61,481 nucleotides of DNA, taken from the NCBI GenBank assembly GCA_963932905.1, contig CAWVRN010000030.1, forward strand, positions 1 through 61,481, read 5' to 3'. The position numbers were made by a program, and so were the translations under genes. Origin of the DNA: an uncultured Bdellovibrio sp. (GTDB lineage: Bacteria > Bdellovibrionota > Bdellovibrionia > Bdellovibrionales > Bdellovibrionaceae). This document shows positions 1 to 61,481 of the stretch, one piece after another (within the stretch, counting starts at the first letter, position 1; every line of letters starts with the position of its first letter). The notes beneath the pieces are model-generated. The model worked only from the letters and a program-made list of their open reading frames with translations. It was not told the origin of the DNA and searched no databases.

Positions 1-124
1 GATCTGGTCCAGACTCAAGTAAATTTGCGCTTCCGCAGTTCTTACAATTTTTATACTGAGCCTTCTTTTTCTTGTTTCGAGCTGGCCCCCTATAAGCCAG
101 TATTGGTCTACAACTTAAAATCAT
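1..124 (-). CDS. Partial CDS (5' end), probable Zn-ribbon protein
   Basis: ATG at 124 with GAGGGGG RBS; manual translation MILSCRPILAYRGPARNKKKKAQYKNCKNCGSANLLESGPD contains CxxC; runs off the window. Confidence 0.6.
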   Translation of the reverse strand, partial: MILSCRPILAYRGPARNKKKKAQYKNCKNCGSANLLESGPD

Positions 125-184
125 TTTTCCCCCCTCTTAGTTTTTTCAGCGTGCCGTTTTGCGCAGCTTTCACTAGCTATATAG

Positions 185-200
185 GGCAGTAAGTGTGCCA
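185..200 (-). promoter_or_regulatory. sigma54 -24/-12 promoter
   Basis: Minus strand TGGCAC-ACTTA-CTGCC (GG-N10-GC) about 60 bp upstream of the ATG at 124. Confidence 0.7.
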
Positions 201-283
201 AAATTCGGATTTGCTTTGATTGAGCTTCAAACTATTGAAATTACTAGATTTTGATTTTCAGTTTTTTTCTGAAAAATTGAAAG

Positions 284-393
284 CGTCCGAGAATCCGAAC
301 GGTGGATTTAAATTTACTCTGACAAAATAAATACTTAACGAAATCGTCCGGCGAATTTGGCAAAAACCTTCAAAACGTCCGGCCTGGCGAACA
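284..393. promoter_or_regulatory. Two putative enhancer (UAS) palindromes CGTYCG-N6-CGRACR
   Basis: CGTCCG-AGAATC-CGAACG (284-301) and CGTCCG-GCCTGG-CGAACA (376-393); same motif occurs three times at 6318-6513. Confidence 0.6.
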
Positions 394-496
394 AGCGCCG
401 AAAAACCTATAGTTTAATTTGAATCGATAAGTTTGAGAATGTGATAGGAACTCAATGATAAAACCGTATTGACGTCTTAACCGAACAAGAATGCTC

Positions 497-2074
497 TTAG
501 TTAAATTCAATTTGAAAGATGCTATCTTTAGACAGGAGCTTGCACTTTAACCGCTGGCAGGCTTCCTGAATCCAAGATTCGTCATAATGGCCGGTTACTA
601 GGACAAAGTTACTAGCAAGCAAGGGGTGCCTCTCTAAAAAATCAAGGCCTGTCATTTTTCCGTCCCCTAAATCAAAATCAACCAAGTAGAGACTAGAAAA
701 AGTTGGATCAACTGATTGCTCCATCGATTCGCAAGATCGAAAGGACTCTATTGCCAGAGATTTACTAAGTCCCCTAAACTTTACTTCCCAGGCGTCTAAC
801 ATTGTCTGCTGGTCGTCACACAATTTAATCAAATGGTACTTTTCAAGCGAAATTTTATCGATATGCCAAGAAGGGGTTTTCACCTTAGGCAAAATGATTG
901 ATAGAGATGTGCCTTTGCCATATTCAGATGTTATTTCGATATTTCCTAAATTGGATTCAACAAGTTTCTTAGAGTAATATAGCCCAAGTCCAGAGCCATC
1001 GATTTTTCCGTGTGTGAAGTGCCTATCAAACACTTTTGAGAGGTGTTCATTTGAGATCCCATGACCTGTGTCTTTAACTTCAATTGAAAATGATTCCTCA
1101 TCGAAAGACAAGATGATATCAATCGCGCCTTCGTTTTTTATCGCTTGAAGAGAATTATCTATAATATTTGATAACATCGGTAGAAAATGGGCTGTAGGGA
1201 TAAAGGTGTATATGCCAAGATCGGATTCAGAATTTACTATGGTTAAATCAATTTTAACATTTTTTGAAATGAGTTTCTTTTCTGCTACGATTGACTTAAG
1301 CATCTGAACCACATCAAAGATGGCTTTGGTGGTTTGCTTACTCGCAACAGAATTTATTGATGCGCTATTAGGATTTCTTGGTTTAAGTTCTTCAATAATT
1401 TCTTCAAGTCTTTTGATAACCCCAATGCCCTGATCAAAAATCTTTTCTGGTGAAAACATTTTCTCAATAAATATGGCCCTTAAGCTTGCTAGTGGGGATC
1501 TAATATTATGTCTGACTTTTTTTGCTATTTCCTCGATAAGTTCAGCATTTTTAACTCGAACTTCTTTTTCAAATTCAATCTCGACCTTCTTCTTTGCTTG
1601 ATTAAACACTAGGGCCAGCATTATAGCTGAAAATAGCCAGATAAGAACAGCATACGGTACAAGTTCAAATCTTGAATAGGTATAGGTTGCCTTTGCTACG
1701 AGGCTTTTTGATTCGGTATCTAGAAATATGGGAATAGTAACGGATGAATAAAGAATCTGACTAATATGATCTTGGGAGCTAGTCCTTCTATCAAAAACTG
1801 GGGGCAAAGTGATGATATGCTCATCCGTCGGTGAGACGAGCGAGACATGCGTAAATGCAGAAAATTGTACGCCATTTAAATACTCGACAACCCCGCGCAT
1901 TTCTTTTGTCGAAATCCCTTTTCTGACAAAACTTGATGCTTGAATCGCTAGCTCATCTTTAATAGAACGGTTCCAAATCACAGAGAGCGCAATGGCCGCT
2001 AAAAGTAAAATTAACGAGGTTAGAAAAAATCTAAATGTCGTTTTTTTGATTTCTTGCTCTAAGCGGCTAATCAT
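497..2074 (-). CDS. Membrane hybrid sensor histidine kinase (2 TM, HisKA, HATPase, C-terminal receiver-like domain)
   Basis: HNIRSPL H-box, NIIDNS N-box, DTGHG and GSGLGL G-boxes, C-terminal CDD...VDFDL...VTG; probable start MISRLEQ at 2074. Confidence 0.9.
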   Translation of the reverse strand: MISRLEQEIKKTTFRFFLTSLILLLAAIALSVIWNRSIKDELAIQASSFVRKGISTKEMRGVVEYLNGVQFSAFTHVSLVSPTDEHIITLPPVFDRRTSSQDHISQILYSSVTIPIFLDTESKSLVAKATYTYSRFELVPYAVLIWLFSAIMLALVFNQAKKKVEIEFEKEVRVKNAELIEEIAKKVRHNIRSPLASLRAIFIEKMFSPEKIFDQGIGVIKRLEEIIEELKPRNPNSASINSVASKQTTKAIFDVVQMLKSIVAEKKLISKNVKIDLTIVNSESDLGIYTFIPTAHFLPMLSNIIDNSLQAIKNEGAIDIILSFDEESFSIEVKDTGHGISNEHLSKVFDRHFTHGKIDGSGLGLYYSKKLVESNLGNIEITSEYGKGTSLSIILPKVKTPSWHIDKISLEKYHLIKLCDDQQTMLDAWEVKFRGLSKSLAIESFRSCESMEQSVDPTFSSLYLVDFDLGDGKMTGLDFLERHPLLASNFVLVTGHYDESWIQEACQRLKCKLLSKDSIFQIEFN

Positions 2075-2078
2075 CTTA

Positions 2079-2957
2079 TCACCCCACAAACTCTGCATCA
2101 GGAGCAGGGTTATTGTCTTGATCAAGGCAGCAAGCAAATTTTAGCGGACATTCGTTTAAACTTGGATGTGAGTATATAAGTTCTGAAAATTTCAAATTAT
2201 TTAAGTCTAAGTTTAGATCTATTTTTATTTCTTGATTTAAATTAAGAATTTCAACTAGATTTTCACAGTAACTAGGATCAAATAAAAGCCCTTGGGAGTC
2301 GTTAGATGTCGGCTTTGCAATTTTTTTAAACTGCCCATGCGATATGGGAGCAATTGACTCAACTCTAAGCGCAGCGAGATTTCGTAAACATTCAATTTTT
2401 GATTTCTTCTGGGCATCTTGGATATTTCTACTAACGGCAGCGCCCATGATGCCGCCAAGATTTTTGCCGCTATCTAGACCATGAGCTAACGTGAAGATCC
2501 CGACAAAACCAACAGGCACGATCATTTCAAATTGCAAAAGATTAAAATCTGTTTTGCCGTAGTCTCTGGTATCTATTACAAATCCTTGTGATGAAATAAG
2601 CTTCATTCCATTTTTTTGACTGTGGTGTGACCAAATCGATATGCGCTCGATATACTCAAGTAACGCATTTTCTTTGGCTAGATCAAAATTCTGATGACCG
2701 GCAACTCCAGTTGAGCTGATTTTGTTTTTATCGCACACATAACGCTCGATTGATTCACATACAGCCTTAACAAGAGCCAAATTTGAATCTAAGTCTGATC
2801 CTCGACCACCGTAGGTTTTTGAATCGATCTCAATTTTTACATCTAGATCATAGTGACCTTGAAAGTAATCACTAATCCAATCAAGCTGAGTTACTTGAAG
2901 ATTAAGAATCTCGGCACTATCTAATATCCAGCGAGTTAGTCCTTCGTAATGAGCCAT
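2079..2957 (-). CDS. Short YcaO-like protein
   Basis: YcaO ATP-binding motifs GRG...ALVKAVCESIERY and SSTGVAGH...AKENALLEYIER; C-terminal PAP. Confidence 0.75.
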   Translation of the reverse strand: MAHYEGLTRWILDSAEILNLQVTQLDWISDYFQGHYDLDVKIEIDSKTYGGRGSDLDSNLALVKAVCESIERYVCDKNKISSTGVAGHQNFDLAKENALLEYIERISIWSHHSQKNGMKLISSQGFVIDTRDYGKTDFNLLQFEMIVPVGFVGIFTLAHGLDSGKNLGGIMGAAVSRNIQDAQKKSKIECLRNLAALRVESIAPISHGQFKKIAKPTSNDSQGLLFDPSYCENLVEILNLNQEIKIDLNLDLNNLKFSELIYSHPSLNECPLKFACCLDQDNNPAPDAEFVG

Positions 2958-4480
2958 AGTGGATTATTCGCTAGGATTTTAGAGAGTTGAATGTTCCAGC
3001 CTTTTTTTACTAAAGCCGTATAGGGACCAGAAAACAATGGGACAAAAAGCGCATCCTCCAGCGCGGACTCATGAATTTGTTGGAGCAGCTTAAGCCGATC
3101 ATCTTTATTTTGCTTTGACATATAGTTTGCTAGCCATGCCTGTCGTTCTTTTTCAGTAAGTCCAAAAAAACCAGCCATTAAAGAATATGAAATTAGCGAA
3201 ATGTCCTCGTTAAAACCCGTGTCGGGGCCAAGAATATATGCGTGGGGCATATCTGTGATAGTACTATATTTTTGAAATGAGGGTAAGTTTTTTCCTTCAA
3301 GTACAGTTACTGAGGGAATTGCTGACAATATACACTTCTTGTATTCTTCTATGTTTCCGACTCTAACTATTGAGATAGACAAATTTAATTTGCTTATATC
3401 TATCATAGGAGTTGGCCGTTCTAAAATCTGTCGAGCCTTTTCTGTTTCAATTGCTCCATCGCCATGCTGCGGAAAAAACTGAAAGGTATTTTCATAACCA
3501 GGAAGCTTTAGAAAGTGACTAGAAACTGACTCTTTTATTTTCTTGCCTATCAATAATCTTTGTAGAGGACTAAGCTCTTTTATTCCACGATCTGTAAAAA
3601 ACAAGGCAAATGTTCTTATATTTGCAGTAGAGTGAAATTCAGCCCCAGGTGACGTTTTACTTAATTCATAAACTTCTTCAGACTTTGCTGAATCAATTGT
3701 GGTAATAAAATCTATTTTACTTTCGTTAAAAAGGCGTAATGAATCTGACTTATGCTTTGGATCAACCGGAACAAGCTGAATTTTTTGCGCAATATTTTTA
3801 GAGTAATGATAGTGACTTGTGTTTGCCGTTAGTTCAATGTTGCCGCTTTCGCTATCTCTACTCACGTAGTAAGGACCCGACGTATTTCTGTAATCGATAA
3901 TTTCAAGCGACTTTGGGTCAACTGATGATTTTGGAATAATAGCAAAATCAATTCCTGTTAGCATAGGAAGTATGAATGCTGATTTTCCTACAATTTGTAA
4001 TATTAGCTCGTTATCTTTATAACTAATTCCAGGACAAGCATCCTCAATGGACTTAACTTCGTAGCCTTTACATACAAGGTCTTTTAAATTGCCGTGAGTA
4101 TTTTGAGTGCGAACAAGCAGTCTTTTAAGAGAGAATGCGGCATCTTCAGCGGTAATTGCTTTTCCATCTATGGTCTTAACACCATCACGTATAAAGAAAT
4201 GAAGTTCATCATTTCGCCACTCCCATTTGTCGGCTAGTCCGCTTCTAATAGTTGCATCATTTGGAGATAACTCAACTAATGGACTGAAGGTATTTTCTAA
4301 AAATATATATTCTGGTGCTAAATGAATCCTGGTTGGTTCATACGATTTTGCGGGTAAACCATTTGGAAAGGCGACTCTTAATGTGTCTGACATGGCGGGG
4401 CCTCTTTTGATATAGGATTGAGCGAGAAATATTCCCGCCGCAAGCCCGATAAAAATAATAACATAGTGGTGGTTTTTCAT
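2936..4480 (-). CDS. Family-5 (peptide/nickel-type) solute-binding protein, membrane-anchored
   Basis: N-terminal hydrophobic segment; GLADKWEW...FFIRDGVKTIDGKAITAEDAAFSL and SGPY motifs. Confidence 0.85.
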   Translation of the reverse strand: MKNHHYVIIFIGLAAGIFLAQSYIKRGPAMSDTLRVAFPNGLPAKSYEPTRIHLAPEYIFLENTFSPLVELSPNDATIRSGLADKWEWRNDELHFFIRDGVKTIDGKAITAEDAAFSLKRLLVRTQNTHGNLKDLVCKGYEVKSIEDACPGISYKDNELILQIVGKSAFILPMLTGIDFAIIPKSSVDPKSLEIIDYRNTSGPYYVSRDSESGNIELTANTSHYHYSKNIAQKIQLVPVDPKHKSDSLRLFNESKIDFITTIDSAKSEEVYELSKTSPGAEFHSTANIRTFALFFTDRGIKELSPLQRLLIGKKIKESVSSHFLKLPGYENTFQFFPQHGDGAIETEKARQILERPTPMIDISKLNLSISIVRVGNIEEYKKCILSAIPSVTVLEGKNLPSFQKYSTITDMPHAYILGPDTGFNEDISLISYSLMAGFFGLTEKERQAWLANYMSKQNKDDRLKLLQQIHESALEDALFVPLFSGPYTALVKKGWNIQLSKILANNPLWLITKD

Positions 4481-4491
4481 GACTCTAGATC

Positions 4492-4761
4492 TTATTTCTG
4501 TTTACCACAAATTGAACTCTGAGCCGCCCCAAGGATTTGTACTCTACCGCGACCTGCTAACTCATCAAGAATGGAAGCTCTTTTTACAAGAGTATCAGTT
4601 TCTTGAACACTTAGCAGCCCGGCCTTAAGCAGAAGACCAATAGCCTCTTTGACTTCATTTTCAGACAGAGCCTTCACATTTTGACTCTTAACTTCTTCAG
4701 AAAAAACTGGCGCTCCAAATAATAAAGCCACAACTATTACCAGTGATTTTACATTTCTCAT
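4492..4761 (-). CDS. Small exported protein (89 aa), candidate peptide precursor
   Basis: Signal peptide MRNVKSLVIVVALLFGAPVFS; ATGA overlap with upstream regulator stop; C-terminus AAQSSICGKQK. Confidence 0.7.
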   Translation of the reverse strand: MRNVKSLVIVVALLFGAPVFSEEVKSQNVKALSENEVKEAIGLLLKAGLLSVQETDTLVKRASILDELAGRGRVQILGAAQSSICGKQK

Positions 4762-6173
4762 ACTTCGTCCTCCCACAATTTGTTTATCTGAACGCCAAGA
4801 CCTTTAAGCTTGTCGTGCAGGGTTGATTTCGCAATTCCTATAAGCTTTGATGCTTTTGTCATTGATCCAGACATTACAACGATCTTCTCTAAGACCTCAC
4901 GTTCTCGATGAAACGTTTCGACTTTATAATGACTCCATAATTCCAAAGCATCGTCATAAGATTCAATATTGGATTCGTTCTTTTTTGTTAAAAACGTTTT
5001 ATCGATATGGTTAACATCTAGTTTTTCATCAGAGTATTGCGCCAGCATCCTTGTGACCGCATTTTCTAACTGCCGCACGTTACCCGGCCAAGAATACTTG
5101 AGCAGCGTCGATAAAGCGTTTTGAGTTATCTCTCTTTTTTCTCCAGTTTTATTTTTCCACTCATTTAGAAAATGGAGAACAAGTGGTTCGATATCACTCG
5201 TTCTCTTTCTCAGCGGTGCAAGCTCAATAGGAAGAACATTTAATCTGTAATAGAGATCTTCTCTAAAAGTTCCTCTTTTGACGGCCTTTTCTAGATCGGC
5301 ATTTGTCGCGGAAATTACCCTAACATTTGTTTTTACAGATATACTTGATCCTACTGGTGTGATCTCTTTTTCTTGAAGCACCCTTAAAAACTTAACCTGG
5401 ACACTCAGAGGTAGATCTCCAATTTCATCTAAAAAAATGGTGCCGCCGTCGGCTTCTTTAAAAAATCCTTTTTTTGCGCCAATGGCCCCAGTAAATGCGC
5501 CTTTAACATGACCGAAAAGCTCGCTTTCAATAATACCAACGGTAATCGCCGTACAATTTACAGAAATAAATGGGCCGCTAGAGAACTTTGATTTTTCATG
5601 AATCGCTTTGGCTATTTTTTCTTTGCCGGTACCGTTTTCGCCGACTATTAAAACTATCTCTGGACGCCTGGCATATCTATCGATTAGCTCGCAGGCGTTT
5701 TTTGTTTGCTCAGACACCCCAACCATATTGAATGTTGCTATATATTTTTCAACATCAGAAGTAATCTTAGGAGGGCTTACTACATGAGAAATGCTTTTTT
5801 GGTCAAACCGCTTACAGTAGCTTTCAACAATGCTAACGAGCCGAATATGACTTATAAGCCTTGGCAGTACTAAGAACGATCCTGCTTTGTGGCACTTGTC
5901 GGCGGTTTCATCGGAATCATCACCAGTGATATTTATAACCTGAAGTCCGGGATCAATCTCATGAAACATTTTAGTGGCCTGATCACCGTTAACCTCAGGC
6001 ATATGAAAATCAACGATGGCCAAGGCATAGCGACCAATATTCTTTTTTATAAGCGAGATGGCAAACTTAGCACTAGCTGCTTGATGAACAAAAAATCCTT
6101 TTGATTCCAGGATTGACTTAAGCAGACTTAAATTCTCTGGTTTATCATCTACTATTAGAATTGTGTGACTCAT
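4758..6173 (-). CDS. sigma54-dependent NtrC-family response regulator
   Basis: Receiver (ILIVDD, DFHMP), GENGTGKE, ESELFGHVKGAFTGA, FREDLYYRLNV, WPGNVRQL, Fis-type HTH; probable start MSHTIL at 6173. Confidence 0.95.
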   Translation of the reverse strand: MSHTILIVDDKPENLSLLKSILESKGFFVHQAASAKFAISLIKKNIGRYALAIVDFHMPEVNGDQATKMFHEIDPGLQVINITGDDSDETADKCHKAGSFLVLPRLISHIRLVSIVESYCKRFDQKSISHVVSPPKITSDVEKYIATFNMVGVSEQTKNACELIDRYARRPEIVLIVGENGTGKEKIAKAIHEKSKFSSGPFISVNCTAITVGIIESELFGHVKGAFTGAIGAKKGFFKEADGGTIFLDEIGDLPLSVQVKFLRVLQEKEITPVGSSISVKTNVRVISATNADLEKAVKRGTFREDLYYRLNVLPIELAPLRKRTSDIEPLVLHFLNEWKNKTGEKREITQNALSTLLKYSWPGNVRQLENAVTRMLAQYSDEKLDVNHIDKTFLTKKNESNIESYDDALELWSHYKVETFHREREVLEKIVVMSGSMTKASKLIGIAKSTLHDKLKGLGVQINKLWEDEV

Positions 6174-6229
6174 TCTCTTATCCCCCCCCGAACAGTTAAC
6201 GATCCGAAAATCGTCTGCCAGATTCACAG

Positions 6230-6245
6230 AGCAATGTTGGTGCCG
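6230..6245 (-). promoter_or_regulatory. sigma54 -24/-12 promoter of the regulator-peptide-SBP-YcaO-HK operon
   Basis: Minus strand CGGCAC-CAACA-TTGCT. Confidence 0.8.
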
Positions 6246-6273
6246 GTTGGTTTTCTCAAACTGGGTGTCATAA

Positions 6274-6286
6274 AATCAATAGCTTA
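6274..6286 (+). promoter_or_regulatory. IHF-binding site
   Basis: AATCAATAGCTTA matches WATCAANNNNTTR and lies between the UAS palindromes and the sigma54 promoter. Confidence 0.6.
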
Positions 6287-6317
6287 GATCTTGATGTGGA
6301 ATTTCCGCTACAATTTT

Positions 6318-6513
6318 CGTTCGACACGGCGAACGGGTAAAAAATTCAACTTCTATTTTTGCTATATGAATTAAATATTTAGCTCATAAAGAATTGAAAA
6401 ATAATACCGTCCGGATTACCGGACACGAGTCTCACACGAATTTGAAAAAAATGAATAAGTCGTTGAATTCAAAATCTTTATTGGAAAATGATGAGCGTTC
6501 GGATTTTCGGACG
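6318..6513. promoter_or_regulatory. Three putative UAS palindromes
   Basis: CGTTCG-N6-CGAACG (6318), CGTCCG-N6-CGGACA (6408), CGTTCG-N6-CGGACG (6496). Confidence 0.65.
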
Positions 6514-6712
6514 ACTTCTTGGAATTGAAATAAATTCCTAAAATGTATTAAAGTTCGACGAAATTAAACGAGGCAAAGTGCGTTTGCGTGAAAATGACAT
6601 TTTTCAACCGCGATGCATAGAAACTGCAATTTGCACTTTTTTGCTCGTCAAGGATATCCTTTTAGTGCATTTTGCAGTATCTGTGCATAAGGCACCAAAT
6701 CCGAGGTAATCA

Positions 6713-7564
6713 ATGAAATTAGAAAATGCTCGTATGGATCATGTGAGCGCAATTAAAAAGTATATCGAAGCCATCGTCGATGCCGATGATATGCACGCGC
6801 TTGTTATAGAAGGACCTCCTGGTTGGGGCAAAACTACTTCCGTCGAAGAATCCCTAAAGCTTGCCAAGATTGAGGCACACCATTTAGGAGCCTATTCAAC
6901 GCCGCTTAATCTATATAATTTTTTAGCTGAATATTTTGATCAAGTGGTACTTTTAGATGATTGCGCCGGGATATTTAATGATCCAAGCGCGATGGCAATT
7001 CTAAAAGCAGCCACTTGGCCATCTAAAGGAAACAAGCGTCTTGTTAAATGGGGATCGACTTCATCTAAAGCGAGTACTTCTGAATTTGAGTTTCTAGGAA
7101 AATTAATTATAGTTTGTAATTCATTTCCAAAAACTGCCGATGGTGAGGCAATAAAATCCCGAGGTTATTCCAGAAAAATTGATATTACGTTAACCGAAGC
7201 TAAAAAGTTTTTGCTAACTGCCGCTTCTCAAAAAAGATGGTATCCAAAAACAAAACTAGCAGTAGAGGTAGTCGATTTTTTGCTGAGTCATGCGACTGAA
7301 AGTACGCTATCTCAAATCAGTTTTAGAACCTTAAAAAAGGGCTATAGATTAGCCGAAGTCCATCCTGATTCATGGAAGGAATTATTCTCTGATACTCTTC
7401 CTAAGGGATCTCTCGATCCAGAAACTTTAGTTAAAGAACTCGCTAGGCAAGGCCTTAAGGTTAAAGACCAAGCCAGAATCTTTAGCGATAGAACCGGCAA
7501 GAAAGTGAGATCGTTTTATAATTATAGAAAAGAAGCAAGAGTTGGCAGAAATGCCGCAAAATAA
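6713..7564 (+). CDS. P-loop AAA-type ATPase with possible C-terminal HTH
   Basis: Walker A GPPGWGKT, Walker B VLLDD, sensor IIVCN; basic helical C-terminus. Confidence 0.75.
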   Translation: MKLENARMDHVSAIKKYIEAIVDADDMHALVIEGPPGWGKTTSVEESLKLAKIEAHHLGAYSTPLNLYNFLAEYFDQVVLLDDCAGIFNDPSAMAILKAATWPSKGNKRLVKWGSTSSKASTSEFEFLGKLIIVCNSFPKTADGEAIKSRGYSRKIDITLTEAKKFLLTAASQKRWYPKTKLAVEVVDFLLSHATESTLSQISFRTLKKGYRLAEVHPDSWKELFSDTLPKGSLDPETLVKELARQGLKVKDQARIFSDRTGKKVRSFYNYRKEARVGRNAAK

Positions 7565-7582
7565 ATTCTTTTTTTCTAGAAT

Positions 7583-7915
7583 TTAGGAAAGTCTTCGATT
7601 AATACGATCAAAAACTTTAAAAGCTGATTTGAAATCTTTTTTATCATCTTCGTTTAGAACAAAATTTGCAGGTGCTATTAGTTTTAATGGATCAATATTC
7701 AGGGTCGCGGCAAGAGTAGAGATCGTCGAGAGCCTAACGTCAGAAACTAGCAGATTTTCTATTTCGTTTATCGTGGATATTGAAACCCCTGATACCTTTG
7801 AGAGTTTATTTTGCGAAAGGCCATTTTGCTCTCGGTAATATTTAAGCATACTTCCTAGGTGCCTCACGAGGCGATTGAGCTGCTTATCATTGTAATGTTT
7901 AACACTTCTTGGCAT
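7583..7915 (-). CDS. XRE-family HTH regulator
   Basis: LKYYREQNGLSQNKLSKVSGVSISTINEIEN. Confidence 0.9.
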   Translation of the reverse strand: MPRSVKHYNDKQLNRLVRHLGSMLKYYREQNGLSQNKLSKVSGVSISTINEIENLLVSDVRLSTISTLAATLNIDPLKLIAPANFVLNEDDKKDFKSAFKVFDRINRRLS

Positions 7916-8004
7916 ACGACCCCTGTTCTCCGTAAAGGTAAATATACGGAAAAGGAGCAATGCTCGGGTATTTCTCTATTTCATAATACTATCGTTTATA
8001 AAGT

Positions 8005-8045
8005 AAAGCGGCGGCCTTCGGCCTAAGCCTACCAGACGCCGCTTT
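8005..8045 (-). other. Stem-loop downstream of TR (possible DGR RNA structure or terminator)
   Basis: AAAGCGGCG/CGCCGCTTT inverted repeat with an overlapping GGCC-GAA-GGCC mini-hairpin (minus strand). Confidence 0.55.
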
Positions 8046-8166
8046 TCAGCGATATTTGTCTGACACCAGAGTGGCATCAGCGCAGGAGTAATGACCTGGA
8101 CATAGCCTTGGCACGCAGATGTAATCCGTAGACGACATCTTCCGGCCGTTTTTCTTGAGCTGTGTG

Positions 8167-8291
8167 CTCACGAGGCGGAACCCCACATTGTTGTTGCGAT
8201 TACCAGGCGAGTTGTTGTTCCGATTACCCGAACGCAAGTTCTGCGCATTGTTGTTCCAACTACCGCCACGGATGACGCGGTTAGAGCCCGT
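8167..8291 (-). repeat. DGR template repeat (TR)
   Basis: 125-bp ungapped match to 10556-10680; 16 mismatches, all at TR adenines; 13 AAC/AAT codons. Confidence 0.97.
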
Positions 8292-8302
8292 AATGTTGGT
8301 CA

Positions 8303-9316
8303 TTACACCGTATTTAATGATTCTTTAAAAATGCCCCTCCTGACAGACAATGAGTTTACATGACTGACATGTGCGACAATACTTCCCACAGAATTTATCA
8401 AGTCCCTTTCGGAAACATGCCCCTTTTTAAACTGAATCTCTTTTTTTCTAATTTTGATTCTCATGCGAGATAAGTTTTCTCTTTTGAGTCGAATAAGCTG
8501 CGGGAAAATTCGAAATCCTAAGAATGGAATCCCTTCAGACACAGGAGCTATCTGAGTTACCTTTTCTTTAAGTTCGATCTTCAGGACTTGAGTTACAAAT
8601 TGATCAATTTTTGAATGTAAATCCCAAAGTTCCTTTTTGCTGTCTGCAAAACAGATAAAGTCATCCATGTAGCGGACATAACCTTTTATTCCGAATCGAT
8701 CTTTGATAAGGTGGTCCAATTCGCCTAGATATAAATTTGCAAAATGCTGGCTGGTCAGATTTCCAATCGGAAGACCGCGACCCGCTAAATTTCCAGGGAC
8801 TTTATGGTCAATTATCAGATCAAGAACCCAAAGTAGATCCTTATCTTTAAAAAGCCTTCGTAAGATATTTTTTAAGACTTGGTGGTCGATACTTTCAAAA
8901 AACTTTTTAATGTCACACTTTAGATAATATGGGTACTTTCGGGCGAATTCTTGGCATCTTGAAACAGCAAGGTGCGCGCCTTTGCCAACACGACAGGCGT
9001 AGCTATCCTTGATAGACCTGCTTTCAAAAATGGGTTCGATAATGTTGCAAATAGAGTGGTGAACAACTCGATCTCTAAAATCAGAACTGCATATTTTCCT
9101 GACCTTTGGCTCCGTTACTTCAAACTGCGAATAAGGACGAGGTTGATATGTTTTGTCGCCAAGTTGTTGGTGTAGCAAAATCAATTCATTTTCGAGATTA
9201 AAATTAAAAGTGATCACCGAATTCTTTGCTTTCTTCCCGCGCATAGATTTTTTTGCAGCCAAGAGTAAATTTTCAAATGTAATGATCCTTATGTAAAGAT
9301 TAGCGTATCTTTTCAT
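8303..9316 (-). CDS. DGR reverse transcriptase
   Basis: [43 protein letters not shown]; adjacent to TR and avd. Confidence 0.97.
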
Positions 9317-9689
9317 GATCATCCTGTTGCTGCTTCATCCATCCACCGAGCATTTTACCGACTTCATTTATTAAAAATGAGGCGTGTTCATACGACTTTC
9401 GAGATAAAAACCTCAGTTCAAAGCAAATCCGTATTAAAATACGAATTTTTTCTAAGTTCATATTGGCTCGTCGTAGTACAGTGCCTTTATTTCGGCTGTA
9501 TCTTGCTTCAACCAGATCTTCAACAATCTGCAATGACAGGTTCGTAAGGCGATCAGTGAAATTGAATCGGGCTTTTTTCGGAAAACCGTCTAAAATCACT
9601 AGTAACCACTTTAGAAAATCCATCCACTTGATAAAAATGGGCAGATCTTTTTTTGAATCTGATTGAAGTTCTTTGTGATCATGCTCCAT
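9300..9689 (-). CDS. avd: DGR accessory variability determinant (Avd-like four-helix bundle)
   Basis: FPKKARF...EVGKMLGGW; overlaps the RT start. Confidence 0.9.
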   Translation of the reverse strand: MEHDHKELQSDSKKDLPIFIKWMDFLKWLLVILDGFPKKARFNFTDRLTNLSLQIVEDLVEARYSRNKGTVLRRANMNLEKIRILIRICFELRFLSRKSYEHASFLINEVGKMLGGWMKQQQDDHEKIR

Positions 9690-10188
9690 CTGAATTTGTC
9701 TCAATTGGCTCAGGTTTGGTTTCGATATTTATTTTTGAAATCGACAGAACTTCTTCACCGTATTTTTCAGCTTTACCTTTTCCGATCCCATCAATCTGCG
9801 TAAGCTCCGAAAGTGACTGAGGTCTCTTTTTTACAATCATTGCCAATTGTTGATTCGTAAATAAAATATAGGGCGGCACACCTTCTTTTTTGCACCGCTG
9901 AGATCTCCAATCGCGTAGAATATTAAAAAGGCCCATGTCGGCCTCAGTCAGTAGCTTCTTCCAGTCTTCATCTTGATCGCGTTTTTCTTTTGGCGCATTT
10001 TTCGATTCAATTTCGGCTCGATGAGGAAAGTATCTTAAGATGAAGGTCAGATAGGGGACATCATTTTTTATAAAATGAAAATCTGTGATTGAGATGACTT
10101 CTTTATCTTTTAAAAAATCTCGAACTTCCTGATCATTGAATCCACCGTAAATTGAATCAAAAGCCAACGATATGACTTTGATCAACAT
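9679..10188 (-). CDS. HRDC-domain DGR accessory protein
   Basis: LRDWRSQRCKKEGVPPYILFTNQQL...IDGIGKGKAEKYG; probable start MLIKV after GGAGAGGGG RBS. Confidence 0.88.
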   Translation of the reverse strand: MLIKVISLAFDSIYGGFNDQEVRDFLKDKEVISITDFHFIKNDVPYLTFILRYFPHRAEIESKNAPKEKRDQDEDWKKLLTEADMGLFNILRDWRSQRCKKEGVPPYILFTNQQLAMIVKKRPQSLSELTQIDGIGKGKAEKYGEEVLSISKINIETKPEPIETNSDGA

Positions 10189-10442
10189 TATTTCCCCTCT
10201 CCAAGCATGTTGAATATCGCAAAGGCGATTTTCTATGACCTTGAAGTGTGTTAGCACTCCGATGTTTTTCTATAAACTAATATTTTACTCTACAAAGAAC
10301 AGTCGAGCCGAGTTCTTCTAAGCTTGGACGAAACAACCGATTGATTCGGTTAACCAATTTTATAACTTAATTGAATTATAAAAATATTTCTATTTGCGCA
10401 CAGCAAAATAGGTGGAAAAAATTAAAAATTTTGGCTTACGCC

Positions 10443-10537
10443 AAATGGATTTGAACACTACAGCCGCGCTTTCAGCGGGCCTTCGTTCTCAAATCCATTT
10501 GTCTTCAGCCTTTCAAGGGTAAAAGAGTAAAAAGGCT
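10443..10537 (-). other. Hairpins downstream of VR (candidate DGR target-recognition elements)
   Basis: 12-bp IR AAATGGATTTGA/TCAAATCCATTT (10443-10500) enclosing CGCT-GAA-AGCG; 7-bp IR AGCCTTT/AAAGGCT (10507-10537). Confidence 0.65.
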
Positions 10538-10542
10538 AAGAG

Positions 10543-13500
10543 CTACGGGCTAGCCCTCACGAGGCGGAACCCCACATTGTAGTAGCGAATACCAGGCGAG
10601 CCGTTGTTCCGAGAACCCGAACGCAAGAACTGCGCACTGCTGCCCCAACCACCGCCACGGATGACGCGGCGAGAGCCCGTTGCAGGGCCCTGTGGATCTA
10701 TACCACCAGGAAGATTACTACCATACCAATCAGCGAGCCATTCCCAAACATTGCCGTGAATATCATAGATAGGCTTGCCGTTGATCATGATTGGCTTTTT
10801 AAGTCCCACAGGATGAGTTTTTGATCCAGCGTTGCCACTGTACCATGCGTAGTCTCCTAAATTTTTATCCGTGTTACCATGAGCGTAGTCTCCAGTTGAA
10901 AGACCTCTCATTCGGGCCACATACTCCCATTCGGCTTCAGTAGGCATTCTGTAGTCGTCATCTTTTTTATGCCCTGGGAATATCTCCGCCATTGCCTTTT
11001 GAACCTGTGGATCATTAAGCTTTGAAAGCTCATTTACAGCCATATTCCAACTACCAATATCTGTATGGGATACTTGCTCAACTGGATTCATATCGCCCTT
11101 AAAGTTGGACGGGTCAGCTGTTAAACTACTGTATTTCCCTTTTAGGTGAACGCTTGCAAGGTTAACAATATCTTTCCACATTTTTTGCGTGGTCTGAGTA
11201 GACATCATTTCAAATGGTTTCGTTATTGTGACAGACACTTTTTCAGCATCGCCCATTCTAAACTTGCCACCTGGTACTTTAACAAAGTCCACAATGGGCG
11301 TTCCATTCGGATAAAGAGCTGTCTTGATCTGGGCATTTCGCTCTTTTACTTCAAATTTTCTTGATTTTGATTCAAGTCTTATTTTTTCAATGAAATCTGC
11401 AATTTCATTTTTACCCAGAAGTCTTGCGTGGTCGACATCCGTAAACCCTAGATCGTCTTTATAATTTAGATCAAGCTTAGGGTTTACTACTAGCCATTCA
11501 ACAACAGTCTTTTGGTCCATGTGGATAGCTCTATGAAGAGTTGAAAACCCACCTTCATCTCTGGTGTTGATGTCAAATAACTTCAAAGCAACAAAAGCCT
11601 CAAGGGTTTTGATATCGCTCTTGGATACGGCATCGGACCATTTATCCGTTAAGCTATCAGCAAACTTCTTTCTTCGCTTGTCCGACGATTTTGACCACTG
11701 CCTGATTTCAGATGAAACTTGAGTTCTTTCAGTCTCGTCGAAGTTTTTAAAATCAAGACTTAACTCGTTTTGATTTTGTTCAGCTTTAATTAATAAAGCT
11801 TCGAATGCAGCAGCTTTGCGGATATTAAATGGAAGATCTTGTCTTTCGAGAATTTTTCCTAAATCCTTTTCAAATTCTTTCACTGAAAAAAGACCCAGTT
11901 TTTCTAGCTGTGACACAACTTGACCGCTAGACACATATTTTAAAACATCACTCGGGTCTTGAGAGTTTTTTAGGTTTAGCAAATCCTGAATGAGTTTATT
12001 TTTGTCTAGATCTTTATTTGCTACGAAGTTTTTATACTCGCGGCCTGGTCTGATTTCAGTATCCGCATCGACCGCTGTGGGCTCGTAAATCTTCACGGTC
12101 AATTTGTTATAAGCTCTCGAATAAGTATTCTTAAAATCATACTGATTTGGATGTGGAGCAAATGTTGTAAGCTTTTGAGAAAGTTTCGGAACGATCTCAT
12201 TTGCAACGAAATGCCTTGTTGTATCCATGTTGGACATCCCATTATGATCGCCGACATCTTCGGGAACACCCAATTTATAGCCTCTATCAGCAAGGCTCAT
12301 TGATACAGCTTGAAGAAAACTTGGAATTTGCTGATTTGGCACATTTTGAAGCTTATCAATAAAAGCAACTTTTTCAATTTGACCCGTTGTCGGGTTCTGG
12401 GCTTCGCCCAGAACAACTGTAATGTGTCCACTTGAATTAAAGTTGCTGTCAGTCATTGTGAAATAATTGTAATTGGGATCAAGGGCTTTTGAAAAGTAGG
12501 TTCTTGTTGAACAGTCAGATCCGCCTAAACACGAACGAAAGGGCGCTTCTTGAATCGAAAGACTTCTCACTCTAATTGTTTCGGTGGGCTTTGTCGTATA
12601 TCGCCCAACCAAGACCTCTTGTTCGAGCCTTTGAATATTTTGGTTCGGATTTTCATTCTTTGACAAGCCTGTTGGGAAATCAATTCTTAAACTCGCTTGG
12701 AGTTCCTGAAAGTGACCCGCAAACCCGATATCCATTGCGACGGCGTCTCGTTCATCTAAAACTTTTTTGAGCCCTTCGATTCGATCTAGAGCGTTTTTAC
12801 TTTTCAATAAGACTTGTGTCGCCTGGTTCCCGAAACCGACCGTGTGAATAAGGTCAACCATCGCTTGCCGGATGGTTTGGGTATTGCGGCCTTTTTTATC
12901 CATCCATTCTTGAATATACTTTAAGCTCGAATAGAGAGCCTTAACTTTCTTTTGATAGTCTTCTTTGTCATTTTTAAGGTCCGTAAGTAAATCGCGGTTA
13001 GCCTTTGAAATCAGACGATTCAAATAACTTTCAAATCTTTTTTTAGCGGCGGAATCAAATGCAGACTTAGCATTTCGGTAAGCTTCTTTGTCTGAAGCCA
13101 GTGAATCTTTACCTAGCTTACTTTGCATTTGTTTTATCGCATCTGGCATCTCAGCATCTTGGTAGTCTAAAACTTTTCTCCAAAATCCAAGATTGGCTTC
13201 AATTTGTAATAAATTATTACGTACTTCGCCAGCCGTCTGAATTTGTGATTTTAAATATTTAGCCAAAGATGCAGGCATCTCATAAACTTTTTCGACCTGG
13301 GAGATCTCGTACTCACGAAAGTGTGGTTTTTGAAGCTCTGGGTGTTTTTTTTGAATATCAGTTACAGACTTCAAAGTCTCGTTATTAACAGAAGTATTCG
13401 GGTCTCCAAAATAAAGTTTTCGATAAACATCAAACAAGTCGGCCTGTCCGGGCTGAAGCAACATCCCTTCAGTCATTGCCTGACCAAAAGATTTTAAATC

Positions 13501-13800
13501 CGAAACTTCATTTGGTTCTAGTTTTTTAGATGTTTTATTCAATTTTGATTGAGCTTGACTCGCTTTATAGAATTCTAAACACTTATTGCCATTTACTAAG
13601 CTACTTTCAACTCGACTAACTGATGGTTCTATTGAAACTCTTGCTTGGGGCTGGGGCGCTAGAGTTGATGTTGCTGTTGGTCTTGTTGTGCCAAATAGAT
13701 TCCTAAAAAAGCCTAAGACGTTGGCTTCGGACTGCGATGGTGAAAACATGGTACTACTTATTAAAATACCTAATACTAATTCTAAAAATCTTGATTTCAT
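10543..13800 (-). CDS. DGR target: exported 1085-aa protein with ankyrin repeats and C-terminal FGE-sulfatase-type C-lectin domain
   Basis: Signal peptide; GFSTLHRAI ankyrin repeat; RMPTEAEWEY, DIHGNVWEW, RVIRGG...VGFRLV; VR at 3' end. Confidence 0.93.
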   Translation of the reverse strand: MKSRFLELVLGILISSTMFSPSQSEANVLGFFRNLFGTTRPTATSTLAPQPQARVSIEPSVSRVESSLVNGNKCLEFYKASQAQSKLNKTSKKLEPNEVSDLKSFGQAMTEGMLLQPGQADLFDVYRKLYFGDPNTSVNNETLKSVTDIQKKHPELQKPHFREYEISQVEKVYEMPASLAKYLKSQIQTAGEVRNNLLQIEANLGFWRKVLDYQDAEMPDAIKQMQSKLGKDSLASDKEAYRNAKSAFDSAAKKRFESYLNRLISKANRDLLTDLKNDKEDYQKKVKALYSSLKYIQEWMDKKGRNTQTIRQAMVDLIHTVGFGNQATQVLLKSKNALDRIEGLKKVLDERDAVAMDIGFAGHFQELQASLRIDFPTGLSKNENPNQNIQRLEQEVLVGRYTTKPTETIRVRSLSIQEAPFRSCLGGSDCSTRTYFSKALDPNYNYFTMTDSNFNSSGHITVVLGEAQNPTTGQIEKVAFIDKLQNVPNQQIPSFLQAVSMSLADRGYKLGVPEDVGDHNGMSNMDTTRHFVANEIVPKLSQKLTTFAPHPNQYDFKNTYSRAYNKLTVKIYEPTAVDADTEIRPGREYKNFVANKDLDKNKLIQDLLNLKNSQDPSDVLKYVSSGQVVSQLEKLGLFSVKEFEKDLGKILERQDLPFNIRKAAAFEALLIKAEQNQNELSLDFKNFDETERTQVSSEIRQWSKSSDKRRKKFADSLTDKWSDAVSKSDIKTLEAFVALKLFDINTRDEGGFSTLHRAIHMDQKTVVEWLVVNPKLDLNYKDDLGFTDVDHARLLGKNEIADFIEKIRLESKSRKFEVKERNAQIKTALYPNGTPIVDFVKVPGGKFRMGDAEKVSVTITKPFEMMSTQTTQKMWKDIVNLASVHLKGKYSSLTADPSNFKGDMNPVEQVSHTDIGSWNMAVNELSKLNDPQVQKAMAEIFPGHKKDDDYRMPTEAEWEYVARMRGLSTGDYAHGNTDKNLGDYAWYSGNAGSKTHPVGLKKPIMINGKPIYDIHGNVWEWLADWYGSNLPGGIDPQGPATGSRRVIRGGGWGSSAQFLRSGSRNNGSPGIRYYNVGFRLVRASP
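10556..10680 (-). repeat. DGR variable repeat (VR)
   Basis: Adenine-specific mutated copy of TR; 11 codons altered. Confidence 0.97.
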
Positions 13801-16800
13801 TGCTTTAACCCTCGGTAAAATAATTCACATCGATTGGCTTTAACTGAACTCATTTTTAATGTTCGATCACGAATGTCATGATTACGTTTTACTTGGCTTG
13901 AAATTTTGTCTTCTTTTTGAAATCGTGTTTTCATAATTTCAAGTTCTGTTCCTGATAGCATTTGTCCTTTATAGTACTTTGTGAGAGTCTCAAATTCTTC
14001 CCCAGTTAAACTTTGCTTTTTCACAAGTTGAGCCGTTAAAAATCTGACAAGCCCTTGGTTGTCATTCAAAAAAATCTTGGCCTTCTCTTGAGCTTCCGTA
14101 ATTTCCTGCATGACGATTTGTTCAAAAAGCTCTTTCTTTTTCTCGCTGCCGACAAGATTTCCATCTTTATCAAGATTTGTTCCCCAGAGTTCAGATTTCA
14201 AACCAGCTTCGACGTAATATTTTCCGATTAGCTTCTTCATTTTCTCAAAATCAGAACCCCATCCAGTATCAGATGTAAACCCTGCAACCTCTTGAGAAAC
14301 TCGGCCCGCAACAATCCGAACAAGAGACTCTTTTAGTTCAACCACACCAGAACTTTGTTTATTAACTGAGTCATAAGCTGCATAGCCTAAATATTTTTGA
14401 CCGTCGCCCGCAGAGCCTGACTTAATTGTAACAAAACGAAGCTTTTGACCTGAAACTTCAGGCCTGTTTAAAATTGCATGTCCAATTTCGTGAAATGACA
14501 CCTTAATAAGTTCTTTGGGATTTGGTCTTGTCACATCTTCTTGTTTTTCAAGAAGATCATTCGTAAGCCGTGCTAAAACAACCCCAGCATTGGCTTTGTC
14601 GTGAACAAGAACCTCGACATAAAACTCTTCTTTTAAATTTTTGATAGCGTAATGCTTCTTGGCTCTTAGATCGGTTAACTTTATTTCAACTGATCTTGAA
14701 GACGCATTATCTTCTGTTGTGCCGCTTTCTAAAATAGCTGACGTAATAAGTCCTTGAATTTCACTTTCAAACTTATTTCTTAAAGACCGTCCGCCTTGAT
14801 CGTGGTTAAAGAAAACTTCAGTCGTCGTTTTTAAAACCTGATCTGGCAATAAAACTTCGAGGCCTGGGAATTGTTTTTTCAAATTCTTAAATCCGCCCTC
14901 TAGAGTTTTTCTTGCAATTTGCATCTTTGATTTATCTAAAAGGGGCTTTGTGTGAACAACGAGTTGAGCGCGGCCCAAGATAGCCTCTGGAAATCCACGA
15001 CGGCGAAGTTCACTTCTTACATTGGCTTCAGATTTGACTTTGTTGTAAATCGCTTCACGCATATCATCACCTGATACGCCAAAATAAAGATCTTGCAAAT
15101 CGTTTCCAGTCATCCAAATGACGATTTTAGATAGATCATATTTGCGACCTGTATTTGGTGAAACCCAAAAGCCTTCTTCCATAATATTGTAAAACTTGTA
15201 AAGAATCTGTTCTCGCTCTTGTGGGTTCTTGCCACCAGCATTTGAGATTTCATCTAAAATAAGAATACCGCCGTCTTTGATTTGAAGAAGTGCCTTTTCA
15301 AAAAGACCCATTTGATCTGATTTCACATACTGCGGATTAGCTCCGAAAATCTTAGTCAAATCTTCCTGACGAGAAATATCACCCATTGCGATAATCTGTG
15401 CCTTAGAGCTTGAGCCATAAAGCTCTTTTGCAAGCACCTTCGGAGTTTCAGTTTTTCCGGTTCCAGTTGAACCAACGGCTACAACCGTCATTGGCTTTCC
15501 GGTCGGGATGACTTTCCAATTTCTGATAGCGTTGATGGATTTAGTAACCATCTCTTCTTGTCCGAAAATTTCTTGGTTCACTCTTGATTCAAGCGTTTTT
15601 AAATCCTTCATATCTTCAGCGGAAAGGCTTTGGCCGTTACCTTTGAAGCTGTGATTCTGAAGCTCTACAGTCTTAGTCGGTGTCTGAACCGAAAAGGCCC
15701 AGTTTCTTTTGGCTCCGTTTTTAACAAGACCTACTTTGATTTCCTTTTCAGACGCAACTTGAGTGATTTCTCCAAAAAATCGCTCAACCGCGCGCGATAA
15801 GTCTCTCACTCCATCTTCTTTATTGTAGGTTTGCTCAGTAATATATTTAATGGCTTCATCAGATATCGAAATATTGATTCCATTTCGCTCTTTAAATGTT
15901 TTTTCACGTTTTGAAATTTCAAGTTTTGCTACTTTTATTGTCGTTTCTAAACTCAGCGGGTTTGCGACAAGGTATGTCCCGATTCGATTAACGATCTCAC
16001 GGGGCAGTTTGTAATTGCTGTCGGCTTCCGTTGGCTGCGTAAATAAATCTTTTAAGTCTTTTTGTGAAAATGAATCCACTCGTCTTTTGACTTCCTCATC
16101 GGACCAATTCGCATAGCCCTCTGGGAAAATTTGGTTTACACCGTGATTTGTAGTAGCCACGATTAAAAGGTTTGGAACTTTTACTCTTTTGCCATTTCCT
16201 TGAGTCACTTCGCCATTATCAAATAGATTCATCGCCAGTTCTTTAAGAGTTTCAGGGTGCATTTTTTCGATTTCATCAATCAATAAAACGCCACCGTATC
16301 GGCCTTTACCTGGGTTTTTCATAAATTCAATAAGGCTTCCAACTGTGTCCTTAAACCCATGTGTGCCCGGCCTTGGCCCGAGTAAACCCGTTAACGATGT
16401 GCTTCTGTCAGAAAAAGCAGCACCATCAATTTTGAAAAATCTGTGCTTCCCGCCGAATAAAACTTCAGCCATACTTTCAGCTAAATAGGTTTTCCCAACG
16501 CCCGTTGGGCCCATGAGCGCGACAACTTGTGGTTTGTCTCCAGATGACAGTAAAAGATTTCTGTAAAGGGACAATGTTGTATCAACCATTTTATCTTGTC
16601 CCAGGATTGAAGATTTTAATTCATCTTTCCGTGCTTCGACAAATTGATTGATCTCACTTAAATTCTGCGGATCTGCTGGAATCTTAGTTCTTCGCTTAAC
16701 AAAAGAGAAAAAATCTGATGCTGAAACACTCTTTTGATTTCTTTCGTGAGCTTCAATAGCTAAATCAACCATGACCTTGATCGGTCCATCAGGGCGAGCC

Positions 16801-17627
16801 ACATCGGGCAAAACTTTTTTGTAGTGCTTGACGATCTTCTCAACAATCTCGTCGTCTAGCTTTACGTCGTATCTTTTTTCAACAACTTCGCGCCAAGAAA
16901 GCTTGATGATTTCAATCGTTCGACTTTCAGTGAATTCAGCTACGCCAATCGGCGCAAAGCGCCTCATCATGGCTTCGTCAGAACCAAAGGCAAGCTGAAA
17001 TTCGCGCTCTGTCGTTGCACCAATCAAACGAATTCCATTTTCGTTGGCTGCATCCATCGAGGTTTTAAGAACATTCCACATATCGCTATCAACACTATGG
17101 ATTTCATCTATAAAAAGGATGACGGGCTTTTTTAGCTGCGCTTCAAGCTGTTTGACTGTTTCAACCAAAACTAAAGCCGCATCTTCGGGTTTCTTTCCAA
17201 GTCCCTTAATGCTGGCAGCCTCAAGTTGTATGATCTCAGCCGTTGCAATCTCTTGGCTAAAAACTTTTCCTGTTGGGATTTGGCCCTGAGCTATCATCTG
17301 TGCTATTTTTTCAACGACCGCCGTTTTTCCAACTCCGGCTTCCCCTAAAAGAACAGGGTTTTTACCTTTAATTCGGATCAGAGTATTTATGGCTTGCTGC
17401 GCCTCTTCAGTTCGATCAGCAATTGGTTGAAATTGTCCAGCCGCCAATTTCTTTCGAACATCATCAGTAAGTAGGCGTGGATTAAGGGAAAGAATTAACT
17501 TCCCAGGTTGTGATTGAGTAAGGGTCTCTCGAAGTTGAGCTTGCGCGAAGCTGCCAACGCTTAAAATCAAAATGGTGACCAACGCGTTAATCAGGTGTCT
17601 AAAGTTTTGACAAAGACTCATATCCAT
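13797..17627 (-). CDS. Exported Clp-like protein with three AAA+ modules and a C-terminal M41 (FtsH-like) metallopeptidase
   Basis: Signal peptide ending SFAQA; Walker A GEAGVGKT, GPTGVGKT, GSTGTGKT; Walker B FIDE, LIDE, ILDE; HEIGH, AGRVSQE, GWGSD; start uncertain (17621-17669). Confidence 0.85.
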   Translation of the reverse strand: MDMSLCQNFRHLINALVTILILSVGSFAQAQLRETLTQSQPGKLILSLNPRLLTDDVRKKLAAGQFQPIADRTEEAQQAINTLIRIKGKNPVLLGEAGVGKTAVVEKIAQMIAQGQIPTGKVFSQEIATAEIIQLEAASIKGLGKKPEDAALVLVETVKQLEAQLKKPVILFIDEIHSVDSDMWNVLKTSMDAANENGIRLIGATTEREFQLAFGSDEAMMRRFAPIGVAEFTESRTIEIIKLSWREVVEKRYDVKLDDEIVEKIVKHYKKVLPDVARPDGPIKVMVDLAIEAHERNQKSVSASDFFSFVKRRTKIPADPQNLSEINQFVEARKDELKSSILGQDKMVDTTLSLYRNLLLSSGDKPQVVALMGPTGVGKTYLAESMAEVLFGGKHRFFKIDGAAFSDRSTSLTGLLGPRPGTHGFKDTVGSLIEFMKNPGKGRYGGVLLIDEIEKMHPETLKELAMNLFDNGEVTQGNGKRVKVPNLLIVATTNHGVNQIFPEGYANWSDEEVKRRVDSFSQKDLKDLFTQPTEADSNYKLPREIVNRIGTYLVANPLSLETTIKVAKLEISKREKTFKERNGINISISDEAIKYITEQTYNKEDGVRDLSRAVERFFGEITQVASEKEIKVGLVKNGAKRNWAFSVQTPTKTVELQNHSFKGNGQSLSAEDMKDLKTLESRVNQEIFGQEEMVTKSINAIRNWKVIPTGKPMTVVAVGSTGTGKTETPKVLAKELYGSSSKAQIIAMGDISRQEDLTKIFGANPQYVKSDQMGLFEKALLQIKDGGILILDEISNAGGKNPQEREQILYKFYNIMEEGFWVSPNTGRKYDLSKIVIWMTGNDLQDLYFGVSGDDMREAIYNKVKSEANVRSELRRRGFPEAILGRAQLVVHTKPLLDKSKMQIARKTLEGGFKNLKKQFPGLEVLLPDQVLKTTTEVFFNHDQGGRSLRNKFESEIQGLITSAILESGTTEDNASSRSVEIKLTDLRAKKHYAIKNLKEEFYVEVLVHDKANAGVVLARLTNDLLEKQEDVTRPNPKELIKVSFHEIGHAILNRPEVSGQKLRFVTIKSGSAGDGQKYLGYAAYDSVNKQSSGVVELKESLVRIVAGRVSQEVAGFTSDTGWGSDFEKMKKLIGKYYVEAGLKSELWGTNLDKDGNLVGSEKKKELFEQIVMQEITEAQEKAKIFLNDNQGLVRFLTAQLVKKQSLTGEEFETLTKYYKGQMLSGTELEIMKTRFQKEDKISSQVKRNHDIRDRTLKMSSVKANRCELFYRGLKQ

Positions 17628-17742
17628 TCCCTTCTGTAGAGCCCTCTGAGTGATTGTTTTATCAAGCACGACGACTCATATATGAGGAATACAAGTATTA
17701 TGCCGTTTGACGATATTTAATTTGCCAATCGTTTCATTATGT

Positions 17743-17771
17743 TATCTAAAGTTTTTCAAATTGAGACGCTT
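17743..17771. promoter_or_regulatory. 29-bp repeat copy 1 containing a TCTCA-N3-TGAGA-like palindrome
   Basis: 27/29 identical to 18717-18745. Confidence 0.6.
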
Positions 17772-17800
17772 CAGGATGCCTTGATTTTCCAAACACAGAA

Positions 17801-18643
17801 TTATCGACTTTGCCAACGATATACGGCTTTTTGAAATTGCCACACCTTTGCTCTGATGTAGTCGGGGATTCCGTAGTCATATTGCGAGTCTCTAATTTCT
17901 ACTATAGGTATATTTCTTTGTAAGGCTACTGCGCGTATGTCCTGAAGAACTTCATCAGAAATTATCTTCTTACCTAATATTGATCCTTTATATGGGTCAA
18001 TAGCAGCGTTGCCTTTCGAATTCACTTTAATAAAAATTGCTGCAATTTCAACCTGTCCAAATGAGGTTGATCCAAGAACTGCTATTTCATTACACAGTAC
18101 ACTCGTAGGCGTTTCTTCCAATATTTTCTCTGGCGATGCAATTCCAAACATTTGACTCCATTTTGATATTACTTCCGAAATCTTTGAATTTTTTAAAAAA
18201 CCAAAATTTCCTAAGTTTGGAATTCCCATATCCCGAGGAGACGTAGCCACTATGTTCTGATGTGGCGCTTTTAAAATGAATCCATACCATCCAAAAGTTG
18301 CGCGATGATCTTGATCAATAAGACTGGTACTCAAGAGACGCTCTTTTAGCACATCCGGATTTTTCAATACGCTTTGTGCTGTTGGCTTTCCATCAAATAC
18401 ACCGTGAACGACGTACCTAAATTGACTATCTCTATGAATTGCCGGATCAGTAAAGTTTCCTGACGACCACCGTTCCTGATTTACATCGAATTGTGGATCA
18501 ATCCATTCTTTTGGATTAATTTTAGTGTCTCGATTTGATACCGGCGTAGTTTCGATTGACAGCCGATAAAACTGTGAACACTCACTTGTCGCGTAGGCGA
18601 AGTAATGGCAACTAAATAACAAGCAAAATAGAATTAATCTCAT
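17801..18643 (-). CDS. Exported hypothetical protein, possibly ADP-ribosyltransferase-like fold
   Basis: Signal peptide ending AYA; YVVHG, LSTSLI and NEIAV motifs. Confidence 0.6.
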   Translation of the reverse strand: MRLILFCLLFSCHYFAYATSECSQFYRLSIETTPVSNRDTKINPKEWIDPQFDVNQERWSSGNFTDPAIHRDSQFRYVVHGVFDGKPTAQSVLKNPDVLKERLLSTSLIDQDHRATFGWYGFILKAPHQNIVATSPRDMGIPNLGNFGFLKNSKISEVISKWSQMFGIASPEKILEETPTSVLCNEIAVLGSTSFGQVEIAAIFIKVNSKGNAAIDPYKGSILGKKIISDEVLQDIRAVALQRNIPIVEIRDSQYDYGIPDYIRAKVWQFQKAVYRWQSR

Positions 18644-18716
18644 GCAAAAATAAAGATGCAATACAAGCACCTACGACGACCGGACTGATGACATATGCAG
18701 GTAAACTGATTCCTAC

Positions 18717-18745
18717 TATCTAAAATTTCTCAAATTGAGACGCTT
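18717..18745. promoter_or_regulatory. 29-bp repeat copy 2
   Basis: TATCTAAAATTTCTCAAATTGAGACGCTT. Confidence 0.6.
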
Positions 18746-19143
18746 TATGAAGTTTTGATTACCTGTTCACGTTGTAAACAGCTTTGGACAGTCGTGATGA
18801 GCGTTGGCAAATCAAACTTATCAATCACGCCCAAAAAATTTTCTTTGTGCGGTGGAATTTCAATATTGATAGAATTTGTGAAAAGAATTAGCCGAGTTGG
18901 ATTTTCATTCTTGTTTAAATATTTTAAAATCTCGACACCTGTCCCGTTAGGCATCGAGTAGTCAGAAATAATCAGGTCAAACGTGCGCCCTGATTCAAGG
19001 AGACTGATCGCCTCCGTTCCAGAAGACGCCGTTGAAATGTCAGTCAACTTGATTGAAGTTTCTTTCGGAATTTTTTCGATGAGTAGCTCTCGGTAAAAAT
19101 CTTCGTCATCAACCAAAAGAATGGTTTTTCTATTGATTTCCAT
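18745..19143 (-). CDS. Stand-alone response regulator receiver protein
   Basis: ILLVDDE, DLIISDYSMPNGTG, ILFT; probable start MEINRK. Confidence 0.88.
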   Translation of the reverse strand: MEINRKTILLVDDEDFYRELLIEKIPKETSIKLTDISTASSGTEAISLLESGRTFDLIISDYSMPNGTGVEILKYLNKNENPTRLILFTNSINIEIPPHKENFLGVIDKFDLPTLITTVQSCLQREQVIKTS

Positions 19144-19396
19144 AAAACAAACCTTTGAGCGGGAGGGTACAAAAAAATAAAAGCTGTTCTTCAGGTGGGG
19201 AGTAAATCTGCAAAAGCTCATACAGGTCATAGCAACGGATAGATATTTTGCCAGACTCAGTTTCGTTAAGGACCCGAAGCTGTTGATTTTTGGTCTTAGT
19301 CAGCACACCGTCGATTGAGAGTCCTGTTTGCAGTCGCATTTGTGACAAAGTGTGGCCAATTTTTAAGTTAAACTCTGAAGCTCTTTCTTTATCCAA
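19130..19396 (-). CDS. Small XRE-like HTH protein
   Basis: IGHTLSQMRLQTGLS...ETESGK; GGAGG RBS before TTG. Confidence 0.7.
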   Translation of the reverse strand: MDKERASEFNLKIGHTLSQMRLQTGLSIDGVLTKTKNQQLRVLNETESGKISIRCYDLYELLQIYSPPEEQLLFFCTLPLKGLFYGNQ

Positions 19397-19407
19397 AATT
19401 CCTCCTA

Positions 19408-19510
19408 ATTTAGAAATATTTAGATTATTTTAGTAAAATTTATCATTCTTGAGATAATTTTACGATAAAAATTTATGGAAATTCACCGAAATTTAGATAA
19501 ATTTAGCAAT
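19408..19510. repeat. Array of 10-bp-phased degenerate WTTTAG repeats
   Basis: Units at 19408, 19418, 19428, 19438, 19448, 19458 and 19471, 19481, 19491, 19501. Confidence 0.55.
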
Positions 19511-19560
19511 TTTATAGACTAAGGGAGAGACGTTGCTTTAATCTAGATCTGAGGGACTTT

Positions 19561-19998
19561 ATGGCGAAGAAAAAAGAACAAACCACAAATACGACATTGC
19601 TCAGGCTTAAGAATACTCCATTTAAGACAGCCTCAGAGCTTAAGCAGCACGAGGAAAGAATTCTTCGAGAGGAATGGGAAAATGTCGAACGCGCACGACA
19701 GCGCCGCATTTTACTTCAAAAAGACGAGAACAAAGAAGTCATTGGCCCTTTCTTAAAAGGCTTCAAAGCTAAATTTGTTGGCAGTGGAGACAATTCAGAT
19801 AATTTAGTACGGGTGTACCTGGCCAGTGACGAATCAATACAAATTGATATCGACGACGAGTTGAAAAGCAAAGACGTTAATGGCGCAGTTGAAAGTCTTG
19901 TGAAGTCTTTAACTGAAAGCTTTGTAAATGGATATTTAACGGCTCTTGGCCTTAAAGATGAGAGTCTGTTTCACGCAACGAAAAAGGCCATGAAATAA
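19561..19998 (+). CDS. Hypothetical protein
   Basis: 145-aa ORF with GAGGG RBS. Confidence 0.7.
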   Translation: MAKKKEQTTNTTLLRLKNTPFKTASELKQHEERILREEWENVERARQRRILLQKDENKEVIGPFLKGFKAKFVGSGDNSDNLVRVYLASDESIQIDIDDELKSKDVNGAVESLVKSLTESFVNGYLTALGLKDESLFHATKKAMK

Positions 19999-20224
19999 CC
20001 GGCCAATATCCCTCTGGTGATTTTTCGCTGAGTTCAAATTCAACGACGTATATTTTCAAATTTCCAGCGGCAGTAGTAATAGTAAGCCTACCATCGGCTT
20101 GAAGCTTCGCAAGACTCCGGAATCTTGGATATTCGGCAAGGGCGAGGGACGGTTGGAGCAAATTCTCGGTAAAAAACCTTCGAAAGTATTTTAGTTTTTT
20201 GATCTTCATGAATACTTTGGCCAT
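19952..20224 (-). CDS. Hypothetical protein
   Basis: 90-aa ORF co-oriented with its neighbours. Confidence 0.4.
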   Translation of the reverse strand: MAKVFMKIKKLKYFRRFFTENLLQPSLALAEYPRFRSLAKLQADGRLTITTAAGNLKIYVVEFELSEKSPEGYWPVISWPFSLRETDSHL

Positions 20225-20272
20225 GCGAACAGCATGTTCTAAAGATTCACTTTTAATTAGAATTTTACCTTA

Positions 20273-20482
20273 TCAGAGCTTCTGATTTTTAACTTTTTTT
20301 ACTTTGGCAGAATTATCCTGCCAAAGTAGTCGGGTGTATTTTGAATAAGAAATTTGATCATGTTTGTGGGCATGAATCGCGGCCTGACCCATTCTATAAG
20401 TTAGGTTTACAAATGAATCGCCAATACCCAGTATGAACACGACACCTAAAACCCAAGATAAAAATTTGATTGGAGCATTCAT
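20273..20482 (-). CDS. Small membrane/exported hypothetical protein
   Basis: Hydrophobic N-terminus; ATGA overlap with upstream ORF. Confidence 0.6.
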   Translation of the reverse strand: MNAPIKFLSWVLGVVFILGIGDSFVNLTYRMGQAAIHAHKHDQISYSKYTRLLWQDNSAKVKKVKNQKL

Positions 20483-20772
20483 ATCGCCTTCTTTCTTAAC
20501 CTGCTTGTGGTTGAGTTGAGCTTAAATTGCTTTTGTTCTTTGATCAGTTTTTCAATTTCTCGATTTATAGACTCCTGGATGCTAATTTTTTCAAATTCTT
20601 CTAAATTCATACGCGATACTCCACAGTTACGAATAGTTCGAATACTCACCTGAACGGCGGACCGAGACCTGCCCAGGGCATTGCATATTTTTGGAATTGT
20701 CATGTTTTTGATCCAACGTAGTCTTGCCAGCTCGTTTAAATCAATTCTGACGCTATTCCATCGCACCAGCAC
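20479..20772 (-). CDS. Small HTH-like DNA-binding protein
   Basis: MTIPKICNALGRSRSAVQVSI helix-turn-helix pattern; start uncertain. Confidence 0.6.
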   Translation of the reverse strand: MLVRWNSVRIDLNELARLRWIKNMTIPKICNALGRSRSAVQVSIRTIRNCGVSRMNLEEFEKISIQESINREIEKLIKEQKQFKLNSTTSRLRKKAI

Positions 20773-20833
20773 AGTTTTAATTGCATCTGGTAGTTCAACT
20801 ACTTGTACGTCACTTGCACCATTTCTTTTGTAA

Positions 20834-20846
20834 AATCAATAACTTG
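20834..20846 (+). promoter_or_regulatory. IHF-binding site next to integrase arm repeats
   Basis: AATCAATAACTTG is a perfect consensus match. Confidence 0.6.
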
Positions 20847-20853
20847 AATTAAA

Positions 20854-20888
20854 CAAAAAAATAGACGGAGAGACTAAAAGTCTCTCCG
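20854..20888 (-). terminator. Intrinsic terminator after the integrase
   Basis: CGGAGAGACT-aaa-AGTCTCTCCG stem with T-run on the minus strand. Confidence 0.7.
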
Positions 20889-20900
20889 AATTCATGCTCA

Positions 20901-20919
20901 TAGTGACACTATGGTGACA
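20901..20919 (+). repeat. Putative integrase arm-type site pair
   Basis: TAGTGACACTATGGTGACA, 17/19 identical to 23242-23260. Confidence 0.65.
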
Positions 20920-20925
20920 GTCATT

Positions 20926-22032
20926 TTACTTCCCGTTTGAAACGAGCTTAAAAGTCCTGGGCCTTTGCCTTTCTTCATTCGTAGCTGATTTAGTGGAAAA
21001 TGAAACCACGCTTGATCGCGATTCTAAAAATCCCGGAGCCAAATGCGCGTACTTCAGAGTCATCATTGGGCTGGAATGCCCTAGAAGACCTTGAAGTTCA
21101 GTTAAGCTTCCGCCGTTCATAATGTAATGACTGGCAAACGTATGCCTAAGATCGTGAATTCGAATTTCTCGAACTTCGGCCTGACCACAAATGTGACCAT
21201 GAATTTTACGAATCGTTCGATGATCGTGACGACTGCCATCGGGTCTATGGATCAAAGGTGTGTCAGGATCTAAATACTTTGTTTGAGCTTTGTAAAACTC
21301 GAAAGCCTCAAATAGGGCATCGTTGATTCCTAACCATCGCTCGTTAAATCCTTTTGTCCGCTCTTGCACTTTGCCTGAGGCATCTTCTAGAATTCTCCAA
21401 ATCCGAATTCTTCGTTCACTAAGATCAATGTCCCGCCAGTCCAAAGCTAAGAGTTCACCGATGCGAGCACCGCAGTTTAGCGATAGTGAAGCATACAAGT
21501 AATGGGTATAGTGACTGACTTTGGCAGCCTCCAAATACTTTTCAGTTTCTTCGCCGGTTGCCCAATAGTCCCATTTCGTCATCGACTCTTTTAGTTTTGG
21601 AAGAGGGGTGATCGGATTCTTGCTAACTACATTTTGCCGAAGGGCATCGTTGTATAACTTGCTCACTAGGGCACGAACTCGATTTCGGGTGGCCGGTGCG
21701 AGTTTGTCTTTAGAAATAAGTCTGTCTAAAAAAGTTTCCCATTCCGTCGACATAATTTCAGATAACTTTCGATGGTCGAAAGCAGGAAAAATATATTTAC
21801 GAAGCCGAGCTTCTTCTTGATTAAAAGATGACAAAGGCTGACCATTGTTAAGTCGAGTTTTTAACCAGCCTAATACGTAGTCTTTGAAAACGGGCGAGGC
21901 CAGTTGAATATCAATGCCACTTTCTCGTAATTCTTTTTTTCGTTTCATTTCTAGATACCAACGATCGGCGTCGGTTTTTCTAGAAAAATATTTGCTTAGT
22001 CGAATATTCCTTTGCTTGAATACATTTGTCAA
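20926..22032 (-). CDS. int: Tyrosine recombinase/integrase
   Basis: Catalytic residues in GARIGEL, RTKG, HDLRH, LLGHSS, LKYAH. Confidence 0.95.
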   Translation of the reverse strand: MTNVFKQRNIRLSKYFSRKTDADRWYLEMKRKKELRESGIDIQLASPVFKDYVLGWLKTRLNNGQPLSSFNQEEARLRKYIFPAFDHRKLSEIMSTEWETFLDRLISKDKLAPATRNRVRALVSKLYNDALRQNVVSKNPITPLPKLKESMTKWDYWATGEETEKYLEAAKVSHYTHYLYASLSLNCGARIGELLALDWRDIDLSERRIRIWRILEDASGKVQERTKGFNERWLGINDALFEAFEFYKAQTKYLDPDTPLIHRPDGSRHDHRTIRKIHGHICGQAEVREIRIHDLRHTFASHYIMNGGSLTELQGLLGHSSPMMTLKYAHLAPGFLESRSSVVSFSTKSATNEERQRPRTFKLVSNGK

Positions 22033-22083
22033 TTAGGCGGCGAGGGTAGTTAAAACGGGTCTCGCTGCTTTCATGGCTCGGCC

Positions 22084-23064
22084 TTAAAATTTTGCAGTCT
22101 TTGCACGGGATCTTTTCTTTTCGTTTTTTGTTCGTTTACGCTCGCGATTTTCGAGATACTCATTCAGGGCTTTTTTACTGGATAGCCAAATTCGTCCTTC
22201 TTTATGAGCCTCAAGCTTACCTGAGCGGACCAGTAGATTCAGATATTTACTAGAAAATGAACCGTGTTTTGAAAGCGTTGATAGGGGAACAAGTTGATCT
22301 TTTTTATTTGAAGTGGACTCAATGGCTTTTAGATAAATATTCATCGATCGTTCAACAGCTTGGGCGATAAACTTTTCAATATCGTCGGTACTTCCTTTGT
22401 CGGCTTTTTCTAGTGCCCTATAGTATTTTTGACGATCATTTTTTAAAATTACAACCAACGGGTATCCCTTCTGCATTAAAATTAGATTCATAAACAAGCG
22501 TGCTGTTCGGCCATTACCATCAGTAAACGGGTGTATATTAACTAATTTATGGTGGGCTAGGGCCGCGAGCTGGACAGGGTGCAATTTTCCAGTACTTTTT
22601 TTAATCCAAGCAGTTAGATCTTCCATCAGCTTGGGAATCTTAAAGGCGTCGGGTGGCTTATGACTTGAGCCAGTTATCAATACATTTCCTTGACGATATC
22701 GACCAGCATCGCTGTCTTCAATTTCTTTAATAATTAAATGCTGGAGTGAGCGAATTAACTGTTCACTGATGGTGTGTTTTTTGTCGTGCTCAACCAATTC
22801 GTATAAAAAATGAACGGCTTCGTTGTGATTTTTTGCTTCCAAGTGATCCTTTAATGATTTTCCTTTTACAGTCATTCCGTCGTTAATCACTAGATAGGTT
22901 TCTTTAAGGGTCAATTTGTTACCTTCGATAGCATTTGAATTATAAGTTAAATCAAACGAAAACTGTTCCTTGAGTTTTTTGACTAACTGAGCGGAAAGGG
23001 GCCGTTTTTCTTGGATAAGCTGAAGTTTTTGGTCGATTCGCTCTAGAAAGGCTTTCGATATCAT
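22084..23064 (-). CDS. fic: Fic-domain protein with C-terminal excisionase-like HTH
   Basis: HPFTDGNGRTAR Fic motif; SNAIEGN inhibitory motif; tail SKYLNLLVRSGKLEAHKEGRIW. Confidence 0.92.
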   Translation of the reverse strand: MISKAFLERIDQKLQLIQEKRPLSAQLVKKLKEQFSFDLTYNSNAIEGNKLTLKETYLVINDGMTVKGKSLKDHLEAKNHNEAVHFLYELVEHDKKHTISEQLIRSLQHLIIKEIEDSDAGRYRQGNVLITGSSHKPPDAFKIPKLMEDLTAWIKKSTGKLHPVQLAALAHHKLVNIHPFTDGNGRTARLFMNLILMQKGYPLVVILKNDRQKYYRALEKADKGSTDDIEKFIAQAVERSMNIYLKAIESTSNKKDQLVPLSTLSKHGSFSSKYLNLLVRSGKLEAHKEGRIWLSSKKALNEYLENRERKRTKNEKKRSRAKTAKF

Positions 23065-23065
23065 A

Positions 23066-23191
23066 GTATTCCTTAATATGGTATAGTTATAAAATTAGTC
23101 TATACCATATTAAGGAATACTCAAGAAAATGTGCTAAAAAGAGAAAAATTCTTAATATGGGATGAGGCTTAAATCGAGCTATACCATATTA
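23066..23191. promoter_or_regulatory. Perfect 21-bp inverted repeat plus a degenerate second copy upstream of fic
   Basis: GTATTCCTTAATATGGTATAG (23066-23086) / CTATACCATATTAAGGAATAC (23100-23120); second pair at 23151-23191. Confidence 0.75.
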
Positions 23192-23226
23192 GTGGAATAT
23201 AAATAAAACAGGCATTATCACAAAAG

Positions 23227-23260
23227 TGTCACCACAAAATCTAGTGACAAAATGGTGACA
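23227..23260. repeat. Putative integrase arm-type sites
   Basis: TGTCACCA (inverted copy, 23227) and TAGTGACAAAATGGTGACA (23242-23260). Confidence 0.65.
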
Positions 23261-23380
23261 ACACCAAGGGAATCGGCAGAATTTGAGGGAACTCAGCGGC
23301 TATTAAAAAAAGCAGCTAACGTCTTGTGATTATTGAAAAAGTTCTTTATTTTTACTACCTTACCAAAGCGCCAAGGAAGA

Positions 23381-23441
23381 ACTTAAAATCCTGGGCTTCG
23401 GTCAAACGGGCGTGCCAGTTCGATTCTGGCCCGGGGCACCA
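23381..23441 (+). tRNA. 3' fragment of tRNA-Leu(TAA), att site (not an intact tRNA)
   Basis: CTTAAAA anticodon loop, long variable arm, T-arm GCCAG-TTCGATT-CTGGC, CCGGGGC-A-CCA; no matching 5' half upstream. Confidence 0.85.
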
Positions 23442-23904
23442 ATATGGCAAGTATTCGAACTACGATGCCGTCTTGTTTTTATCTTTTAAAATAGTAATTT
23501 TCTGGTGTTCATACACCTGGGGTGTATAGAATTAGGTTTTTCAATTTTTAATACCTATCTGTAATCATTTGATTTTACTGAATAAGGAAGAAGGTAAAAA
23601 CTTGAAAAGTTGGGGAGCGCTCTTCGTCTATACTGACTGAACTCCCTACGCAACTCATGGGGGCGCCAGCCTGATACCAATGAACCCGATCTATTGGCCA
23701 ATAAGGCTGGCCAGAATGAAAAGTAGCACAACTCCAAAATCATTCCCTAAATGGTCACTTTTATACCATCAATACTATGGCAGCCTAAGTTGTTCGATTT
23801 ATTCAATCTTTTCAAAAGAAATATTTTTGTGTCGGAATCTTGAACATTAAAAGCGCTAAAAACCCTGTTGTATCGTTTGCATACTCTTTTAGTGGAGATT
23901 TCAA

Positions 23905-24468
23905 ATGAAAAAGAGTATTATTTTATTTTTGATAATTAACATCTTTACGAGCTTCGCTTATGCCGGATGGAAGGATTGGTTTGAATCTAGTCCTCCTCGG
24001 CAGCTAGATATTTCGGGAACAACTGCTCAAGGATTTGTAGAACTTAATATCACTAAAGAAAACAACAAGGTACTTGTTAATGGAAATACGGCCACAATGG
24101 GCTTTGTTGAAATTAATTTAGAACGAAGTAATAATGGCATAAACCAAAGCATTACTGGTAATACGGGGCTTGGTGGTATGTTTAAACTTGAAACCTCTCC
24201 CGTGGACAAATACAAATTTTTAACTTCCGGTCACATCGCCTCTCTTGGATGGGTAAATCTAACTACATCCGTACTTAATGACGGTTCTTATTCAATTATT
24301 GGAAATACGGCTTCAATTGGTTTCGTTAATTTATCAGTGAAAAAAGTTGAAAAGGCTCTATCTATATCAGGAAATACAGGGAAAGGTTTTGTAAATTTGA
24401 AAGTTAACGATGTAACAAAGTTAGAAATTCAAAGTTTACCAGTGATCATATTACTTTCTATTAAGTAA
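23905..24468 (+). CDS. Exported beta-repeat protein
   Basis: Signal peptide ending AYA; six GxTxxxGFVxL-type repeats. Confidence 0.75.
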   Translation: MKKSIILFLIINIFTSFAYAGWKDWFESSPPRQLDISGTTAQGFVELNITKENNKVLVNGNTATMGFVEINLERSNNGINQSITGNTGLGGMFKLETSPVDKYKFLTSGHIASLGWVNLTTSVLNDGSYSIIGNTASIGFVNLSVKKVEKALSISGNTGKGFVNLKVNDVTKLEIQSLPVIILLSIK

Positions 24469-24555
24469 TTCTGACCGTGTCCCGAAATTCAGTCCGATTT
24501 TTGAGTTAGAAATTGAGCGTCATTTTCATCCGCTGCCCGAGCTTTAGACTCACTT

Positions 24556-25047
24556 CTATTTTTTTGCTTGATCAGCTAGCATATTCAAACTGAGCATCAA
24601 TCTATCTAAAAGCGCTGTGAAGTGTGGAAGTTCCTCCGTTTCCCCATCCGCATTCAAAATCAATTGAATTTTCATCTCACCATCACTGCTTGCTGATCCA
24701 CGCATCAGCAGCACCATCATTTCGCTTTGCATCCCAATTAAGTGGAATTGTTGGGATTCGGAACCCTGCTTTGCTGCCTGTTTTGCCATTTCTAATTGTT
24801 TTTTTAATGGGAGAATTAAAAGTTCACCGGCGCACTTTTGCCAGCCATTGTGAAGTGAGATAAACTCTCGAAAGGATGGTGGAAGTTTAAAGCCGGCTTC
24901 CTTCTCGAAGGTTTCTATTTCACTCTCTGAAGCGGCTGGACCAGGCTTTGATTTTGACGTCATGCCTTTGTCGATACAAAACTTGTTGTAAACAGTTTCA
25001 AGTTGCTGACAGAGCTGCTGAATTTTAGATTGCTTTTGGACTTGCAT
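24556..25047 (-). CDS. SMI1/KNR4 (SUKH) family protein
   Basis: PAASESEIETFEKEAGFKLPPSFREFISLHNG. Confidence 0.85.
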   Translation of the reverse strand: MQVQKQSKIQQLCQQLETVYNKFCIDKGMTSKSKPGPAASESEIETFEKEAGFKLPPSFREFISLHNGWQKCAGELLILPLKKQLEMAKQAAKQGSESQQFHLIGMQSEMMVLLMRGSASSDGEMKIQLILNADGETEELPHFTALLDRLMLSLNMLADQAKK

Positions 25048-25175
25048 CGCCGACCTTCCCTTTTTTTAATAAAATTTGAATTTAAATCCTAGCATTATTT
25101 AAATACTGATCAACTAAAAGGAATGAAGACCAATTAGGCCTCCATATAAAAAGGTCTGTATTAAAAGCTTCTAAC

Positions 25176-25613
25176 TTGCCAGCAAGCAGCATCACCAATA
25201 AGTACTCGAGCCATTATGTGATTTGTTTCTTCGACGCTCAGGCAGAGAGTGCAATAAGAATCTATTCCGGGAAAAAATATGAAAGAGTTATTGGATTCAG
25301 CCTGGCACTCTTCGAACATGCTTATGAAGGCCGTGTTCTTTATAAAGCACTATCTAGTGGGCAAGGTTGGACTATCGTTCGTAATCATATCGAAGAAATG
25401 CTTGTTCAATTTATGAAAGAAGAAGCACGTCCTCTTTTTAGAAAGAAGTCGTCATCTGATATTCCTTTTGAGGTTTTCATTTATTATTTAGGGTCGACCT
25501 TCATGTCTGTAATGACTTGGTGGCTCAATCACCGTAATCCACTTTCTCCCAAAGAGATAAATGCTCTCTTTAGAGATTTAGTTGTTCCAACATTGGCGGC
25601 GAATCTGAACTGA
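25176..25613 (+). pseudogene. Probable TetR-family C-terminal remnant
   Basis: Helical ligand-domain-like C-terminus (MSVMTWWLN...LSPKEI); no N-terminal HTH and a weak start. Confidence 0.5.
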
Positions 25614-25720
25614 TAAAATTCGCAAGGGTGCTCTTTGAAGTCCTAGCGTCCTGTTTTGGAATAGTAACCCCTTGTTTTCTTATTCTTTTTCTGATGAGAT
25701 TTTGAACGGGAGGTGTGAGA

Positions 25721-26386
25721 ATGAAACACGTGGTATCTATCTATTTTATTGTGGTGAGTTTATTCTTTTTTGAATCCAATGCATCTGACCGTTTTGGTGT
25801 GGTGTTGTTAGTAAAAGGTAAAGTGAAGGTCGTCTCTTCGGGCAGTGACAAGAATGCGGCGGTGGGAATGGATGTGGCTGAAGGCGATAAGTTAACTACT
25901 GGTGCCGAATCAACGGCAAAAATCGTGACTGTCGATCGCAATGTTATTGTAGTTGGCGAAAAATCAGAAATCGTGTTTGAAAAATTCCAACATGAAGATG
26001 ATAGAAAGAAAGCCGTCGTATTGGATCTAAAAGAAGGTAGCGTTCGTAGTTCCATAAAGGAAAAGTATGAACAAAAAGAAGAATATTACCATATTAAAAC
26101 GCCGACATCAGTGGCGGGTGTGCGCGGAACAGATTTTTATGTTGAATATGATGTTGCGGCAAAAGAAAATGTGATTTGTACATTTGAAGGAAAAGTTTCT
26201 TACAAGCCTAATGAATCAAAAATGGGATTCTTAGTTGAAGCAGGAAAATTTATTCGTCACAAAGAAGGCGATGAAGTTAAAGTAATTAGAGCTAAAGAAC
26301 CTTGGGTAGAGAAAACACTTAAGAATTTAGAAGTATCAGGAAAAGAAGAATTCCCATCAAAAGATAAATCAAAAGTAGTTAAATAG
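25721..26386 (+). CDS. Exported FecR-domain protein
   Basis: GDKLTTG, IKTPTSVAGVRGTDFYV, FEGKV. Confidence 0.88.
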   Translation: MKHVVSIYFIVVSLFFFESNASDRFGVVLLVKGKVKVVSSGSDKNAAVGMDVAEGDKLTTGAESTAKIVTVDRNVIVVGEKSEIVFEKFQHEDDRKKAVVLDLKEGSVRSSIKEKYEQKEEYYHIKTPTSVAGVRGTDFYVEYDVAAKENVICTFEGKVSYKPNESKMGFLVEAGKFIRHKEGDEVKVIRAKEPWVEKTLKNLEVSGKEEFPSKDKSKVVK

Positions 26387-26406
26387 ACTACGGAGTAAAT
26401 AAGAAC

Positions 26407-26437
26407 AAAAAAAGGGGATGTGGTTAAACATCCCCTT
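26407..26437 (-). terminator. Intrinsic terminator between convergent genes
   Basis: AAGGGGATGT/ACATCCCCTT stem with flanking A-run. Confidence 0.75.
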
Positions 26438-26464
26438 CGTTTCAAATCAGATAGCAAAATCTAA

Positions 26465-27814
26465 TTAGAAATCTAAGCGTAAGTTAGCGTACGCAGTGTT
26501 AACTTTACGATCAAGCTCTACAGTTGGTCCGATAGTTAAAGCAGAGTATTTGTACTCTTGAGTTCTGTAGCCAACACGTAGTCCTAACTCTGGAGTGAAT
26601 TTGTGTAGCAAGTATACATTGCTAGCAGTACCCGGAGTTGCTTGGAAGTTAGTTAAATCTTCAGCGCCCATATCGAAAATGAAATTTCCGCGTCCACCAC
26701 TTAAGTATTCATAACCAACAAAGTCATTGCTTGCGTATTTATATCGTAAAGACGCCAGTGTTGTTGTGCTGTTTACTTTGTCGTTTTCAGCCGAAGCTCC
26801 GTAACCAAATACAGCTGGAGTTCCACCGATAGAGATAGCGCCTTCGCTCTTCATTTCAGAAGAAAGAACTGATAAGCCCAAATCTACATTTGATTTAGCA
26901 ATATTGGCCATATCTAAAGTCAACGAGTGAACGTTGTATGAGGAAACTGTGCGACCTGTCGCTGCTGCATTTACTTGGTAACCATTAACAGCTAAACCGT
27001 TTACAGTTAAACCTTGATAGATTGCAGTGAAGTTTCCAAATGAGCCCATGTCTTTTGAGTTGTACTCAAGCATCCATGAAGTAACTGCATTTGAACTAGG
27101 TAGTTTATCGCCTGATGTTCCATTGCCGTTAGTCGTTGGTTGAGCTTGGTAGTTAGGAACGCCATTTGTTAACCCAGAAACCACAGTAGTGAGTGGAGAG
27201 TAAATCAAACGAGTTGTGATTGCGCTTCCGCTCATATCATAACTATGCGTTAATGCCGCACCATCCAGTGTTACGTTGTAAACTAGTGCTGGGTATGTAC
27301 CCATTCTTGATTTACCGTTAGCTAAATGATTGGGAGGTCCTTCAATTGTAGAAAGGCGACCGGCACTTAAGATAAAGTTAGAATCAGCGACTTTGATATC
27401 TGCATATGCTCTTTCTAAATAAACTTGTGAACCAGTGTAACCACGAGATACGCCCAGATCAGTTGTTCTGAAATTTAAGCTCGAACCTGTTTGGTTAACG
27501 ATGCTGTTGAAAAATTTAGAAACTGTGTAGCGCGAGTAAAATTTCACATGACTAGAAACGTCGGCGTCTACGTTTAGATAAGTAAGTAAACGCATAAAAT
27601 CTACTTTGTCATCGTAAGCAGCAAATGAAGTTCCTGTTTTTGATTGTTTACCTTCGATATGGTCATACTGAGTGATAAACGCACCAGAGAACTTGAAGAT
27701 ATTCAATGATTGGGCTGCTTCTAACTCGGCAACGCGATCTTCTAAAGATCTTGTTTGAGCGTTAGCTCCTAACGACAATAATACTAAACCTGATAATGCT
27801 AATTGTTTTAACAT
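26465..27814 (-). CDS. Outer-membrane beta-barrel protein (DUF3373-like)
   Basis: Signal peptide, short coiled coil, YLERAY and GRLSTIEGPP, C-terminal Phe. Confidence 0.75.
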   Translation of the reverse strand: MLKQLALSGLVLLSLGANAQTRSLEDRVAELEAAQSLNIFKFSGAFITQYDHIEGKQSKTGTSFAAYDDKVDFMRLLTYLNVDADVSSHVKFYSRYTVSKFFNSIVNQTGSSLNFRTTDLGVSRGYTGSQVYLERAYADIKVADSNFILSAGRLSTIEGPPNHLANGKSRMGTYPALVYNVTLDGAALTHSYDMSGSAITTRLIYSPLTTVVSGLTNGVPNYQAQPTTNGNGTSGDKLPSSNAVTSWMLEYNSKDMGSFGNFTAIYQGLTVNGLAVNGYQVNAAATGRTVSSYNVHSLTLDMANIAKSNVDLGLSVLSSEMKSEGAISIGGTPAVFGYGASAENDKVNSTTTLASLRYKYASNDFVGYEYLSGGRGNFIFDMGAEDLTNFQATPGTASNVYLLHKFTPELGLRVGYRTQEYKYSALTIGPTVELDRKVNTAYANLRLDF

Positions 27815-27830
27815 AATTTAATTCCCTTTC

Positions 27831-28091
27831 CTATTTTCCACCGACAACGTCGCCGCCGCCAGATTTCATACATTTAACTTTACAGCCATCAGCCGCATCT
27901 ACCATTTCGCCATCGGCGCACGTTTTTAGCAGGGCTTTAACTAACTTAAGTGCATCTGCACTTGAGATGTCTTTGCCACCACAACTTTCTTTAACTTTAG
28001 CTTGGATATCTTCCACAGCACCCGCGTGAACCGCCGGCGTTAATGCAAGAAGAATCGCTACAGCTACGAACTTGTTTACGAAGTTCATCAT
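27831..28091 (-). CDS. Small exported four-Cys protein
   Basis: Signal peptide ending VHA; GGAGG RBS. Confidence 0.75.
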   Translation of the reverse strand: MMNFVNKFVAVAILLALTPAVHAGAVEDIQAKVKESCGGKDISSADALKLVKALLKTCADGEMVDAADGCKVKCMKSGGGDVVGGK

Positions 28092-28457
28092 TCCTCCTTA
28101 AATATTGAATGTTTCATGACTCATTCGATGAAACATTTGTTTTAAACCTGACTATACTGTGATTCTGTCATTTGGCGACGTCAATAGAATATTTATGTTG
28201 GAGAAAGGGGAAAAATGTCCCATTTGATAGGAAAATGATGTGCTTCCCTTTTTTTGGGCAATTTTGTCACGAATTCTTAATTTCGATCGATTCATTGATC
28301 AGGTGCCGTCGATCTTGTTTTTATCAAGAAAAACAAGATCGACGGCTGAAGCGGAAATATTAAAATATAAATAAAAATTGGTGGATTGTTTCAACCGGGT
28401 AGCTATACTAAAAACGGGGCCGTTAGATAGGAGTGCAATGAAAGGGTGATAGTGGGG

Positions 28458-29093
28458 ATGTTTTATAAAAAGTGTCTGTTTAGTCTAATTAGTCTTAGTC
28501 TAAGCTTGACTTTGGTTCTGTTTGCTCCGATTCAAGTGTGGCCAAAGGCTAGTACAAAAGATTCAAAGAAAACATCAAGCAAGTCCAAACCTAAAAATAG
28601 AACAACGAAAGAAAAACCTAAAGTGGGCGAGAAAGAAATGAAGTTAGCCTTCACTGAGGTGAAGCTCAATCTAAAAATCACTAAAAGCAAATCTGCCCCA
28701 GCCGATATGAAATTTAATGATGTGGAAATGCGCGACGGAAATTCCGCCGTGATCGCGTTTGCAACTCCCCAATTTAAGTCTGAGCCGATTCATCGCGTCC
28801 CTGTTGTACTGCTAACTGATTTTCTAGGTGAAGACACGTTACGACATGACATTGTGGAACTCGGGTATAAAGAGGAAGCAGGAAAAACGGGGCATGATAT
28901 TGGTATTCCTCGTCAGATGACTTTGCCCAAGGGGATTCTGTATTTCTGGACAACACCAACGATGGGTTCAGCTAATTACTATTACTTGCAACATCCGCAA
29001 GATAGAAATATCGCCATCAGAATTGGCCCTATTGCTGGTGCGGTAGATAAGGAATTCACTATCGATTGGGCCAGTGCTCGGTGGATTAAATAG
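28458..29093 (+). CDS. Exported hypothetical protein
   Basis: Signal peptide followed by a Lys-rich linker. Confidence 0.65.
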   Translation: MFYKKCLFSLISLSLSLTLVLFAPIQVWPKASTKDSKKTSSKSKPKNRTTKEKPKVGEKEMKLAFTEVKLNLKITKSKSAPADMKFNDVEMRDGNSAVIAFATPQFKSEPIHRVPVVLLTDFLGEDTLRHDIVELGYKEEAGKTGHDIGIPRQMTLPKGILYFWTTPTMGSANYYYLQHPQDRNIAIRIGPIAGAVDKEFTIDWASARWIK

Positions 29094-29131
29094 TTCTTCG
29101 GTCCCCTAGATATGAACTTCGAATACGAACT

Positions 29132-30703
29132 TCAACCCTCTCTCAATACCAACATCACGTCGGCGCCGTAGCGTTCTAATTTATCACTGCCGATACCATG
29201 GATACTCTGAAGGTCATCAAAGTTAGACGGGTTGTGTAGAGCGAGTTCACGCAGCGTTCGGTCGCTGAAGATAATGAATGCCGGGACGTCCAGTTCGACC
29301 GCTTTTTGTTTGCGCCAAACTTTAAGCGCTTGGAATTTTGTTTCTTGCAGATCATTTAGAATGATGGCATCGCCCGAAGATCGTTTTTTAACAGATGATT
29401 TGCCACCTGATGATTTGGTCGCTCCATTTTTGATTCTATCAGGCAATAGGCGATCCGCCAACGTCACTTTTGGTAGAACGATTTTTCTATCAGACAGTGG
29501 TAAGCAATTGTCGCAGTGACCACACTGCTGGATACGCTGCGCATCTTGATAGTAAGTCAAAATCTCAGCATGGCGGCACTCTGAACTTTCGGAATAGTTC
29601 ACTAACGCATCAAGATTGCGCCAGCGGGCGCTTTTAATTTCCTGAGGTGCATCGGAGCTTTGAATAAAATAAGACTGTAGGCCTTTATCTTTAGATGCAT
29701 AGAGCATCAAACACGTGGAGTCTTGGCCGTCACGACCGGCGCGCCCCATTTCTTGGTAAAGAGCATCAATTGTGGCCGGCATGTGGTAGTGAACGACAAG
29801 ACGGACATCCGATTGGTCGATTCCCATGCCAAAAGCGTTTGTGGCCACCAGAATGCGAAGGTCACCATTCATATACTGTTCTTGAACTTCGGTTCGTCTG
29901 TTTGGTGTAAGACCCGCATGGTAATATCCAACGCCACTAAATCGTTCAGACAATTCCTGATGGACTTCTTCTGTTTTTTTTCGTGTTCCGCAGTAAACAA
30001 TCACGCGGCCCGTGGGATGTTGTTCGATGCCTTTAACTAAAAGTTGGTTTTTCATATCTTCACCGTCACACATTTCAACTTGGAAATACAAATTGGGGCG
30101 GTAGAAACCATGGACTCGTTTTTCTGGGTTTTTTAAATGAATTTGTTTAGCGATATCATGCAGAACGGTGGGTGTCGCCGATGCCGTTAGTGCCAGCGTG
30201 GGAACATCAGGGCGTAAGCGTTTTAATATATTTAGCTGGCTATATTCTTCGCGGAAATCGTGTCCCCATTGGGAAACGCAGTGGGCTTCGTCAATGGCAA
30301 AGAGCGCAATTTTTCGCGCGCGTATCCATTGCTGGAATCCTTCTTTTTGTACCCGTTCCGGAGATAAGTATAATACGTAAGGCCCGCCTTTTTGGATGTC
30401 GGAAAAAATTTGACGTTTTTCATTTTCCGTCTGCCCAGAATAAATGGCACCCGCGGGTATGTTGTTGTTTTGTAGCGAACGCACCTGATCTTTCATCAAC
30501 GCGATTAATGGCGAGACGACGATAACAAGTTCTTTGGTGAAAACGGCGGGGAACTGGAAACACAATGATTTGCCTCCCCCTGTCGGGAGAACAGCTAGAA
30601 CGTCTTTCTTGTTGATGATCGACGAAATAATTTCTTTTTGTCCCGGGCGAAATCCAGGCAGATTGAAATTTTGTTTAAGTACGCTGTCCAGTTCCATTTG
30701 CAT
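29132..30703 (-). CDS. recQ: RecQ-family DNA helicase
   Basis: PTGGGKS, DEAHCVSQWGHDFR, QEMGRAGRDG, Zn-binding cysteines, HRDC. Confidence 0.95.
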   Translation of the reverse strand: MQMELDSVLKQNFNLPGFRPGQKEIISSIINKKDVLAVLPTGGGKSLCFQFPAVFTKELVIVVSPLIALMKDQVRSLQNNNIPAGAIYSGQTENEKRQIFSDIQKGGPYVLYLSPERVQKEGFQQWIRARKIALFAIDEAHCVSQWGHDFREEYSQLNILKRLRPDVPTLALTASATPTVLHDIAKQIHLKNPEKRVHGFYRPNLYFQVEMCDGEDMKNQLLVKGIEQHPTGRVIVYCGTRKKTEEVHQELSERFSGVGYYHAGLTPNRRTEVQEQYMNGDLRILVATNAFGMGIDQSDVRLVVHYHMPATIDALYQEMGRAGRDGQDSTCLMLYASKDKGLQSYFIQSSDAPQEIKSARWRNLDALVNYSESSECRHAEILTYYQDAQRIQQCGHCDNCLPLSDRKIVLPKVTLADRLLPDRIKNGATKSSGGKSSVKKRSSGDAIILNDLQETKFQALKVWRKQKAVELDVPAFIIFSDRTLRELALHNPSNFDDLQSIHGIGSDKLERYGADVMLVLREG

Positions 30704-30773
30704 GAAAAAAACTATAGCAAGACGGTGGCCACCCTGTACATCAATTTATCCCGCATTGTTTGATTGCCAAAAA

Positions 30774-31379
30774 CTAGGTTTGTCCGCGCGCCTTTAACGT
30801 GCGGGATAGTTTTTCTTGGTAAAGTGCTAATAGTTGATTGCCTACGTCGCTACCTTCGATAGCAGTAAAAGCCAAAGCAATCGCCTGCAAGGTTGACATA
30901 CCTTCAGCAAAATGTTCGGCACGTAGATGCTGCGTGGACGTATTGGGTGTGCTTATCATGACCCTCTCTATACCGTTTAATTCGGGATGGCGGATGGCGA
31001 CTTTACTGGCTTGCCGCCAATTTCCATCGGGTACAATCAACTGAATCGGACGAGTGCATTCTTGAACTAGAGTTGGAGTTAGTTCTCGGGCTTCGTCGGA
31101 TGGAAAAAATAACAAAGTGCGGTAGTTTGGAGTCAGTAAATTGGATAAATCTAATGGTCCATCATCTTTTAATCCACGAACACGTATTTCGCTGTTGGAT
31201 AAACTTTTTAAAGCTAAGCGTCCTGTATTGCTAGTGCGTTTAAGTTCACGATGGTGAATGACTAAAACAAGCCTTGTTTTCAAATCGAGTTTTGGGATCA
31301 AATGACACAGGCACAAATCTTTATGGAGGCCGCAATCTAAACAAGGATCTTTGGTCTTTCGTTTACGATCTAAGGTCAT
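30774..31379 (-). CDS. DTW-domain tRNA-uridine aminocarboxypropyltransferase
   Basis: CxxC...CxC, TSNTG, PDGNWRQA, MSTLQA. Confidence 0.88.
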   Translation of the reverse strand: MTLDRKRKTKDPCLDCGLHKDLCLCHLIPKLDLKTRLVLVIHHRELKRTSNTGRLALKSLSNSEIRVRGLKDDGPLDLSNLLTPNYRTLLFFPSDEARELTPTLVQECTRPIQLIVPDGNWRQASKVAIRHPELNGIERVMISTPNTSTQHLRAEHFAEGMSTLQAIALAFTAIEGSDVGNQLLALYQEKLSRTLKARGQT

Positions 31380-32857
31380 GGCTTAGAAGATGTAATTTTC
31401 TTTTTGATGTTAGCGATCGAGTCAGCATGACTGCGGACTTTCAGGTTGACTCCTTTTTCATCGTAGCTTTCTGATAGTACTTTCATTTTTCCGCGAATTT
31501 CGCCGATGATGCCTTTCGCCGTGTAAGGGACAAAAATATCTTCGTCTTGCATATCGGTTTCAAAGTAACTCATGATTTTATCGCGCAAAAATTTTAGATC
31601 ATCTTTGTCGCGGGTGGAAATCATAATAGCATCTGGGTATTCAGATTTTAACGATTCAGCCTGTTCGGCTGTCAAACGATCGCGTTTGTTTAAAATCAGT
31701 AGGCGAGGGGTTTCATTTGCACCGACTTCGCCTAATACCGATTGAGTCACTTCTAGCTGCGAGCGAAAAGAAGGGTCTGAGGAATCTACGACGAACAGTA
31801 GTAACGATGCATTCAGTGCTTCGTCCAAGGTAGACTTAAATGAAGCAACCAGATCATGTGGCAATTTTTTAATAAAACCGACAGTGTCGGATAGTAAAAC
31901 TTTTGGACGTGTTTCAGGGTGCAAAGGACGAATCGTTGTGTCCAGAGTGGCAAAAAGCTTGTCGGCCACTAATACTTCGCTGCCAGTCATCGCACGCATC
32001 AGCGACGACTTTCCAGCATTTGTATAACCAACTAACGCGACTGAAATTTCTTGCTGACGACGGGCTCTGCGAACCTCATGTTCGTTGCCAATGGATGCTA
32101 ATTCAATTTTTAATTCTTTGATACGATCACGAATTTTACGTTTGTCTAATTCCAGCGCGCTTTCGCCGGCACCTTTACCACCTACGCCGCCGCCACCACG
32201 ATCTTCTCCGCCGCCTGTTTCACGCAAGCGAGGAGCTACATAGGTTAATCGTGCGATTTCGACTTGTAAGCGAGCTGCGCGTGTGCGGGCATGGCGACTG
32301 AAAATTTCGATAATAACACCCGTGCGATCAAGAACGGTGACGCCCGTGGCGCTTTCTAGGTTTCTTATTTGTGACGGGGACAGATCGGTATCAACAATCA
32401 CGACATCGGCAGCTCCTATTTTGTCCGCAGGCAGTGACGTTACGACCGATGAGGTGTCGTCTTCGTTATTGTCCGATTCTAATGGCAGTCTACGATTAAA
32501 ATCATCGACGGATTCAATATCATCGCCTTCTGAAAATTCATCATCAATCTCGTCTTCGTCGTCATTAGTTTCTTTGTTTTGTTTCCATTTTTCAGCAGCT
32601 TTGCTGAGTTTGCGTTCGACGACGGCAGCGATTTCTCCGGTGCCATTTGTCCATTGGGCCAGCTCCTTTAATTTTCCATCCCCCAGCACCGATGCGGATC
32701 GATCAGAGCTGCGTTTTTGAGTCACTTGCCCAATTACCGTGTAGCCCAGTGTAGTCACCAATCGAGTCAGTTCATCTAAAGAGGCTTGAAGCTCGAAATT
32801 GGAAATTTTGGGTAGTTGGATACCCACTAAAACGGCATTTTTTACTGGTGTTTGCAT
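31376..32857 (-). CDS. hflX: GTPase HflX
   Basis: GYTNAGKSS, DKLFATLD, DTVGFI, NKRD. Confidence 0.95.
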   Translation of the reverse strand: MQTPVKNAVLVGIQLPKISNFELQASLDELTRLVTTLGYTVIGQVTQKRSSDRSASVLGDGKLKELAQWTNGTGEIAAVVERKLSKAAEKWKQNKETNDDEDEIDDEFSEGDDIESVDDFNRRLPLESDNNEDDTSSVVTSLPADKIGAADVVIVDTDLSPSQIRNLESATGVTVLDRTGVIIEIFSRHARTRAARLQVEIARLTYVAPRLRETGGGEDRGGGGVGGKGAGESALELDKRKIRDRIKELKIELASIGNEHEVRRARRQQEISVALVGYTNAGKSSLMRAMTGSEVLVADKLFATLDTTIRPLHPETRPKVLLSDTVGFIKKLPHDLVASFKSTLDEALNASLLLFVVDSSDPSFRSQLEVTQSVLGEVGANETPRLLILNKRDRLTAEQAESLKSEYPDAIMISTRDKDDLKFLRDKIMSYFETDMQDEDIFVPYTAKGIIGEIRGKMKVLSESYDEKGVNLKVRSHADSIANIKKKITSSKP

Positions 32858-33078
32858 ATCCCAGTTTTACCGTCATCTAGTCGCTTAGGCAACGTTATAA
32901 GCCTTTAAGGCTGGGCCCTGTAAGTTGTCGAAATATTGGTCGTCGTTTACCTTTTTTGGAAATTGGTAGGATATTATTGCGGGAGTGAATGCGACGGTGG
33001 AACTATTGGGGGTAAGACGCAGATAAAGCGGAGATTTTAGGGTTTGACCCTGCACTTATTTTGCAATGTCCACCATGT

Positions 33079-35106
33079 ATGATGAAACGCATGTTATATA
33101 TCGCAGTGGCAGTGCTGGTCGGTTTTCAAGTGTCCTCGTTCGCCAAGGAGGGGAGTGAGGTCGAAAAAAAGACCGTTGAGCTTTTAAAATTAGCCCGCGA
33201 GTCCGAAGAGTTCACGATGTATGGTGTAGATCAGTTGAACCTAAAAATAGCGATGGCATCCGTAGCGGAAAAGCAAACCGTTGATATCGATCATATCAAG
33301 CAGTTGTACTCTTCAATACAAGGCAAAGTAACCGTAGTTAAAAAAGAATTTGCGTCATTTAACGATTTTGTTGAAGAGGAAAGACAAACTTGGCCAGCTT
33401 CTGGTGATTTATCTATCGATATCCAGCGGATACTAGAGAAGGGTATTACGTTAATTGACCCGAGTTTTACTAACGAAGAAGATAAAGCGAGATGGGCCAA
33501 AAATGAATCGGCTCAACAAAAGTTCATGAACAAAATGGGCTTAGCGGGAATGGGAACATTCATGCAGATTTCGGCTCAATCGGCAGAACAGCAAGAAAAA
33601 TTTAAAAATGATGTGTTGAAAATGACAGACGGTTTTAGCAGCCTTGATAATAGTTTGCAAAATTCGTTTAAAGATATGTTTGCGGGCGAAGGCGATGGTT
33701 TTTTAAAAATCGCATTTCCCATCTTGATGGCTGAATATCTAGAAAATGTGAATCACAGAACAAAATTAAATATATTAGCTGGTATGTTTGAAGGATCATT
33801 TCCATTTACCCAGGATGGATTAGTGATGTCTTTGTTTTCAAACGCGGGTCCTCAGCTGCAGAAAATGGTACAAACCTTAGGGCGCAACTCGGCCCTAGCG
33901 CCTAAATGGCAAGCCTTGTTTCAAACGTTTGAATCGAACGTGCGTCCAGTTCCTTTCTGGCAAGTGGAGCAATTGTTAGCGCGTGCCAAATTTCCATTTA
34001 AAATTATTGATTTTCATCAAGAGCCTCTTGGTGTTGGTACTATCGCGCAAGTGCATTTAGCTAAGGTGCAATTACCTAGCGGTGAAATCACCGATTATGT
34101 ATTTCGGTTTATTAAGCCGGAAATGAAGCAAAAAGCTGAAGACGAGGCATCCGTGATCGAAAAAGCCTGCATCGCGATCGATCATCATCCAGATGTGGTT
34201 GGAAAAAATTATCCAAAACTAACCAGTATTGCAGATAACTCGTATACGATGATCAAACAGGATCTGGTTTTGAAAGAATCGGTTATCAATCAAAAGATAG
34301 GGCGAAAGGTATACAAACGATCGGATATCGATGTCCCTGTGGTAGACCTTTCATTGGATACAGAGCAGTTGTTTATGTACTCCACGAAAGCTTCGGGACA
34401 GAAAATTTCTAAATATTCTGTCCCGGTGCAACGTACATTAGTTAATCGCGTGGTGGAGGTATGGTTAGAAGAAGCGATGTTTGGTTCTGGGTATTTTCAT
34501 GCGGATTTACATCAGGGTAATTCGATGGCTTTGTTGCGTGATGATCAAAAAGGAAATGATCGCTACCTTAAATCGTTCTTGGATTTTGGTATGTTCGGAC
34601 AATTGACCAAAAGTGACCGCGTGAATCTGATGGGTTTAGGTATCGCGGTGAAAATGGGTAATGGCAAAATGCTGAGCCAAATCGCATGGCGGCTATCTAG
34701 TATCAAAGAGAACACAATTACTATGCCTGATCTAGCTGCTAAGTTGGATAAAAAATTTAAATCGCTAAATGGACAAGGATTAACAGTCGCAGATATGATT
34801 AAGTTTTTCCAAGAGGTAGGACTTGAATTAAATGACAACGTTTTAAATTATCTTCGTGGTTCAATTACGCTAGGCGATCAGTTGATTCAGGTTGACCCCA
34901 AAAATTCACTTTTGGGTATGTCTGTGAAGGTCGCGCTTAAACATCCAATTCAATTAATGAAGGTTTTAAAATTTAAGGAAATTTCGATGAAGGATATTAT
35001 GAAGCTTGGGTGGAAGCAGTATGTTTCTCCTAAATTGAATAAATCGGCGTCGATTGTGTCTGGAGCTGACATGTGTGTTGGTTTCTATCTAAAGCAAAAA
35101 CGCTAA
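33079..35106 (+). CDS. Exported ABC1/AarF/UbiB-family atypical kinase
   Basis: Signal peptide ending SFA; GPQLQKMVQ, PLGVGTIAQVH, FHADLHQGN, LDFG. Confidence 0.85.
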   Translation: MMKRMLYIAVAVLVGFQVSSFAKEGSEVEKKTVELLKLARESEEFTMYGVDQLNLKIAMASVAEKQTVDIDHIKQLYSSIQGKVTVVKKEFASFNDFVEEERQTWPASGDLSIDIQRILEKGITLIDPSFTNEEDKARWAKNESAQQKFMNKMGLAGMGTFMQISAQSAEQQEKFKNDVLKMTDGFSSLDNSLQNSFKDMFAGEGDGFLKIAFPILMAEYLENVNHRTKLNILAGMFEGSFPFTQDGLVMSLFSNAGPQLQKMVQTLGRNSALAPKWQALFQTFESNVRPVPFWQVEQLLARAKFPFKIIDFHQEPLGVGTIAQVHLAKVQLPSGEITDYVFRFIKPEMKQKAEDEASVIEKACIAIDHHPDVVGKNYPKLTSIADNSYTMIKQDLVLKESVINQKIGRKVYKRSDIDVPVVDLSLDTEQLFMYSTKASGQKISKYSVPVQRTLVNRVVEVWLEEAMFGSGYFHADLHQGNSMALLRDDQKGNDRYLKSFLDFGMFGQLTKSDRVNLMGLGIAVKMGNGKMLSQIAWRLSSIKENTITMPDLAAKLDKKFKSLNGQGLTVADMIKFFQEVGLELNDNVLNYLRGSITLGDQLIQVDPKNSLLGMSVKVALKHPIQLMKVLKFKEISMKDIMKLGWKQYVSPKLNKSASIVSGADMCVGFYLKQKR

Positions 35107-35235
35107 GGTCTAGCGTCATTCTCAAATTGATAAATGCTAAAGCCTTACGACTGAGTCATTGTGAGGCGAAAAAATCTCTTTAGTCTTAAGGGTATTTCCC
35201 GAAATACTATTTACCCAACTTCTAAGGAGAGGCGA

Positions 35236-36681
35236 ATGAGCGCAGTACCGAATTTAGTGAATGATCTTTCTTATCAAATTCAAGCGATCCAATCAGAAAT
35301 GATGGCGCAGATTCAAGCGGCTACGGCTAGCGGTGACTTCGTTCAGATTCAGACCCTGATGAAGGATATGGAAAAAAAGATCAATGATCTAATTGAAAAT
35401 CATAAAACTATTGAATTTAAACCAAATGTTGAAGAGTTCAAAATGCATGTCTATCTGTCACCTCATACGGACATGAATTTAAATGATATTGTTTATGACT
35501 ACGAACGTGATTTGTTTACCAAGATGGAGAACAACGAGCGTTTTAAAGAAATTCGCGCTCACGTTAAAAAACATTACCCTGAAAAAGACATGCGCAAAGT
35601 TTTGATGCGTGATCATTTGAAGTTGGATTTAAAATTATCGCCTAAATTAAAAGAAGTGGTTACCGCATGTATTGAATCTTTGAAAATCAAGACTGAGATA
35701 GAGGTCTATATGGTTAATTCGTTAGAAGTGAATGCCTATTGCCCGCCCCCTACAGAAGATAAAATCTATATTTGCATTACCTCTGCCTTGTTGGAAAAAT
35801 TGGCTGTTCCTGAATTATGCTATGTGTTTGGTCACGAAATTGGTCACGCTTTGATGGCCCATCACACGATCCCATTGCAACATTTGTTAAACAATCCTCA
35901 ATTTCAAGTGAATCCAGAGGAATTAATTGAAATTTTCGCATGGAAACGTGCGGCTGAGATTACGTGCGATCGTTTTGGTTTGATCAGCGGTCAGCGTTTT
36001 GAAAATGCGGCCCGTGGTGTGTTTAAAATTTATTATGGTTTGACGGAACTAGCTGATGATTCAATTTTTGCCTATATGCAAAACTTTGGTGACTTCAATT
36101 CCTCGATCCAAATTTCACCGGCGGATTTTTACTCAACTCATCCCTTTGGTCCGGTCCGTTTATTAGCGTTGCAGTATTTCTCGCAAAGTGAAAATTTCCA
36201 TAAAGCGATTAATTCAACCAACCATGAGCTTTCGGAAGCCGACATGGAAAAACGCATTGATGCCATCATGAAGATCTATGATGTGAATAACGTCACTCCA
36301 GAAGCTCAGCTGGCAATGGATAAGTTCTTTATGATTAGTGCTTTAAGTATTTCCGCTTCAGATGGTGATGTTTCGCCAGATGAAATTTTAAAAATGAAAG
36401 AAATCTGTAAATCTGAAGGTTTAATGGAAGAAGTGATGCCATTTGTTGAAGCGTCCGTTCAGGAATTGCAAGATCAAATCTATTTAGCGACAAATGCTTT
36501 GTTCGAGCACTGTTCGTTGCCTTTGAGAATGAAGATGATGCGTGATTTGGTTTACGTAGCGCTTGCTGATGGCGTACTAACAGACACAGAACGTGATATT
36601 CTCTACTTCTGTTGTAGTGCTGCTGGTTGTGATCCAAAATTCATTGATGACACTCTAAATGAAATATCAAAATTAACTTAG
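35236..36681 (+). CDS. M48 metallopeptidase with C-terminal TerB-like domain
   Basis: HEIGH, AEITCDR, STHP; SDGDVSPDE and ADGVLTDTE TerB motifs. Confidence 0.85.
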   Translation: MSAVPNLVNDLSYQIQAIQSEMMAQIQAATASGDFVQIQTLMKDMEKKINDLIENHKTIEFKPNVEEFKMHVYLSPHTDMNLNDIVYDYERDLFTKMENNERFKEIRAHVKKHYPEKDMRKVLMRDHLKLDLKLSPKLKEVVTACIESLKIKTEIEVYMVNSLEVNAYCPPPTEDKIYICITSALLEKLAVPELCYVFGHEIGHALMAHHTIPLQHLLNNPQFQVNPEELIEIFAWKRAAEITCDRFGLISGQRFENAARGVFKIYYGLTELADDSIFAYMQNFGDFNSSIQISPADFYSTHPFGPVRLLALQYFSQSENFHKAINSTNHELSEADMEKRIDAIMKIYDVNNVTPEAQLAMDKFFMISALSISASDGDVSPDEILKMKEICKSEGLMEEVMPFVEASVQELQDQIYLATNALFEHCSLPLRMKMMRDLVYVALADGVLTDTERDILYFCCSAAGCDPKFIDDTLNEISKLT

Positions 36682-36693
36682 TCAGCTATTGAA

Positions 36694-36728
36694 AGCATAC
36701 CCAAAGCTAAATAAGCTTTGGGTATGCT
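36694..36728. terminator. 15-bp perfect inverted repeat (terminator-like)
   Basis: AGCATACCCAAAGCT-aaata-AGCTTTGGGTATGCT. Confidence 0.65.
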
Positions 36729-36933
36729 AGATTGTTTTTCAGCGGTCTACCAACGCAACAAGCGAATCCAAAGAATTATATCTCTATAAGAAGGTCGTGA
36801 TGCTTATCGCTCAGAGCATATCGGCGAGCACAACAATTTTCTATTTCCTTGTTCTGATTAATATTAGCGTTACATAATGGTTCCAGTTTTTGCTGGTAAA
36901 GTTTTAGTGAGTTGAAGTAAATTCGATTCAGCT

Positions 36934-37710
36934 ATGAAAAAATATCAGCGGGAAGTAGAAGAGATACTAAAGAATATTAAACCAGCCACAAAGCCCTCGA
37001 TGTGGAAAGCGGAAGATTATGTTGGTGGTGGACGATCTAAATTGACCTTTTTGGATTTGAAGGTGCCTGATGTGAGGGATGCCTTTAAGCGTGGGTTTAG
37101 TTTTTATCATCCCGGGATAAAAGAATTTGATAAAACTCATCTCGAAATTTTTAACTTCATCTGGATGAACTCACGTAATCACGACACTCTGTCTGTTTGC
37201 CTGTATTATCTAAAATCATTGCCATTTGACGTAAGAAAGAAAAACCGATCTTTGATTTTGAAATGGTTGAATCGAGTGGACAACTGGGCGTTGTCAGATG
37301 AGATCAGTAGCGTGTTCTCTGAATTTTTAGAAGATGATCACGGTTTACTGCCGACCTATAAAAAATGGAATAAATCAAAAAACTCTTGGGAGCGCCGTCA
37401 GTCATTAGTTGGATTGTTATTTTATTCACGTTTTAGGAAGTCAAAGCACTTAACTTGGGCGCAAATTAAATCATTTCTTGATCCTTTGTTATATGATGAC
37501 GATTACTACGTACAAAAAGGTGTCGGCTGGACCATTCGTGAAGCCTATCAATGGTATCCTAAGCCGGTATTCGATTACGTAGCTAGAAATTCCGCGAACA
37601 TCGATCCCGCGGCCTGGTATGCCTGTACGGAAAAAATGTCGACAAAAGAAAAAAATGCGTTAAAGGTTAAGCGTCGTGAACGTATTCGAAACAAAAGAAA
37701 TTCAAAATAA
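36934..37710 (+). CDS. DNA alkylation repair protein (AlkD-like)
   Basis: VDNWALSD, WERR, YYVQKGVGWTIRE. Confidence 0.88.
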   Translation: MKKYQREVEEILKNIKPATKPSMWKAEDYVGGGRSKLTFLDLKVPDVRDAFKRGFSFYHPGIKEFDKTHLEIFNFIWMNSRNHDTLSVCLYYLKSLPFDVRKKNRSLILKWLNRVDNWALSDEISSVFSEFLEDDHGLLPTYKKWNKSKNSWERRQSLVGLLFYSRFRKSKHLTWAQIKSFLDPLLYDDDYYVQKGVGWTIREAYQWYPKPVFDYVARNSANIDPAAWYACTEKMSTKEKNALKVKRRERIRNKRNSK

Positions 37711-38452
37711 AATTCAGGGTTTAGAGACACATATTCAAAGTGTTTTGTCGGGTCGTATTTTTCACGTTCCAGATTTGTCCGCCCGAGATTTAGAAGTCAG
37801 AGAGCCTCTGGAACATCCACCTAAAAAGGGTTTAAGCTCTAAAGAAGGCCAGGCTCGTCTGCTGCATGATTTAGCCAGTATCGAATTGCAAGCCATGGAA
37901 TTAGCACTTAGGACACTGACGGAATATCATCATCAAATAAAAGGAACTCAGTATTTAGATTTGCTAGTGCAACTGGTTTTATCAGAGCGATCTCATTTGC
38001 AGCTTTGTTTAAATGGAATTCGTGATTTGGGATTTGAATGGGGGCATTGGCCTGTCCACATGGCGCTTTGGAAAGCAGTGGCCGTGGATGATACATTAAT
38101 TGAACGGGTATTTATCGTTCACCGTTTTCTAGAAGGTAGTGGACTGGATGCCGCGGACACGTTGCTTCGGCGTTTAAGCGGTGTTGATGGAAAGCACATC
38201 GATAAAATCGTAAAAACGATTTCTACAGAAGAAATGGATCATGTTCAATTCGGCTCACAATGGTTCTTTGATTTGTGTAAGAGAGAAAAACTTGATGCGG
38301 ACAGTGTTTTTAAAAATACCCTTTACAGTGTTCGTGTAAAGTTGCCCAAACGTCTTGAGCCAATTAATTCGGACCTTAGGCAAAGAGCACTCTTTACGGT
38401 GAGTGAGATTGAAACTTTGAAGGCCTTTCAATCTGCGTCTTCGAAAAGTTAA
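37676..38452 (+). CDS. DUF455 ferritin-like protein
   Basis: LLHDLASIELQA, ERSH, EGSGLD, EEMDHVQFG. Confidence 0.85.
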   Translation: MNVFETKEIQNKIQGLETHIQSVLSGRIFHVPDLSARDLEVREPLEHPPKKGLSSKEGQARLLHDLASIELQAMELALRTLTEYHHQIKGTQYLDLLVQLVLSERSHLQLCLNGIRDLGFEWGHWPVHMALWKAVAVDDTLIERVFIVHRFLEGSGLDAADTLLRRLSGVDGKHIDKIVKTISTEEMDHVQFGSQWFFDLCKREKLDADSVFKNTLYSVRVKLPKRLEPINSDLRQRALFTVSEIETLKAFQSASSKS

Positions 38453-38496
38453 GCTAAATACGCTTTGATTTGTCGTTAAAAAACAGGTCTGCGAAT

Positions 38497-39879
38497 CTAA
38501 ACTTGAAATCGATCGAGCTGGATTCCTTGTTTCTTCAGCCATGGAATCCACTCAAGCTCCATCTGCGTGCGGCAGAATTCAAGATCGATATCTTCGATAC
38601 GTGGAAATTTGTCGGCTATGGTCGATAAAAGACGCGCCTGAATTTTCCCTGCGTGTTGAGCTTGCTCGTAAGGAATCAAGGTGTAGGTGATCATGCCATA
38701 ACGAGATCGGTATTCTAACGGAAATTCTTTTTCTAGGACAGATTCGATTTTTTTCTGCAGTAAAAAGCTTTGATCGCCAACTTTATCACTCATTTCAACG
38801 AAATTTTCTAGCGCCATGTCGGCAATGGCATTGGCATTATTTATTCGCTGCTGTGAGTATTGTTTTAGGCTGGTTTCAAAATTCCATTGGTTGGATTTTA
38901 ACAGTTCTAATAATTGCGATATATCTTCAAAACCACAGTTCATGCCTTGACCAAAAAATGGAACAATCGCATGCGCGGCATCACCCATAAGTGCGATAGA
39001 ATCTTGGTAGTGCCATTCTGAAAAACGAACAGTGCCTAAGCTGCCTTGTGGATTTTCCAAAAACTGTGTTTCTAATTGCGGTATCAAACCAGCCACATCT
39101 TTAAATTCGGAAGCAAACAATTGCTGAACGCGTTCTTTAGTTTTGACGCTATCAAAACTCCACGGATGATTAGTTTTAGGTAAATACAAGGTTAACGTGA
39201 AACTGTTATCGGTATTGGCCAGTGCCATTAGCATATGGGTACCACGTGGCCAGATATGCAAATTGTTTTTTTCTAAAGCGGGCTCGCCATTTTTAAAAGC
39301 TGGCACATAGAGTTCTTTGTAATCAGACGAAATATAGCTAACGTTTTCGCGAAAGCGTTGCGGGTCGGCGACCTGAAGTCTTTTTCGAACCACTGAACCT
39401 GCGCCATCGGTCGCAAACAGGTGAGTGTAAGAGTAGCTTTTGTTGTTTGAGAATTTTAAATTTTTGGCGATGATATCGATGTCGCTAAGTTCATGATTAA
39501 AATAAAACTCGACACCAACATCTGCGCATTTTTGAATGAGTTTTTTGTTTAGGTCAATTCTGGAGACCGCGTAGTTGCATTCAAAATTATTTCGTCCGTA
39601 AGCTTGGTATTGAGTCGCTCCATCTAGTGCGTGCATACGGCGGCCATAGACGGGCACAGTTGCCGGCAGCACTGAATCGGTTAAACTTGCCAGTTTCAGT
39701 GCATTTAGCCCACGCGATGTTACGATCAGATTGATACTGCGCCCACGGTCGGCATCCATTAAGCGCGGGTCCGATCGTTTTTCAAAAATCTGAACATTGA
39801 AGCCATTTTGTTTTAGCAAATAAGCCCATAGCGAACCCACCAGTCCTGCGCCAATAATGTGAACAGTTTTTTGAGTCAT
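38497..39879 (-). CDS. kmo: Kynurenine 3-monooxygenase
   Basis: GAGLVG, GRSINL, LHIWPR, GDAAHAIVPFFGQGMNCGFED. Confidence 0.93.
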   Translation of the reverse strand: MTQKTVHIIGAGLVGSLWAYLLKQNGFNVQIFEKRSDPRLMDADRGRSINLIVTSRGLNALKLASLTDSVLPATVPVYGRRMHALDGATQYQAYGRNNFECNYAVSRIDLNKKLIQKCADVGVEFYFNHELSDIDIIAKNLKFSNNKSYSYTHLFATDGAGSVVRKRLQVADPQRFRENVSYISSDYKELYVPAFKNGEPALEKNNLHIWPRGTHMLMALANTDNSFTLTLYLPKTNHPWSFDSVKTKERVQQLFASEFKDVAGLIPQLETQFLENPQGSLGTVRFSEWHYQDSIALMGDAAHAIVPFFGQGMNCGFEDISQLLELLKSNQWNFETSLKQYSQQRINNANAIADMALENFVEMSDKVGDQSFLLQKKIESVLEKEFPLEYRSRYGMITYTLIPYEQAQHAGKIQARLLSTIADKFPRIEDIDLEFCRTQMELEWIPWLKKQGIQLDRFQV

Positions 39880-39880
39880 G

Positions 39881-41161
39881 TTATTTCCCATTGAAGAACG
39901 ATTTCATCAATTGCACCAATTGGTAAACATCTGTGAAAGAATTATACATGGCTGTCGGTGTGGCGCGGATGATATTGGGTTCGCGGAAATCAACGATCGC
40001 ATGGTTATTCATTAAATGATTTTTAAATTCTTGATGTTGCGAAGATACTTTTAAGCACAACATCGACCCACGTTCCTTAGGTGTCACCACCGTTAGTTTT
40101 CCGGCTAAGTTATCTTTGATCAAATTTTCAAAGTACGATGTTAATTCATCGCCACGCACACGTGCGTTTCTAATACCCATTTCATCAAACAATTCTAAGG
40201 ATGATTTCAATGCCGCTAATTGAAAAATGGGCGGGTTGCTTAACTGCCACGCTTCAACGGTATGGATGGGATTAAAATTTGGCCCCATTTTGAAGCGATC
40301 AGTTTTGTTATGCCCCCACCAGCCTTCAAAGCGCGGCATTGACTTAAAATCGGCGACACTTTTGGCTGCGGCGTGGTGTTTTTCATGAATAAAACAACCG
40401 GCAATGCCGCCAGCTCCTGAATTTAAATATTTATAACTGCACCAAACTGCAAAATCGACATCGTCATCGTGCAAGCTCATCGCAAGGTTTCCTGCTCCAT
40501 GAGCTAAATTGAAACCAACCTTAGCACCGACCGAGTGAGCGGCCTCAGATATTTTTTGCATATCGAATTTTTGACCCGAAAGATAGTTGCATTGCCCGAT
40601 CAGCACTAAAGCTAAAGACTCTCCAAGGCGTTTGATTTCTGAAATAATAAAATCGGCATCTAGAGAATCGGCACCCGGTGCGTGCTTTAATTCGACGACG
40701 GTGTCCTTGGGATCTAACCCATGAAAACGAGCTTGTGAATCCACCGCGTATTTGTCGGATGGAAACGTGTTGGATTCGATCAGAATTTTTGTGCGGTTAC
40801 CGCTGGGACGGTAGAAACTCGTCATCATCAAATGAAGATTCACCGTTAATGAATTCATCGCAACGACTTCGGATTCCTTAGCTCCCACTAGGCGAGCCAG
40901 CGATGCCGTAACGACTTCGTGATAACTCACCCAAGGTATTTTAGATTTGAAATGGGCTTCTACGCCGAATTCACCCCACGCGTTTAATTCATTGTTGATC
41001 GCTTGTTGCGTTCGCTTTGGCATTAGTCCTAACGAATGGCCAGCGAAATAAAGAACCTCGTGGCCATTTTCTTTAGGGAAAACAAATTCGCTGCGAAACT
41101 TGCTTAACGAATCTTGCGCATCTTTTTGTTTGGCCCATTCTAATGAATTTGGATTCGACAT
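39881..41161 (-). CDS. kynU: Kynureninase
   Basis: GHSLGLMP, LAHGAGN, WCSYKYLNSG, GWWGH, WQLSNPP. Confidence 0.95.
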   Translation of the reverse strand: MSNPNSLEWAKQKDAQDSLSKFRSEFVFPKENGHEVLYFAGHSLGLMPKRTQQAINNELNAWGEFGVEAHFKSKIPWVSYHEVVTASLARLVGAKESEVVAMNSLTVNLHLMMTSFYRPSGNRTKILIESNTFPSDKYAVDSQARFHGLDPKDTVVELKHAPGADSLDADFIISEIKRLGESLALVLIGQCNYLSGQKFDMQKISEAAHSVGAKVGFNLAHGAGNLAMSLHDDDVDFAVWCSYKYLNSGAGGIAGCFIHEKHHAAAKSVADFKSMPRFEGWWGHNKTDRFKMGPNFNPIHTVEAWQLSNPPIFQLAALKSSLELFDEMGIRNARVRGDELTSYFENLIKDNLAGKLTVVTPKERGSMLCLKVSSQHQEFKNHLMNNHAIVDFREPNIIRATPTAMYNSFTDVYQLVQLMKSFFNGK

Positions 41162-41164
41162 GTC

Positions 41165-41965
41165 TTAGTTTCCTTTAATATGAACAACGGCAGGAGGGAG
41201 ATTTGTTTTAATTCCTGAAATTTTAAGTTCAATTTTTTGGTTTGGTTTAAGTTCAACGGCCGCAGTCGCGGCGCCAGCTAAAACAATGCTGCCGGCTTCT
41301 AATGAGCGACCGTTTTCGTGCAGAAGTTCGCACAGCTGAACGATCGACCGGATGGGATTGCCTGAAATTTCTTTTGCATCGCCCGCTTGTGATAACGTAT
41401 CGTTCACAAACATTTCCAGACGTGCGTTTTCTAACATCTTGCCTGATTCAAAAGAAACCCAGTTGCCCATCACAAAATGGGAGGATGATGAATTATCGGC
41501 AATGACATCTTCCATTGAAAAGTATTTAAACTGAGTGTAACGGGAATCTAAAATTTCCATCGTCGCGCAGACATGGGTGATGTTGCCAACGACCGTTTCA
41601 TAAGAAACTTTGCCTTTGAGTGCTGATTTAATTTTAAAAGCAACTTCGGGTTCAATTTTTGAGTGGATTAAGGGTGCGATATCAAAAATCGATCCATTTA
41701 AGACCTGCATTTTGTTAGTCAGTTCGCCATAAAGAGGAGCATCCAAGTTCATCTGTTTACGTTTTCCTTCTGACGTTAATCCCATTTTGTACCCAATGCG
41801 AGTTTCTGACTGGCCTAAACGGTGCTGTATGCCCAATTCTTGGATTTCATAGGCGTCTGCGCGTGACATTTGAACGTTAGCCTGGCTCCATTGTTCCAAA
41901 GATCGTTTAAATAAACGGGCTTCTGTCAATTGACGGGCAATTTCCATTTTTTTTTGCATTTCCAT
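41165..41965 (-). CDS. 4-oxalocrotonate decarboxylase / 2-keto-4-pentenoate hydratase family protein
   Basis: GYKMGLTS, IEPEVAF, EILDSR, IADNSS. Confidence 0.88.
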   Translation of the reverse strand: MEMQKKMEIARQLTEARLFKRSLEQWSQANVQMSRADAYEIQELGIQHRLGQSETRIGYKMGLTSEGKRKQMNLDAPLYGELTNKMQVLNGSIFDIAPLIHSKIEPEVAFKIKSALKGKVSYETVVGNITHVCATMEILDSRYTQFKYFSMEDVIADNSSSSHFVMGNWVSFESGKMLENARLEMFVNDTLSQAGDAKEISGNPIRSIVQLCELLHENGRSLEAGSIVLAGAATAAVELKPNQKIELKISGIKTNLPPAVVHIKGN

Positions 41966-42097
41966 AGATGTTAATCCTTACGTAAACAGATGCCCTCTAT
42001 TTAAGAGTTTTAAATGCTTTTCTGCAAGTGACTTTTTTCCTTTGCTTTAGGCTTTTGCGGTTGACTGTTATTTTTGGATTCTCTTAAATGGTTAGAA

Positions 42098-42739
42098 ATG
42101 AAACTAGATACCCGAAAAATCTACGATATTACACCGACCGTATCACCTAAACTAGCGGTTTTTCCTGGCGATACTCGGTATGAAAATTCCTATTTGATGT
42201 CGTTTGAAAAGGGTGATCACTTAAGTCTTTCGAAAATACATACAACTGTTCATTTGGGCGCGCATGCCGATGCTCCCAGTCATTATCATGCGAACGGTGT
42301 TTCTATCGAAGCGCGGGACTTGAATTTGTATGTAGGATGCGCTCAGGTTATTACAGTTGCCGAAAAGCGTGGCCATCGTATTGGACTAGAGGATGTAAAG
42401 ACCGAAATCCAGGCGCCACGAGTGCTGTTTAAAACAAACTCATTCCCTAATCCTGATCATTGGAATAATGATTTTATGGCCTTGTCGATTGAACTTATTC
42501 AGAACCTGCATCAAAATGGTGTGCGATTGGTCGGCATCGACACACCATCGGTGGATTTGGCGGATGATAAAGTTTTGGAAGTTCATAACGAGATATACAG
42601 ATCCGATTTAGCGATATTAGAAGGTATTGTGCTAACCCACGTACCTGATGGTATTTACGAACTGATGGCGTTACCACTGAAATTAAAAGGGGCCGAGGCA
42701 TCGCCGGTACGTGCTGTATTAGTCGAAACACTGAGGTAG
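42098..42739 (+). CDS. kynB: Kynurenine formamidase (cyclase family)
   Basis: HLGAHADAPSH, GIDTPSVD, EASPVRA. Confidence 0.9.
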   Translation: MKLDTRKIYDITPTVSPKLAVFPGDTRYENSYLMSFEKGDHLSLSKIHTTVHLGAHADAPSHYHANGVSIEARDLNLYVGCAQVITVAEKRGHRIGLEDVKTEIQAPRVLFKTNSFPNPDHWNNDFMALSIELIQNLHQNGVRLVGIDTPSVDLADDKVLEVHNEIYRSDLAILEGIVLTHVPDGIYELMALPLKLKGAEASPVRAVLVETLR

Positions 42740-42745
42740 AGGACT

Positions 42746-44191
42746 ATGGAAAAAATATTAAATTATATAAATGGCGAATGGTTACCTCCTAAAGGTGGAA
42801 AATTTCTGCCAAATATAAATCCAGCGACAGGCACTGAGTATTCGCTAGTTCCTGATTCTGATGCCATGGATGCGGACGCGGCTATTTCAGCTGCTCAGGC
42901 AGCGTTTCCGTTTTGGGCAAAAACATCAGTGCGTGAACGCAGTCAATTGATTCGAAAATTAGCAGATTTGATCAAAGAAAATGCAGATCGTTTGTCCATG
43001 GATGAAACCACGGATAACGGTAAACCATTAAAACTGGCGAGCGAGGTAGATATCCCTCGCAGTGAATTGAACTTTCGGTTTTTTGCAGACCTTTCGATCA
43101 GTTTACATGGAGACGCTTATCGATCGGACTACAATACAATGAGCTATACAGAGTACACGCCATTAGGACCCGTCGTATGTATCTCGCCTTGGAATTTGCC
43201 ATTGTACTTGTTGACCTGGAAAATAGCACCGGCATTGGCAGCTGGTTGTACTGTTGTTGCGAAGCCTTCCGAAATAACCCCCATGACGGCGTATCGATTA
43301 AGTCAGTTGGTAGCGCAAGCTGGCTTTCCCAAAGGTGTTCTTAATTTTGTTCATGGCCGAGGCAGCGTGTTGGGTGAAAAACTGTGCACAGATCCACGTG
43401 TAAAAGCGATTTCGTTCACAGGCAGCACTCCAACTGGACGGACGATTTCATCACTAGCTGCCCCGTTATTTAAAAAGCTAGCTTTAGAAATGGGCGGTAA
43501 AAACCCTGTCGTGATTTTCAAAGATGCTGAATATGAAAAAATGCTAACGACTTTGGTTCGTTCCAGTTTTTCAAATCAAGGACAGATTTGTTTGTGTGGC
43601 TCGCGGATTTTTGTAGAAAAATCGTTGTATGAGCAATTTAAAAACGACTTCACGAAGCGGGTTTTACAATTAAGAGTCGGTGATCCGTTAGATAAACAAT
43701 CTGACTTAGGAGCGGTAGTGAGTGAGCCGCATATGGAAAAAATCCTATCGTATATTAAAAAAGCACGTGATGAGGGTGGGCGAATCTTAATCGGTGGTGA
43801 GCGGTTGACTCTGGGGAACGGGTATTTCATTAAACCCACCGTGATCGAGAATTTGGATTATCAGTCGTGTGTGAATCAAGATGAAATATTTGGCCCTGTC
43901 GTCACTATCACGCCATTTGATTCGGAAGATCAAGCCGTGATGATGGCTAATAGCACTCGTTATGGCTTGGCAGCGAGTGTGTGGACGACAGATTTAAATC
44001 GTTCACAGCGAATGGCGCGAAGAATTGATTCAGGGATCGTTTGGGTGAACACATGGATGAATCGGGATCTAAGGACACCTTTTGGCGGTGTGAAGGAATC
44101 GGGCTATGGCCGCGAAGGCGGCGTCGAAGCGTTGAAGTTTTTCTCGGAAGTGAAGACAATCTGTATTGAAACCAGTCAGGAGCCTACGTGA
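42746..44191 (+). CDS. 2-aminomuconate semialdehyde dehydrogenase
   Basis: SPWNLP, FTGST, LEMGGKN, NQGQICLCGSR; pathway context. Confidence 0.88.
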   Translation: MEKILNYINGEWLPPKGGKFLPNINPATGTEYSLVPDSDAMDADAAISAAQAAFPFWAKTSVRERSQLIRKLADLIKENADRLSMDETTDNGKPLKLASEVDIPRSELNFRFFADLSISLHGDAYRSDYNTMSYTEYTPLGPVVCISPWNLPLYLLTWKIAPALAAGCTVVAKPSEITPMTAYRLSQLVAQAGFPKGVLNFVHGRGSVLGEKLCTDPRVKAISFTGSTPTGRTISSLAAPLFKKLALEMGGKNPVVIFKDAEYEKMLTTLVRSSFSNQGQICLCGSRIFVEKSLYEQFKNDFTKRVLQLRVGDPLDKQSDLGAVVSEPHMEKILSYIKKARDEGGRILIGGERLTLGNGYFIKPTVIENLDYQSCVNQDEIFGPVVTITPFDSEDQAVMMANSTRYGLAASVWTTDLNRSQRMARRIDSGIVWVNTWMNRDLRTPFGGVKESGYGREGGVEALKFFSEVKTICIETSQEPT

Positions 44192-44607
44192 ACGAAATCA
44201 ATTCAAATCGAGCACCCGAACCAGTCGGTAAATACCCACATGCTAGACGTGTTGGGAATTTGTTATTTCTTTCCGGTGTCGGACCGCGTGAAAAGGGAAC
44301 ACAAAAAATACCGGGAGTGGAATTAGATAGCGAAGGAAATATCGTATCCTATGATATTGAAACTCAATGCCGTAGTGTTTTTAAAAATGTAAGATCAATT
44401 TTGGAAGACTCCGGTGCTTCGTGGGAACAACTCGTGGATGTCACCGTGTTTTTGACTAATATGAAAGCTGATTTTGCGACTTACAACCGACTGTGGGCTG
44501 AGTATTTTCCAAGGAATCCTCCGTGTCGCACAACGCTTGAAATTTTGTCACTGCCAACACCTATCGCGATTGAATTAAAATGTATCGCGGTCATGGAAAA
44601 TAAATAA
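44188..44607 (+). CDS. RidA-family 2-aminomuconate deaminase
   Basis: PVGKYPHARRVGNLLFLSG, PCRTT; pathway context. Confidence 0.85.
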   Translation: MNEINSNRAPEPVGKYPHARRVGNLLFLSGVGPREKGTQKIPGVELDSEGNIVSYDIETQCRSVFKNVRSILEDSGASWEQLVDVTVFLTNMKADFATYNRLWAEYFPRNPPCRTTLEILSLPTPIAIELKCIAVMENK

Positions 44608-45137
44608 TGAATTTAACGGAAACATTGAAACTAACAGACTGGATCAAGGAAAATCGTCATTTGTTAAAGCCGCCAGTGGGTAATAAATGCATTTGGCCTC
44701 AACAAGATTTTATCGTGATGGCGGTGGGTGGACCGAATGAAAGAACCGATTTTCATGTCAATCGTGGGGATGAATTCTTCTATCAAGTAGAAGGCGACAT
44801 GACTTTGAAAATTCGCACACCTGAAGCTGAAATCAAAGATGTTAAGATTCGCCAAGGTGATATTTATTTATTGCCAGGAGGGACACCGCATTCGCCACAA
44901 CGTCCGGCTAACACAGTAGGAATTGTGATAGAACGTCGCCGTCAAGCGGCTGAACTGGATGGTCTTCAGTGGTTCTGTGAAAAATGTGGAAATAAGTTGT
45001 ATGAAGAATTTTTCAAGTTAGAAAATATCGAAACTCAGTTCAAAGCTGTTTTTGATCGTTATTACGATAGCCCGCACACGCAGTGTAAACAATGCGGTAC
45101 GGTTAATGGTAGAAAATGGAATCATGCTAAAGATTGA
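44607..45137 (+). CDS. nbaC: 3-hydroxyanthranilate 3,4-dioxygenase
   Basis: LKPPVGN, GGPNERTDFH, PHSPQR, two CxxC motifs. Confidence 0.95.
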   Translation: MNLTETLKLTDWIKENRHLLKPPVGNKCIWPQQDFIVMAVGGPNERTDFHVNRGDEFFYQVEGDMTLKIRTPEAEIKDVKIRQGDIYLLPGGTPHSPQRPANTVGIVIERRRQAAELDGLQWFCEKCGNKLYEEFFKLENIETQFKAVFDRYYDSPHTQCKQCGTVNGRKWNHAKD

Positions 45138-46143
45138 TACTCACACTCATATTCTGCCGCCGGAAATCCCAAAATTTAAAGATCAGTTTGGCTACGGTGG
45201 CTTTATTCAATTAGTTAAAAATGCGGGCTGCAGTCATTGTGACATGATCGATGATAGCGGTAAGTTCTTTCGTCGGGTCGATGCAAATACCTTTGATGCC
45301 GATGAACGAATGAAGGATATGAAATCCTATTTGACTCAAGTCCAAGTGTTGTCGACTGTGCCGGTGATGTTTTCCTATTGGGCAAAACCTGCGGATGGAT
45401 TGACGGTATCACGATTTCTGAATGATCACCTGGCTAATGTCTGTGTGTTGCAGCCAAAAAAATTTATTGGATTAGGCACTTTGCCATTGCAAGATGTAGA
45501 TTTAGCGATCGGTGAAGTTTATCGCTGTGTCGATGAATTAAAACTGGCCGGGTTTCAAATAGGATCGCATGTGATGGGAAAAAATCTATCAGATCCATCT
45601 TTCTTTCCGTTATATGCAGAACTAGAAAAGAAAGGGGCCTGTTTATTTGTACATCCATGGGATATGATGGGTCAGGATACAATGACTAAGTACTGGCTGC
45701 CTTGGCTGGTAGGGATGCCGGCGGAAACATCGCGTGCTATTTGCTCATTCATCTTTGGTGGTGTTTTTGACAAGTTTCCTAAATTGCGGGTTCAGTTTGC
45801 TCATGGCGGTGGAAGTTTTCCATTTACTTTGGGCCGAATTCAGCATGGCTGGGAATCGCGGCCCGATTTATGTGCTGTTGATTGTAAGCTGTCTCCGAAA
45901 GATTACGTTTCTAAATTTTTCGTCGATAGTTTAGTTCATGATCAACGCAGTTTGAAGTTTTTAATAGAAGTTATGGGTGAAGATCATGTGTGTTTAGGTA
46001 CCGACTATCCGTTTCCGTTAGGTGAAACAGAAGCCGGTAAATTAATTGATGGCAGCGGCTTTATTGATAAACCGATGCGTGAAAAACTATTTCATAGAAA
46101 TGCTTTGAAATGGCTTAACAGAAACCAAAACGATTTTTTATAG
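45124..46143 (+). CDS. nbaD: 2-amino-3-carboxymuconate semialdehyde decarboxylase (ACMSD)
   Basis: IDTHTH, FVHPWDM, WLVGMPAET, AHGGG, GTDYPFPLGE. Confidence 0.93.
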   Translation: MLKIDTHTHILPPEIPKFKDQFGYGGFIQLVKNAGCSHCDMIDDSGKFFRRVDANTFDADERMKDMKSYLTQVQVLSTVPVMFSYWAKPADGLTVSRFLNDHLANVCVLQPKKFIGLGTLPLQDVDLAIGEVYRCVDELKLAGFQIGSHVMGKNLSDPSFFPLYAELEKKGACLFVHPWDMMGQDTMTKYWLPWLVGMPAETSRAICSFIFGGVFDKFPKLRVQFAHGGGSFPFTLGRIQHGWESRPDLCAVDCKLSPKDYVSKFFVDSLVHDQRSLKFLIEVMGEDHVCLGTDYPFPLGETEAGKLIDGSGFIDKPMREKLFHRNALKWLNRNQNDFL

Positions 46144-46163
46144 TATAGAATAGAAAGGCTTGT

Positions 46164-46919
46164 ATGCAGTTGGGATTAGACGGAAAAAAAGCGCTAGTTT
46201 TTGGTTCATCGGGTGGAATTGGAAAAGCAATTGCAGAGAGTTTGCTAAAGGAAAAAACACACGTAGTTGTGAATTCGCGAAGCGCCGATAAAATCAAAGC
46301 TACTGTTTCTGAATTTAAAAGTAGTTTCTCAAATGCCAACGTGTACGGCGTGGCTGCGGACTTGACAAAAAAAGACGAAGCAACACGGGCGGTGAAAGAA
46401 GCCAAAGAACTTTTGAACGGCTTAGACGTGTTGGTTGTAAATACCGGGGGCCCAGCCAAAGGTTCTTTTGAAGATATTTCTACAGAACAATGGTTGTTCG
46501 ATTATCAAAATTTATGGATTAGTTTTGTCGATGCTGTAAAAGCCAGTCTTCCTGAAATGAAAAAGAATAAATTTGGCCGTATTCTGTTAATCACGTCTCT
46601 AGCCGCCAAAGAACCATTGAAAGGCTTAACAACATCAAATGGCCTTCGTGCTGGTCTGAGTGGTTTGTGTAAATCGTTAGCGAATGAGGTAGCTATCTAC
46701 GGTATAACGGTTAATGTTTTACTTCCTGGATATACAGATACGGATCGATTAAAGGAACTGAAACTATCTGAAGAAACAGTGAAAGGACTTGTGCCTATGG
46801 GACGGTTAGGACAACCTCAAGAATTGGCGGATTTAGTTTCTTTTTTGGCGTCTGAACGAGCTGGTTATATTACTGGACAGTGTATTGCCGTCGACGGTGG
46901 AGCTTTGCGTAGTTTTTAA
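46164..46919 (+). CDS. SDR-family oxidoreductase
   Basis: GSSGGIG, NTGGP, SNGLR. Confidence 0.9.
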   Translation: MQLGLDGKKALVFGSSGGIGKAIAESLLKEKTHVVVNSRSADKIKATVSEFKSSFSNANVYGVAADLTKKDEATRAVKEAKELLNGLDVLVVNTGGPAKGSFEDISTEQWLFDYQNLWISFVDAVKASLPEMKKNKFGRILLITSLAAKEPLKGLTTSNGLRAGLSGLCKSLANEVAIYGITVNVLLPGYTDTDRLKELKLSEETVKGLVPMGRLGQPQELADLVSFLASERAGYITGQCIAVDGGALRSF

Positions 46920-48139
46920 TTGATATCAACAATCCAAACGCGGCGAACCAAGCGATCGAACTCTTGAGGGGAAATCCATACGTAACCATTATAACCCCAA
47001 GGCTTGCGATACGTATTTTTAACTTTTATAGCAACAGTAACTCCAGATGGAGTGATTTCCATATCCGTGACTGCTAAAGAGTGGCCAAAATTTTCAACGG
47101 TACCATTTATGTCGATGTTAACCATTTTACCGTTGGTTAACCCATCTTTGATGTGCTTAAGAACTTCATTCAGGGGTTGAGGACGAAATACAGGATGTGG
47201 AGATTGTGGCACTAGTTTGAGTAATACATTGGATAGTAAATTTACTTTTTGTTTATCGGGATAAGGGAGTTCTCCATGCATGTATCTTACTTCAATAGGA
47301 GTCGTAGAGCTTTGGCCATACATTTTGCCAAATGATTCTGGGGTATGCTCGACACCATCGTAAATGAATGGTTTCGGCATGATACCCACATAGCTACTGA
47401 GAGCTTTGTCGAAAATATCTTTTTTAATATCATTTAAATTTTTTGGGGCGTAGTAATTGGGATTTAGAATTAAATTGTTTCGCACGATATCTGTTTCGGT
47501 TTTGATGGTTTCGTAAATAGAATTGAAATCCCAACCGTTTTTGCCATCAGACCCATCGGCTAAAATTAAAGGTCGCCAAATATCCTCTGGCACTAAACCA
47601 TGTTGCTGGACCAGTTCGATGGCGTGAGGTAACTCTCCACCCTCTAAATTGAAATGAAATGGCTGAGCATAGCGAGAAATCAAATTGGCGATTACGTGTT
47701 CAAATTTTTTCGCTATAAGGTATTCCGCTCGAAAGCGAAGAGGCCGAGGAGCGGTGCTGCGATTCGCGTAGGCATTTTCAAGGCTGGTTAGATAGGAATA
47801 AAGAAAACATTCTTTTGAAGTGCTTTGATCTAATGTTCTTATTTCTAAGTTGCCGAATGTGTAATTGCCCTTGTTTGGAGAATATGGGTAGAGCATTTGC
47901 CAGAAGGTTGTTTTTGGAACTTGGCCTTCAGTTCCTTCGTTGACCAAAAGCATATCCTTTGGAACTTTCTTTGGGCGATATCGCCAGTTATGAATACGGT
48001 TTCCCCACATCGGTGACAATTGCGACATTTTGTTTGGTGGTGGATCTTTATAAAAATGAGAGCATTGATCATTATTGGCCAATGATGAAATAGAAAAAAA
48101 CAGAGGAAATAGTAATACAAGTGTCTTAAAACTAGTCAT
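46916..48139 (-). CDS. Exported papain-like C1 cysteine peptidase
   Basis: Signal peptide; DQSTSKECFLYS (Q, C), GHSLAV (H), KVKNTY...WGYNGY (N). Confidence 0.75.
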   Translation of the reverse strand: MTSFKTLVLLFPLFFSISSLANNDQCSHFYKDPPPNKMSQLSPMWGNRIHNWRYRPKKVPKDMLLVNEGTEGQVPKTTFWQMLYPYSPNKGNYTFGNLEIRTLDQSTSKECFLYSYLTSLENAYANRSTAPRPLRFRAEYLIAKKFEHVIANLISRYAQPFHFNLEGGELPHAIELVQQHGLVPEDIWRPLILADGSDGKNGWDFNSIYETIKTETDIVRNNLILNPNYYAPKNLNDIKKDIFDKALSSYVGIMPKPFIYDGVEHTPESFGKMYGQSSTTPIEVRYMHGELPYPDKQKVNLLSNVLLKLVPQSPHPVFRPQPLNEVLKHIKDGLTNGKMVNIDINGTVENFGHSLAVTDMEITPSGVTVAIKVKNTYRKPWGYNGYVWISPQEFDRLVRRVWIVDIN

Positions 48140-48312
48140 TACTCTCCTTAATAAAAGATATACGGGGCTGCTGAACCACACCTAATATCTAGTACAGGAA
48201 TCAGACCAAAATGGGGCGTTTCTGGACGTATTAAAATCATTTAATTTCAAATTAATTGAGTATTTAGATTCGTTTGCTAACCTAAGACTCACAATTGCGA
48301 AAAGGAGTTTTT

Positions 48313-48666
48313 ATGAAACAAGTATTAGTAATGGCTTTGGTTGTCGTTGGTTTTTTAACTGCAAATGCACAAGATTCATCAGACAAACCATCAGTAGCTG
48401 CGCCGTCGACAGGTGTTGATGCTGGTAAACCTTCTAAAGAACAACGAAAAGCTATGCATGAAGCGCTAAAAGATGAAAAAAGCGCCGTGGATTCTGCCTG
48501 CGTAGAGGAAGCAAAAGCAGCTAATTGCGGTGACAAAATAGTAGGTAAAGGTCTTTTAAAATGCATTCATGAACACAAGAAGGCGAGTAAAGAATTCAAA
48601 GTTTCAGATGGTTGCAAGTCAGCAATGAAAAACCTGCGTGCTGAAAAAGAAAAACTTAGAAAATAG
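48313..48666 (+). CDS. Small exported Cys-rich protein
   Basis: Signal peptide ending ANA; C...C...LLKC...VSDGC pattern. Confidence 0.8.
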   Translation: MKQVLVMALVVVGFLTANAQDSSDKPSVAAPSTGVDAGKPSKEQRKAMHEALKDEKSAVDSACVEEAKAANCGDKIVGKGLLKCIHEHKKASKEFKVSDGCKSAMKNLRAEKEKLRK

Positions 48667-48690
48667 TTATTTAAATAAAAGATGAATATT

Positions 48691-48724
48691 AATGGCTACT
48701 CACGAGATTGAGTGGCCATTTTTT
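48691..48724 (+). terminator. Intrinsic terminator
   Basis: AATGGCTACTCA/TGAGTGGCCATT stem followed by a T-run. Confidence 0.8.
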
Positions 48725-49090
48725 ACTTACGGGCTCGTTTCTTTATTGTCGTGAAATGCGACAAAGTCTCAAGATAAGACGGTATCTATCGAAAGTAGTC
48801 GATTTTAATTTTTTATAAATTTGATACAACTTTTGTTTTTGTCACAAGTCTAAACAGTTTTCCTATCAAAGTAGGATGATCGACATATCAAAATGAAGCA
48901 AAATTCTCGAATCAAAACACCGGAATTAAATTTCTAAAAATATCTAACTTTCTCATAGTGAGAATCATAAATCGTTTCGATAGGATAACTACTAAATGAA
49001 AACTTATTGAACATTTTATCGAGGTTATAGGCTTTGGAATAAGTGAAATAAACCGAATATACTGAAAGGGTTCTGGCATTTTCTTGTTCA

Positions 49091-51283
49091 ATGACTTTCG
49101 CTTTGTCGATAGTCATTGATCGAGAACGTGTGAGACTTTTGTGGGGAGGACCTTTGAAAACTATTAATCGCATGAACCATGTATTAGAACGATTAAAGTT
49201 AAAAAGAAAAAGCTATTTCAGACGCGCATCTTTTGTTGCCGCGGCGTCTATTTTATTAGTTTCATTTCAAAACTGCTCACAAGGTAAATTTGAAATTGAT
49301 GAAGCACAGCTTGCTTCCTCTAAAGGTGATCAAGCCGTAACCGGTGAAGGCGCCGGAAGTGGCGCCGGCACTGACACAGGTGGCGGTACTGGCGGTGCTA
49401 CTGGTGGCGGCACGGGAGGCACTGGTGGTGGCACGGGCGGAGGCACTGGTGGTAACACAGGTCCTACTCAAACGGAAATTAACGCAGAGATTGCAAAGCG
49501 CTTACGTTGTAAATCTGCAGTTAAAGCTCCTTTAATAACTAACGCTGCGGATTTCGCAAGTAAGACAATCAATGTTAAGTCCGGTTTAGGCGCAGGCTCT
49601 GGTGACGTCAATGCGGCTAACTACCCAATGGCTATCACTATTGATTCTAGCCAGGGTATTGATTCTTCTAAATACATTGCGGGTGATGGCTGTACTTTCC
49701 AAACTCAGGCAGAGATCACGATGGTGACAGGTGAGTCTGGTAAAGATTCGGTTTTTAATTATGGTATCAATAGCAGTGGTCAGCAAATGATAGTTGGTAC
49801 AAGCGTCGGTTCACGTGCCGTGGACTATATGGATACAACTTTGGCACGTAGAACAACTGGTAACAACCAGACAGGCACTAACTATACGATGGGAACAAAC
49901 ACGTTAAGTGTTAACTACAATATTCGAGAGGACGATAATGATAGTGCTCGCACCACTCGTTGTGTTGACGGTAGTATCTATTATAAATTCCGTGTCACGG
50001 CGTCCACGACTGGTTTAAATCAACAGCGTGCTAACTATCCAGGATCTAATGTCGGTAATGCGTCGGCGTCTTCAGGTTATTATTATTTTCGCGTTGTTTC
50101 TGAAAATAACTGTTGGAAAGAAAGTAACTTAACTAAAATGATAAGCGCTTCATCGATTCCAGCTGCTAATTCGTTGTTAGGTACTTCGGTTGCTGCTGAT
50201 GGTGAATGGTTAGCCTCTGTAAGTAATGCAGAAGGTGGTACCGGTTATATATATATTTTTAGAAAAGTTTCTGGAAATTGGACCTTCTTCCAAAAAGTCA
50301 AAGGTTCCAATGGTAACGGTACAGTATTAACGGGCGTTGCCCTACGTAGCGGTCTTCTGGCTGTTGCGTCTTCGGGAGATGGTTTAGGTTATCCGGGTCG
50401 AGTTTACTTATATAATTTAGACGGCAATGTAGTTTCTGGCGCGTTCCAAGTTATCAACAGCCCCGTTTCGCCTATTGCCCAGTTCGGTTCTGGAATTGCT
50501 ATTACATCTGCTAATGGTGTTGCTATCGGTGATTCATATGGAAGCGGTCGTGCGTATATTTATACTTTAAATGCGGGATTGTATGGTGCTGGTTCTGGCT
50601 CGGCTCGTACGCCTTCAGCTTCGCAAGAAGGTTCCGCGATTGCCGCGTCGGTGATGGGTTATGGTGCTAACGTTGTATTCCAAGGTGGGCGCTTGTTAGT
50701 GGGCGCATATAAAGGAAACGAAAATTATGCAGGTTCAGTACATATCTACGATGCCGGTGGTGGAAGCTTTGGTTCGCCAATTAATAAGTATGCTCCGGCC
50801 GGTATCACATCACAAGCTAACTTTGGTCAGGCGATTGCCTTCGATGGATCATCTCTGGTTGTCGGCGCATACGAAAATGGAACAACGGGCAACGTGGCGG
50901 GTGCCATTGCTTATTATAATGATTATTCCGCAGCAGCGGCTCCAAGAGTTATTCAAGGTAGCGTAGCTGAAGAAAGATATGGTGTTTCCGTTGCGATTGT
51001 CGGCGATTCTGTTTACGTGGGTAGTCGCGGTGGTACAGGTTCATCGGGTACAGTGAGTCGCTATTTGAAAACAAGTTTAGCTGGCACTGGCAATTATAAC
51101 TCGCGCGTATTCCTACAGCGCAGTCATGACGCCGTTAATGGTGAAGGATTTAGTTACGCAATGAGTGTGGTAGGTGGAGCAGCGACACCAACTTTGGTGA
51201 TTTCTTCACAAACAAAGACGTACTCGAACGGCGCCGATATTAGGTCTAAAGCCGGTGCTGTTTATGTTTACGAAGTTAAATAG
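49091..51283 (+). CDS. Lipoprotein with Gly/Thr linker and FG-GAP-type beta-propeller
   Basis: SFQNC lipobox-like motif, GGGT repeats, FGxxIA...VGAY repeats; true start probably 49151 or later. Confidence 0.8.
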   Translation: MTFALSIVIDRERVRLLWGGPLKTINRMNHVLERLKLKRKSYFRRASFVAAASILLVSFQNCSQGKFEIDEAQLASSKGDQAVTGEGAGSGAGTDTGGGTGGATGGGTGGTGGGTGGGTGGNTGPTQTEINAEIAKRLRCKSAVKAPLITNAADFASKTINVKSGLGAGSGDVNAANYPMAITIDSSQGIDSSKYIAGDGCTFQTQAEITMVTGESGKDSVFNYGINSSGQQMIVGTSVGSRAVDYMDTTLARRTTGNNQTGTNYTMGTNTLSVNYNIREDDNDSARTTRCVDGSIYYKFRVTASTTGLNQQRANYPGSNVGNASASSGYYYFRVVSENNCWKESNLTKMISASSIPAANSLLGTSVAADGEWLASVSNAEGGTGYIYIFRKVSGNWTFFQKVKGSNGNGTVLTGVALRSGLLAVASSGDGLGYPGRVYLYNLDGNVVSGAFQVINSPVSPIAQFGSGIAITSANGVAIGDSYGSGRAYIYTLNAGLYGAGSGSARTPSASQEGSAIAASVMGYGANVVFQGGRLLVGAYKGNENYAGSVHIYDAGGGSFGSPINKYAPAGITSQANFGQAIAFDGSSLVVGAYENGTTGNVAGAIAYYNDYSAAAAPRVIQGSVAEERYGVSVAIVGDSVYVGSRGGTGSSGTVSRYLKTSLAGTGNYNSRVFLQRSHDAVNGEGFSYAMSVVGGAATPTLVISSQTKTYSNGADIRSKAGAVYVYEVK

Positions 51284-51363
51284 GAAGTTAAATAGTTAGT
51301 TGAGTTCTGTTCAGGGGTTTAGGGTTACTAGGGGTTAGTTTGAACTTTTTCGGGGGACACAAG

Positions 51364-53664
51364 ATGAAGATGCAAAAAATTCTGATTTTGATTGTTTTTG
51401 CAAGTTTTATCTCTAAAGCAGATATCTCGGATGCTACGAGAAATGATAAAGCAGTCGTTCACTACGATTTTGAAGATGCTTTTACAAATGATTCGGCAAA
51501 TCCAAATTATATGAACGTAGAGATTCCTGACAAGGCAAACTCTAAGTTTGGTGCAGGTCTGACTTTGAAGTGGTATGCCACAGATCGTTCGAAAATCATA
51601 TGGGCACGCGGCGTAGATAACGACGGGTATCTTTGGCTAAAAGGTTCCACGATCGTTCGTTCCATCAATATGGCAACGAAAATCAACACTGAGTGTGCTA
51701 AACCGACAACGTCGGGTTTAACAATCGAAGCGGTTGTTGAAAACAACGAGACCGTGGAAGAACGTACGGGCCAATACCCCGCGGACAACAACGTAACTCG
51801 TAACTTGCAGCCGTCACGTATCGTGAGTATGTCGAATGACTTCACAAATCGCACGGTGAATGGCGCGACTCAGTTTAAAATCAACTTTGCATTAGGCCAA
51901 GTGTATGAAATGGGTGACCGTTTCATGGGTGCAGTGACATCGGCGGCGAATAACTATCTATTCACACAACCTGTAATGAGTTCAAATACGGCGGCGTTGA
52001 TTCAAGGTCTTGGTCGTCCAGCTTCTAGTTATAAACAAAAAATCGTTTTTACAGTTAACAAGTCTTCAGGATTTGCGACGCTTTATTTAACAGATAGAAA
52101 TGGTAATTTATATCCCGCGGTTAATACGCAACAGGGTTTTAGCGGTGGAACAGCTGCGACTTACTTTAATCGTTGGAATACATCAGCGTATCTAAATGTG
52201 GGTAACGATTATATTCCGAGCACCAACATTTTATCGCAACCAGAATCGTTTAAAAACATTGCTGCCAGTTCAAATGAAGCCAACAACCCTAATCGTTATT
52301 GGAAAGGTAAACTGTATCGTTTGGCGATCTATTGCGAAGCTTTATCTGAGAAAGAAATTTTAGGAAATTCATATCAAATTGTTAAGAACGAAGTATTCCC
52401 TATTGTGAATGTGGCTCGTACTGCAAATTTGATTAAAGCATCAGAAATTTTCGAGCGTTTAACAGGTACTAAAACACCAATTTACAATCCTTTATTAAAG
52501 CAAATGGAAGATAAATTAAATGCTTTTGATCCAGTTGGTGCGGCCGCATTGGTTACCGATCATCCTATGTTCTACAACATCACGGTACGAAACTTTGCCA
52601 ATAAAATGAGTAACCGTGATGAAACAATTGCGGCACCATTGAATGATTTTACAGCGACCATTATTGGAGCCGTTCGTGATGATATCTCAGCGAAGGATTT
52701 ATTATCTGGAAATTTCTTCTATCAAGGTGATCCGTCAAAGGCTGCGGTCCCAAGCGATGATGTAGATGATATTCTAAGATCAAATAATCACTACGAATCA
52801 TTAGATCGGGCAAGTTATGATTTAAAAGCTGTATTGATGAAGCGTAAACAAATTATTTTGAAGGCAAGCACTTCGAACGGAAATACAAGCACAGCGAATA
52901 ATAACATTAACAACATTACGTTTGAAGCTGTTGATAACTCATGGGCAGCTGGTCTGTTTACGACTCGCCAATGGGCAGCAGCACATATGGTGGCTGGTAC
53001 GAATCGTCGTGCGGTGGAGTTTTCATTACGTGAATTTACATGCACTCCGATTGAAAATGCCGCGGATTCGTCTGGCCCTGAAGATGTTATCGGTCGTGAC
53101 ATTGATAGAAATCCAGGTGGTAGTCGTGCGAAATTCACTACATCTTGTCGTGCTTGTCACACTATCCTAGATGGTTTTAAGGGTGCGTTTGCGTTTATGA
53201 CATTCTCGAATGGTTTCTTAAAACATTCGGCACTGGTTCCAAATTCTACGAATAACAATGCGAACGAAGACAATTCGATCGTAATGCGTATCCACCCGGA
53301 TGCCGCTGGTGTCACTCGTAAAATGAATCACAATGAAGAAACCTATATCAATGGTCGTATTTTGACGGATGATAAATGGGTTAATAATGCCAATAGTGGT
53401 ACTAACAGAACTAACTTCGGTTGGACTCGTACTTCCGGTAAAGGTCCTGCTGAGTTCGGTAAGGCTTTAGCGGAAAGTAAGGCTTTCCCACGTTGTTTGG
53501 CAAAGCGTGCATTTTTTACTGTTTGCAAAAGGGAGGCGGATTCTAAAGATGATGCTTTCATTAAAAAGGTAGCCGATGAGTTTTCTAGTGCGGAACGTAA
53601 CTACAACATCAAGTACCTGTTTCAGCGTATTGTAGCTAACGAATCATGTTTAGGGGGAAAATAA
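51364..53664 (+). CDS. Exported LamG-like plus CxxCH (DUF1585/1588-like) protein
   Basis: Signal peptide, WKGKLYRLAIY, CRACH, C-terminal YNIKYLF. Confidence 0.65.
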   Translation: MKMQKILILIVFASFISKADISDATRNDKAVVHYDFEDAFTNDSANPNYMNVEIPDKANSKFGAGLTLKWYATDRSKIIWARGVDNDGYLWLKGSTIVRSINMATKINTECAKPTTSGLTIEAVVENNETVEERTGQYPADNNVTRNLQPSRIVSMSNDFTNRTVNGATQFKINFALGQVYEMGDRFMGAVTSAANNYLFTQPVMSSNTAALIQGLGRPASSYKQKIVFTVNKSSGFATLYLTDRNGNLYPAVNTQQGFSGGTAATYFNRWNTSAYLNVGNDYIPSTNILSQPESFKNIAASSNEANNPNRYWKGKLYRLAIYCEALSEKEILGNSYQIVKNEVFPIVNVARTANLIKASEIFERLTGTKTPIYNPLLKQMEDKLNAFDPVGAAALVTDHPMFYNITVRNFANKMSNRDETIAAPLNDFTATIIGAVRDDISAKDLLSGNFFYQGDPSKAAVPSDDVDDILRSNNHYESLDRASYDLKAVLMKRKQIILKASTSNGNTSTANNNINNITFEAVDNSWAAGLFTTRQWAAAHMVAGTNRRAVEFSLREFTCTPIENAADSSGPEDVIGRDIDRNPGGSRAKFTTSCRACHTILDGFKGAFAFMTFSNGFLKHSALVPNSTNNNANEDNSIVMRIHPDAAGVTRKMNHNEETYINGRILTDDKWVNNANSGTNRTNFGWTRTSGKGPAEFGKALAESKAFPRCLAKRAFFTVCKREADSKDDAFIKKVADEFSSAERNYNIKYLFQRIVANESCLGGK

Positions 53665-53665
53665 T

Positions 53666-54334
53666 ATGAGTAACAGCAATCAGATCAAGGTGAAAAGGTT
53701 AGTACGTGCTTTTCAAACCGCAGTGGTGTTGGTTTGCGCACTGGTTGTGTTTGGTAACGGATGTGCTGAGGGTGGTTTCTATCCTCAAGGATCTGAAGAA
53801 ATAGCTTCTACTTTGAATTCCTCTTGTAAGGATCCAAATGAAATTGAAGTTATTCCAGGTGCTAAAACGGCTAGCTTAGTTGGAACGACTAATATTGTTC
53901 AGCACTTTGCTGCCTGCGCTGGTTTAGAAACGGTATCGCAATTAACTCAAGGTGTTTACGAGGACAAGAAAAGTTCAATTGGTACCTATGGTGCTGTAAC
54001 ATCAATCACGGCTCCCTATTTAATGGCGGTGCATAGTATCGCCGGTGAAGTTTGCAACGATATTATTGATCAAGAAATTGCTAAAGGAACTCGAATTTTT
54101 GCAGGTTGGAATTTGGCAGCCAATGCGTTGCCTTCCGATTCTCAGATTGCAAATGCAGCGATCAATATGTCTTTGTCTTGCTGGCAGGACTATGAAATTT
54201 CAGAAGAAGAAACAAGCATCGTTATTAGTTCCATCGTTTCATCGATTGGTTCAAACGAGGCGGGGGCATCTAGAAAAGCGGCAATTATGATGTGTACATC
54301 AATGCTAGCTAGCTTGAACGCGCTTCTGAATTAG
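53666..54334 (+). CDS. Cys-rich lipoprotein
   Basis: VFGNGC lipobox-like motif. Confidence 0.7.
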   Translation: MSNSNQIKVKRLVRAFQTAVVLVCALVVFGNGCAEGGFYPQGSEEIASTLNSSCKDPNEIEVIPGAKTASLVGTTNIVQHFAACAGLETVSQLTQGVYEDKKSSIGTYGAVTSITAPYLMAVHSIAGEVCNDIIDQEIAKGTRIFAGWNLAANALPSDSQIANAAINMSLSCWQDYEISEEETSIVISSIVSSIGSNEAGASRKAAIMMCTSMLASLNALLN

Positions 54335-54391
54335 TAAGTTAAGGTGTGGGGATTTTTTAAAATTTATTTAATAAAAAATTGGGGATGATAG

Positions 54392-55852
54392 ATGGAAAAT
54401 AACAATAGTAACAAACCGAAACTGTATCACGGTCGACGACCGGTAACTCGACGGGAATTTTTAGCATCGGGAGCGATTCCAATGATGTCTTACATGATTC
54501 CGTCCGCTTTGATGACGACATTTGCGAAAGCAGGTATCGCTCAAGCACAAGAGCTTTGTAAAGTTGGTGAAGCCTCTAAGTTTCCGCCCATTGTAAACAT
54601 CAACGCCAATGGCGGTTGGTGGGTTGCTGGAAATAACATTTTTTTAACGGAAGGTCGTGAATTGCTGCCTTCCTACGGTAGAAACGGTCTTGGTTCGGCT
54701 GCGAACCTGGTAAGTCAGATTGTTAAGACAGGTCACTTTAAAAATCAACCTCCGTTTTACAGCGGCTCGGGTTTCTTAGCCGGTGTTCAAACAAGTTTAG
54801 TAAATGGTGCAGCGTCTGCGGCATTAGCAAAAACTAACTTCGTAAGTATGCCTCTGCAAAGTCAAAACGACTCGGACACAAATAAATTGGCACCTTTTTA
54901 CTTGCTTCAAAAAGCAGGTTTAAGCGGTAAGATTTTACCTAACTTGGGTCGTACGGATAATGGTATCGGCGTAAGTAATGCTTCAGCTTTTGGTATGTCA
55001 CCGGCACCGTTGATTGTAAATAATGTCGATAACATCGTAAATGCTTTGGGTGTAGGGGATCGTTTAGCACAGCTAAACCAAGTGCAAAAAACTAATTTAT
55101 TTAAAGCTTCGCAAAATCTGTCTTTTGCACAAAGCCGAAAACTAGCTAGCTTAACGGGCGGATCGTTACTTGATCGTTTGTTAGGTCAGGCGAATGCCGA
55201 CAACTCGAAGTTGATTGAAAACCCTGCGGGTTTGGATCTTGATCCAAGAATGAATGCGCAGTTCGCAGCTGTTTGGGGTTTGAATAACAACACTCCAAAA
55301 AACGCAGAAGACTATATCAACGCGTCGCTGATTTACAATGCGATCAATGGAAATTGTGGTGCTGTAGGTATCGAAGTGGGAGGCTGTGACTATCACGGTA
55401 GTACACTGGCTCAAACTATTGCTAAGGATAACGAGATCGGAACTTTGACTGGTAAGATCTTGCAATCTTTCGCAGCGATGGGATCTCCTGGTTTCATTAT
55501 GATTAATACTGATGGTAGCGTGGGAGCACCTCCGTCAGATATTCCAGGAACAGATCCTACGGCAGATCGTGGTGATTCGTCTGGTATTTACATGATGTAC
55601 TACGATCCTACGGATTCTGTCCAAGCTCCAGATTCGCAAGTGGGTCATATGAAAAATGATCCGGATGCAGAAGCAGCGGATGATAAATTCTTGGTTGGCG
55701 GTAACGCGGAAATTGCTACGGCAGCTGTGTTTGCTAACTTTTTATCCGCCGCTGGTAAGATGAACTTATGGACAGCTATACCTGAAACGAATCGAACATT
55801 CGATAGTATGCAGCTAGCAAAAATCCTGAAGTTTCATGGAAAGGCCGGGTAG
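54392..55852 (+). CDS. Tat-exported DUF1501-like protein
   Basis: TRREFL twin-arginine motif; GGCDYH. Confidence 0.7.
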   Translation: MENNNSNKPKLYHGRRPVTRREFLASGAIPMMSYMIPSALMTTFAKAGIAQAQELCKVGEASKFPPIVNINANGGWWVAGNNIFLTEGRELLPSYGRNGLGSAANLVSQIVKTGHFKNQPPFYSGSGFLAGVQTSLVNGAASAALAKTNFVSMPLQSQNDSDTNKLAPFYLLQKAGLSGKILPNLGRTDNGIGVSNASAFGMSPAPLIVNNVDNIVNALGVGDRLAQLNQVQKTNLFKASQNLSFAQSRKLASLTGGSLLDRLLGQANADNSKLIENPAGLDLDPRMNAQFAAVWGLNNNTPKNAEDYINASLIYNAINGNCGAVGIEVGGCDYHGSTLAQTIAKDNEIGTLTGKILQSFAAMGSPGFIMINTDGSVGAPPSDIPGTDPTADRGDSSGIYMMYYDPTDSVQAPDSQVGHMKNDPDAEAADDKFLVGGNAEIATAAVFANFLSAAGKMNLWTAIPETNRTFDSMQLAKILKFHGKAG

Positions 55853-55895
55853 GCCTGACCAGATAGCCGGAAAGGCCGGCGGGTAGACCTGACCA
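55838..55895 (+). repeat. Imperfect tandem duplication spanning a stop codon
   Basis: GGAAAGGCCGGGTAGGCCTGACCA / GGAAAGGCCGGCGGGTAGACCTGACCA. Confidence 0.7.
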
Positions 55896-55989
55896 ATTGA
55901 AATTGAACAGGTTTGGGTAGGTGGGGAAACTTACCTAAACTTTAAGACTACGAGCTGATTAAGTGTGTTGACGTACGATGGGGGACTTA

Positions 55990-57750
55990 ATGAAATTTAA
56001 AACAATAAAAAGACTTGCCCTTGTGATGGTAGCGGGAAGTTTTTTAACTGTTGCATTTAACAACTGCGGCAAGCCGAAATCTGAAGAAACGGCTGCGTCG
56101 GAGTCCTATGCTAAATTGAGCGATGAGCCATGTGAAGATCAATTGATGAACTTCTACGCTCGTTCCTATCAGGCGTTCTTGGTCACTAACTGCTCGTCAT
56201 GTCACTCGGTCGGTCCAGGTAAAGGACAGTTTGCAAACAAAGATACCATCACATCGTACAAAGATTTTATGCAGATTGGTTACTCCAAAGTATCGGCTAA
56301 TGCGATCAGTGATGGTCATAACTACCCATACTCGGGTTCACAACATACTCAGACAATTAACGATTTGAAAATTTCTTGGATCAAAGCTTTGTCTGAGAAT
56401 GACTTGTGCTTGGGCGGTAATGGTGAAGTACAGCAGGTTCAAACAATCAAAGAACGGGCTACATTTGCTTTAATACCAAAATTGATTCCAGCAATGAATG
56501 ACAATGAAGAAAAACGCGTTGAATTTGTTTTCAAAACAGATCTTTCGCAAATCAAAGAAACACCAGTGCCTGAACTTTACGGTGCTAAGATTTCTTTCAT
56601 GATTAGAAAGGTATTAAAAGGCACTGATAGAACGTATTCAGTTCACTCGCCTCGCATTTATGGAAACACTCAAGATATTCGTGTGAAAGGCATTTTCACG
56701 AAAATCAATGGACGCTATATTCAGTACTCTACAAATTTCATTTTTGCAGATTCGAAAATTCCAAAGGGTTCAACCGAAGGATCTTTGAATTCACTGGTGT
56801 CAACAGGTGCATTAACTATCGCGGGCGCTATGTTCCCTGACGATTCCATTAGTTTTGATTTTGAGTTGTTAGAAAAAACAGTGATTCCGCCACCACCGCC
56901 CCCAGTGTATTTATCGTTCACGGGAACAAAAACGGTCTTAGCTCCAGCGGGTGGCAGCGTTGATCCGGTGGCGCCGCCGAACGAGGTCACGTTCACTGTT
57001 GGTCTAGATAAAGCGTCAACAGAAGTAGTAACCTTCACTTACACAATCGATTCAACGCCTATCTGTAACAACGGAACTGTGAATGCGACGTGCTTGCCAG
57101 ATGTTTACGCCTTGCTATGTCCAGGAGGAAATTGCCCACATGCAAACTCGGCAAAAGTTGGCTTGGCTCGGTCTGTAGTTGGAGCAAGCTTTAATAGATT
57201 CGATTGGGATTACAAATTAAATGCGAATTCTTTTAGCTTTGAGCCAGGTGAAACAACTAAATCATTCACTATTAGAACTTCTAAAGATATTCGTTATGAA
57301 GAAAATAAAGTTCTCACAATCAGACTAGAGGCTGGAATTGGCAGTATTCAGGTTGTTGCTGCTAACTCATTAGCACGAATCGCGTATAATAAAATTATGA
57401 ATCCAGTTCCTCCGAATGGTCAGATGACGTACACGAAATTGATGAGTGGCGGTACTTTAGATAAAACGTGCACCGAGTGCCACAATTCGACAAAGCGTGA
57501 CGGTGGTTACGATATTCGTGATTATGAATTGATGATTTCAAGTAACAAGCAAATCCTGGTTCCAGGCCAAGACAAGATCGTTTACGATGCAGATTTTAAC
57601 AAAATCGTAACGGCAGTTAGCTTGATGTATCGTCGTACTTTGCCGCAATTTACACCCGAGTCGTTATTGATGCCGCGTTTGAAAACATTGACGCCAGCGG
57701 AATACAATGACGTAGAGAACTGGTTGTCTAACGGCGCGAAAAACAACTAG
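55990..57750 (+). CDS. Dihaem c-type cytochrome lipoprotein
   Basis: AFNNC lipobox-like motif; CSSCH and CTECH; C-terminal MP...WL..GA. Confidence 0.8.
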   Translation: MKFKTIKRLALVMVAGSFLTVAFNNCGKPKSEETAASESYAKLSDEPCEDQLMNFYARSYQAFLVTNCSSCHSVGPGKGQFANKDTITSYKDFMQIGYSKVSANAISDGHNYPYSGSQHTQTINDLKISWIKALSENDLCLGGNGEVQQVQTIKERATFALIPKLIPAMNDNEEKRVEFVFKTDLSQIKETPVPELYGAKISFMIRKVLKGTDRTYSVHSPRIYGNTQDIRVKGIFTKINGRYIQYSTNFIFADSKIPKGSTEGSLNSLVSTGALTIAGAMFPDDSISFDFELLEKTVIPPPPPPVYLSFTGTKTVLAPAGGSVDPVAPPNEVTFTVGLDKASTEVVTFTYTIDSTPICNNGTVNATCLPDVYALLCPGGNCPHANSAKVGLARSVVGASFNRFDWDYKLNANSFSFEPGETTKSFTIRTSKDIRYEENKVLTIRLEAGIGSIQVVAANSLARIAYNKIMNPVPPNGQMTYTKLMSGGTLDKTCTECHNSTKRDGGYDIRDYELMISSNKQILVPGQDKIVYDADFNKIVTAVSLMYRRTLPQFTPESLLMPRLKTLTPAEYNDVENWLSNGAKNN

Positions 57751-57784
57751 GCTTTTGAGGATATTCACGTAGAAGGGAAAGCGT

Positions 57785-58507
57785 ATGGATTTAGGTAAGA
57801 TTTTTACACGAAAAAGAAAGTTTCTAGCGGTGATGATGGCATCGTGCCTGCTGTTAGTTGTTTCTTTCCAAAACTGTTCAGTAGTTGGTTCCGCTAACAG
57901 TTCTAAATCTAGTAAATCATCTTCTGAGAATGATATCTTGGGCGCGCAGGCCTTGGAAATTCTAAGTTCGAAATGTTTAACATGTCATAATCCTGATAAA
58001 CCAGAGGGTGGTATTTCAGACATCACAGATTTAAATTTCTTACTGTATTATCGCCTAGTCATTCCTGGTCAGCCTGAAATTTCAGATTTGATCCGTGTTA
58101 TCAAAGAGGGCAGTATGCCTCCTGGAGGCGGCGTTTCCACAGACGATTTAGCGGCGCTAAATAAATGGATTCTAGAAGGTTTGATCGATGACAGTGGTAA
58201 CGTAGCCATACCGGATGGTTCGGCAACGTTAGAAGCAAAGTATAGTAGTATTAAAACTCGTATCATCAATACGAAATGTTTGGGTTGTCACAGTGGAGCG
58301 ACCCCTTCGGGTGGCGTTGATTTAACTACTTACGCAAATACTGTTGCGAATAATATTGCGATTGCAGGAAATCCAAATGGATCGCGACTTGTAACCTCTA
58401 TGCAACGTGCCGGCAATGACTTTATGCCTCGAAACGGAGCTCGTATTCCTCAAGCTGATATTGATATCGTAAAGGCTTGGATTCAAGCCGGTGCTTTAAA
58501 TAACTAG
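57785..58507 (+). CDS. Dihaem cytochrome c lipoprotein (planctomycete-type domains)
   Basis: SFQNC; CLTCH...MPP and CLGCH...MPR; WIxxG. Confidence 0.85.
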   Translation: MDLGKIFTRKRKFLAVMMASCLLLVVSFQNCSVVGSANSSKSSKSSSENDILGAQALEILSSKCLTCHNPDKPEGGISDITDLNFLLYYRLVIPGQPEISDLIRVIKEGSMPPGGGVSTDDLAALNKWILEGLIDDSGNVAIPDGSATLEAKYSSIKTRIINTKCLGCHSGATPSGGVDLTTYANTVANNIAIAGNPNGSRLVTSMQRAGNDFMPRNGARIPQADIDIVKAWIQAGALNN

Positions 58508-58580
58508 TTATTTGTCTAAGGCCAATCGCGGGGTAAATCACAAGGTTGATTTGCCTTGTGATTTAAAGCCATAATGAACT

Positions 58581-59879
58581 ATGGCAACCATCGATCCACA
58601 GCTGTTTTCCCTTTTTAAGTTTCCCAAAAATGAAAGCGAAGTCTACTTAACTGGTGACGTACCATGGTTGTTTAAAGATCTAAATTTTTACAAGACCTAC
58701 TGGTTAAACAAAAAGAACGAATTTCTAAATTTTCACAAAGTCAGTCAAATCAATCTTGAACTGGAATTAAAAAAAGGAACTGGGTTAAGTGCGACAACAC
58801 GAACTCGCCTAGAAGTTTTAAAAAATGCGCATGAATCTAATTATCTAGCATTAGCTAGTTTGCTTAGTGATCTGGACGTGGCGGCGGCGCCAACATTTGA
58901 AGTGGCGGTTCCCTCTCATCAAACGCTACACTTGTATCGTAAAAATATATTTCGGGATTGGGGTTGGTCAACTGGCGAAAATCAACAGGCGGTTGATTTA
59001 GTTACCGAAGTGGTTGGGCCAAATTGGAAACCGAATCGCACATGTGTGCTGGGTACCGGGGCTAGTCGTTTAGCGATGGACCTTCATAAGGAGTTTCATT
59101 TGCCTATGACTGTGGGGGTGGATTTTAACCCTCTCTTGCTTTTGGTGGCCAATGAAATGCAAAAGGGTCACAGTATCAAGCTATGGGATTTTAATACGGC
59201 ACCGGTCGAATTGGAAAGCGTAGCAAGGGAATATGAACTGAAGTCGACACTGGGGAAATTGTCGGGTTTTCATTTGATCTGTGCGGATGTGACGGAATTG
59301 CCTTTTAGAGATCATCAATTTAGCTCCGTCGTGACACCGTGGTTAATTGACATTTTGCCTTTCGGTTTTAAATTACTAGCTCAACGTGTGAATCAGCTTT
59401 TAGAAGTGGGTGGGACTTGGGTTAACTTTGGTCCTCTTGGATTTTCACACCGTGATGAAGCGATGAATTTGACCAGACCTGAAATCGCCGAACAATGGCA
59501 GATGTGCGGGTTTGAAGTCGAGAGCGAAAAAGTCTCTGTCATTAGATATTTAAGTTCTGATCATGAAGTGAATTCTAGAAATGAAACTGTGTATTTGTTT
59601 AAAATAAAGAAAGTTAAAAATGTGGCTGTTGAGCCCTTTGAGTATCTACCAAATTGGCTATCGAATACAGATAAACCGATTACCTTGTCGGATGAACTTC
59701 AGCGACATAAACAGTTGGTTCGTTTTCAGGCTGATCTATTTCACTCTATTGACGGTAAGATCAGCCTTCAGCAGATCGCAGGGCTGTTTGCTCAGCACTA
59801 TAAAATGCCTGCGGAAACGGCTCTAGTGATGGCTACAAATGTACTACGACAATTTGAAGAGTCTCTAAAGCGAAAATAA
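58581..59879 (+). CDS. SAM-dependent methyltransferase (N2227/carnosine N-methyltransferase-like)
   Basis: FRDWGW, VLGTGASRLA, VVTPWLID, GGTWVNFGPL. Confidence 0.75.
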   Translation: MATIDPQLFSLFKFPKNESEVYLTGDVPWLFKDLNFYKTYWLNKKNEFLNFHKVSQINLELELKKGTGLSATTRTRLEVLKNAHESNYLALASLLSDLDVAAAPTFEVAVPSHQTLHLYRKNIFRDWGWSTGENQQAVDLVTEVVGPNWKPNRTCVLGTGASRLAMDLHKEFHLPMTVGVDFNPLLLLVANEMQKGHSIKLWDFNTAPVELESVAREYELKSTLGKLSGFHLICADVTELPFRDHQFSSVVTPWLIDILPFGFKLLAQRVNQLLEVGGTWVNFGPLGFSHRDEAMNLTRPEIAEQWQMCGFEVESEKVSVIRYLSSDHEVNSRNETVYLFKIKKVKNVAVEPFEYLPNWLSNTDKPITLSDELQRHKQLVRFQADLFHSIDGKISLQQIAGLFAQHYKMPAETALVMATNVLRQFEESLKRK

Positions 59880-59970
59880 GTGAGGCAAGATAACCCGCAC
59901 TAAAGTCGAATCCTTGGTTGTCTCATTTAGAGATTTGCTTGGTGCTAAAAAAAGTTATACAATTAAATGG

Positions 59971-60333
59971 ATGGTAAAGCAGATCCGTTTTTTTATTCTT
60001 TGTCTTTCAATTTCAAGCATTCTGCTTAGTTGCGGTAAAGTAAAAAACTCAAGTAGTTCCGATGGGGATTCTGCAGTGGGTACTGCTGAGTTTGTTTCGG
60101 CTCGAGATATTATAGGTAGTAAGTGCCTAAGTTGCCATTCTACTTGGGCTGCTTATTCATCTGATGACTTCGTTAAAAAAGGTTTAGTTTTTAAAGGCTC
60201 TCCAGCTAACTCGACTTTGTACACGCGTATTCGTGGTAATGATGTGGGTGTAGCGGGTGATATGCCGACGGGACAGCCTAATTTGTCGACATCTGAAATC
60301 AAAGAAATTAAAACCTGGATTAGTTCGTTATAG
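59971..60333 (+). CDS. Monohaem cytochrome c lipoprotein
   Basis: LLSC lipobox, CLSCH, DMP. Confidence 0.85.
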   Translation: MVKQIRFFILCLSISSILLSCGKVKNSSSSDGDSAVGTAEFVSARDIIGSKCLSCHSTWAAYSSDDFVKKGLVFKGSPANSTLYTRIRGNDVGVAGDMPTGQPNLSTSEIKEIKTWISSL

Positions 60334-60456
60334 TCAGTGCCCTTTTAGGGTTTGCCGTATAAACCGTATTCAGTGTGTTAGAATACAATCAAGTTATAGA
60401 TAAGTTTTGATTTTGCAGGCTTTCTTTTTAAATGATTTTACAGCCTGGAGCTCACG

Positions 60457-61431
60457 TTGAAACTGTTGGCTAGAGTTCTTTTTTTAATCTTCCTTTCGGC
60501 CGCCTGTGTGGCACGACCCATATTCTTTATTGGCGATATTCACGCTGACATGGATGCGCTAAAACGAATTCTAGTGGGGTTAAAATTAGTGGATCAAAAT
60601 CTAAACTGGATTGGCGGCGATGCTGAACTGGTTACATTAGGTGATCATTTGGATCGTGGCCCAAGTTCTCGACCTGTATTGGATCTATTGATGCGTCTGG
60701 AGTCAGAATCGAAAACATCAGGAGGCAAAGTTACTAATTTAATTGGTAATCATGAATTCATGACGGCTGATGGTCACTATGGATACGCCCAAGGCGGAGA
60801 CACACTCGGTTATCGCGATTTTAAACTCGGTGTGCGAGGCAATGGTTACGAAAAGGCATTTGTCGGCCAAACCATTTATGCTCAATGGTTTCGGGCCCGT
60901 CCTGCGATGTATATCGTTGATGATACATTGTTTGTTCATGCCGGTGTGACCGAAAAAATGTTAAACTATTCTATCGATGAAATTAATAACCTAGTCACTG
61001 ATTGGATGCGTTTCGCACAGGGCGTGGGTGAGCAACCACACCCATCTACGATTTGGGTTGTTCAAAATGATGGTCCACTGTGGACAACGAGACTCAGTTA
61101 CCGCGAAGATACCTTTAAGCGCGACAAAGTAAACACTCACTTGTTGCCAGTAGAAATTCTGGATCGATTGTTGGCGCATTTTAAAGTTAAGCGGGTAGTT
61201 GTAGGTCATCAGCCTGTAGAAGATATGGAAAAAGCAGTCCATCATCCTGTGTATGGGAGTAGAGTCGTTTCAGTCGATACGGGAATTTCTGTTTCAGATA
61301 ATAAAATAGTTTCTGGGTTTAAATTAGAAAATGGAATAGTAACTGGATTTCATTTTGATAGACGATCACAAACGTTGCTTAATACCGTGCATTCGCAGCC
61401 GATGAAAAACTTGTGCTTAAGTTTTTATTAA
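60457..61431 (+). CDS. Exported calcineurin-like metallophosphoesterase
   Basis: GDIHAD, GDHLDRG, GNHE, HAG, VGH, VDTG. Confidence 0.9.
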   Translation: MKLLARVLFLIFLSAACVARPIFFIGDIHADMDALKRILVGLKLVDQNLNWIGGDAELVTLGDHLDRGPSSRPVLDLLMRLESESKTSGGKVTNLIGNHEFMTADGHYGYAQGGDTLGYRDFKLGVRGNGYEKAFVGQTIYAQWFRARPAMYIVDDTLFVHAGVTEKMLNYSIDEINNLVTDWMRFAQGVGEQPHPSTIWVVQNDGPLWTTRLSYREDTFKRDKVNTHLLPVEILDRLLAHFKVKRVVVGHQPVEDMEKAVHHPVYGSRVVSVDTGISVSDNKIVSGFKLENGIVTGFHFDRRSQTLLNTVHSQPMKNLCLSFY

Positions 61432-61481
61432 GAACTGGCCCCTTACTTTGCATTTTAGAATAGTATTTGTTTAAGGCTCAT

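Follow-up and report, generated by a model that had tools for sequence, protein, structure and literature searches.

A 61,481-nt stretch of DNA of an uncultured Bdellovibrio sp. (positions 1-61,481 of contig CAWVRN010000030.1, assembly GCA_963932905.1), called the window below, carries a protease with three Clp-type AAA+ modules and an FtsH-type M41 peptidase, whose gene is coupled to that of a DGR variable protein. The locus is real and unusual, and the coupling of protease and partner is supported by overlapping codons, by recurrence in other genomes and by a natural fusion. Both proteins possess n-, h- and c-regions with small residues at −3/−1, for which cleavage is predicted. The mechanism is partly supported: that two Sec-exported proteins made from one coupled message act together where another cell's nucleotides occur is the reading we favour, at slightly less than even confidence.

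Domain architecture of the protease

The following elements of the protease gene were assigned:

13797-17669, minus strand: gene of the predicted exported triple-AAA+/M41 protease, ORF of 1290 aa (profile models and 11-sequence alignment)
17538-17621, minus strand: predicted Sec signal peptide, 28 aa from M17 (n/h/c regions by rule)
16770-17471, minus strand: D1, ClpA/B-type AAA+ module, residues 67-300 (Walker A GEAGVGKT, Walker B DEIH)
15720-16736, minus strand: D2, residues 312-650 (AAA_2 and ClpB_D2-small)
14670-15611, minus strand: D3, second D2-type module, residues ~687-1000
13986-14513, minus strand: FtsH-type Peptidase_M41 domain, residues 1053-1228 (HEIGH at 14478-14492)
13800-13835, minus strand: C-terminal Cys tail, NRCELFYRGLKQ
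13797-13800, minus strand: ATGA stop/start overlap (GAGGG 9 nt upstream)

Residues 67-654 are covered by the ClpA, ClpV and ClpB models; AAA_2 matches in two stretches (142 bits) and ClpB_D2-small spans residues 572-630. Torsin/AAA matches at residues 687-760 mark a third P-loop module. D2 (Walker A GPTGVGKT, Walker B IDEIEK, pore loop GTHGF) and D3 (GSTGTGKT, LDEISN, PQYV) are paralogous, with 22% identity over 290 aa between residues 345-650 and 690-1000 (E 2e-14). Both have aromatic pore loops; that of D1 is without an aromatic residue. In the 11-sequence alignment, each of the three modules has intact Walker A and Walker B motifs. Since only ~22 residues separate the signal peptide from D1, a Clp_N domain is absent. 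Its model, PF02861, is also missing in the precomputed Pfam lists of P0003-P0012 and is present in most of the ordinary Clp matches ranked under them. A ClpB-type middle domain was not noticed in the protease.

Peptidase_M41 (PF01434) matched residues 1053-1228 with 37.6 bits (gathering cut-off 29.9), and this part could be aligned with Thermotoga maritima FtsH (2ce7) over 178 residues. The HEIGH motif (1060-1064) is invariant in 11/11 sequences, as is D1140, which is aligned to the D of ANDIER in 2ce7 and which we take to be the third Zn ligand. The chain described in an earlier note, comprising a signal peptide, a ClpA/B-like D1, two D2-like modules and a HEIGH peptidase, was confirmed, the signal peptide by rule.

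Predicted export of the protease

The ORF opens at GTG 17669, and ATG 17621 is the likely start. The earlier note had placed the start at 17627 in the same frame; we prefer 17621, as the Shine-Dalgarno sequence GAAGGGA suits it better and the homologues in the 11-sequence alignment begin at the matching position. By a rule-based reading, the signal peptide from this start consists of the n-region MSLCQNFRH and the h-region LINALVTILILSVGSF, followed by AQA↓Q as the cleavage motif. All homologues with a complete N-terminus preserve small residues at −3/−1, and the n/h/c regions persist together with the AXA rule although the surrounding sequence diverges. The N-terminal flanks are positively charged, most strongly in a class of ~1440 aa, e.g. 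with RRRR ahead of the h-region. Because the positive charges precede the h-region and none is placed after it, the protease body is predicted to lie outside.

As the earlier note had claimed, the protease has no TM anchor: a Kyte-Doolittle scan of 10 family members gave no hydrophobic segment of ≥1.6 besides the leader, and the two N-terminal TM helices of the FtsH type were therefore rejected. At the genomic Cys frequency of 0.99%, ~12 cysteines would be expected per protease; the mature protein is Cys-depleted and retains C1281 in the tail as its sole cysteine. Of 22 distinct family proteins, 19 likewise have no cysteine beyond the leader other than the C-terminal one.

The DGR variable protein

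The partner gene and the DGR cassette comprise these elements:

10543-13800, minus strand: gene of the putatively secreted DGR variable protein, 1085 aa
13723-13800, minus strand: predicted signal peptide of this protein, MKSR / FLELVLGILISSTMF / SPSQSEA↓N
13537-13590, minus strand: N-terminal Cys motif helix, residues 71-88, NKCLEFYKA
12079-12585, minus strand: GNAT-like alpha/beta domain, residues ~406-574 (pLDDT 92.3)
11347-11814, minus strand: ankyrin repeats, residues ~663-818 (Ank_4; structure comparison Z about 10)
10546-11295, minus strand: FGE-type C-type-lectin fold domain carrying the variable repeat, residues 836-1085
10556-10680, minus strand: variable repeat (VR; TR/VR comparison)
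9679-10257, minus strand: HRDC-domain DGR accessory gene (HRDC E 1.4e-21)
9300-9704, minus strand: bAvd accessory variability determinant (bAvd E 9.6e-23)
8303-9322, minus strand: DGR reverse transcriptase (RVT_1 E 2.8e-20)
8167-8291, minus strand: template repeat (TR), within an 85-aa FGE-like ORF at 8046-8303

All internal TR/VR mismatches (16/16) fall at TR adenines, 16 of the 31 TR adenines being changed in the VR. With these adenine-specific changes and the RT, bAvd and HRDC genes downstream, the 1085-aa protein is a genuine DGR target, as previously proposed.

The N-termini of its homologues are all signal-peptide-like. At least 90% of 79 sequences retain C74 of the Cys motif helix; in the predicted structure this helix has low pLDDT and is unpacked against the remainder of the protein. 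A helical domain (residues 100-400) precedes the GNAT-like domain. For the latter, Foldseek returned GNAT-type rows with E 0.02-0.1 and probabilities of 0.75-1.0, and VIA gave Z 6.5-7.0 over 122-155 aligned residues for RimI, NatD, AAC, Hpa2 and Gcn5, a range rated as middling; a Pfam GNAT match was not obtained at E ≤ 0.01. With a putative enzyme domain of its own, the variable protein need not be an adaptor. The lectin domain matched FGE-sulfatase (E 2.4e-33) and superimposed on TvpA (2y3c) with Z 27.6 and an rmsd of 1.9 over 211 aligned residues (36% identity).

Conservation of the gene pair

The protease family is present in 37 of 401 sampled Bdellovibrionota genomes, in two-ring and three-ring forms, and all forms at the family-level loci carry a signal peptide and a single-Cys C-terminal tail. 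The earlier note had called the arrangement a new system: the triple-AAA+/M41 chain with its signal peptide is real, but it is no one-off, as its family spans the phylum. In our literature search, an exported triple-AAA+/M41 protease with a DGR partner was not found described.

In the window, the TGA of the protease overlaps the ATG of the variable protein in the ATGA already pointed out in the earlier note, which argues for translational coupling. Of the family's 11 three-ring loci, 8 have a CLec/FGE protein next to the protease, with orthologue identity down to ~31%. Such a neighbour is absent at two of the other three (L110, L118), and at L112 the contig stops 1.1 kb downstream. None of the nine two-ring loci has a CLec neighbour. 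In other families of the phylum, a related partner N-domain of a distant group adjoins the protease at 7/20 loci; the FGE part occurs at three of these 20 only (L151, where it is broken, L153 and L155). DGR parts were found at five protease loci (the window, L107, L108, L113 and L153) and are missing from most.

In genome G195, protease and partner form a natural fusion in a single open frame of 2327 aa. Three AAA modules are followed by M41 (1115-1293), a linker, the partner domain and FGE-sulfatase (2116-2326, E 3.6e-31), and neither a signal peptide nor a Cys motif was found at the join. At the facing terminus, partners of the far group each bear one unpaired Cys; in the fusion, both cysteines are gone. 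The co-occurrence proposed as a check of the pairing has thus been found in other genomes, including its fused state. The partner N-domain family also occurs apart from the protease: among 182 genomes of the family, 19 contain it, and in 12 of these a protease is missing at E ≤ 1e-60. There, the coupled gene upstream of the partner encodes a signal-peptide protein of ~605 aa with the same C-terminal motif.

A terminal Cys motif on signal-peptide proteins

Dozens of other signal-peptide proteins begin or end with the same Cys motif, and about 25 proteins of this genome terminate in CxxFY. Given this wide occurrence, the motif is by itself no pair-specific dock. The domains of its carriers include ABC1 kinase, PRPP-synthetase-like, PhoH+PIN, UDPGP-like, MGDG-synthase-like, PARP-like (weak), Macro, SLOG, ParB-like and EEP nuclease, as well as classically secreted types such as subtilase, PhoD, GDPD and nucleases. 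Domains of the ATP-, NAD-, UDP-sugar- and nucleic-acid-type argue for action where prey nucleotides are available. Action at a site where another cell provides ATP (its cytoplasm, according to the earlier note) thereby gains indirect support from motif-bearing signal-peptide proteins with kinase, nucleotidyltransferase, glycosyltransferase, PARP-like, Macro, PhoH and nuclease domains.

The tagged repertoire of genome G000 is scattered across many contigs, and 4 of 19 unfused phylum proteases are without the motif. At L113, both 9-aa motifs are identical and the nucleotides match at 21/39 positions across the two motif regions, which points to selection at the protein rather than the DNA level. 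Cognate pairs share 2.44 of 8 motif residues vs 1.29 in non-cognate pairs (permutation p 0.0085, 9 pairs), a result dominated by two pairs and drawn from related, non-independent loci. A lipobox ([LVI][ASTVI][GAS]C), and with it a lipoprotein reading of the Cys motifs, was rejected: the Cys is preceded by T, L, S, N, R, Q or K, and an AXA site lies 2-48 residues upstream of it.

Comparison with known systems

The protease resembles FtsH in its M41 peptidase with HEXXH and a downstream Asp, fused in-chain to an AAA+ unfoldase. FtsH faces the cytoplasm and contains a single AAA module of the classic clade plus two N-terminal TM helices. The protease instead has three modules of Clp type, a signal peptide that looks cleavable and a C-terminal Cys tail, with no further TM segment. 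The full-length FtsH model (TIGR01241) was rejected, as it reached 51 bits (cut-off 600) and matched at profile positions 407-597 only, i.e. the peptidase part. With class I Hsp100/Clp proteins the protease shares D1 and D2 with D2-small, the best NCBIfam matches being ClpA, ClpV and ClpB; it differs by a third ring, the duplicated D2, by the missing Clp_N and by its fused peptidase, ClpP being separate in Clp systems. The scores for the Clp equivalog models also stayed far below their cut-offs (ClpA 311.9 vs 993, ClpV 306.6 vs 885, ClpB 260 vs 1232).

The C-terminal CLec fold holding the VR is shared by the variable protein and the FGE/CLec-type DGR proteins Treponema TvpA, Mtd and TaqVP (Z 12.0 vs Mtd, 11.9 vs TaqVP). 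The variable protein departs from these in the great length of its N-terminal part (helical, GNAT-like, ankyrin repeats), in a Cys motif behind the signal peptide and in its translational coupling to an AAA+ protease. The prey-recognition fibres of Bdellovibrio, which stem from a related lineage and also present variable binding modules for prey handling, are reportedly chimeric and trimeric (work of Caulton and colleagues from 2024) and not DGR targets coupled to an ATPase.

NTPase-protease conflict systems with DGR-diversified FGS domains are a further relative (Kaur et al. 2020, PMC7159879; Dore et al. 2024, PMC10907252). In these, too, AAA+-type NTPases and proteases occur together with an FGE/CLec sensor domain that is varied by a DGR. 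An 'FtsH ternary system' is among those in Kaur et al. 2020; in the passages considered here, the systems have MoxR-vWA cores and an FtsH-type double AAA whose first domain is inactive, and the term 'signal peptide' has 0 occurrences in the text of that paper. Compared with the systems in these passages, the present locus has no MoxR/vWA, Clp-type modules, three rings with intact motifs and signal peptides on both proteins.

Proposed mode of action and alternatives

According to the reading we favour, the protease would be a self-contained unfoldase-protease that stacks three AAA+ rings of Clp type and adds a zinc peptidase of FtsH type; it would presumably be free of any membrane anchor once its signal peptide is cleaved, with the sole cysteine in its short tail. 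Both proteins would exit the producer cytoplasm. Because the periplasm lacks ATP, they would have to act in a compartment with another cell's nucleotides, jointly in the prey cytoplasm or a leaky bdelloplast. The AAA+ stack would unfold and degrade proteins, and the lectin/ankyrin protein would provide variable binding specificity for a substrate or receptor, the ligand-binding face of its lectin domain being rewritten by the adjacent DGR. C1281 and C74 may tether the chains or act as a shared secondary sorting tag. A bolder version appears unlikely in its entirety: an exported four-tier protease, joined by a C1281-C74 disulfide to a DGR-reprogrammable lectin/ankyrin subunit and powered by the victim's ATP, with CxxFY/CxxLL marking a prey-directed enzyme repertoire. 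The predatory lifestyle of the organism is itself presumed from taxon names of relatives.

Both proteins might instead be independent effectors that share an operon and a sorting tag without forming a complex, the protease serving as a general shredder of foreign proteins, and the lectin of the DGR protein aiming its own GNAT-like domain or simply binding prey. This is rather unlikely in our view. It would fit the occurrence of the partner family without protease in 12/19 genomes beside a different upstream partner, the absence of the CLec protein or the DGR at most protease loci, the GNAT-like fold and the Cys motif on many unrelated secreted enzymes; it sits poorly with the clean fusion in G195, the overlapping codons, an adjacency that persists to about 31% identity and between families, and the single facing cysteines of far-group partners that are both missing in the fusion.

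It seems improbable that the protease is not exported at all, its leader being an uncleaved anchor or a non-functional stretch, with FtsH-like work on the cytoplasmic side and the DGR adjacency reflecting co-mobility on an island. AAA+ proteins need ATP and the characterised relatives are all cytoplasmic or membrane-anchored, as is well established, and an integrase gene (20926-22032) and HTH genes lie close by. Against this stand the positive charges before the h-region, the conserved −3/−1 residues, the missing second TM of the FtsH type, the Cys depletion with one terminal Cys, the same tail motif on classically secreted subtilase, PhoD, GDPD and nucleases, and the pairing in several families beyond this island. 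We hold it to be about as improbable that the exported AAA+/M41 protein is a processing machine that unfolds, matures or helps to translocate Cys-tagged secreted proteins, its neighbour included, with the motif as recognition tag. Protease loci of the phylum are indeed crowded with tagged signal-peptide proteins, the protease itself bears the motif, and the motif lies at termini, the usual points at which AAA+ machines take hold of substrates. Such a machine would, however, still find no ATP source in the producer's periplasm, and it is hard to reconcile with a permanent substrate-protease fusion in G195, with a tagged repertoire spread over many contigs in G000 and with the many genomes that have partner-family proteins and no protease.

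Implications

All characterised AAA+ proteases known to us act in an ATP-containing compartment of the producing cell, so one built for export would be a new use of this machinery and would imply that a bacterium uses another cell's ATP to destroy its proteins. If the bolder version were true, the locus would encode a secreted 'targetable proteasome' running on the victim cell's ATP, and CxxFY/CxxLL would serve as a secondary signal for sorting or coupling, so far unrecognised, that marks prey-directed kinases, nucleotidyl-, glycosyl- and ADP-ribosyl-transferases and nucleases. The route by which hydrolases of predatory bacteria reach the prey contents is, to our knowledge, still poorly understood; as a sorting or coupling signal, the terminal Cys motif would offer a sequence handle to list the predators' secreted enzyme arsenal. 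The DGR link would join targeted hypermutation to a degradative machine instead of an adhesin or a cytoplasmic sensor, and the locus would offer a case of 'variable aim plus fixed weapon' that is open to direct testing.

Architecture and Predicted Export Signal of the Protease

The protease and its partner, the variable protein encoded downstream, were located by ORF reading and the repeats by DGR repeat comparison. The features of this part of the window are:

6713-7564, (+) strand: P-loop ORF, 283 aa, weak nSTAND3 match
7583-7960, (-) strand: HTH gene flanking the DGR
8167-8291: template repeat (TR)
10543-13800, (-) strand: partner ORF, 1085 aa
10556-10680: variable repeat (VR)
13797-17669, (-) strand: protease ORF, 1290 aa
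17600-17621, (-) strand: n-region Cys motif of the protease leader, a shared N-terminal pattern
20926-22032, (-) strand: tyrosine integrase, 3 kb upstream of the protease

Using Pfam and NCBIfam models, residues 67-654 of the protease (P0001) were assigned as ClpA/ClpV/ClpB-like, with AAA_2 scoring 142 bits (Pfam) and ClpB_D2-small at 572-630. A third P-loop module begins at about residue 687, and Peptidase_M41 covers residues 1053-1228 (37.6 bits; cut-off 29.9). An alignment between the second and third AAA+ modules, D2 and D3, spans 290 residues with 22% identity (E 2e-14), and D3 is therefore regarded as a duplicated D2. For motif analysis, P0001 was aligned with the ten near-full-length relatives that a search of 5.8 billion proteins returned. 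Here, Walker A and B of all three modules, HEIGH and D1140 were invariant, and the aromatic pore-loop residue was retained in D2 and D3, not in D1. D1140 lines up with the ANDIER Asp of T. maritima FtsH and is presumably the third zinc ligand. Domain models and invariant motifs thereby bear out the Clp-like D1, two D2-like modules and FtsH-like HEIGH peptidase claimed in the earlier note.

A Shine-Dalgarno sequence (GAAGGGA) favours ATG 17621 as start codon, and homologues begin at that Met. The resulting leader consists of the n-region MSLCQNFRH, the hydrophobic core LINALVTILILSVGSF and AQA-Q, with predicted cleavage at the hyphen. Across homologues the core sequence is variable, with small residues at -3/-1 in all complete N-termini, and relatives of ~1440 aa have strongly basic stretches ahead of the core. 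A hydropathy scan of 10 family members found no other hydrophobic segment, including no second transmembrane segment of the FtsH type, in agreement with the lack of a membrane anchor stated previously. Judged by signal peptide rules, the protease is predicted to be exported. Of 22 distinct family proteins, 19 have a single Cys outside the leader, located close to the C-terminus (genome Cys frequency 0.99%). A further Cys motif, C-[QKR]-[KN]-x-[RK]-[HQ], occurs in the n-region of many leaders before the hydrophobic core (MSLCQNFRH, MGHCRKSRH, MPVCQKIKH).

At E<=1e-60, relatives of the protease were detected in 20/182 family (Bdellovibrionaceae) genomes and in 37/401 sampled genomes of the phylum (Bdellovibrionota) from at least 11 families, both being counts of related, non-independent genomes; a genus represented by 44 genomes, most of them complete, had none. 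Three-ring forms have about 1290 aa or about 1410-1456 aa, two-ring forms about 1116-1213 aa, and contig C35 of the window's genome carries a two-ring paralogue.

The Partner Is a DGR-Diversified Protein

The protease TGA overlaps the partner ATG, with GAGGG 9 nt upstream, and the partner has a signal peptide of its own. Its AlphaFold model (pLDDT 88.2) and a second one built for residues 95-720 alone (pLDDT 92.3) comprise a helical domain, an alpha/beta domain, helical and ankyrin repeats, and an FGE-type CLec domain. The latter superimposes on the DGR protein TvpA with Z 27.6 and rmsd 1.9 over 211 residues, and the ankyrin repeats gave a structural match with Z about 10. Resemblance of the alpha/beta domain to GNAT acyltransferases scored in the middle range (Foldseek E 0.02-0.1; VIA Z 6.5-7.0), and a GNAT-like identity of the modelled domain is only a lead. 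Foldseek with the full model returned matches to the CLec domain only, and the best score of the N-domain in the ESM Atlas (0.84) was below a useful level.

VR and TR show 16 differences inside the repeat, 16/16 at TR adenines, and genes for HRDC, bAvd and RT sit between them. The partner is a genuine DGR protein of the TvpA type. Among the public sequencing runs listed as sharing words with the window, 8 were of DNA or unknown type and none of RNA, and the highest word share was 0.28. The DGR is flanked by the P-loop ORF and the HTH gene, and an ORF equal in size to the former lies at the equivalent position in another genome (G177). With the tyrosine integrase nearby, the protease/DGR cassette may reside on a mobile island.

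Linkage of Protease and Partner Genes

At 8 of the 11 three-ring family loci, a signal peptide protein of ~1050 aa whose C-terminal part is an FGE/CLec domain is encoded directly 3′ of the protease; two loci have other neighbours and at one the contig ends 1.1 kb downstream. No such neighbour was found at the two-ring family loci (0/9). Protease-partner pairs with DGR parts occur at five loci (window, L107, L108, L113, L153). A distant three-ring group has a partner with a different N-domain, which adjoins the protease at 7/20 loci of other families. In one genome of the phylum sample (G195), an uninterrupted 2327-aa frame encodes three AAA modules followed by M41, a low-complexity linker, the distant-group partner domain and an FGE domain. 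Since the join contains neither signal peptide nor Cys motif, we consider this a true fusion rather than two genes joined by a frameshift. The fusion came from the search of sampled phylum genomes; in the 5.8-billion-protein set, none of 2883 candidates at E<=1e-10 was a longer fused form, which is weak evidence.

A search of 1.84 billion representatives at E<=0.001 gave 346 clusters for the N-domain family of the window's partner. It is present in 19/182 family genomes, 12 of which have no protease match. On the co-occurrence check named in the earlier note, the pairing at three-ring loci and the fusion speak for linkage, and partner-family genes in genomes with no protease match speak against obligate coupling. 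At three protease-less loci, a signal peptide protein of ~605 aa replaces the protease beside partner-family genes:

L125, 6052-7881, (+) strand: ~605-aa protein upstream of the partner-family gene, overlapping its start
L128, 5207-7033, (+) strand: ~605-aa protein upstream of the partner-family gene, overlapping its start
L130, 4169-5983, (-) strand: ~605-aa protein downstream of the partner gene

These proteins have a weak FhuF match (Pfam) and, in 3/3, a C-terminal Cys motif as in the protease; the leaders in L125 and L128 resemble the protease leader (…RHLINxLV…).

Several loci differ in the organization of the partner gene:

L109 (G110:C35), 1-11790 and 15967-17726: variable-protein copies, tandem array and divergent copy
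L111, 11132-11899, (-) strand: Macro-domain protein, 255 aa, between protease and partner gene

In L109, four to five tandem full-length paralogues (44-52% identity) lie 3′ of the protease and one divergent copy upstream, and no RT was found within 17.7 kb, which points to gene duplication rather than a DGR as the means of diversification. The Macro-domain protein of L111 has a signal peptide and a post-signal Cys motif. In L151 (G339:C5; 52-6876), the protease-adjoining partner gene is apparently split in three by two copies of an IS-like ORF pair, and identical 166-aa ORFs occur at 504-1004 and 11978-12478. In L108 (G086:C27; 8915-11985), two separate ORFs of 778 and 245 aa encode the orthologous variable protein; the break falls where the FGE domain begins, and TR/VR pair and RT are intact. 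The distant-group N-domain carries LFGGTAAG … DADLAID (L113, L111, L114, L153, and residues ~1360-1430 of the G195 fusion, locus L155), which to us is reminiscent of the nucleotidyltransferase signature G[GS]…DxD; this nucleotidyltransferase-like segment had no Pfam match.

A Cysteine Motif Common to Protease and Partner

A motif C-x-x-[LIVF]-[FYL], with the Cys 5-12 residues from the protease end, was present at 11/11 three-ring and 9/9 two-ring family loci. Among unfused phylum proteases, 15/19 have a Cys within the last 16 residues and 4/19 have none there. Partners bear the same kind of motif at the mature N-terminus, where at least 90% of 79 sequences retain C74. At L113, protease tail and partner head have nine identical residues in common with only 21/39 compared nucleotides matching, and selection therefore acts on the peptide. 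A DNA repeat or recombination site was rejected, as peptides are conserved and codons divergent. A CaaX-type reading was rejected because the Cys lies 5-12 residues (family) or up to 16 residues (phylum) from the end, not at -4; a lipobox reading was likewise rejected.

Each of four distant-group partners examined has one Cys, the motif Cys, and the G195 fusion lacks both motif cysteines; this would fit a disulfide tether between protease and partner. After dropping one near-duplicate pair, motif likeness was higher in cognate than in shuffled pairs (p 0.0085; 9 pairs, two of which drive the result). The motif itself is not pair-specific. With a crude filter, about 25 ORFs with signal-peptide-like N-termini in the window's genome end in CxxFY plus 0-5 residues, and a second set of ORFs has the motif just behind the signal peptide. 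Under this crude signal peptide filter, a relaxed motif was enriched at the C-terminus of signal-peptide-like ORFs (34/1496 vs 23/2340; Fisher p 0.0016) and just past the hydrophobic core (36/1496 vs 77/6600 internal windows; p 8.6e-5). From these sequence patterns, the motif seems to be a terminal tag, as yet undescribed, that secreted proteins carry. Of the ORFs ending in CxxFY, these lie in the window:

33061-35106, (+) strand: ABC1-kinase protein, tail …DMCVGFYLKQKR*
60457-61431, (+) strand: calcineurin-like phosphoesterase, tail …NLCLSFY*

Comparison with Known Systems and Possible Site of Action

In its make-up, the protease appears like a fused FtsH/Clp hybrid, and assignment to FtsH and to Clp both failed on topology, N-domain and equivalog scores. 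The nearest described systems combine NTPases, proteases and DGR-varied FGE domains; they have MoxR-vWA cores, and the available part of the text names no signal peptides (PMC7159879). In the literature searched, neither an exported protease of the AAA+ or M41 type nor a Bdellovibrio Cys sorting motif was found described, and the text of PMC11656739 does not mention AAA, FtsH, Clp, M41, retroelement or ankyrin. There is a real, if lesser, chance that protease and partner as a whole represent a novel type of system.

Tagged signal peptide proteins of the window's genome and related loci contain Pfam domains of ABC1 kinases, PRPP-synthetase-like, PhoH+PIN, UDPGP-like, MGDG-synthase-like, Macro and SLOG proteins, and a PARP-like domain at 24 bits, below the cut-off. 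ParB-like and EEP nucleases as well as PLD, GDPD, PhoD, Metallophos, subtilase and peptidase C1-like domains were also found. Several of these domains need ATP, UTP, NAD or UDP-sugars, and by these substrate needs the protease would be one of an exported set sensible only near another cell's small molecules. The ATP need of an exported protease may thus not necessarily be a paradox, and the tagged enzymes would act in the prey cytoplasm or the bdelloplast.

Follow-up and report, generated by a model that had tools for sequence, protein, structure and literature searches.

A terminal C-x-x-F-Y tag on unrelated, probably exported proteins of an uncultured Bdellovibrio sp., possibly a thiol-based sorting or tethering handle

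Introduction

Why do six proteins encoded on one stretch of DNA from an uncultured Bdellovibrio sp. carry the same short pattern, C-x-x-F-Y? An original prediction, made from this stretch (the window, 61,481 nucleotides in full), held that the pattern always sits near a mature terminus and marks unrelated signal-peptide proteins for sorting or tethering throughout the lineage, for example for second-step delivery into prey or by disulfide attachment to a carrier. Here, we follow the pattern across the genome of the host (G000) and into related genomes. The presumed predatory habit of the host is taken from taxonomy labels only.

Results

Six tagged proteins in the window

All six sites were recovered at the predicted coordinates, each in the reading frame of an ORF 289 to 1290 aa long. 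Placed by translation, the tags and their carriers are:

10543..13800, minus strand: exported DGR variable protein, 1085 aa (Pfam PF03781 at 838-1082, E 2.4e-33)
13567..13581, minus strand: tag CLEFY, residues 74-78 of the DGR variable protein, behind its signal peptide and a linker of ~45 residues
13797..17669, minus strand: AAA+/M41 fusion protein, 1290 aa (Pfam AAA_2, AAA, ClpB_D2-small and Peptidase_M41)
13815..13829, minus strand: tag CELFY of the AAA+/M41 protein, with the stop 5 residues further on
17801..18670, minus strand: orphan exported protein, 289 aa, opening a row of three tagged genes
18566..18580, minus strand: tag CSQFY at residue 31 of the orphan, the signal peptide directly before it (..FAYATSE, then C)
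33061..35106, plus strand: ABC1/UbiB-type atypical kinase with a signal-peptide-like start, 681 aa (Pfam PF03109 at 291-535, E 5.7e-18)
35074..35088, plus strand: tag CVGFY of the kinase, followed by 5 residues (LKQKR) and the stop
46916..48181, minus strand: exported 421-aa protein with ESM-Atlas look-alikes in Peptidase_C1 clusters
48050..48064, minus strand: tag CSHFY at residue 40 of the longest ORF for the 421-aa protein, the signal peptide directly before it (..SSLANNDQ, then C)
60457..61431, plus strand: exported calcineurin-like metallophosphoesterase, 324 aa (Pfam PF00149, E 5.1e-13)
61414..61428, plus strand: tag CLSFY, the final five residues of the phosphoesterase

The DGR variable protein ends in an FGE-sulfatase/CLec-type variable domain, as assigned by Pfam; RT, bAvd and HRDC genes adjoin its own, and the neighbouring diversity-generating retroelement (DGR) has this protein as its target. 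Pfam likewise places a pair of AAA+ modules of the ClpB type and an M41 peptidase domain of the FtsH type behind the signal-peptide-like start of the AAA+/M41 protein, whose gene overlaps that of the DGR target, the next gene, by 4 bases and has a tagged paralogue at G000:C35:1562-5200. The 289-aa orphan had no Pfam match at E<=0.01 and no NCBIfam match. For the 421-aa protein, the predicted label of C1 peptidase drew no Pfam match even at E<=0.01, but its resemblance to Peptidase_C1 clusters in ESM-Atlas (feature score 0.93, TM 0.57-0.65) suggests that it is probably papain-like.

The tag of the DGR target is less terminal than the other five: it starts at residue 74, ~48 residues behind the signal peptide, so that a free end is not strictly required. 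An AlphaFold model of the phosphoesterase (mean pLDDT 84.9) drops below 50 for the last 8 residues (317-324), in agreement with the proposed location of the tag outside folded domains.

Terminal copies far exceed chance

We counted the motif in a crude longest-ORF call of the 4.55-Mb genome (4285 ORFs), classing copies as C-terminal if at most 10 residues follow the motif, as N-terminal if it starts before residue 80 and as internal otherwise. Against the numbers expected by composition, the called ORFs of the window (18,600 aa) hold 6 copies rather than 0.30, and the genome 82 rather than 22.2. Internal copies were at chance level (13 versus 15.8 expected), while the C-terminal zone held 30 copies versus 0.75 expected (Poisson P 3.8e-37) and the N-terminal zone, just behind signal-peptide-like starts, 39 versus 5.42 (P 1.1e-20). 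The terminal enrichment foreseen in the original prediction thus came out strongly in a proteome-wide test. Scrambled controls remained flat in the C-terminal zone (C..YF 2, FY..C 3, YF..C 0, C...FY 1), and 9 of 200 S..FY matches fell there. About four or five of the 69 terminal matches look chance-like (Lgt, NDK, DUF6691, DUF4423 and a Cys-rich protein), which agrees with the roughly 6 expected; excluding Lgt, NDK, DUF6691 and DUF4423 leaves the set of 65 carriers used below.

A motif this short, originally spotted by eye, might in principle owe its frequency to chance or skewed composition, to a repeated DNA element, or to protein ends inherited from one ancestor. The terminal P values beside unremarkable internal counts, together with the flat scrambled controls, speak against chance. 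Synonymous codons in the tags follow genome usage (TGT 39/69, TTT 41/69, TAT 46/69) and the bases flanking the tag DNA carry no information, which indicates selection on protein rather than DNA and counters a DNA element. Common descent is contradicted by the residues around the tags, which are unrelated between carriers. Terminal enrichment, controls and codon and flank analysis together refute this group of explanations, to which we assign a practically negligible probability: the terminal CxxFY pattern is real and far beyond chance.

Form of the tag

The consensus reads [N]-x-C-x-x-F-Y, with more than half of the tags at the mature N-terminus. Behind the F-Y of C-terminal tags stand 0-9 residues (median 2), mostly basic (K/R 30/85, acidic 1/85) and without a hydrophobic run. 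In N-terminal tags, the residues before the Cys are polar, and inspection by eye places a site of the A-x-A type 2-10 residues upstream.

Several known signals were compared and rejected. None of the 39 N-terminal tags fits the lipobox [LVI][ASTVI][GAS]C, and 30 of the 69 terminal tags are C-terminal; lipobox-like proteins number ~133 elsewhere in the genome. The tripartite C-terminal sorting signals (MYXO-CTERM, PEP-CTERM, GlyGly-CTERM, LPXTG and CFI-box-CTERM) are excluded by the lack of a transmembrane helix after the motif, and the CaaX box by the position of the Cys, fifth to fourteenth from the end in 30/30 C-terminal tags instead of fourth. Heme CxxCH and sulfatase C-x-P-x-R motifs are ruled out by F/Y at +3/+4, present by definition, and by a logo without P at +2. 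For type V secretion, no beta-barrel translocator or TPS Pfam family was found in the 69 carriers at E<=1e-5; for type VI effectors, the genome (98.6% complete) has no VipB/TssC match, and most carriers are signal-peptide-like.

Carriers are diverse, mostly signal-peptide-like and poor in cysteine

By blastp clustering, the carriers are mutually unrelated apart from 3 paralogue pairs, and 31 of the 69 contain Pfam domains, which together span >25 families. Many have chemistry that is toxin-like or usually confined to the cytoplasm. Pfam domains of the toxin-like kind include ADP-ribosyltransferase, RelA/SpoT-like, GNAT, PLD and AAA+ protease; lipid enzymes are represented by OlsF-like, PLD/cardiolipin-synthase-like, GDPD, APP1 and UbiB-like proteins, and ordinary hydrolases and one binding protein are tagged too. 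Many carriers have ATP-, NAD- or acetyl-CoA-using domains, bearing out the earlier remark on cytoplasmic cofactors.

Signal-peptide-like starts, called by a crude hydrophobicity rule, occur in 55/69 carriers versus 1301/4216 other ORFs (odds ratio 8.8, P 1.5e-16). By this rule, most carriers would be signal-peptide proteins; 14/69 fail it. By eye, 28 of the 30 C-terminal carriers begin with a basic N-region, a hydrophobic core and a small-x-small site.

Cysteine is scarce in the carriers, at 0.40 per 100 aa versus 1.04 in other signal-peptide-like proteins, a depletion that fits the disulfide attachment originally envisaged. In 35/65, the tag Cys is the sole mature Cys; 12/65 have in addition only a pair at most 7 residues apart, 12/65 one other Cys and 6/65 more, so that 18/65 contain at least one further non-vicinal Cys. 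Besides a VKOR-DsbA fusion, the genome encodes other CxxC proteins resembling DsbA, from which the periplasm of the host is predicted to be oxidising.

The genes next to carriers are regulators and kinases, with no partner and no immunity-like family found among them, and the regions upstream of carrier genes yielded no common motif. One Lgt gene (G000:C5:26426-27385) adjoins two carriers. The genome has four secretins, and one N-tagged gene adjoins GspE/GspD genes.

These data also bear on a signal for secretion or docking that works by purely non-covalent contacts, with an outer-membrane translocon, a chaperone or the type II system as its reader and a Cys that would matter for shape only. 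Known secretion signals likewise sit at a terminus on a flexible tether, secretins and a GspE/GspD neighbour are present, and Cys scarcity with only close pairs is reported for autotransporter passengers (PMC3546941). However, without thiol chemistry it is difficult to account for an invariant Cys in otherwise Cys-free, presumably exported proteins of a DsbA-containing cell, the type II adjacency is a single, anecdotal case, a search of the genome for CsgG came up empty, and no autotransporter or TPS domain was reported in a carrier. We consider such a signal unlikely.

The tag is conserved where flanking sequence drifts

Orthologues at identities as low as 34% retain the C, F and Y of the tag although the sequence around it diverges. 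The three residues are invariant in 3/3 C1-like orthologues, including those at 51% and 34% identity, and in 3/3 ADP-ribosyltransferase-like orthologues. In the phosphoesterase, the Cys is invariant in 15/15 aligned homologues across a linker with indels, and 12/12 of the closest end in C-x-x-hydrophobic-[YW], 8 of them in C..FY. More distant homologues, from Alphaproteobacteria-type MAGs, have a Cys tail (..TQCAxxAAAN) at the end, so the terminal Cys may, judging from these sequences, have a family-specific meaning in this one family. Tagged paralogues at 25-42% identity are tagged at the same end, and the AAA+/M41 orthologue in genome G005 ends in ...RCSEIFSGGN. Orthologues of the DGR target show a Cys motif in the corresponding position (CAQIF, CRQVF, CQESF, CVDLF). 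In G011, the orthologue has a lipobox where the tag stands in G000, which suggests an anchor-like use.

The flavour of the tag differs between genomes

The exact F-Y tag abounds in G000 and G009, while G005 has a looser, hydrophobic-Y form. The predicted lineage-wide distribution extends to these genomes but apparently not to all relatives: in same-genus G007, the tag is rare (1 exact C-terminal copy in 379 kb sampled), and no tags were found in 400 kb sampled of same-family G017. G022, from another genus, apparently has a [VI]-L flavour, a weak reading with 3 C-terminal cases versus 0.56 expected for a pattern chosen after seeing the data. Within a genome, tags at the two ends have the same flavour, and this flavour varies from genome to genome, which points to a specific reader.

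Could the tags read each other? Disulfides between tags would then link modules that were exported separately, giving covalent A-B complexes such as the C-terminal tag of the AAA+/M41 protein with the N-terminal tag of the DGR binding protein from the overlapping next gene. Immediately upstream of the DGR target, four genomes indeed have a gene whose tag ends in residues similar to those of the target's own (CELFY/CLEFY in G000, CSEIF/CAQIF in G005, CNEIL/CRQVF in G022 and CDYSL/CQESF in G016), the I-F pair of G005 departing from the hydrophobic-Y usual in that genome; the 4 bases shared by the two G000 genes and the similar numbers of C-terminal and N-terminal tags (30 and 39) would also suit pairing. 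Yet the two tags of the operon are less than 300 nt apart, and a single recombination tract could swap both. Other adjacent tagged pairs are N/N or C/C, G005 neighbours differ at +3 (CLGVY beside CRKYY, CLKVY beside CRKFY), pairing at random within a set of 65 proteins would serve no evident purpose, and the argument is built on four genomes only. We therefore judge tag-to-tag pairing unlikely.

Alternatively, the Cys could receive a lipid or small covalent modification (S-acylation or diacylglyceryl-like) leading to outer-membrane anchoring or vesicle loading. The composition of the tag, a lone conserved Cys with aromatic and basic residues behind it, would be at home at a membrane interface; the DGR variable protein must be anchored at the surface and has an orthologue with a true lipobox, many carriers are lipid enzymes, and an Lgt gene lies beside two carriers. 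Against this, the lipobox fails for every N-terminal tag, no membrane helix is there to expose the Cys of C-terminal tags, and the change of flavour between genomes favours a co-evolving protein reader over a conserved lipid transferase. A second Lgt is also no hallmark of tagged genomes, as at least two Lgt matches occur in 38/41 relatives, including G017 with no tags in the 400 kb sampled. Modification is unlikely in our estimation.

The tag might also act after delivery, by binding a target-cell factor for import or activation, or mark stray toxins for inhibition or degradation in the periplasm of the producer. Colicins engage target proteins through short linear boxes (Tol/Ton boxes) on disordered ends, a precedent for the former, and toxin-like carriers would endanger the producer. 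Flavours differ, however, among close relatives that presumably meet similar targets, ordinary hydrolases and a binding protein are tagged too, and no immunity-like neighbour family was found. Both roles appear very unlikely.

Discussion

A proposed portable thiol handle

The explanation we prefer, at about even chances, is a portable, lineage-specific sorting or tethering handle on Sec-exported proteins that acts through a single free thiol. From the observed tag, its terminal restriction and conservation, the genome flavours, the Cys-poor cargo, the export-type N-terminus and the disordered tail, we infer a thiol chemistry, a partner and a destination as follows. After export and signal-peptide removal, the tag would be held on a flexible tether, 2-10 residues from the mature N-terminus or 0-9 from the C-terminus. 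One common partner, either an envelope receptor or another tag, would read the +3/+4 residues and co-evolve with them. A covalent link would form through the tag Cys, the only unpaired thiol of an otherwise Cys-free cargo, and in an oxidising periplasm this link would most likely be a disulfide. It would sort or tether hydrolases, lipid enzymes, toxin-like enzymes and the DGR-diversified binding protein for surface display or onward delivery, and a reducing target compartment could free the cargo later. Counting against a thiol handle are the absence of a partner among the neighbours and of a common upstream motif, the carriers that fail the signal rule or have extra non-vicinal Cys, the distance of the DGR target's tag from its signal peptide, the Cys tail of distant phosphoesterase homologues, the few tags in G007 and the thin basis of the G022 flavour.

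Comparison with known systems

MYXO-CTERM/myxosortase and CFI-box-CTERM (NCBIfam NF041770) are known from Myxococcus and Bdellovibrio-type bacteria; both signals are tripartite (motif, transmembrane helix, basic end) and confined to the C-terminus. The tag resembles them as a short motif with one invariant Cys near the C-terminus of many unrelated exported proteins and a presumed role in surface sorting or anchoring, but it has no helix, only 0-9 mostly basic residues behind it, and more than half of its copies at the mature N-terminus. With the lipobox of the Lgt/LspA pathway it shares a single Cys directly behind the signal peptide, here the presumed attachment point; the sequence fit is nil, the residues before the Cys are polar and the tag also occurs at C-termini.

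The type VI effector markers MIX and FIX label T6SS-delivered effectors without a signal peptide. Like them, the tag is a short motif near one end that would mark many otherwise unrelated toxins and enzymes for a single delivery route, whereas its carriers appear to be of the Sec type and no T6SS sheath gene was found. Colicins are Cys-poor translocated proteins. In autotransporter passengers, which cross the outer membrane unfolded, Cys is reported to be scarce and pairs closely spaced (PMC3546941). The carriers share this paucity, 12/65 having only a close pair besides the tag, as would suit transit from an oxidising periplasm through a narrow channel; however, those proteins add no deliberate terminal Cys, and no beta-barrel translocator or TPS domain was found in the present carriers.

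Our literature search found no description of such a tag. In AB toxins, with their inter-chain disulfide, and in the IgM/IgA tailpiece, a terminal unpaired Cys couples cargo to a carrier or retention factor, and reduction or exchange releases it. The proposed coupling point, one terminal unpaired Cys, is the same here. Those systems are eukaryotic or single dedicated toxin pairs, whereas here one tag, seemingly undescribed, looks like an address or tether label for an arsenal of enzymes and toxins comprising ~65 probably exported proteins.

Results

A terminal pentapeptide on predicted exported proteins

The original prediction described a shared C-x-x-F-Y motif (C..FY, here the tag) near the ends of six signal-peptide-bearing proteins encoded in the window. 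Translation placed all six pentapeptides in frame, within long open reading frames (ORFs) and exactly where they had been predicted. Pfam names four of these carriers. For the protein labeled as a C1 peptidase, Pfam gave no match even at E≤0.01, but the protein resembles papain-family clusters (ESM Atlas score 0.93, TM 0.57-0.65), and we refer to it as C1-like.

Tagged proteins encoded in the window
10543-13800, minus strand: DGR target with an FGE-sulfatase-type domain; CLEFY at residue 74, behind a signal-peptide-like N-terminus
13797-17669, minus strand: two ClpB-type AAA+ modules fused to an M41 peptidase; CELFY, C-terminal, 5 residues after the tag
17801-18670: CSQFY at residue 31, close behind a signal-peptide-like N-terminus
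33061-35106: ABC1 kinase; CVGFY, C-terminal, 5 residues after the tag
46916-48181, minus strand: C1-like protein; CSHFY at residue 40, close behind a signal-peptide-like N-terminus
60457-61431, plus strand: calcineurin-like phosphoesterase; CLSFY as the last residues of the protein

Three adjacent minus-strand genes form a row that is N-tagged, C-tagged and N-tagged, the last two overlapping by 4 bases.

Across the genome (4.55 Mb, 40.7% G+C, 58 contigs, of which C30 is the window), a crude gene call that kept the longest ORFs from 70 aa upwards and removed overlaps greedily (4285 ORFs, 1.39 million residues) contained 82 C..FY matches against 22.2 expected from composition; the window held 6 against 0.30 expected. 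The anticipated enrichment at the ends of signal-peptide proteins was borne out by a strong terminal excess, and 55 of the 69 terminal carriers passed a crude signal-peptide rule, compared with 1301 of 4216 other ORFs (odds ratio 8.8, P 1.5e-16).

Table. C..FY matches by position within the ORFs of the genome
At most 10 residues before the stop: observed 30, expected 0.75, Poisson P 3.8e-37
Start before residue 80: observed 39, expected 5.42, Poisson P 1.1e-20
Internal: observed 13, expected 15.8, no enrichment

Reordered or respaced letters lacked the terminal bias (C-terminal zone: C..YF 2, FY..C 3, YF..C 0 and C...FY 1), and controls with the cysteine replaced placed 9 of 200 (S..FY) and 6 of 218 (G..FY) occurrences in this zone. 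The choice between TGT and TGC, TTT and TTC, and TAT and TAC within tags matched the rest of the genome and the bases flanking the tag carried no information content, which together indicates selection at the protein level. The wider consensus includes Asn at -2 (in 28 of the 69 tags; background 4.9%), either Leu or Arg at +1 and, behind C-terminal tags, a basic tail of 0-9 residues (median 2) in which 30 of 85 residues are K or R and one is acidic. A weight matrix retrieved few degenerate variants (CHRYY, CIEVY, CRKLY and CSEFV). The share of proteins with one cysteine in the last 11 residues was the same across six genomes (5.7-8.4%), and the tag is not detected by this measure.

Identity and predicted export of the carriers

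Visual inspection gave a basic, hydrophobic leader for 28 of the 30 C-terminal carriers. Of the 39 N-terminal carriers, 32 have a hydrophobic core (mean hydropathy at least 2.3) no more than about 25 residues ahead of the tag cysteine, and A-x-A-type sites were seen by eye 2-10 residues before this cysteine. Four or five of the 69 carriers are likely chance matches (Lgt, NDK, DUF6691, DUF4423 and one Cys-rich protein), with about 6 expected; dropping the first four, apparent chance matches, leaves a set of 65. Like the six originally described, the carriers are mutually unrelated, with blastp clustering returning three paralogue pairs only.

Pfam and NCBIfam assignments include a toxin-like or normally cytoplasmic group, comprising two ABC1 kinases, two AAA+/M41 fusions, an ADP-ribosyltransferase (ART) exoenzyme domain, a weak PARP match, a RelA/SpoT domain, two GNATs, a PEP-utilising ATP-binding domain, and DnaG/Toprim-like and peptide-deformylase-like proteins. 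Enzymes of lipids and phosphate are represented by OlsF-like, two PLD/cardiolipin-synthase-like, GDPD, APP1, diglucosyl-DAG-synthase-like, G3P-oxidase-like, PhoD, sulfatase and metallophosphoesterase proteins, and peptidases by S8, two S9, S41 and C92 members. Of the 69 carriers, 38 are orphans lacking a Pfam family at E≤1e-5, 34 of them also at E≤0.01. The tagged G3P-oxidase-like protein shares 27% identity with an untagged, leaderless housekeeping paralogue and only 30-33% with GlpD of five relatives, and the tagged S41 protease had no match at E≤1e-30 in the same five; the carriers are therefore lineage-specific extras.

Cysteine is depleted in the carriers, with 0.40 per 100 residues (tag included) against 1.04 in other signal-peptide-like proteins and 1.02 in leaderless soluble ones, and the remaining cysteines are mostly in the leader or paired 1-7 residues apart. 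Among the 65 carriers, 35 have no other mature cysteine, 12 only a close pair, 12 a single one and 6 more. The genome encodes a VKOR-DsbA fusion (contig C10, 3155-4339) with a VKOR-like domain of five membrane helices (CPFC) and a DsbA-like one (CPHC), as well as further DsbA-like CxxC proteins, so the periplasm should be oxidising. In such a setting, 65 exported proteins would hardly bear a lone thiol by accident.

Conservation of the tag

In an alignment of phosphoesterase sequences, the terminal cysteine was invariant in 15 of 15, down to 32% identity, with indels in the linker ahead of it. All 12 closest database homologues (at least 40% identity) end in C-x-x-hydrophobic/N-[YW], eight of them in C..FY, and the tails in same-genus genomes read CQRFY, CQRFY, CLSFY and CHRFYGR. 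The AlphaFold model of this protein has a mean pLDDT of 84.9, with tag residues 317-324 below 50. The C1-like protein and its orthologues (51% and 34% identity) carry CSHFY, CVGFY and CIVFY in otherwise unconserved surroundings, the ART-like carrier retains N-x-C-K-S-F-Y-Y in orthologues of 47-48% identity, and tagged paralogues that share 25-42% identity bear it at the same end.

Distant phosphoesterase homologues (P0058, P0070, P0087, P0088, P0094, P0109, P0115 and P0118) share a different conserved Cys tail, ..GPVAxLxxTQCAxxAAAN; P0109 is labeled Caulobacteraceae, and further homologues among those listed are labeled Hyphomonadaceae. This exported family may more widely tend to carry lineage-specific Cys tails at the C-terminus.

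Distribution and flavour in relatives

Relatives were surveyed with the same crude caller in small DNA samples; taxonomy was taken from record labels.

Table. Tags in genomes of relatives
G009, same genus, 166 kb: 3 C-terminal C..FY (0.03 expected), 1 behind a leader
G005, same genus, 107 kb: 5 C-terminal C..[FYVILH]Y (0.12 expected)
G007, same genus, 379 kb: 1 exact C-terminal tag
G017, other genus, complete genome, 400 kb: no tag; 8 C-terminal-Cys tails without a common motif

The tag had been predicted to be lineage-wide. This holds for G009 and, in a looser form, for G005, but not for the 379 kb of G007, with a single exact C-terminal tag, or the 400 kb of G017, with none. In the 107 kb of G005, the C-terminal tags are CHRYY, CSLFY, CLKVY, CRKFY and CRKLY, and those behind leaders CLGVY and CRKYY. 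N- and C-terminal tags share one flavour (the last two residues, +3/+4) within a genome, and this flavour differs between genomes, as expected from a co-evolving protein reader. In G022, from another genus, three single-Cys, leader-bearing proteins have ends CSHVL.., CESVL.. and CKSIL.., and two DGR-target paralogues start CREVL and CNEVL. These sequences suggest a [VI]-L flavour, a lead only, as the three cases compare with 0.56 expected for a pattern picked after viewing the data. Counting a DNA pattern (AAYNNNTGYNNNNNNTTYTAY, compared with its reverse) in 40 relatives was too noisy to be of use, since the tag-dense G009 gave 35 versus 40, although the genome under study gave 68 versus 42.

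The DGR target and its tagged neighbor

The FGE-sulfatase-type carrier is taken as a DGR target because reverse transcriptase, bAvd and HRDC genes adjoin it, in a complete cassette at 8046-10257 on the minus strand.

DGR cassette beside the tagged target
9679-10257, minus strand: HRDC protein
9300-9704, minus strand: bAvd
8303-9322, minus strand: reverse transcriptase
8046-8303, minus strand: short Asn-rich ORF, apparently the template repeat, with a match to the end of the FGE-sulfatase domain

Full-length orthologues of the target in four other genomes each have a Cys motif just ahead of the conserved region: CAQIF (G005), CRQVF (G022), CQESF (G016) and CVDLF (G011), the last behind a true lipobox (..LSAC). 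The tag of the gene upstream resembles that of the target in all four checkable genomes (upstream/target: CELFY/CLEFY in the genome under study, CSEIF/CAQIF in G005, CNEIL/CRQVF in G022 and CDYSL/CQESF in G016). In G005, the upstream gene encodes the same AAA+/M41 protein, and both tags depart from the usual ..Y flavour of that genome. Such likeness in four of four genomes could reflect direct pairing of the two tags, but other adjacent tagged genes lack a comparable match; because fewer than 300 nt separate the two tags, a single recombination tract could equally explain their resemblance.

DGR-target-like proteins with an FGE-sulfatase-type end are strongly expanded in some relatives (12 matches in G022, 9 in G027 and 7 in G034), several standing in a row on contig C66 of G022. 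Next to the DGR and tag row in the window lie a phage-type integrase (20926-22032), a Fic/DOC protein (22084-23064) and a SUKH-1 immunity-type protein (24556-25047); this gene content at 20926-25047 suggests a mobile island. Elsewhere, the window contains a tryptophan/kynurenine breakdown cluster (38497-46919; kynurenine monooxygenase-like, kynureninase, cyclase/formamidase-like, 3-hydroxyanthranilate dioxygenase, amidohydrolase and aldehyde dehydrogenase) and, at 49091-57750 on the plus strand, five consecutive ORFs of 222-774 aa without a Pfam family, four with export-type starts, followed by a di-heme cytochrome c-like protein (57785-58507).

Known motifs and candidate partners

Established signals did not account for the tag. 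The lipobox fits none of the 39 N-terminal tags, no helix follows the motif as in a tripartite C-terminal sorting signal, the tag cysteine is never fourth from the end as in a CaaX box, and the tag is neither a heme nor a sulfatase motif. The genome has four secretins; searches of it for a type VI sheath gene and for CsgG found neither. A link to type II secretion was dismissed, as the one N-tagged gene adjoining GspE/GspD is a single case. Clustering of the 531 proteins within four genes of carriers returned TetR, LysR and DUF4423 regulators and histidine kinases as the only recurrent families, and prepilin-like genes near carriers (2 of 8, about 1 expected) were not significant. A second Lgt as tag-specific enzyme was rejected, with at least two matches in 38 of 41 genomes of the order, the G017 genome, tagless in 400 kb, included. 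The two Lgt copies of the genome lie at C5:26426-27385 and C27:5300-5998, and one form has a longer reading frame (~360-390 aa). No common promoter was found: the top 6-mer, TGTCTA, was present upstream of 9 of 65 carriers compared with 112 of 4195 regions (P 7.5e-5, uncorrected for the thousands of words), and sigma-28 and sigma-54 patterns were not enriched upstream of carriers.

Discussion

The terminal C..FY tag is real and, as far as literature searches show, undescribed: titles and abstracts yielded neither a C..FY tag nor a Bdellovibrio sorting signal. The best-supported reading is a sorting or tethering handle that would act via a single free thiol and a co-evolving reader, for which a receptor, another tag or a modifying enzyme are candidates.

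A more specific scheme, two-step delivery, strikes us as rather improbable. Here, Sec would export dozens of cysteine-free effectors, and one terminal cysteine handle would couple each of them to a common carrier, possibly the DGR-diversified targeting protein itself through a tag-to-tag bond. The complex would then be taken either to the surface of the cell or inside the target, where reduction would free the effector. If true, the scheme would amount to a modular AB toxin that combines a single B part with many A parts and whose docking code (+3/+4) drifts between lineages, and to a new protein-delivery logic in Bdellovibrio-type bacteria.

The tag may bear on how such bacteria sort exported proteins between their own periplasm, the surface and the victim. 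A tag of 5-7 residues offers a sequence-readable list of about 65 candidate weapons and a simple experimental handle, and could perhaps serve as a minimal protein tag for either end. Otherwise cysteine-free cargo bearing one cysteine is a second signature, which can be looked for in lineages with other last tag residues. Autotransporter passengers cross the outer membrane largely unfolded and, according to a review-type discussion (PMC3546941), tolerate only disulfides whose cysteines are closely spaced. Unlike these passengers, no carrier has a type V domain, but the carriers show a like pattern of closely spaced cysteines.
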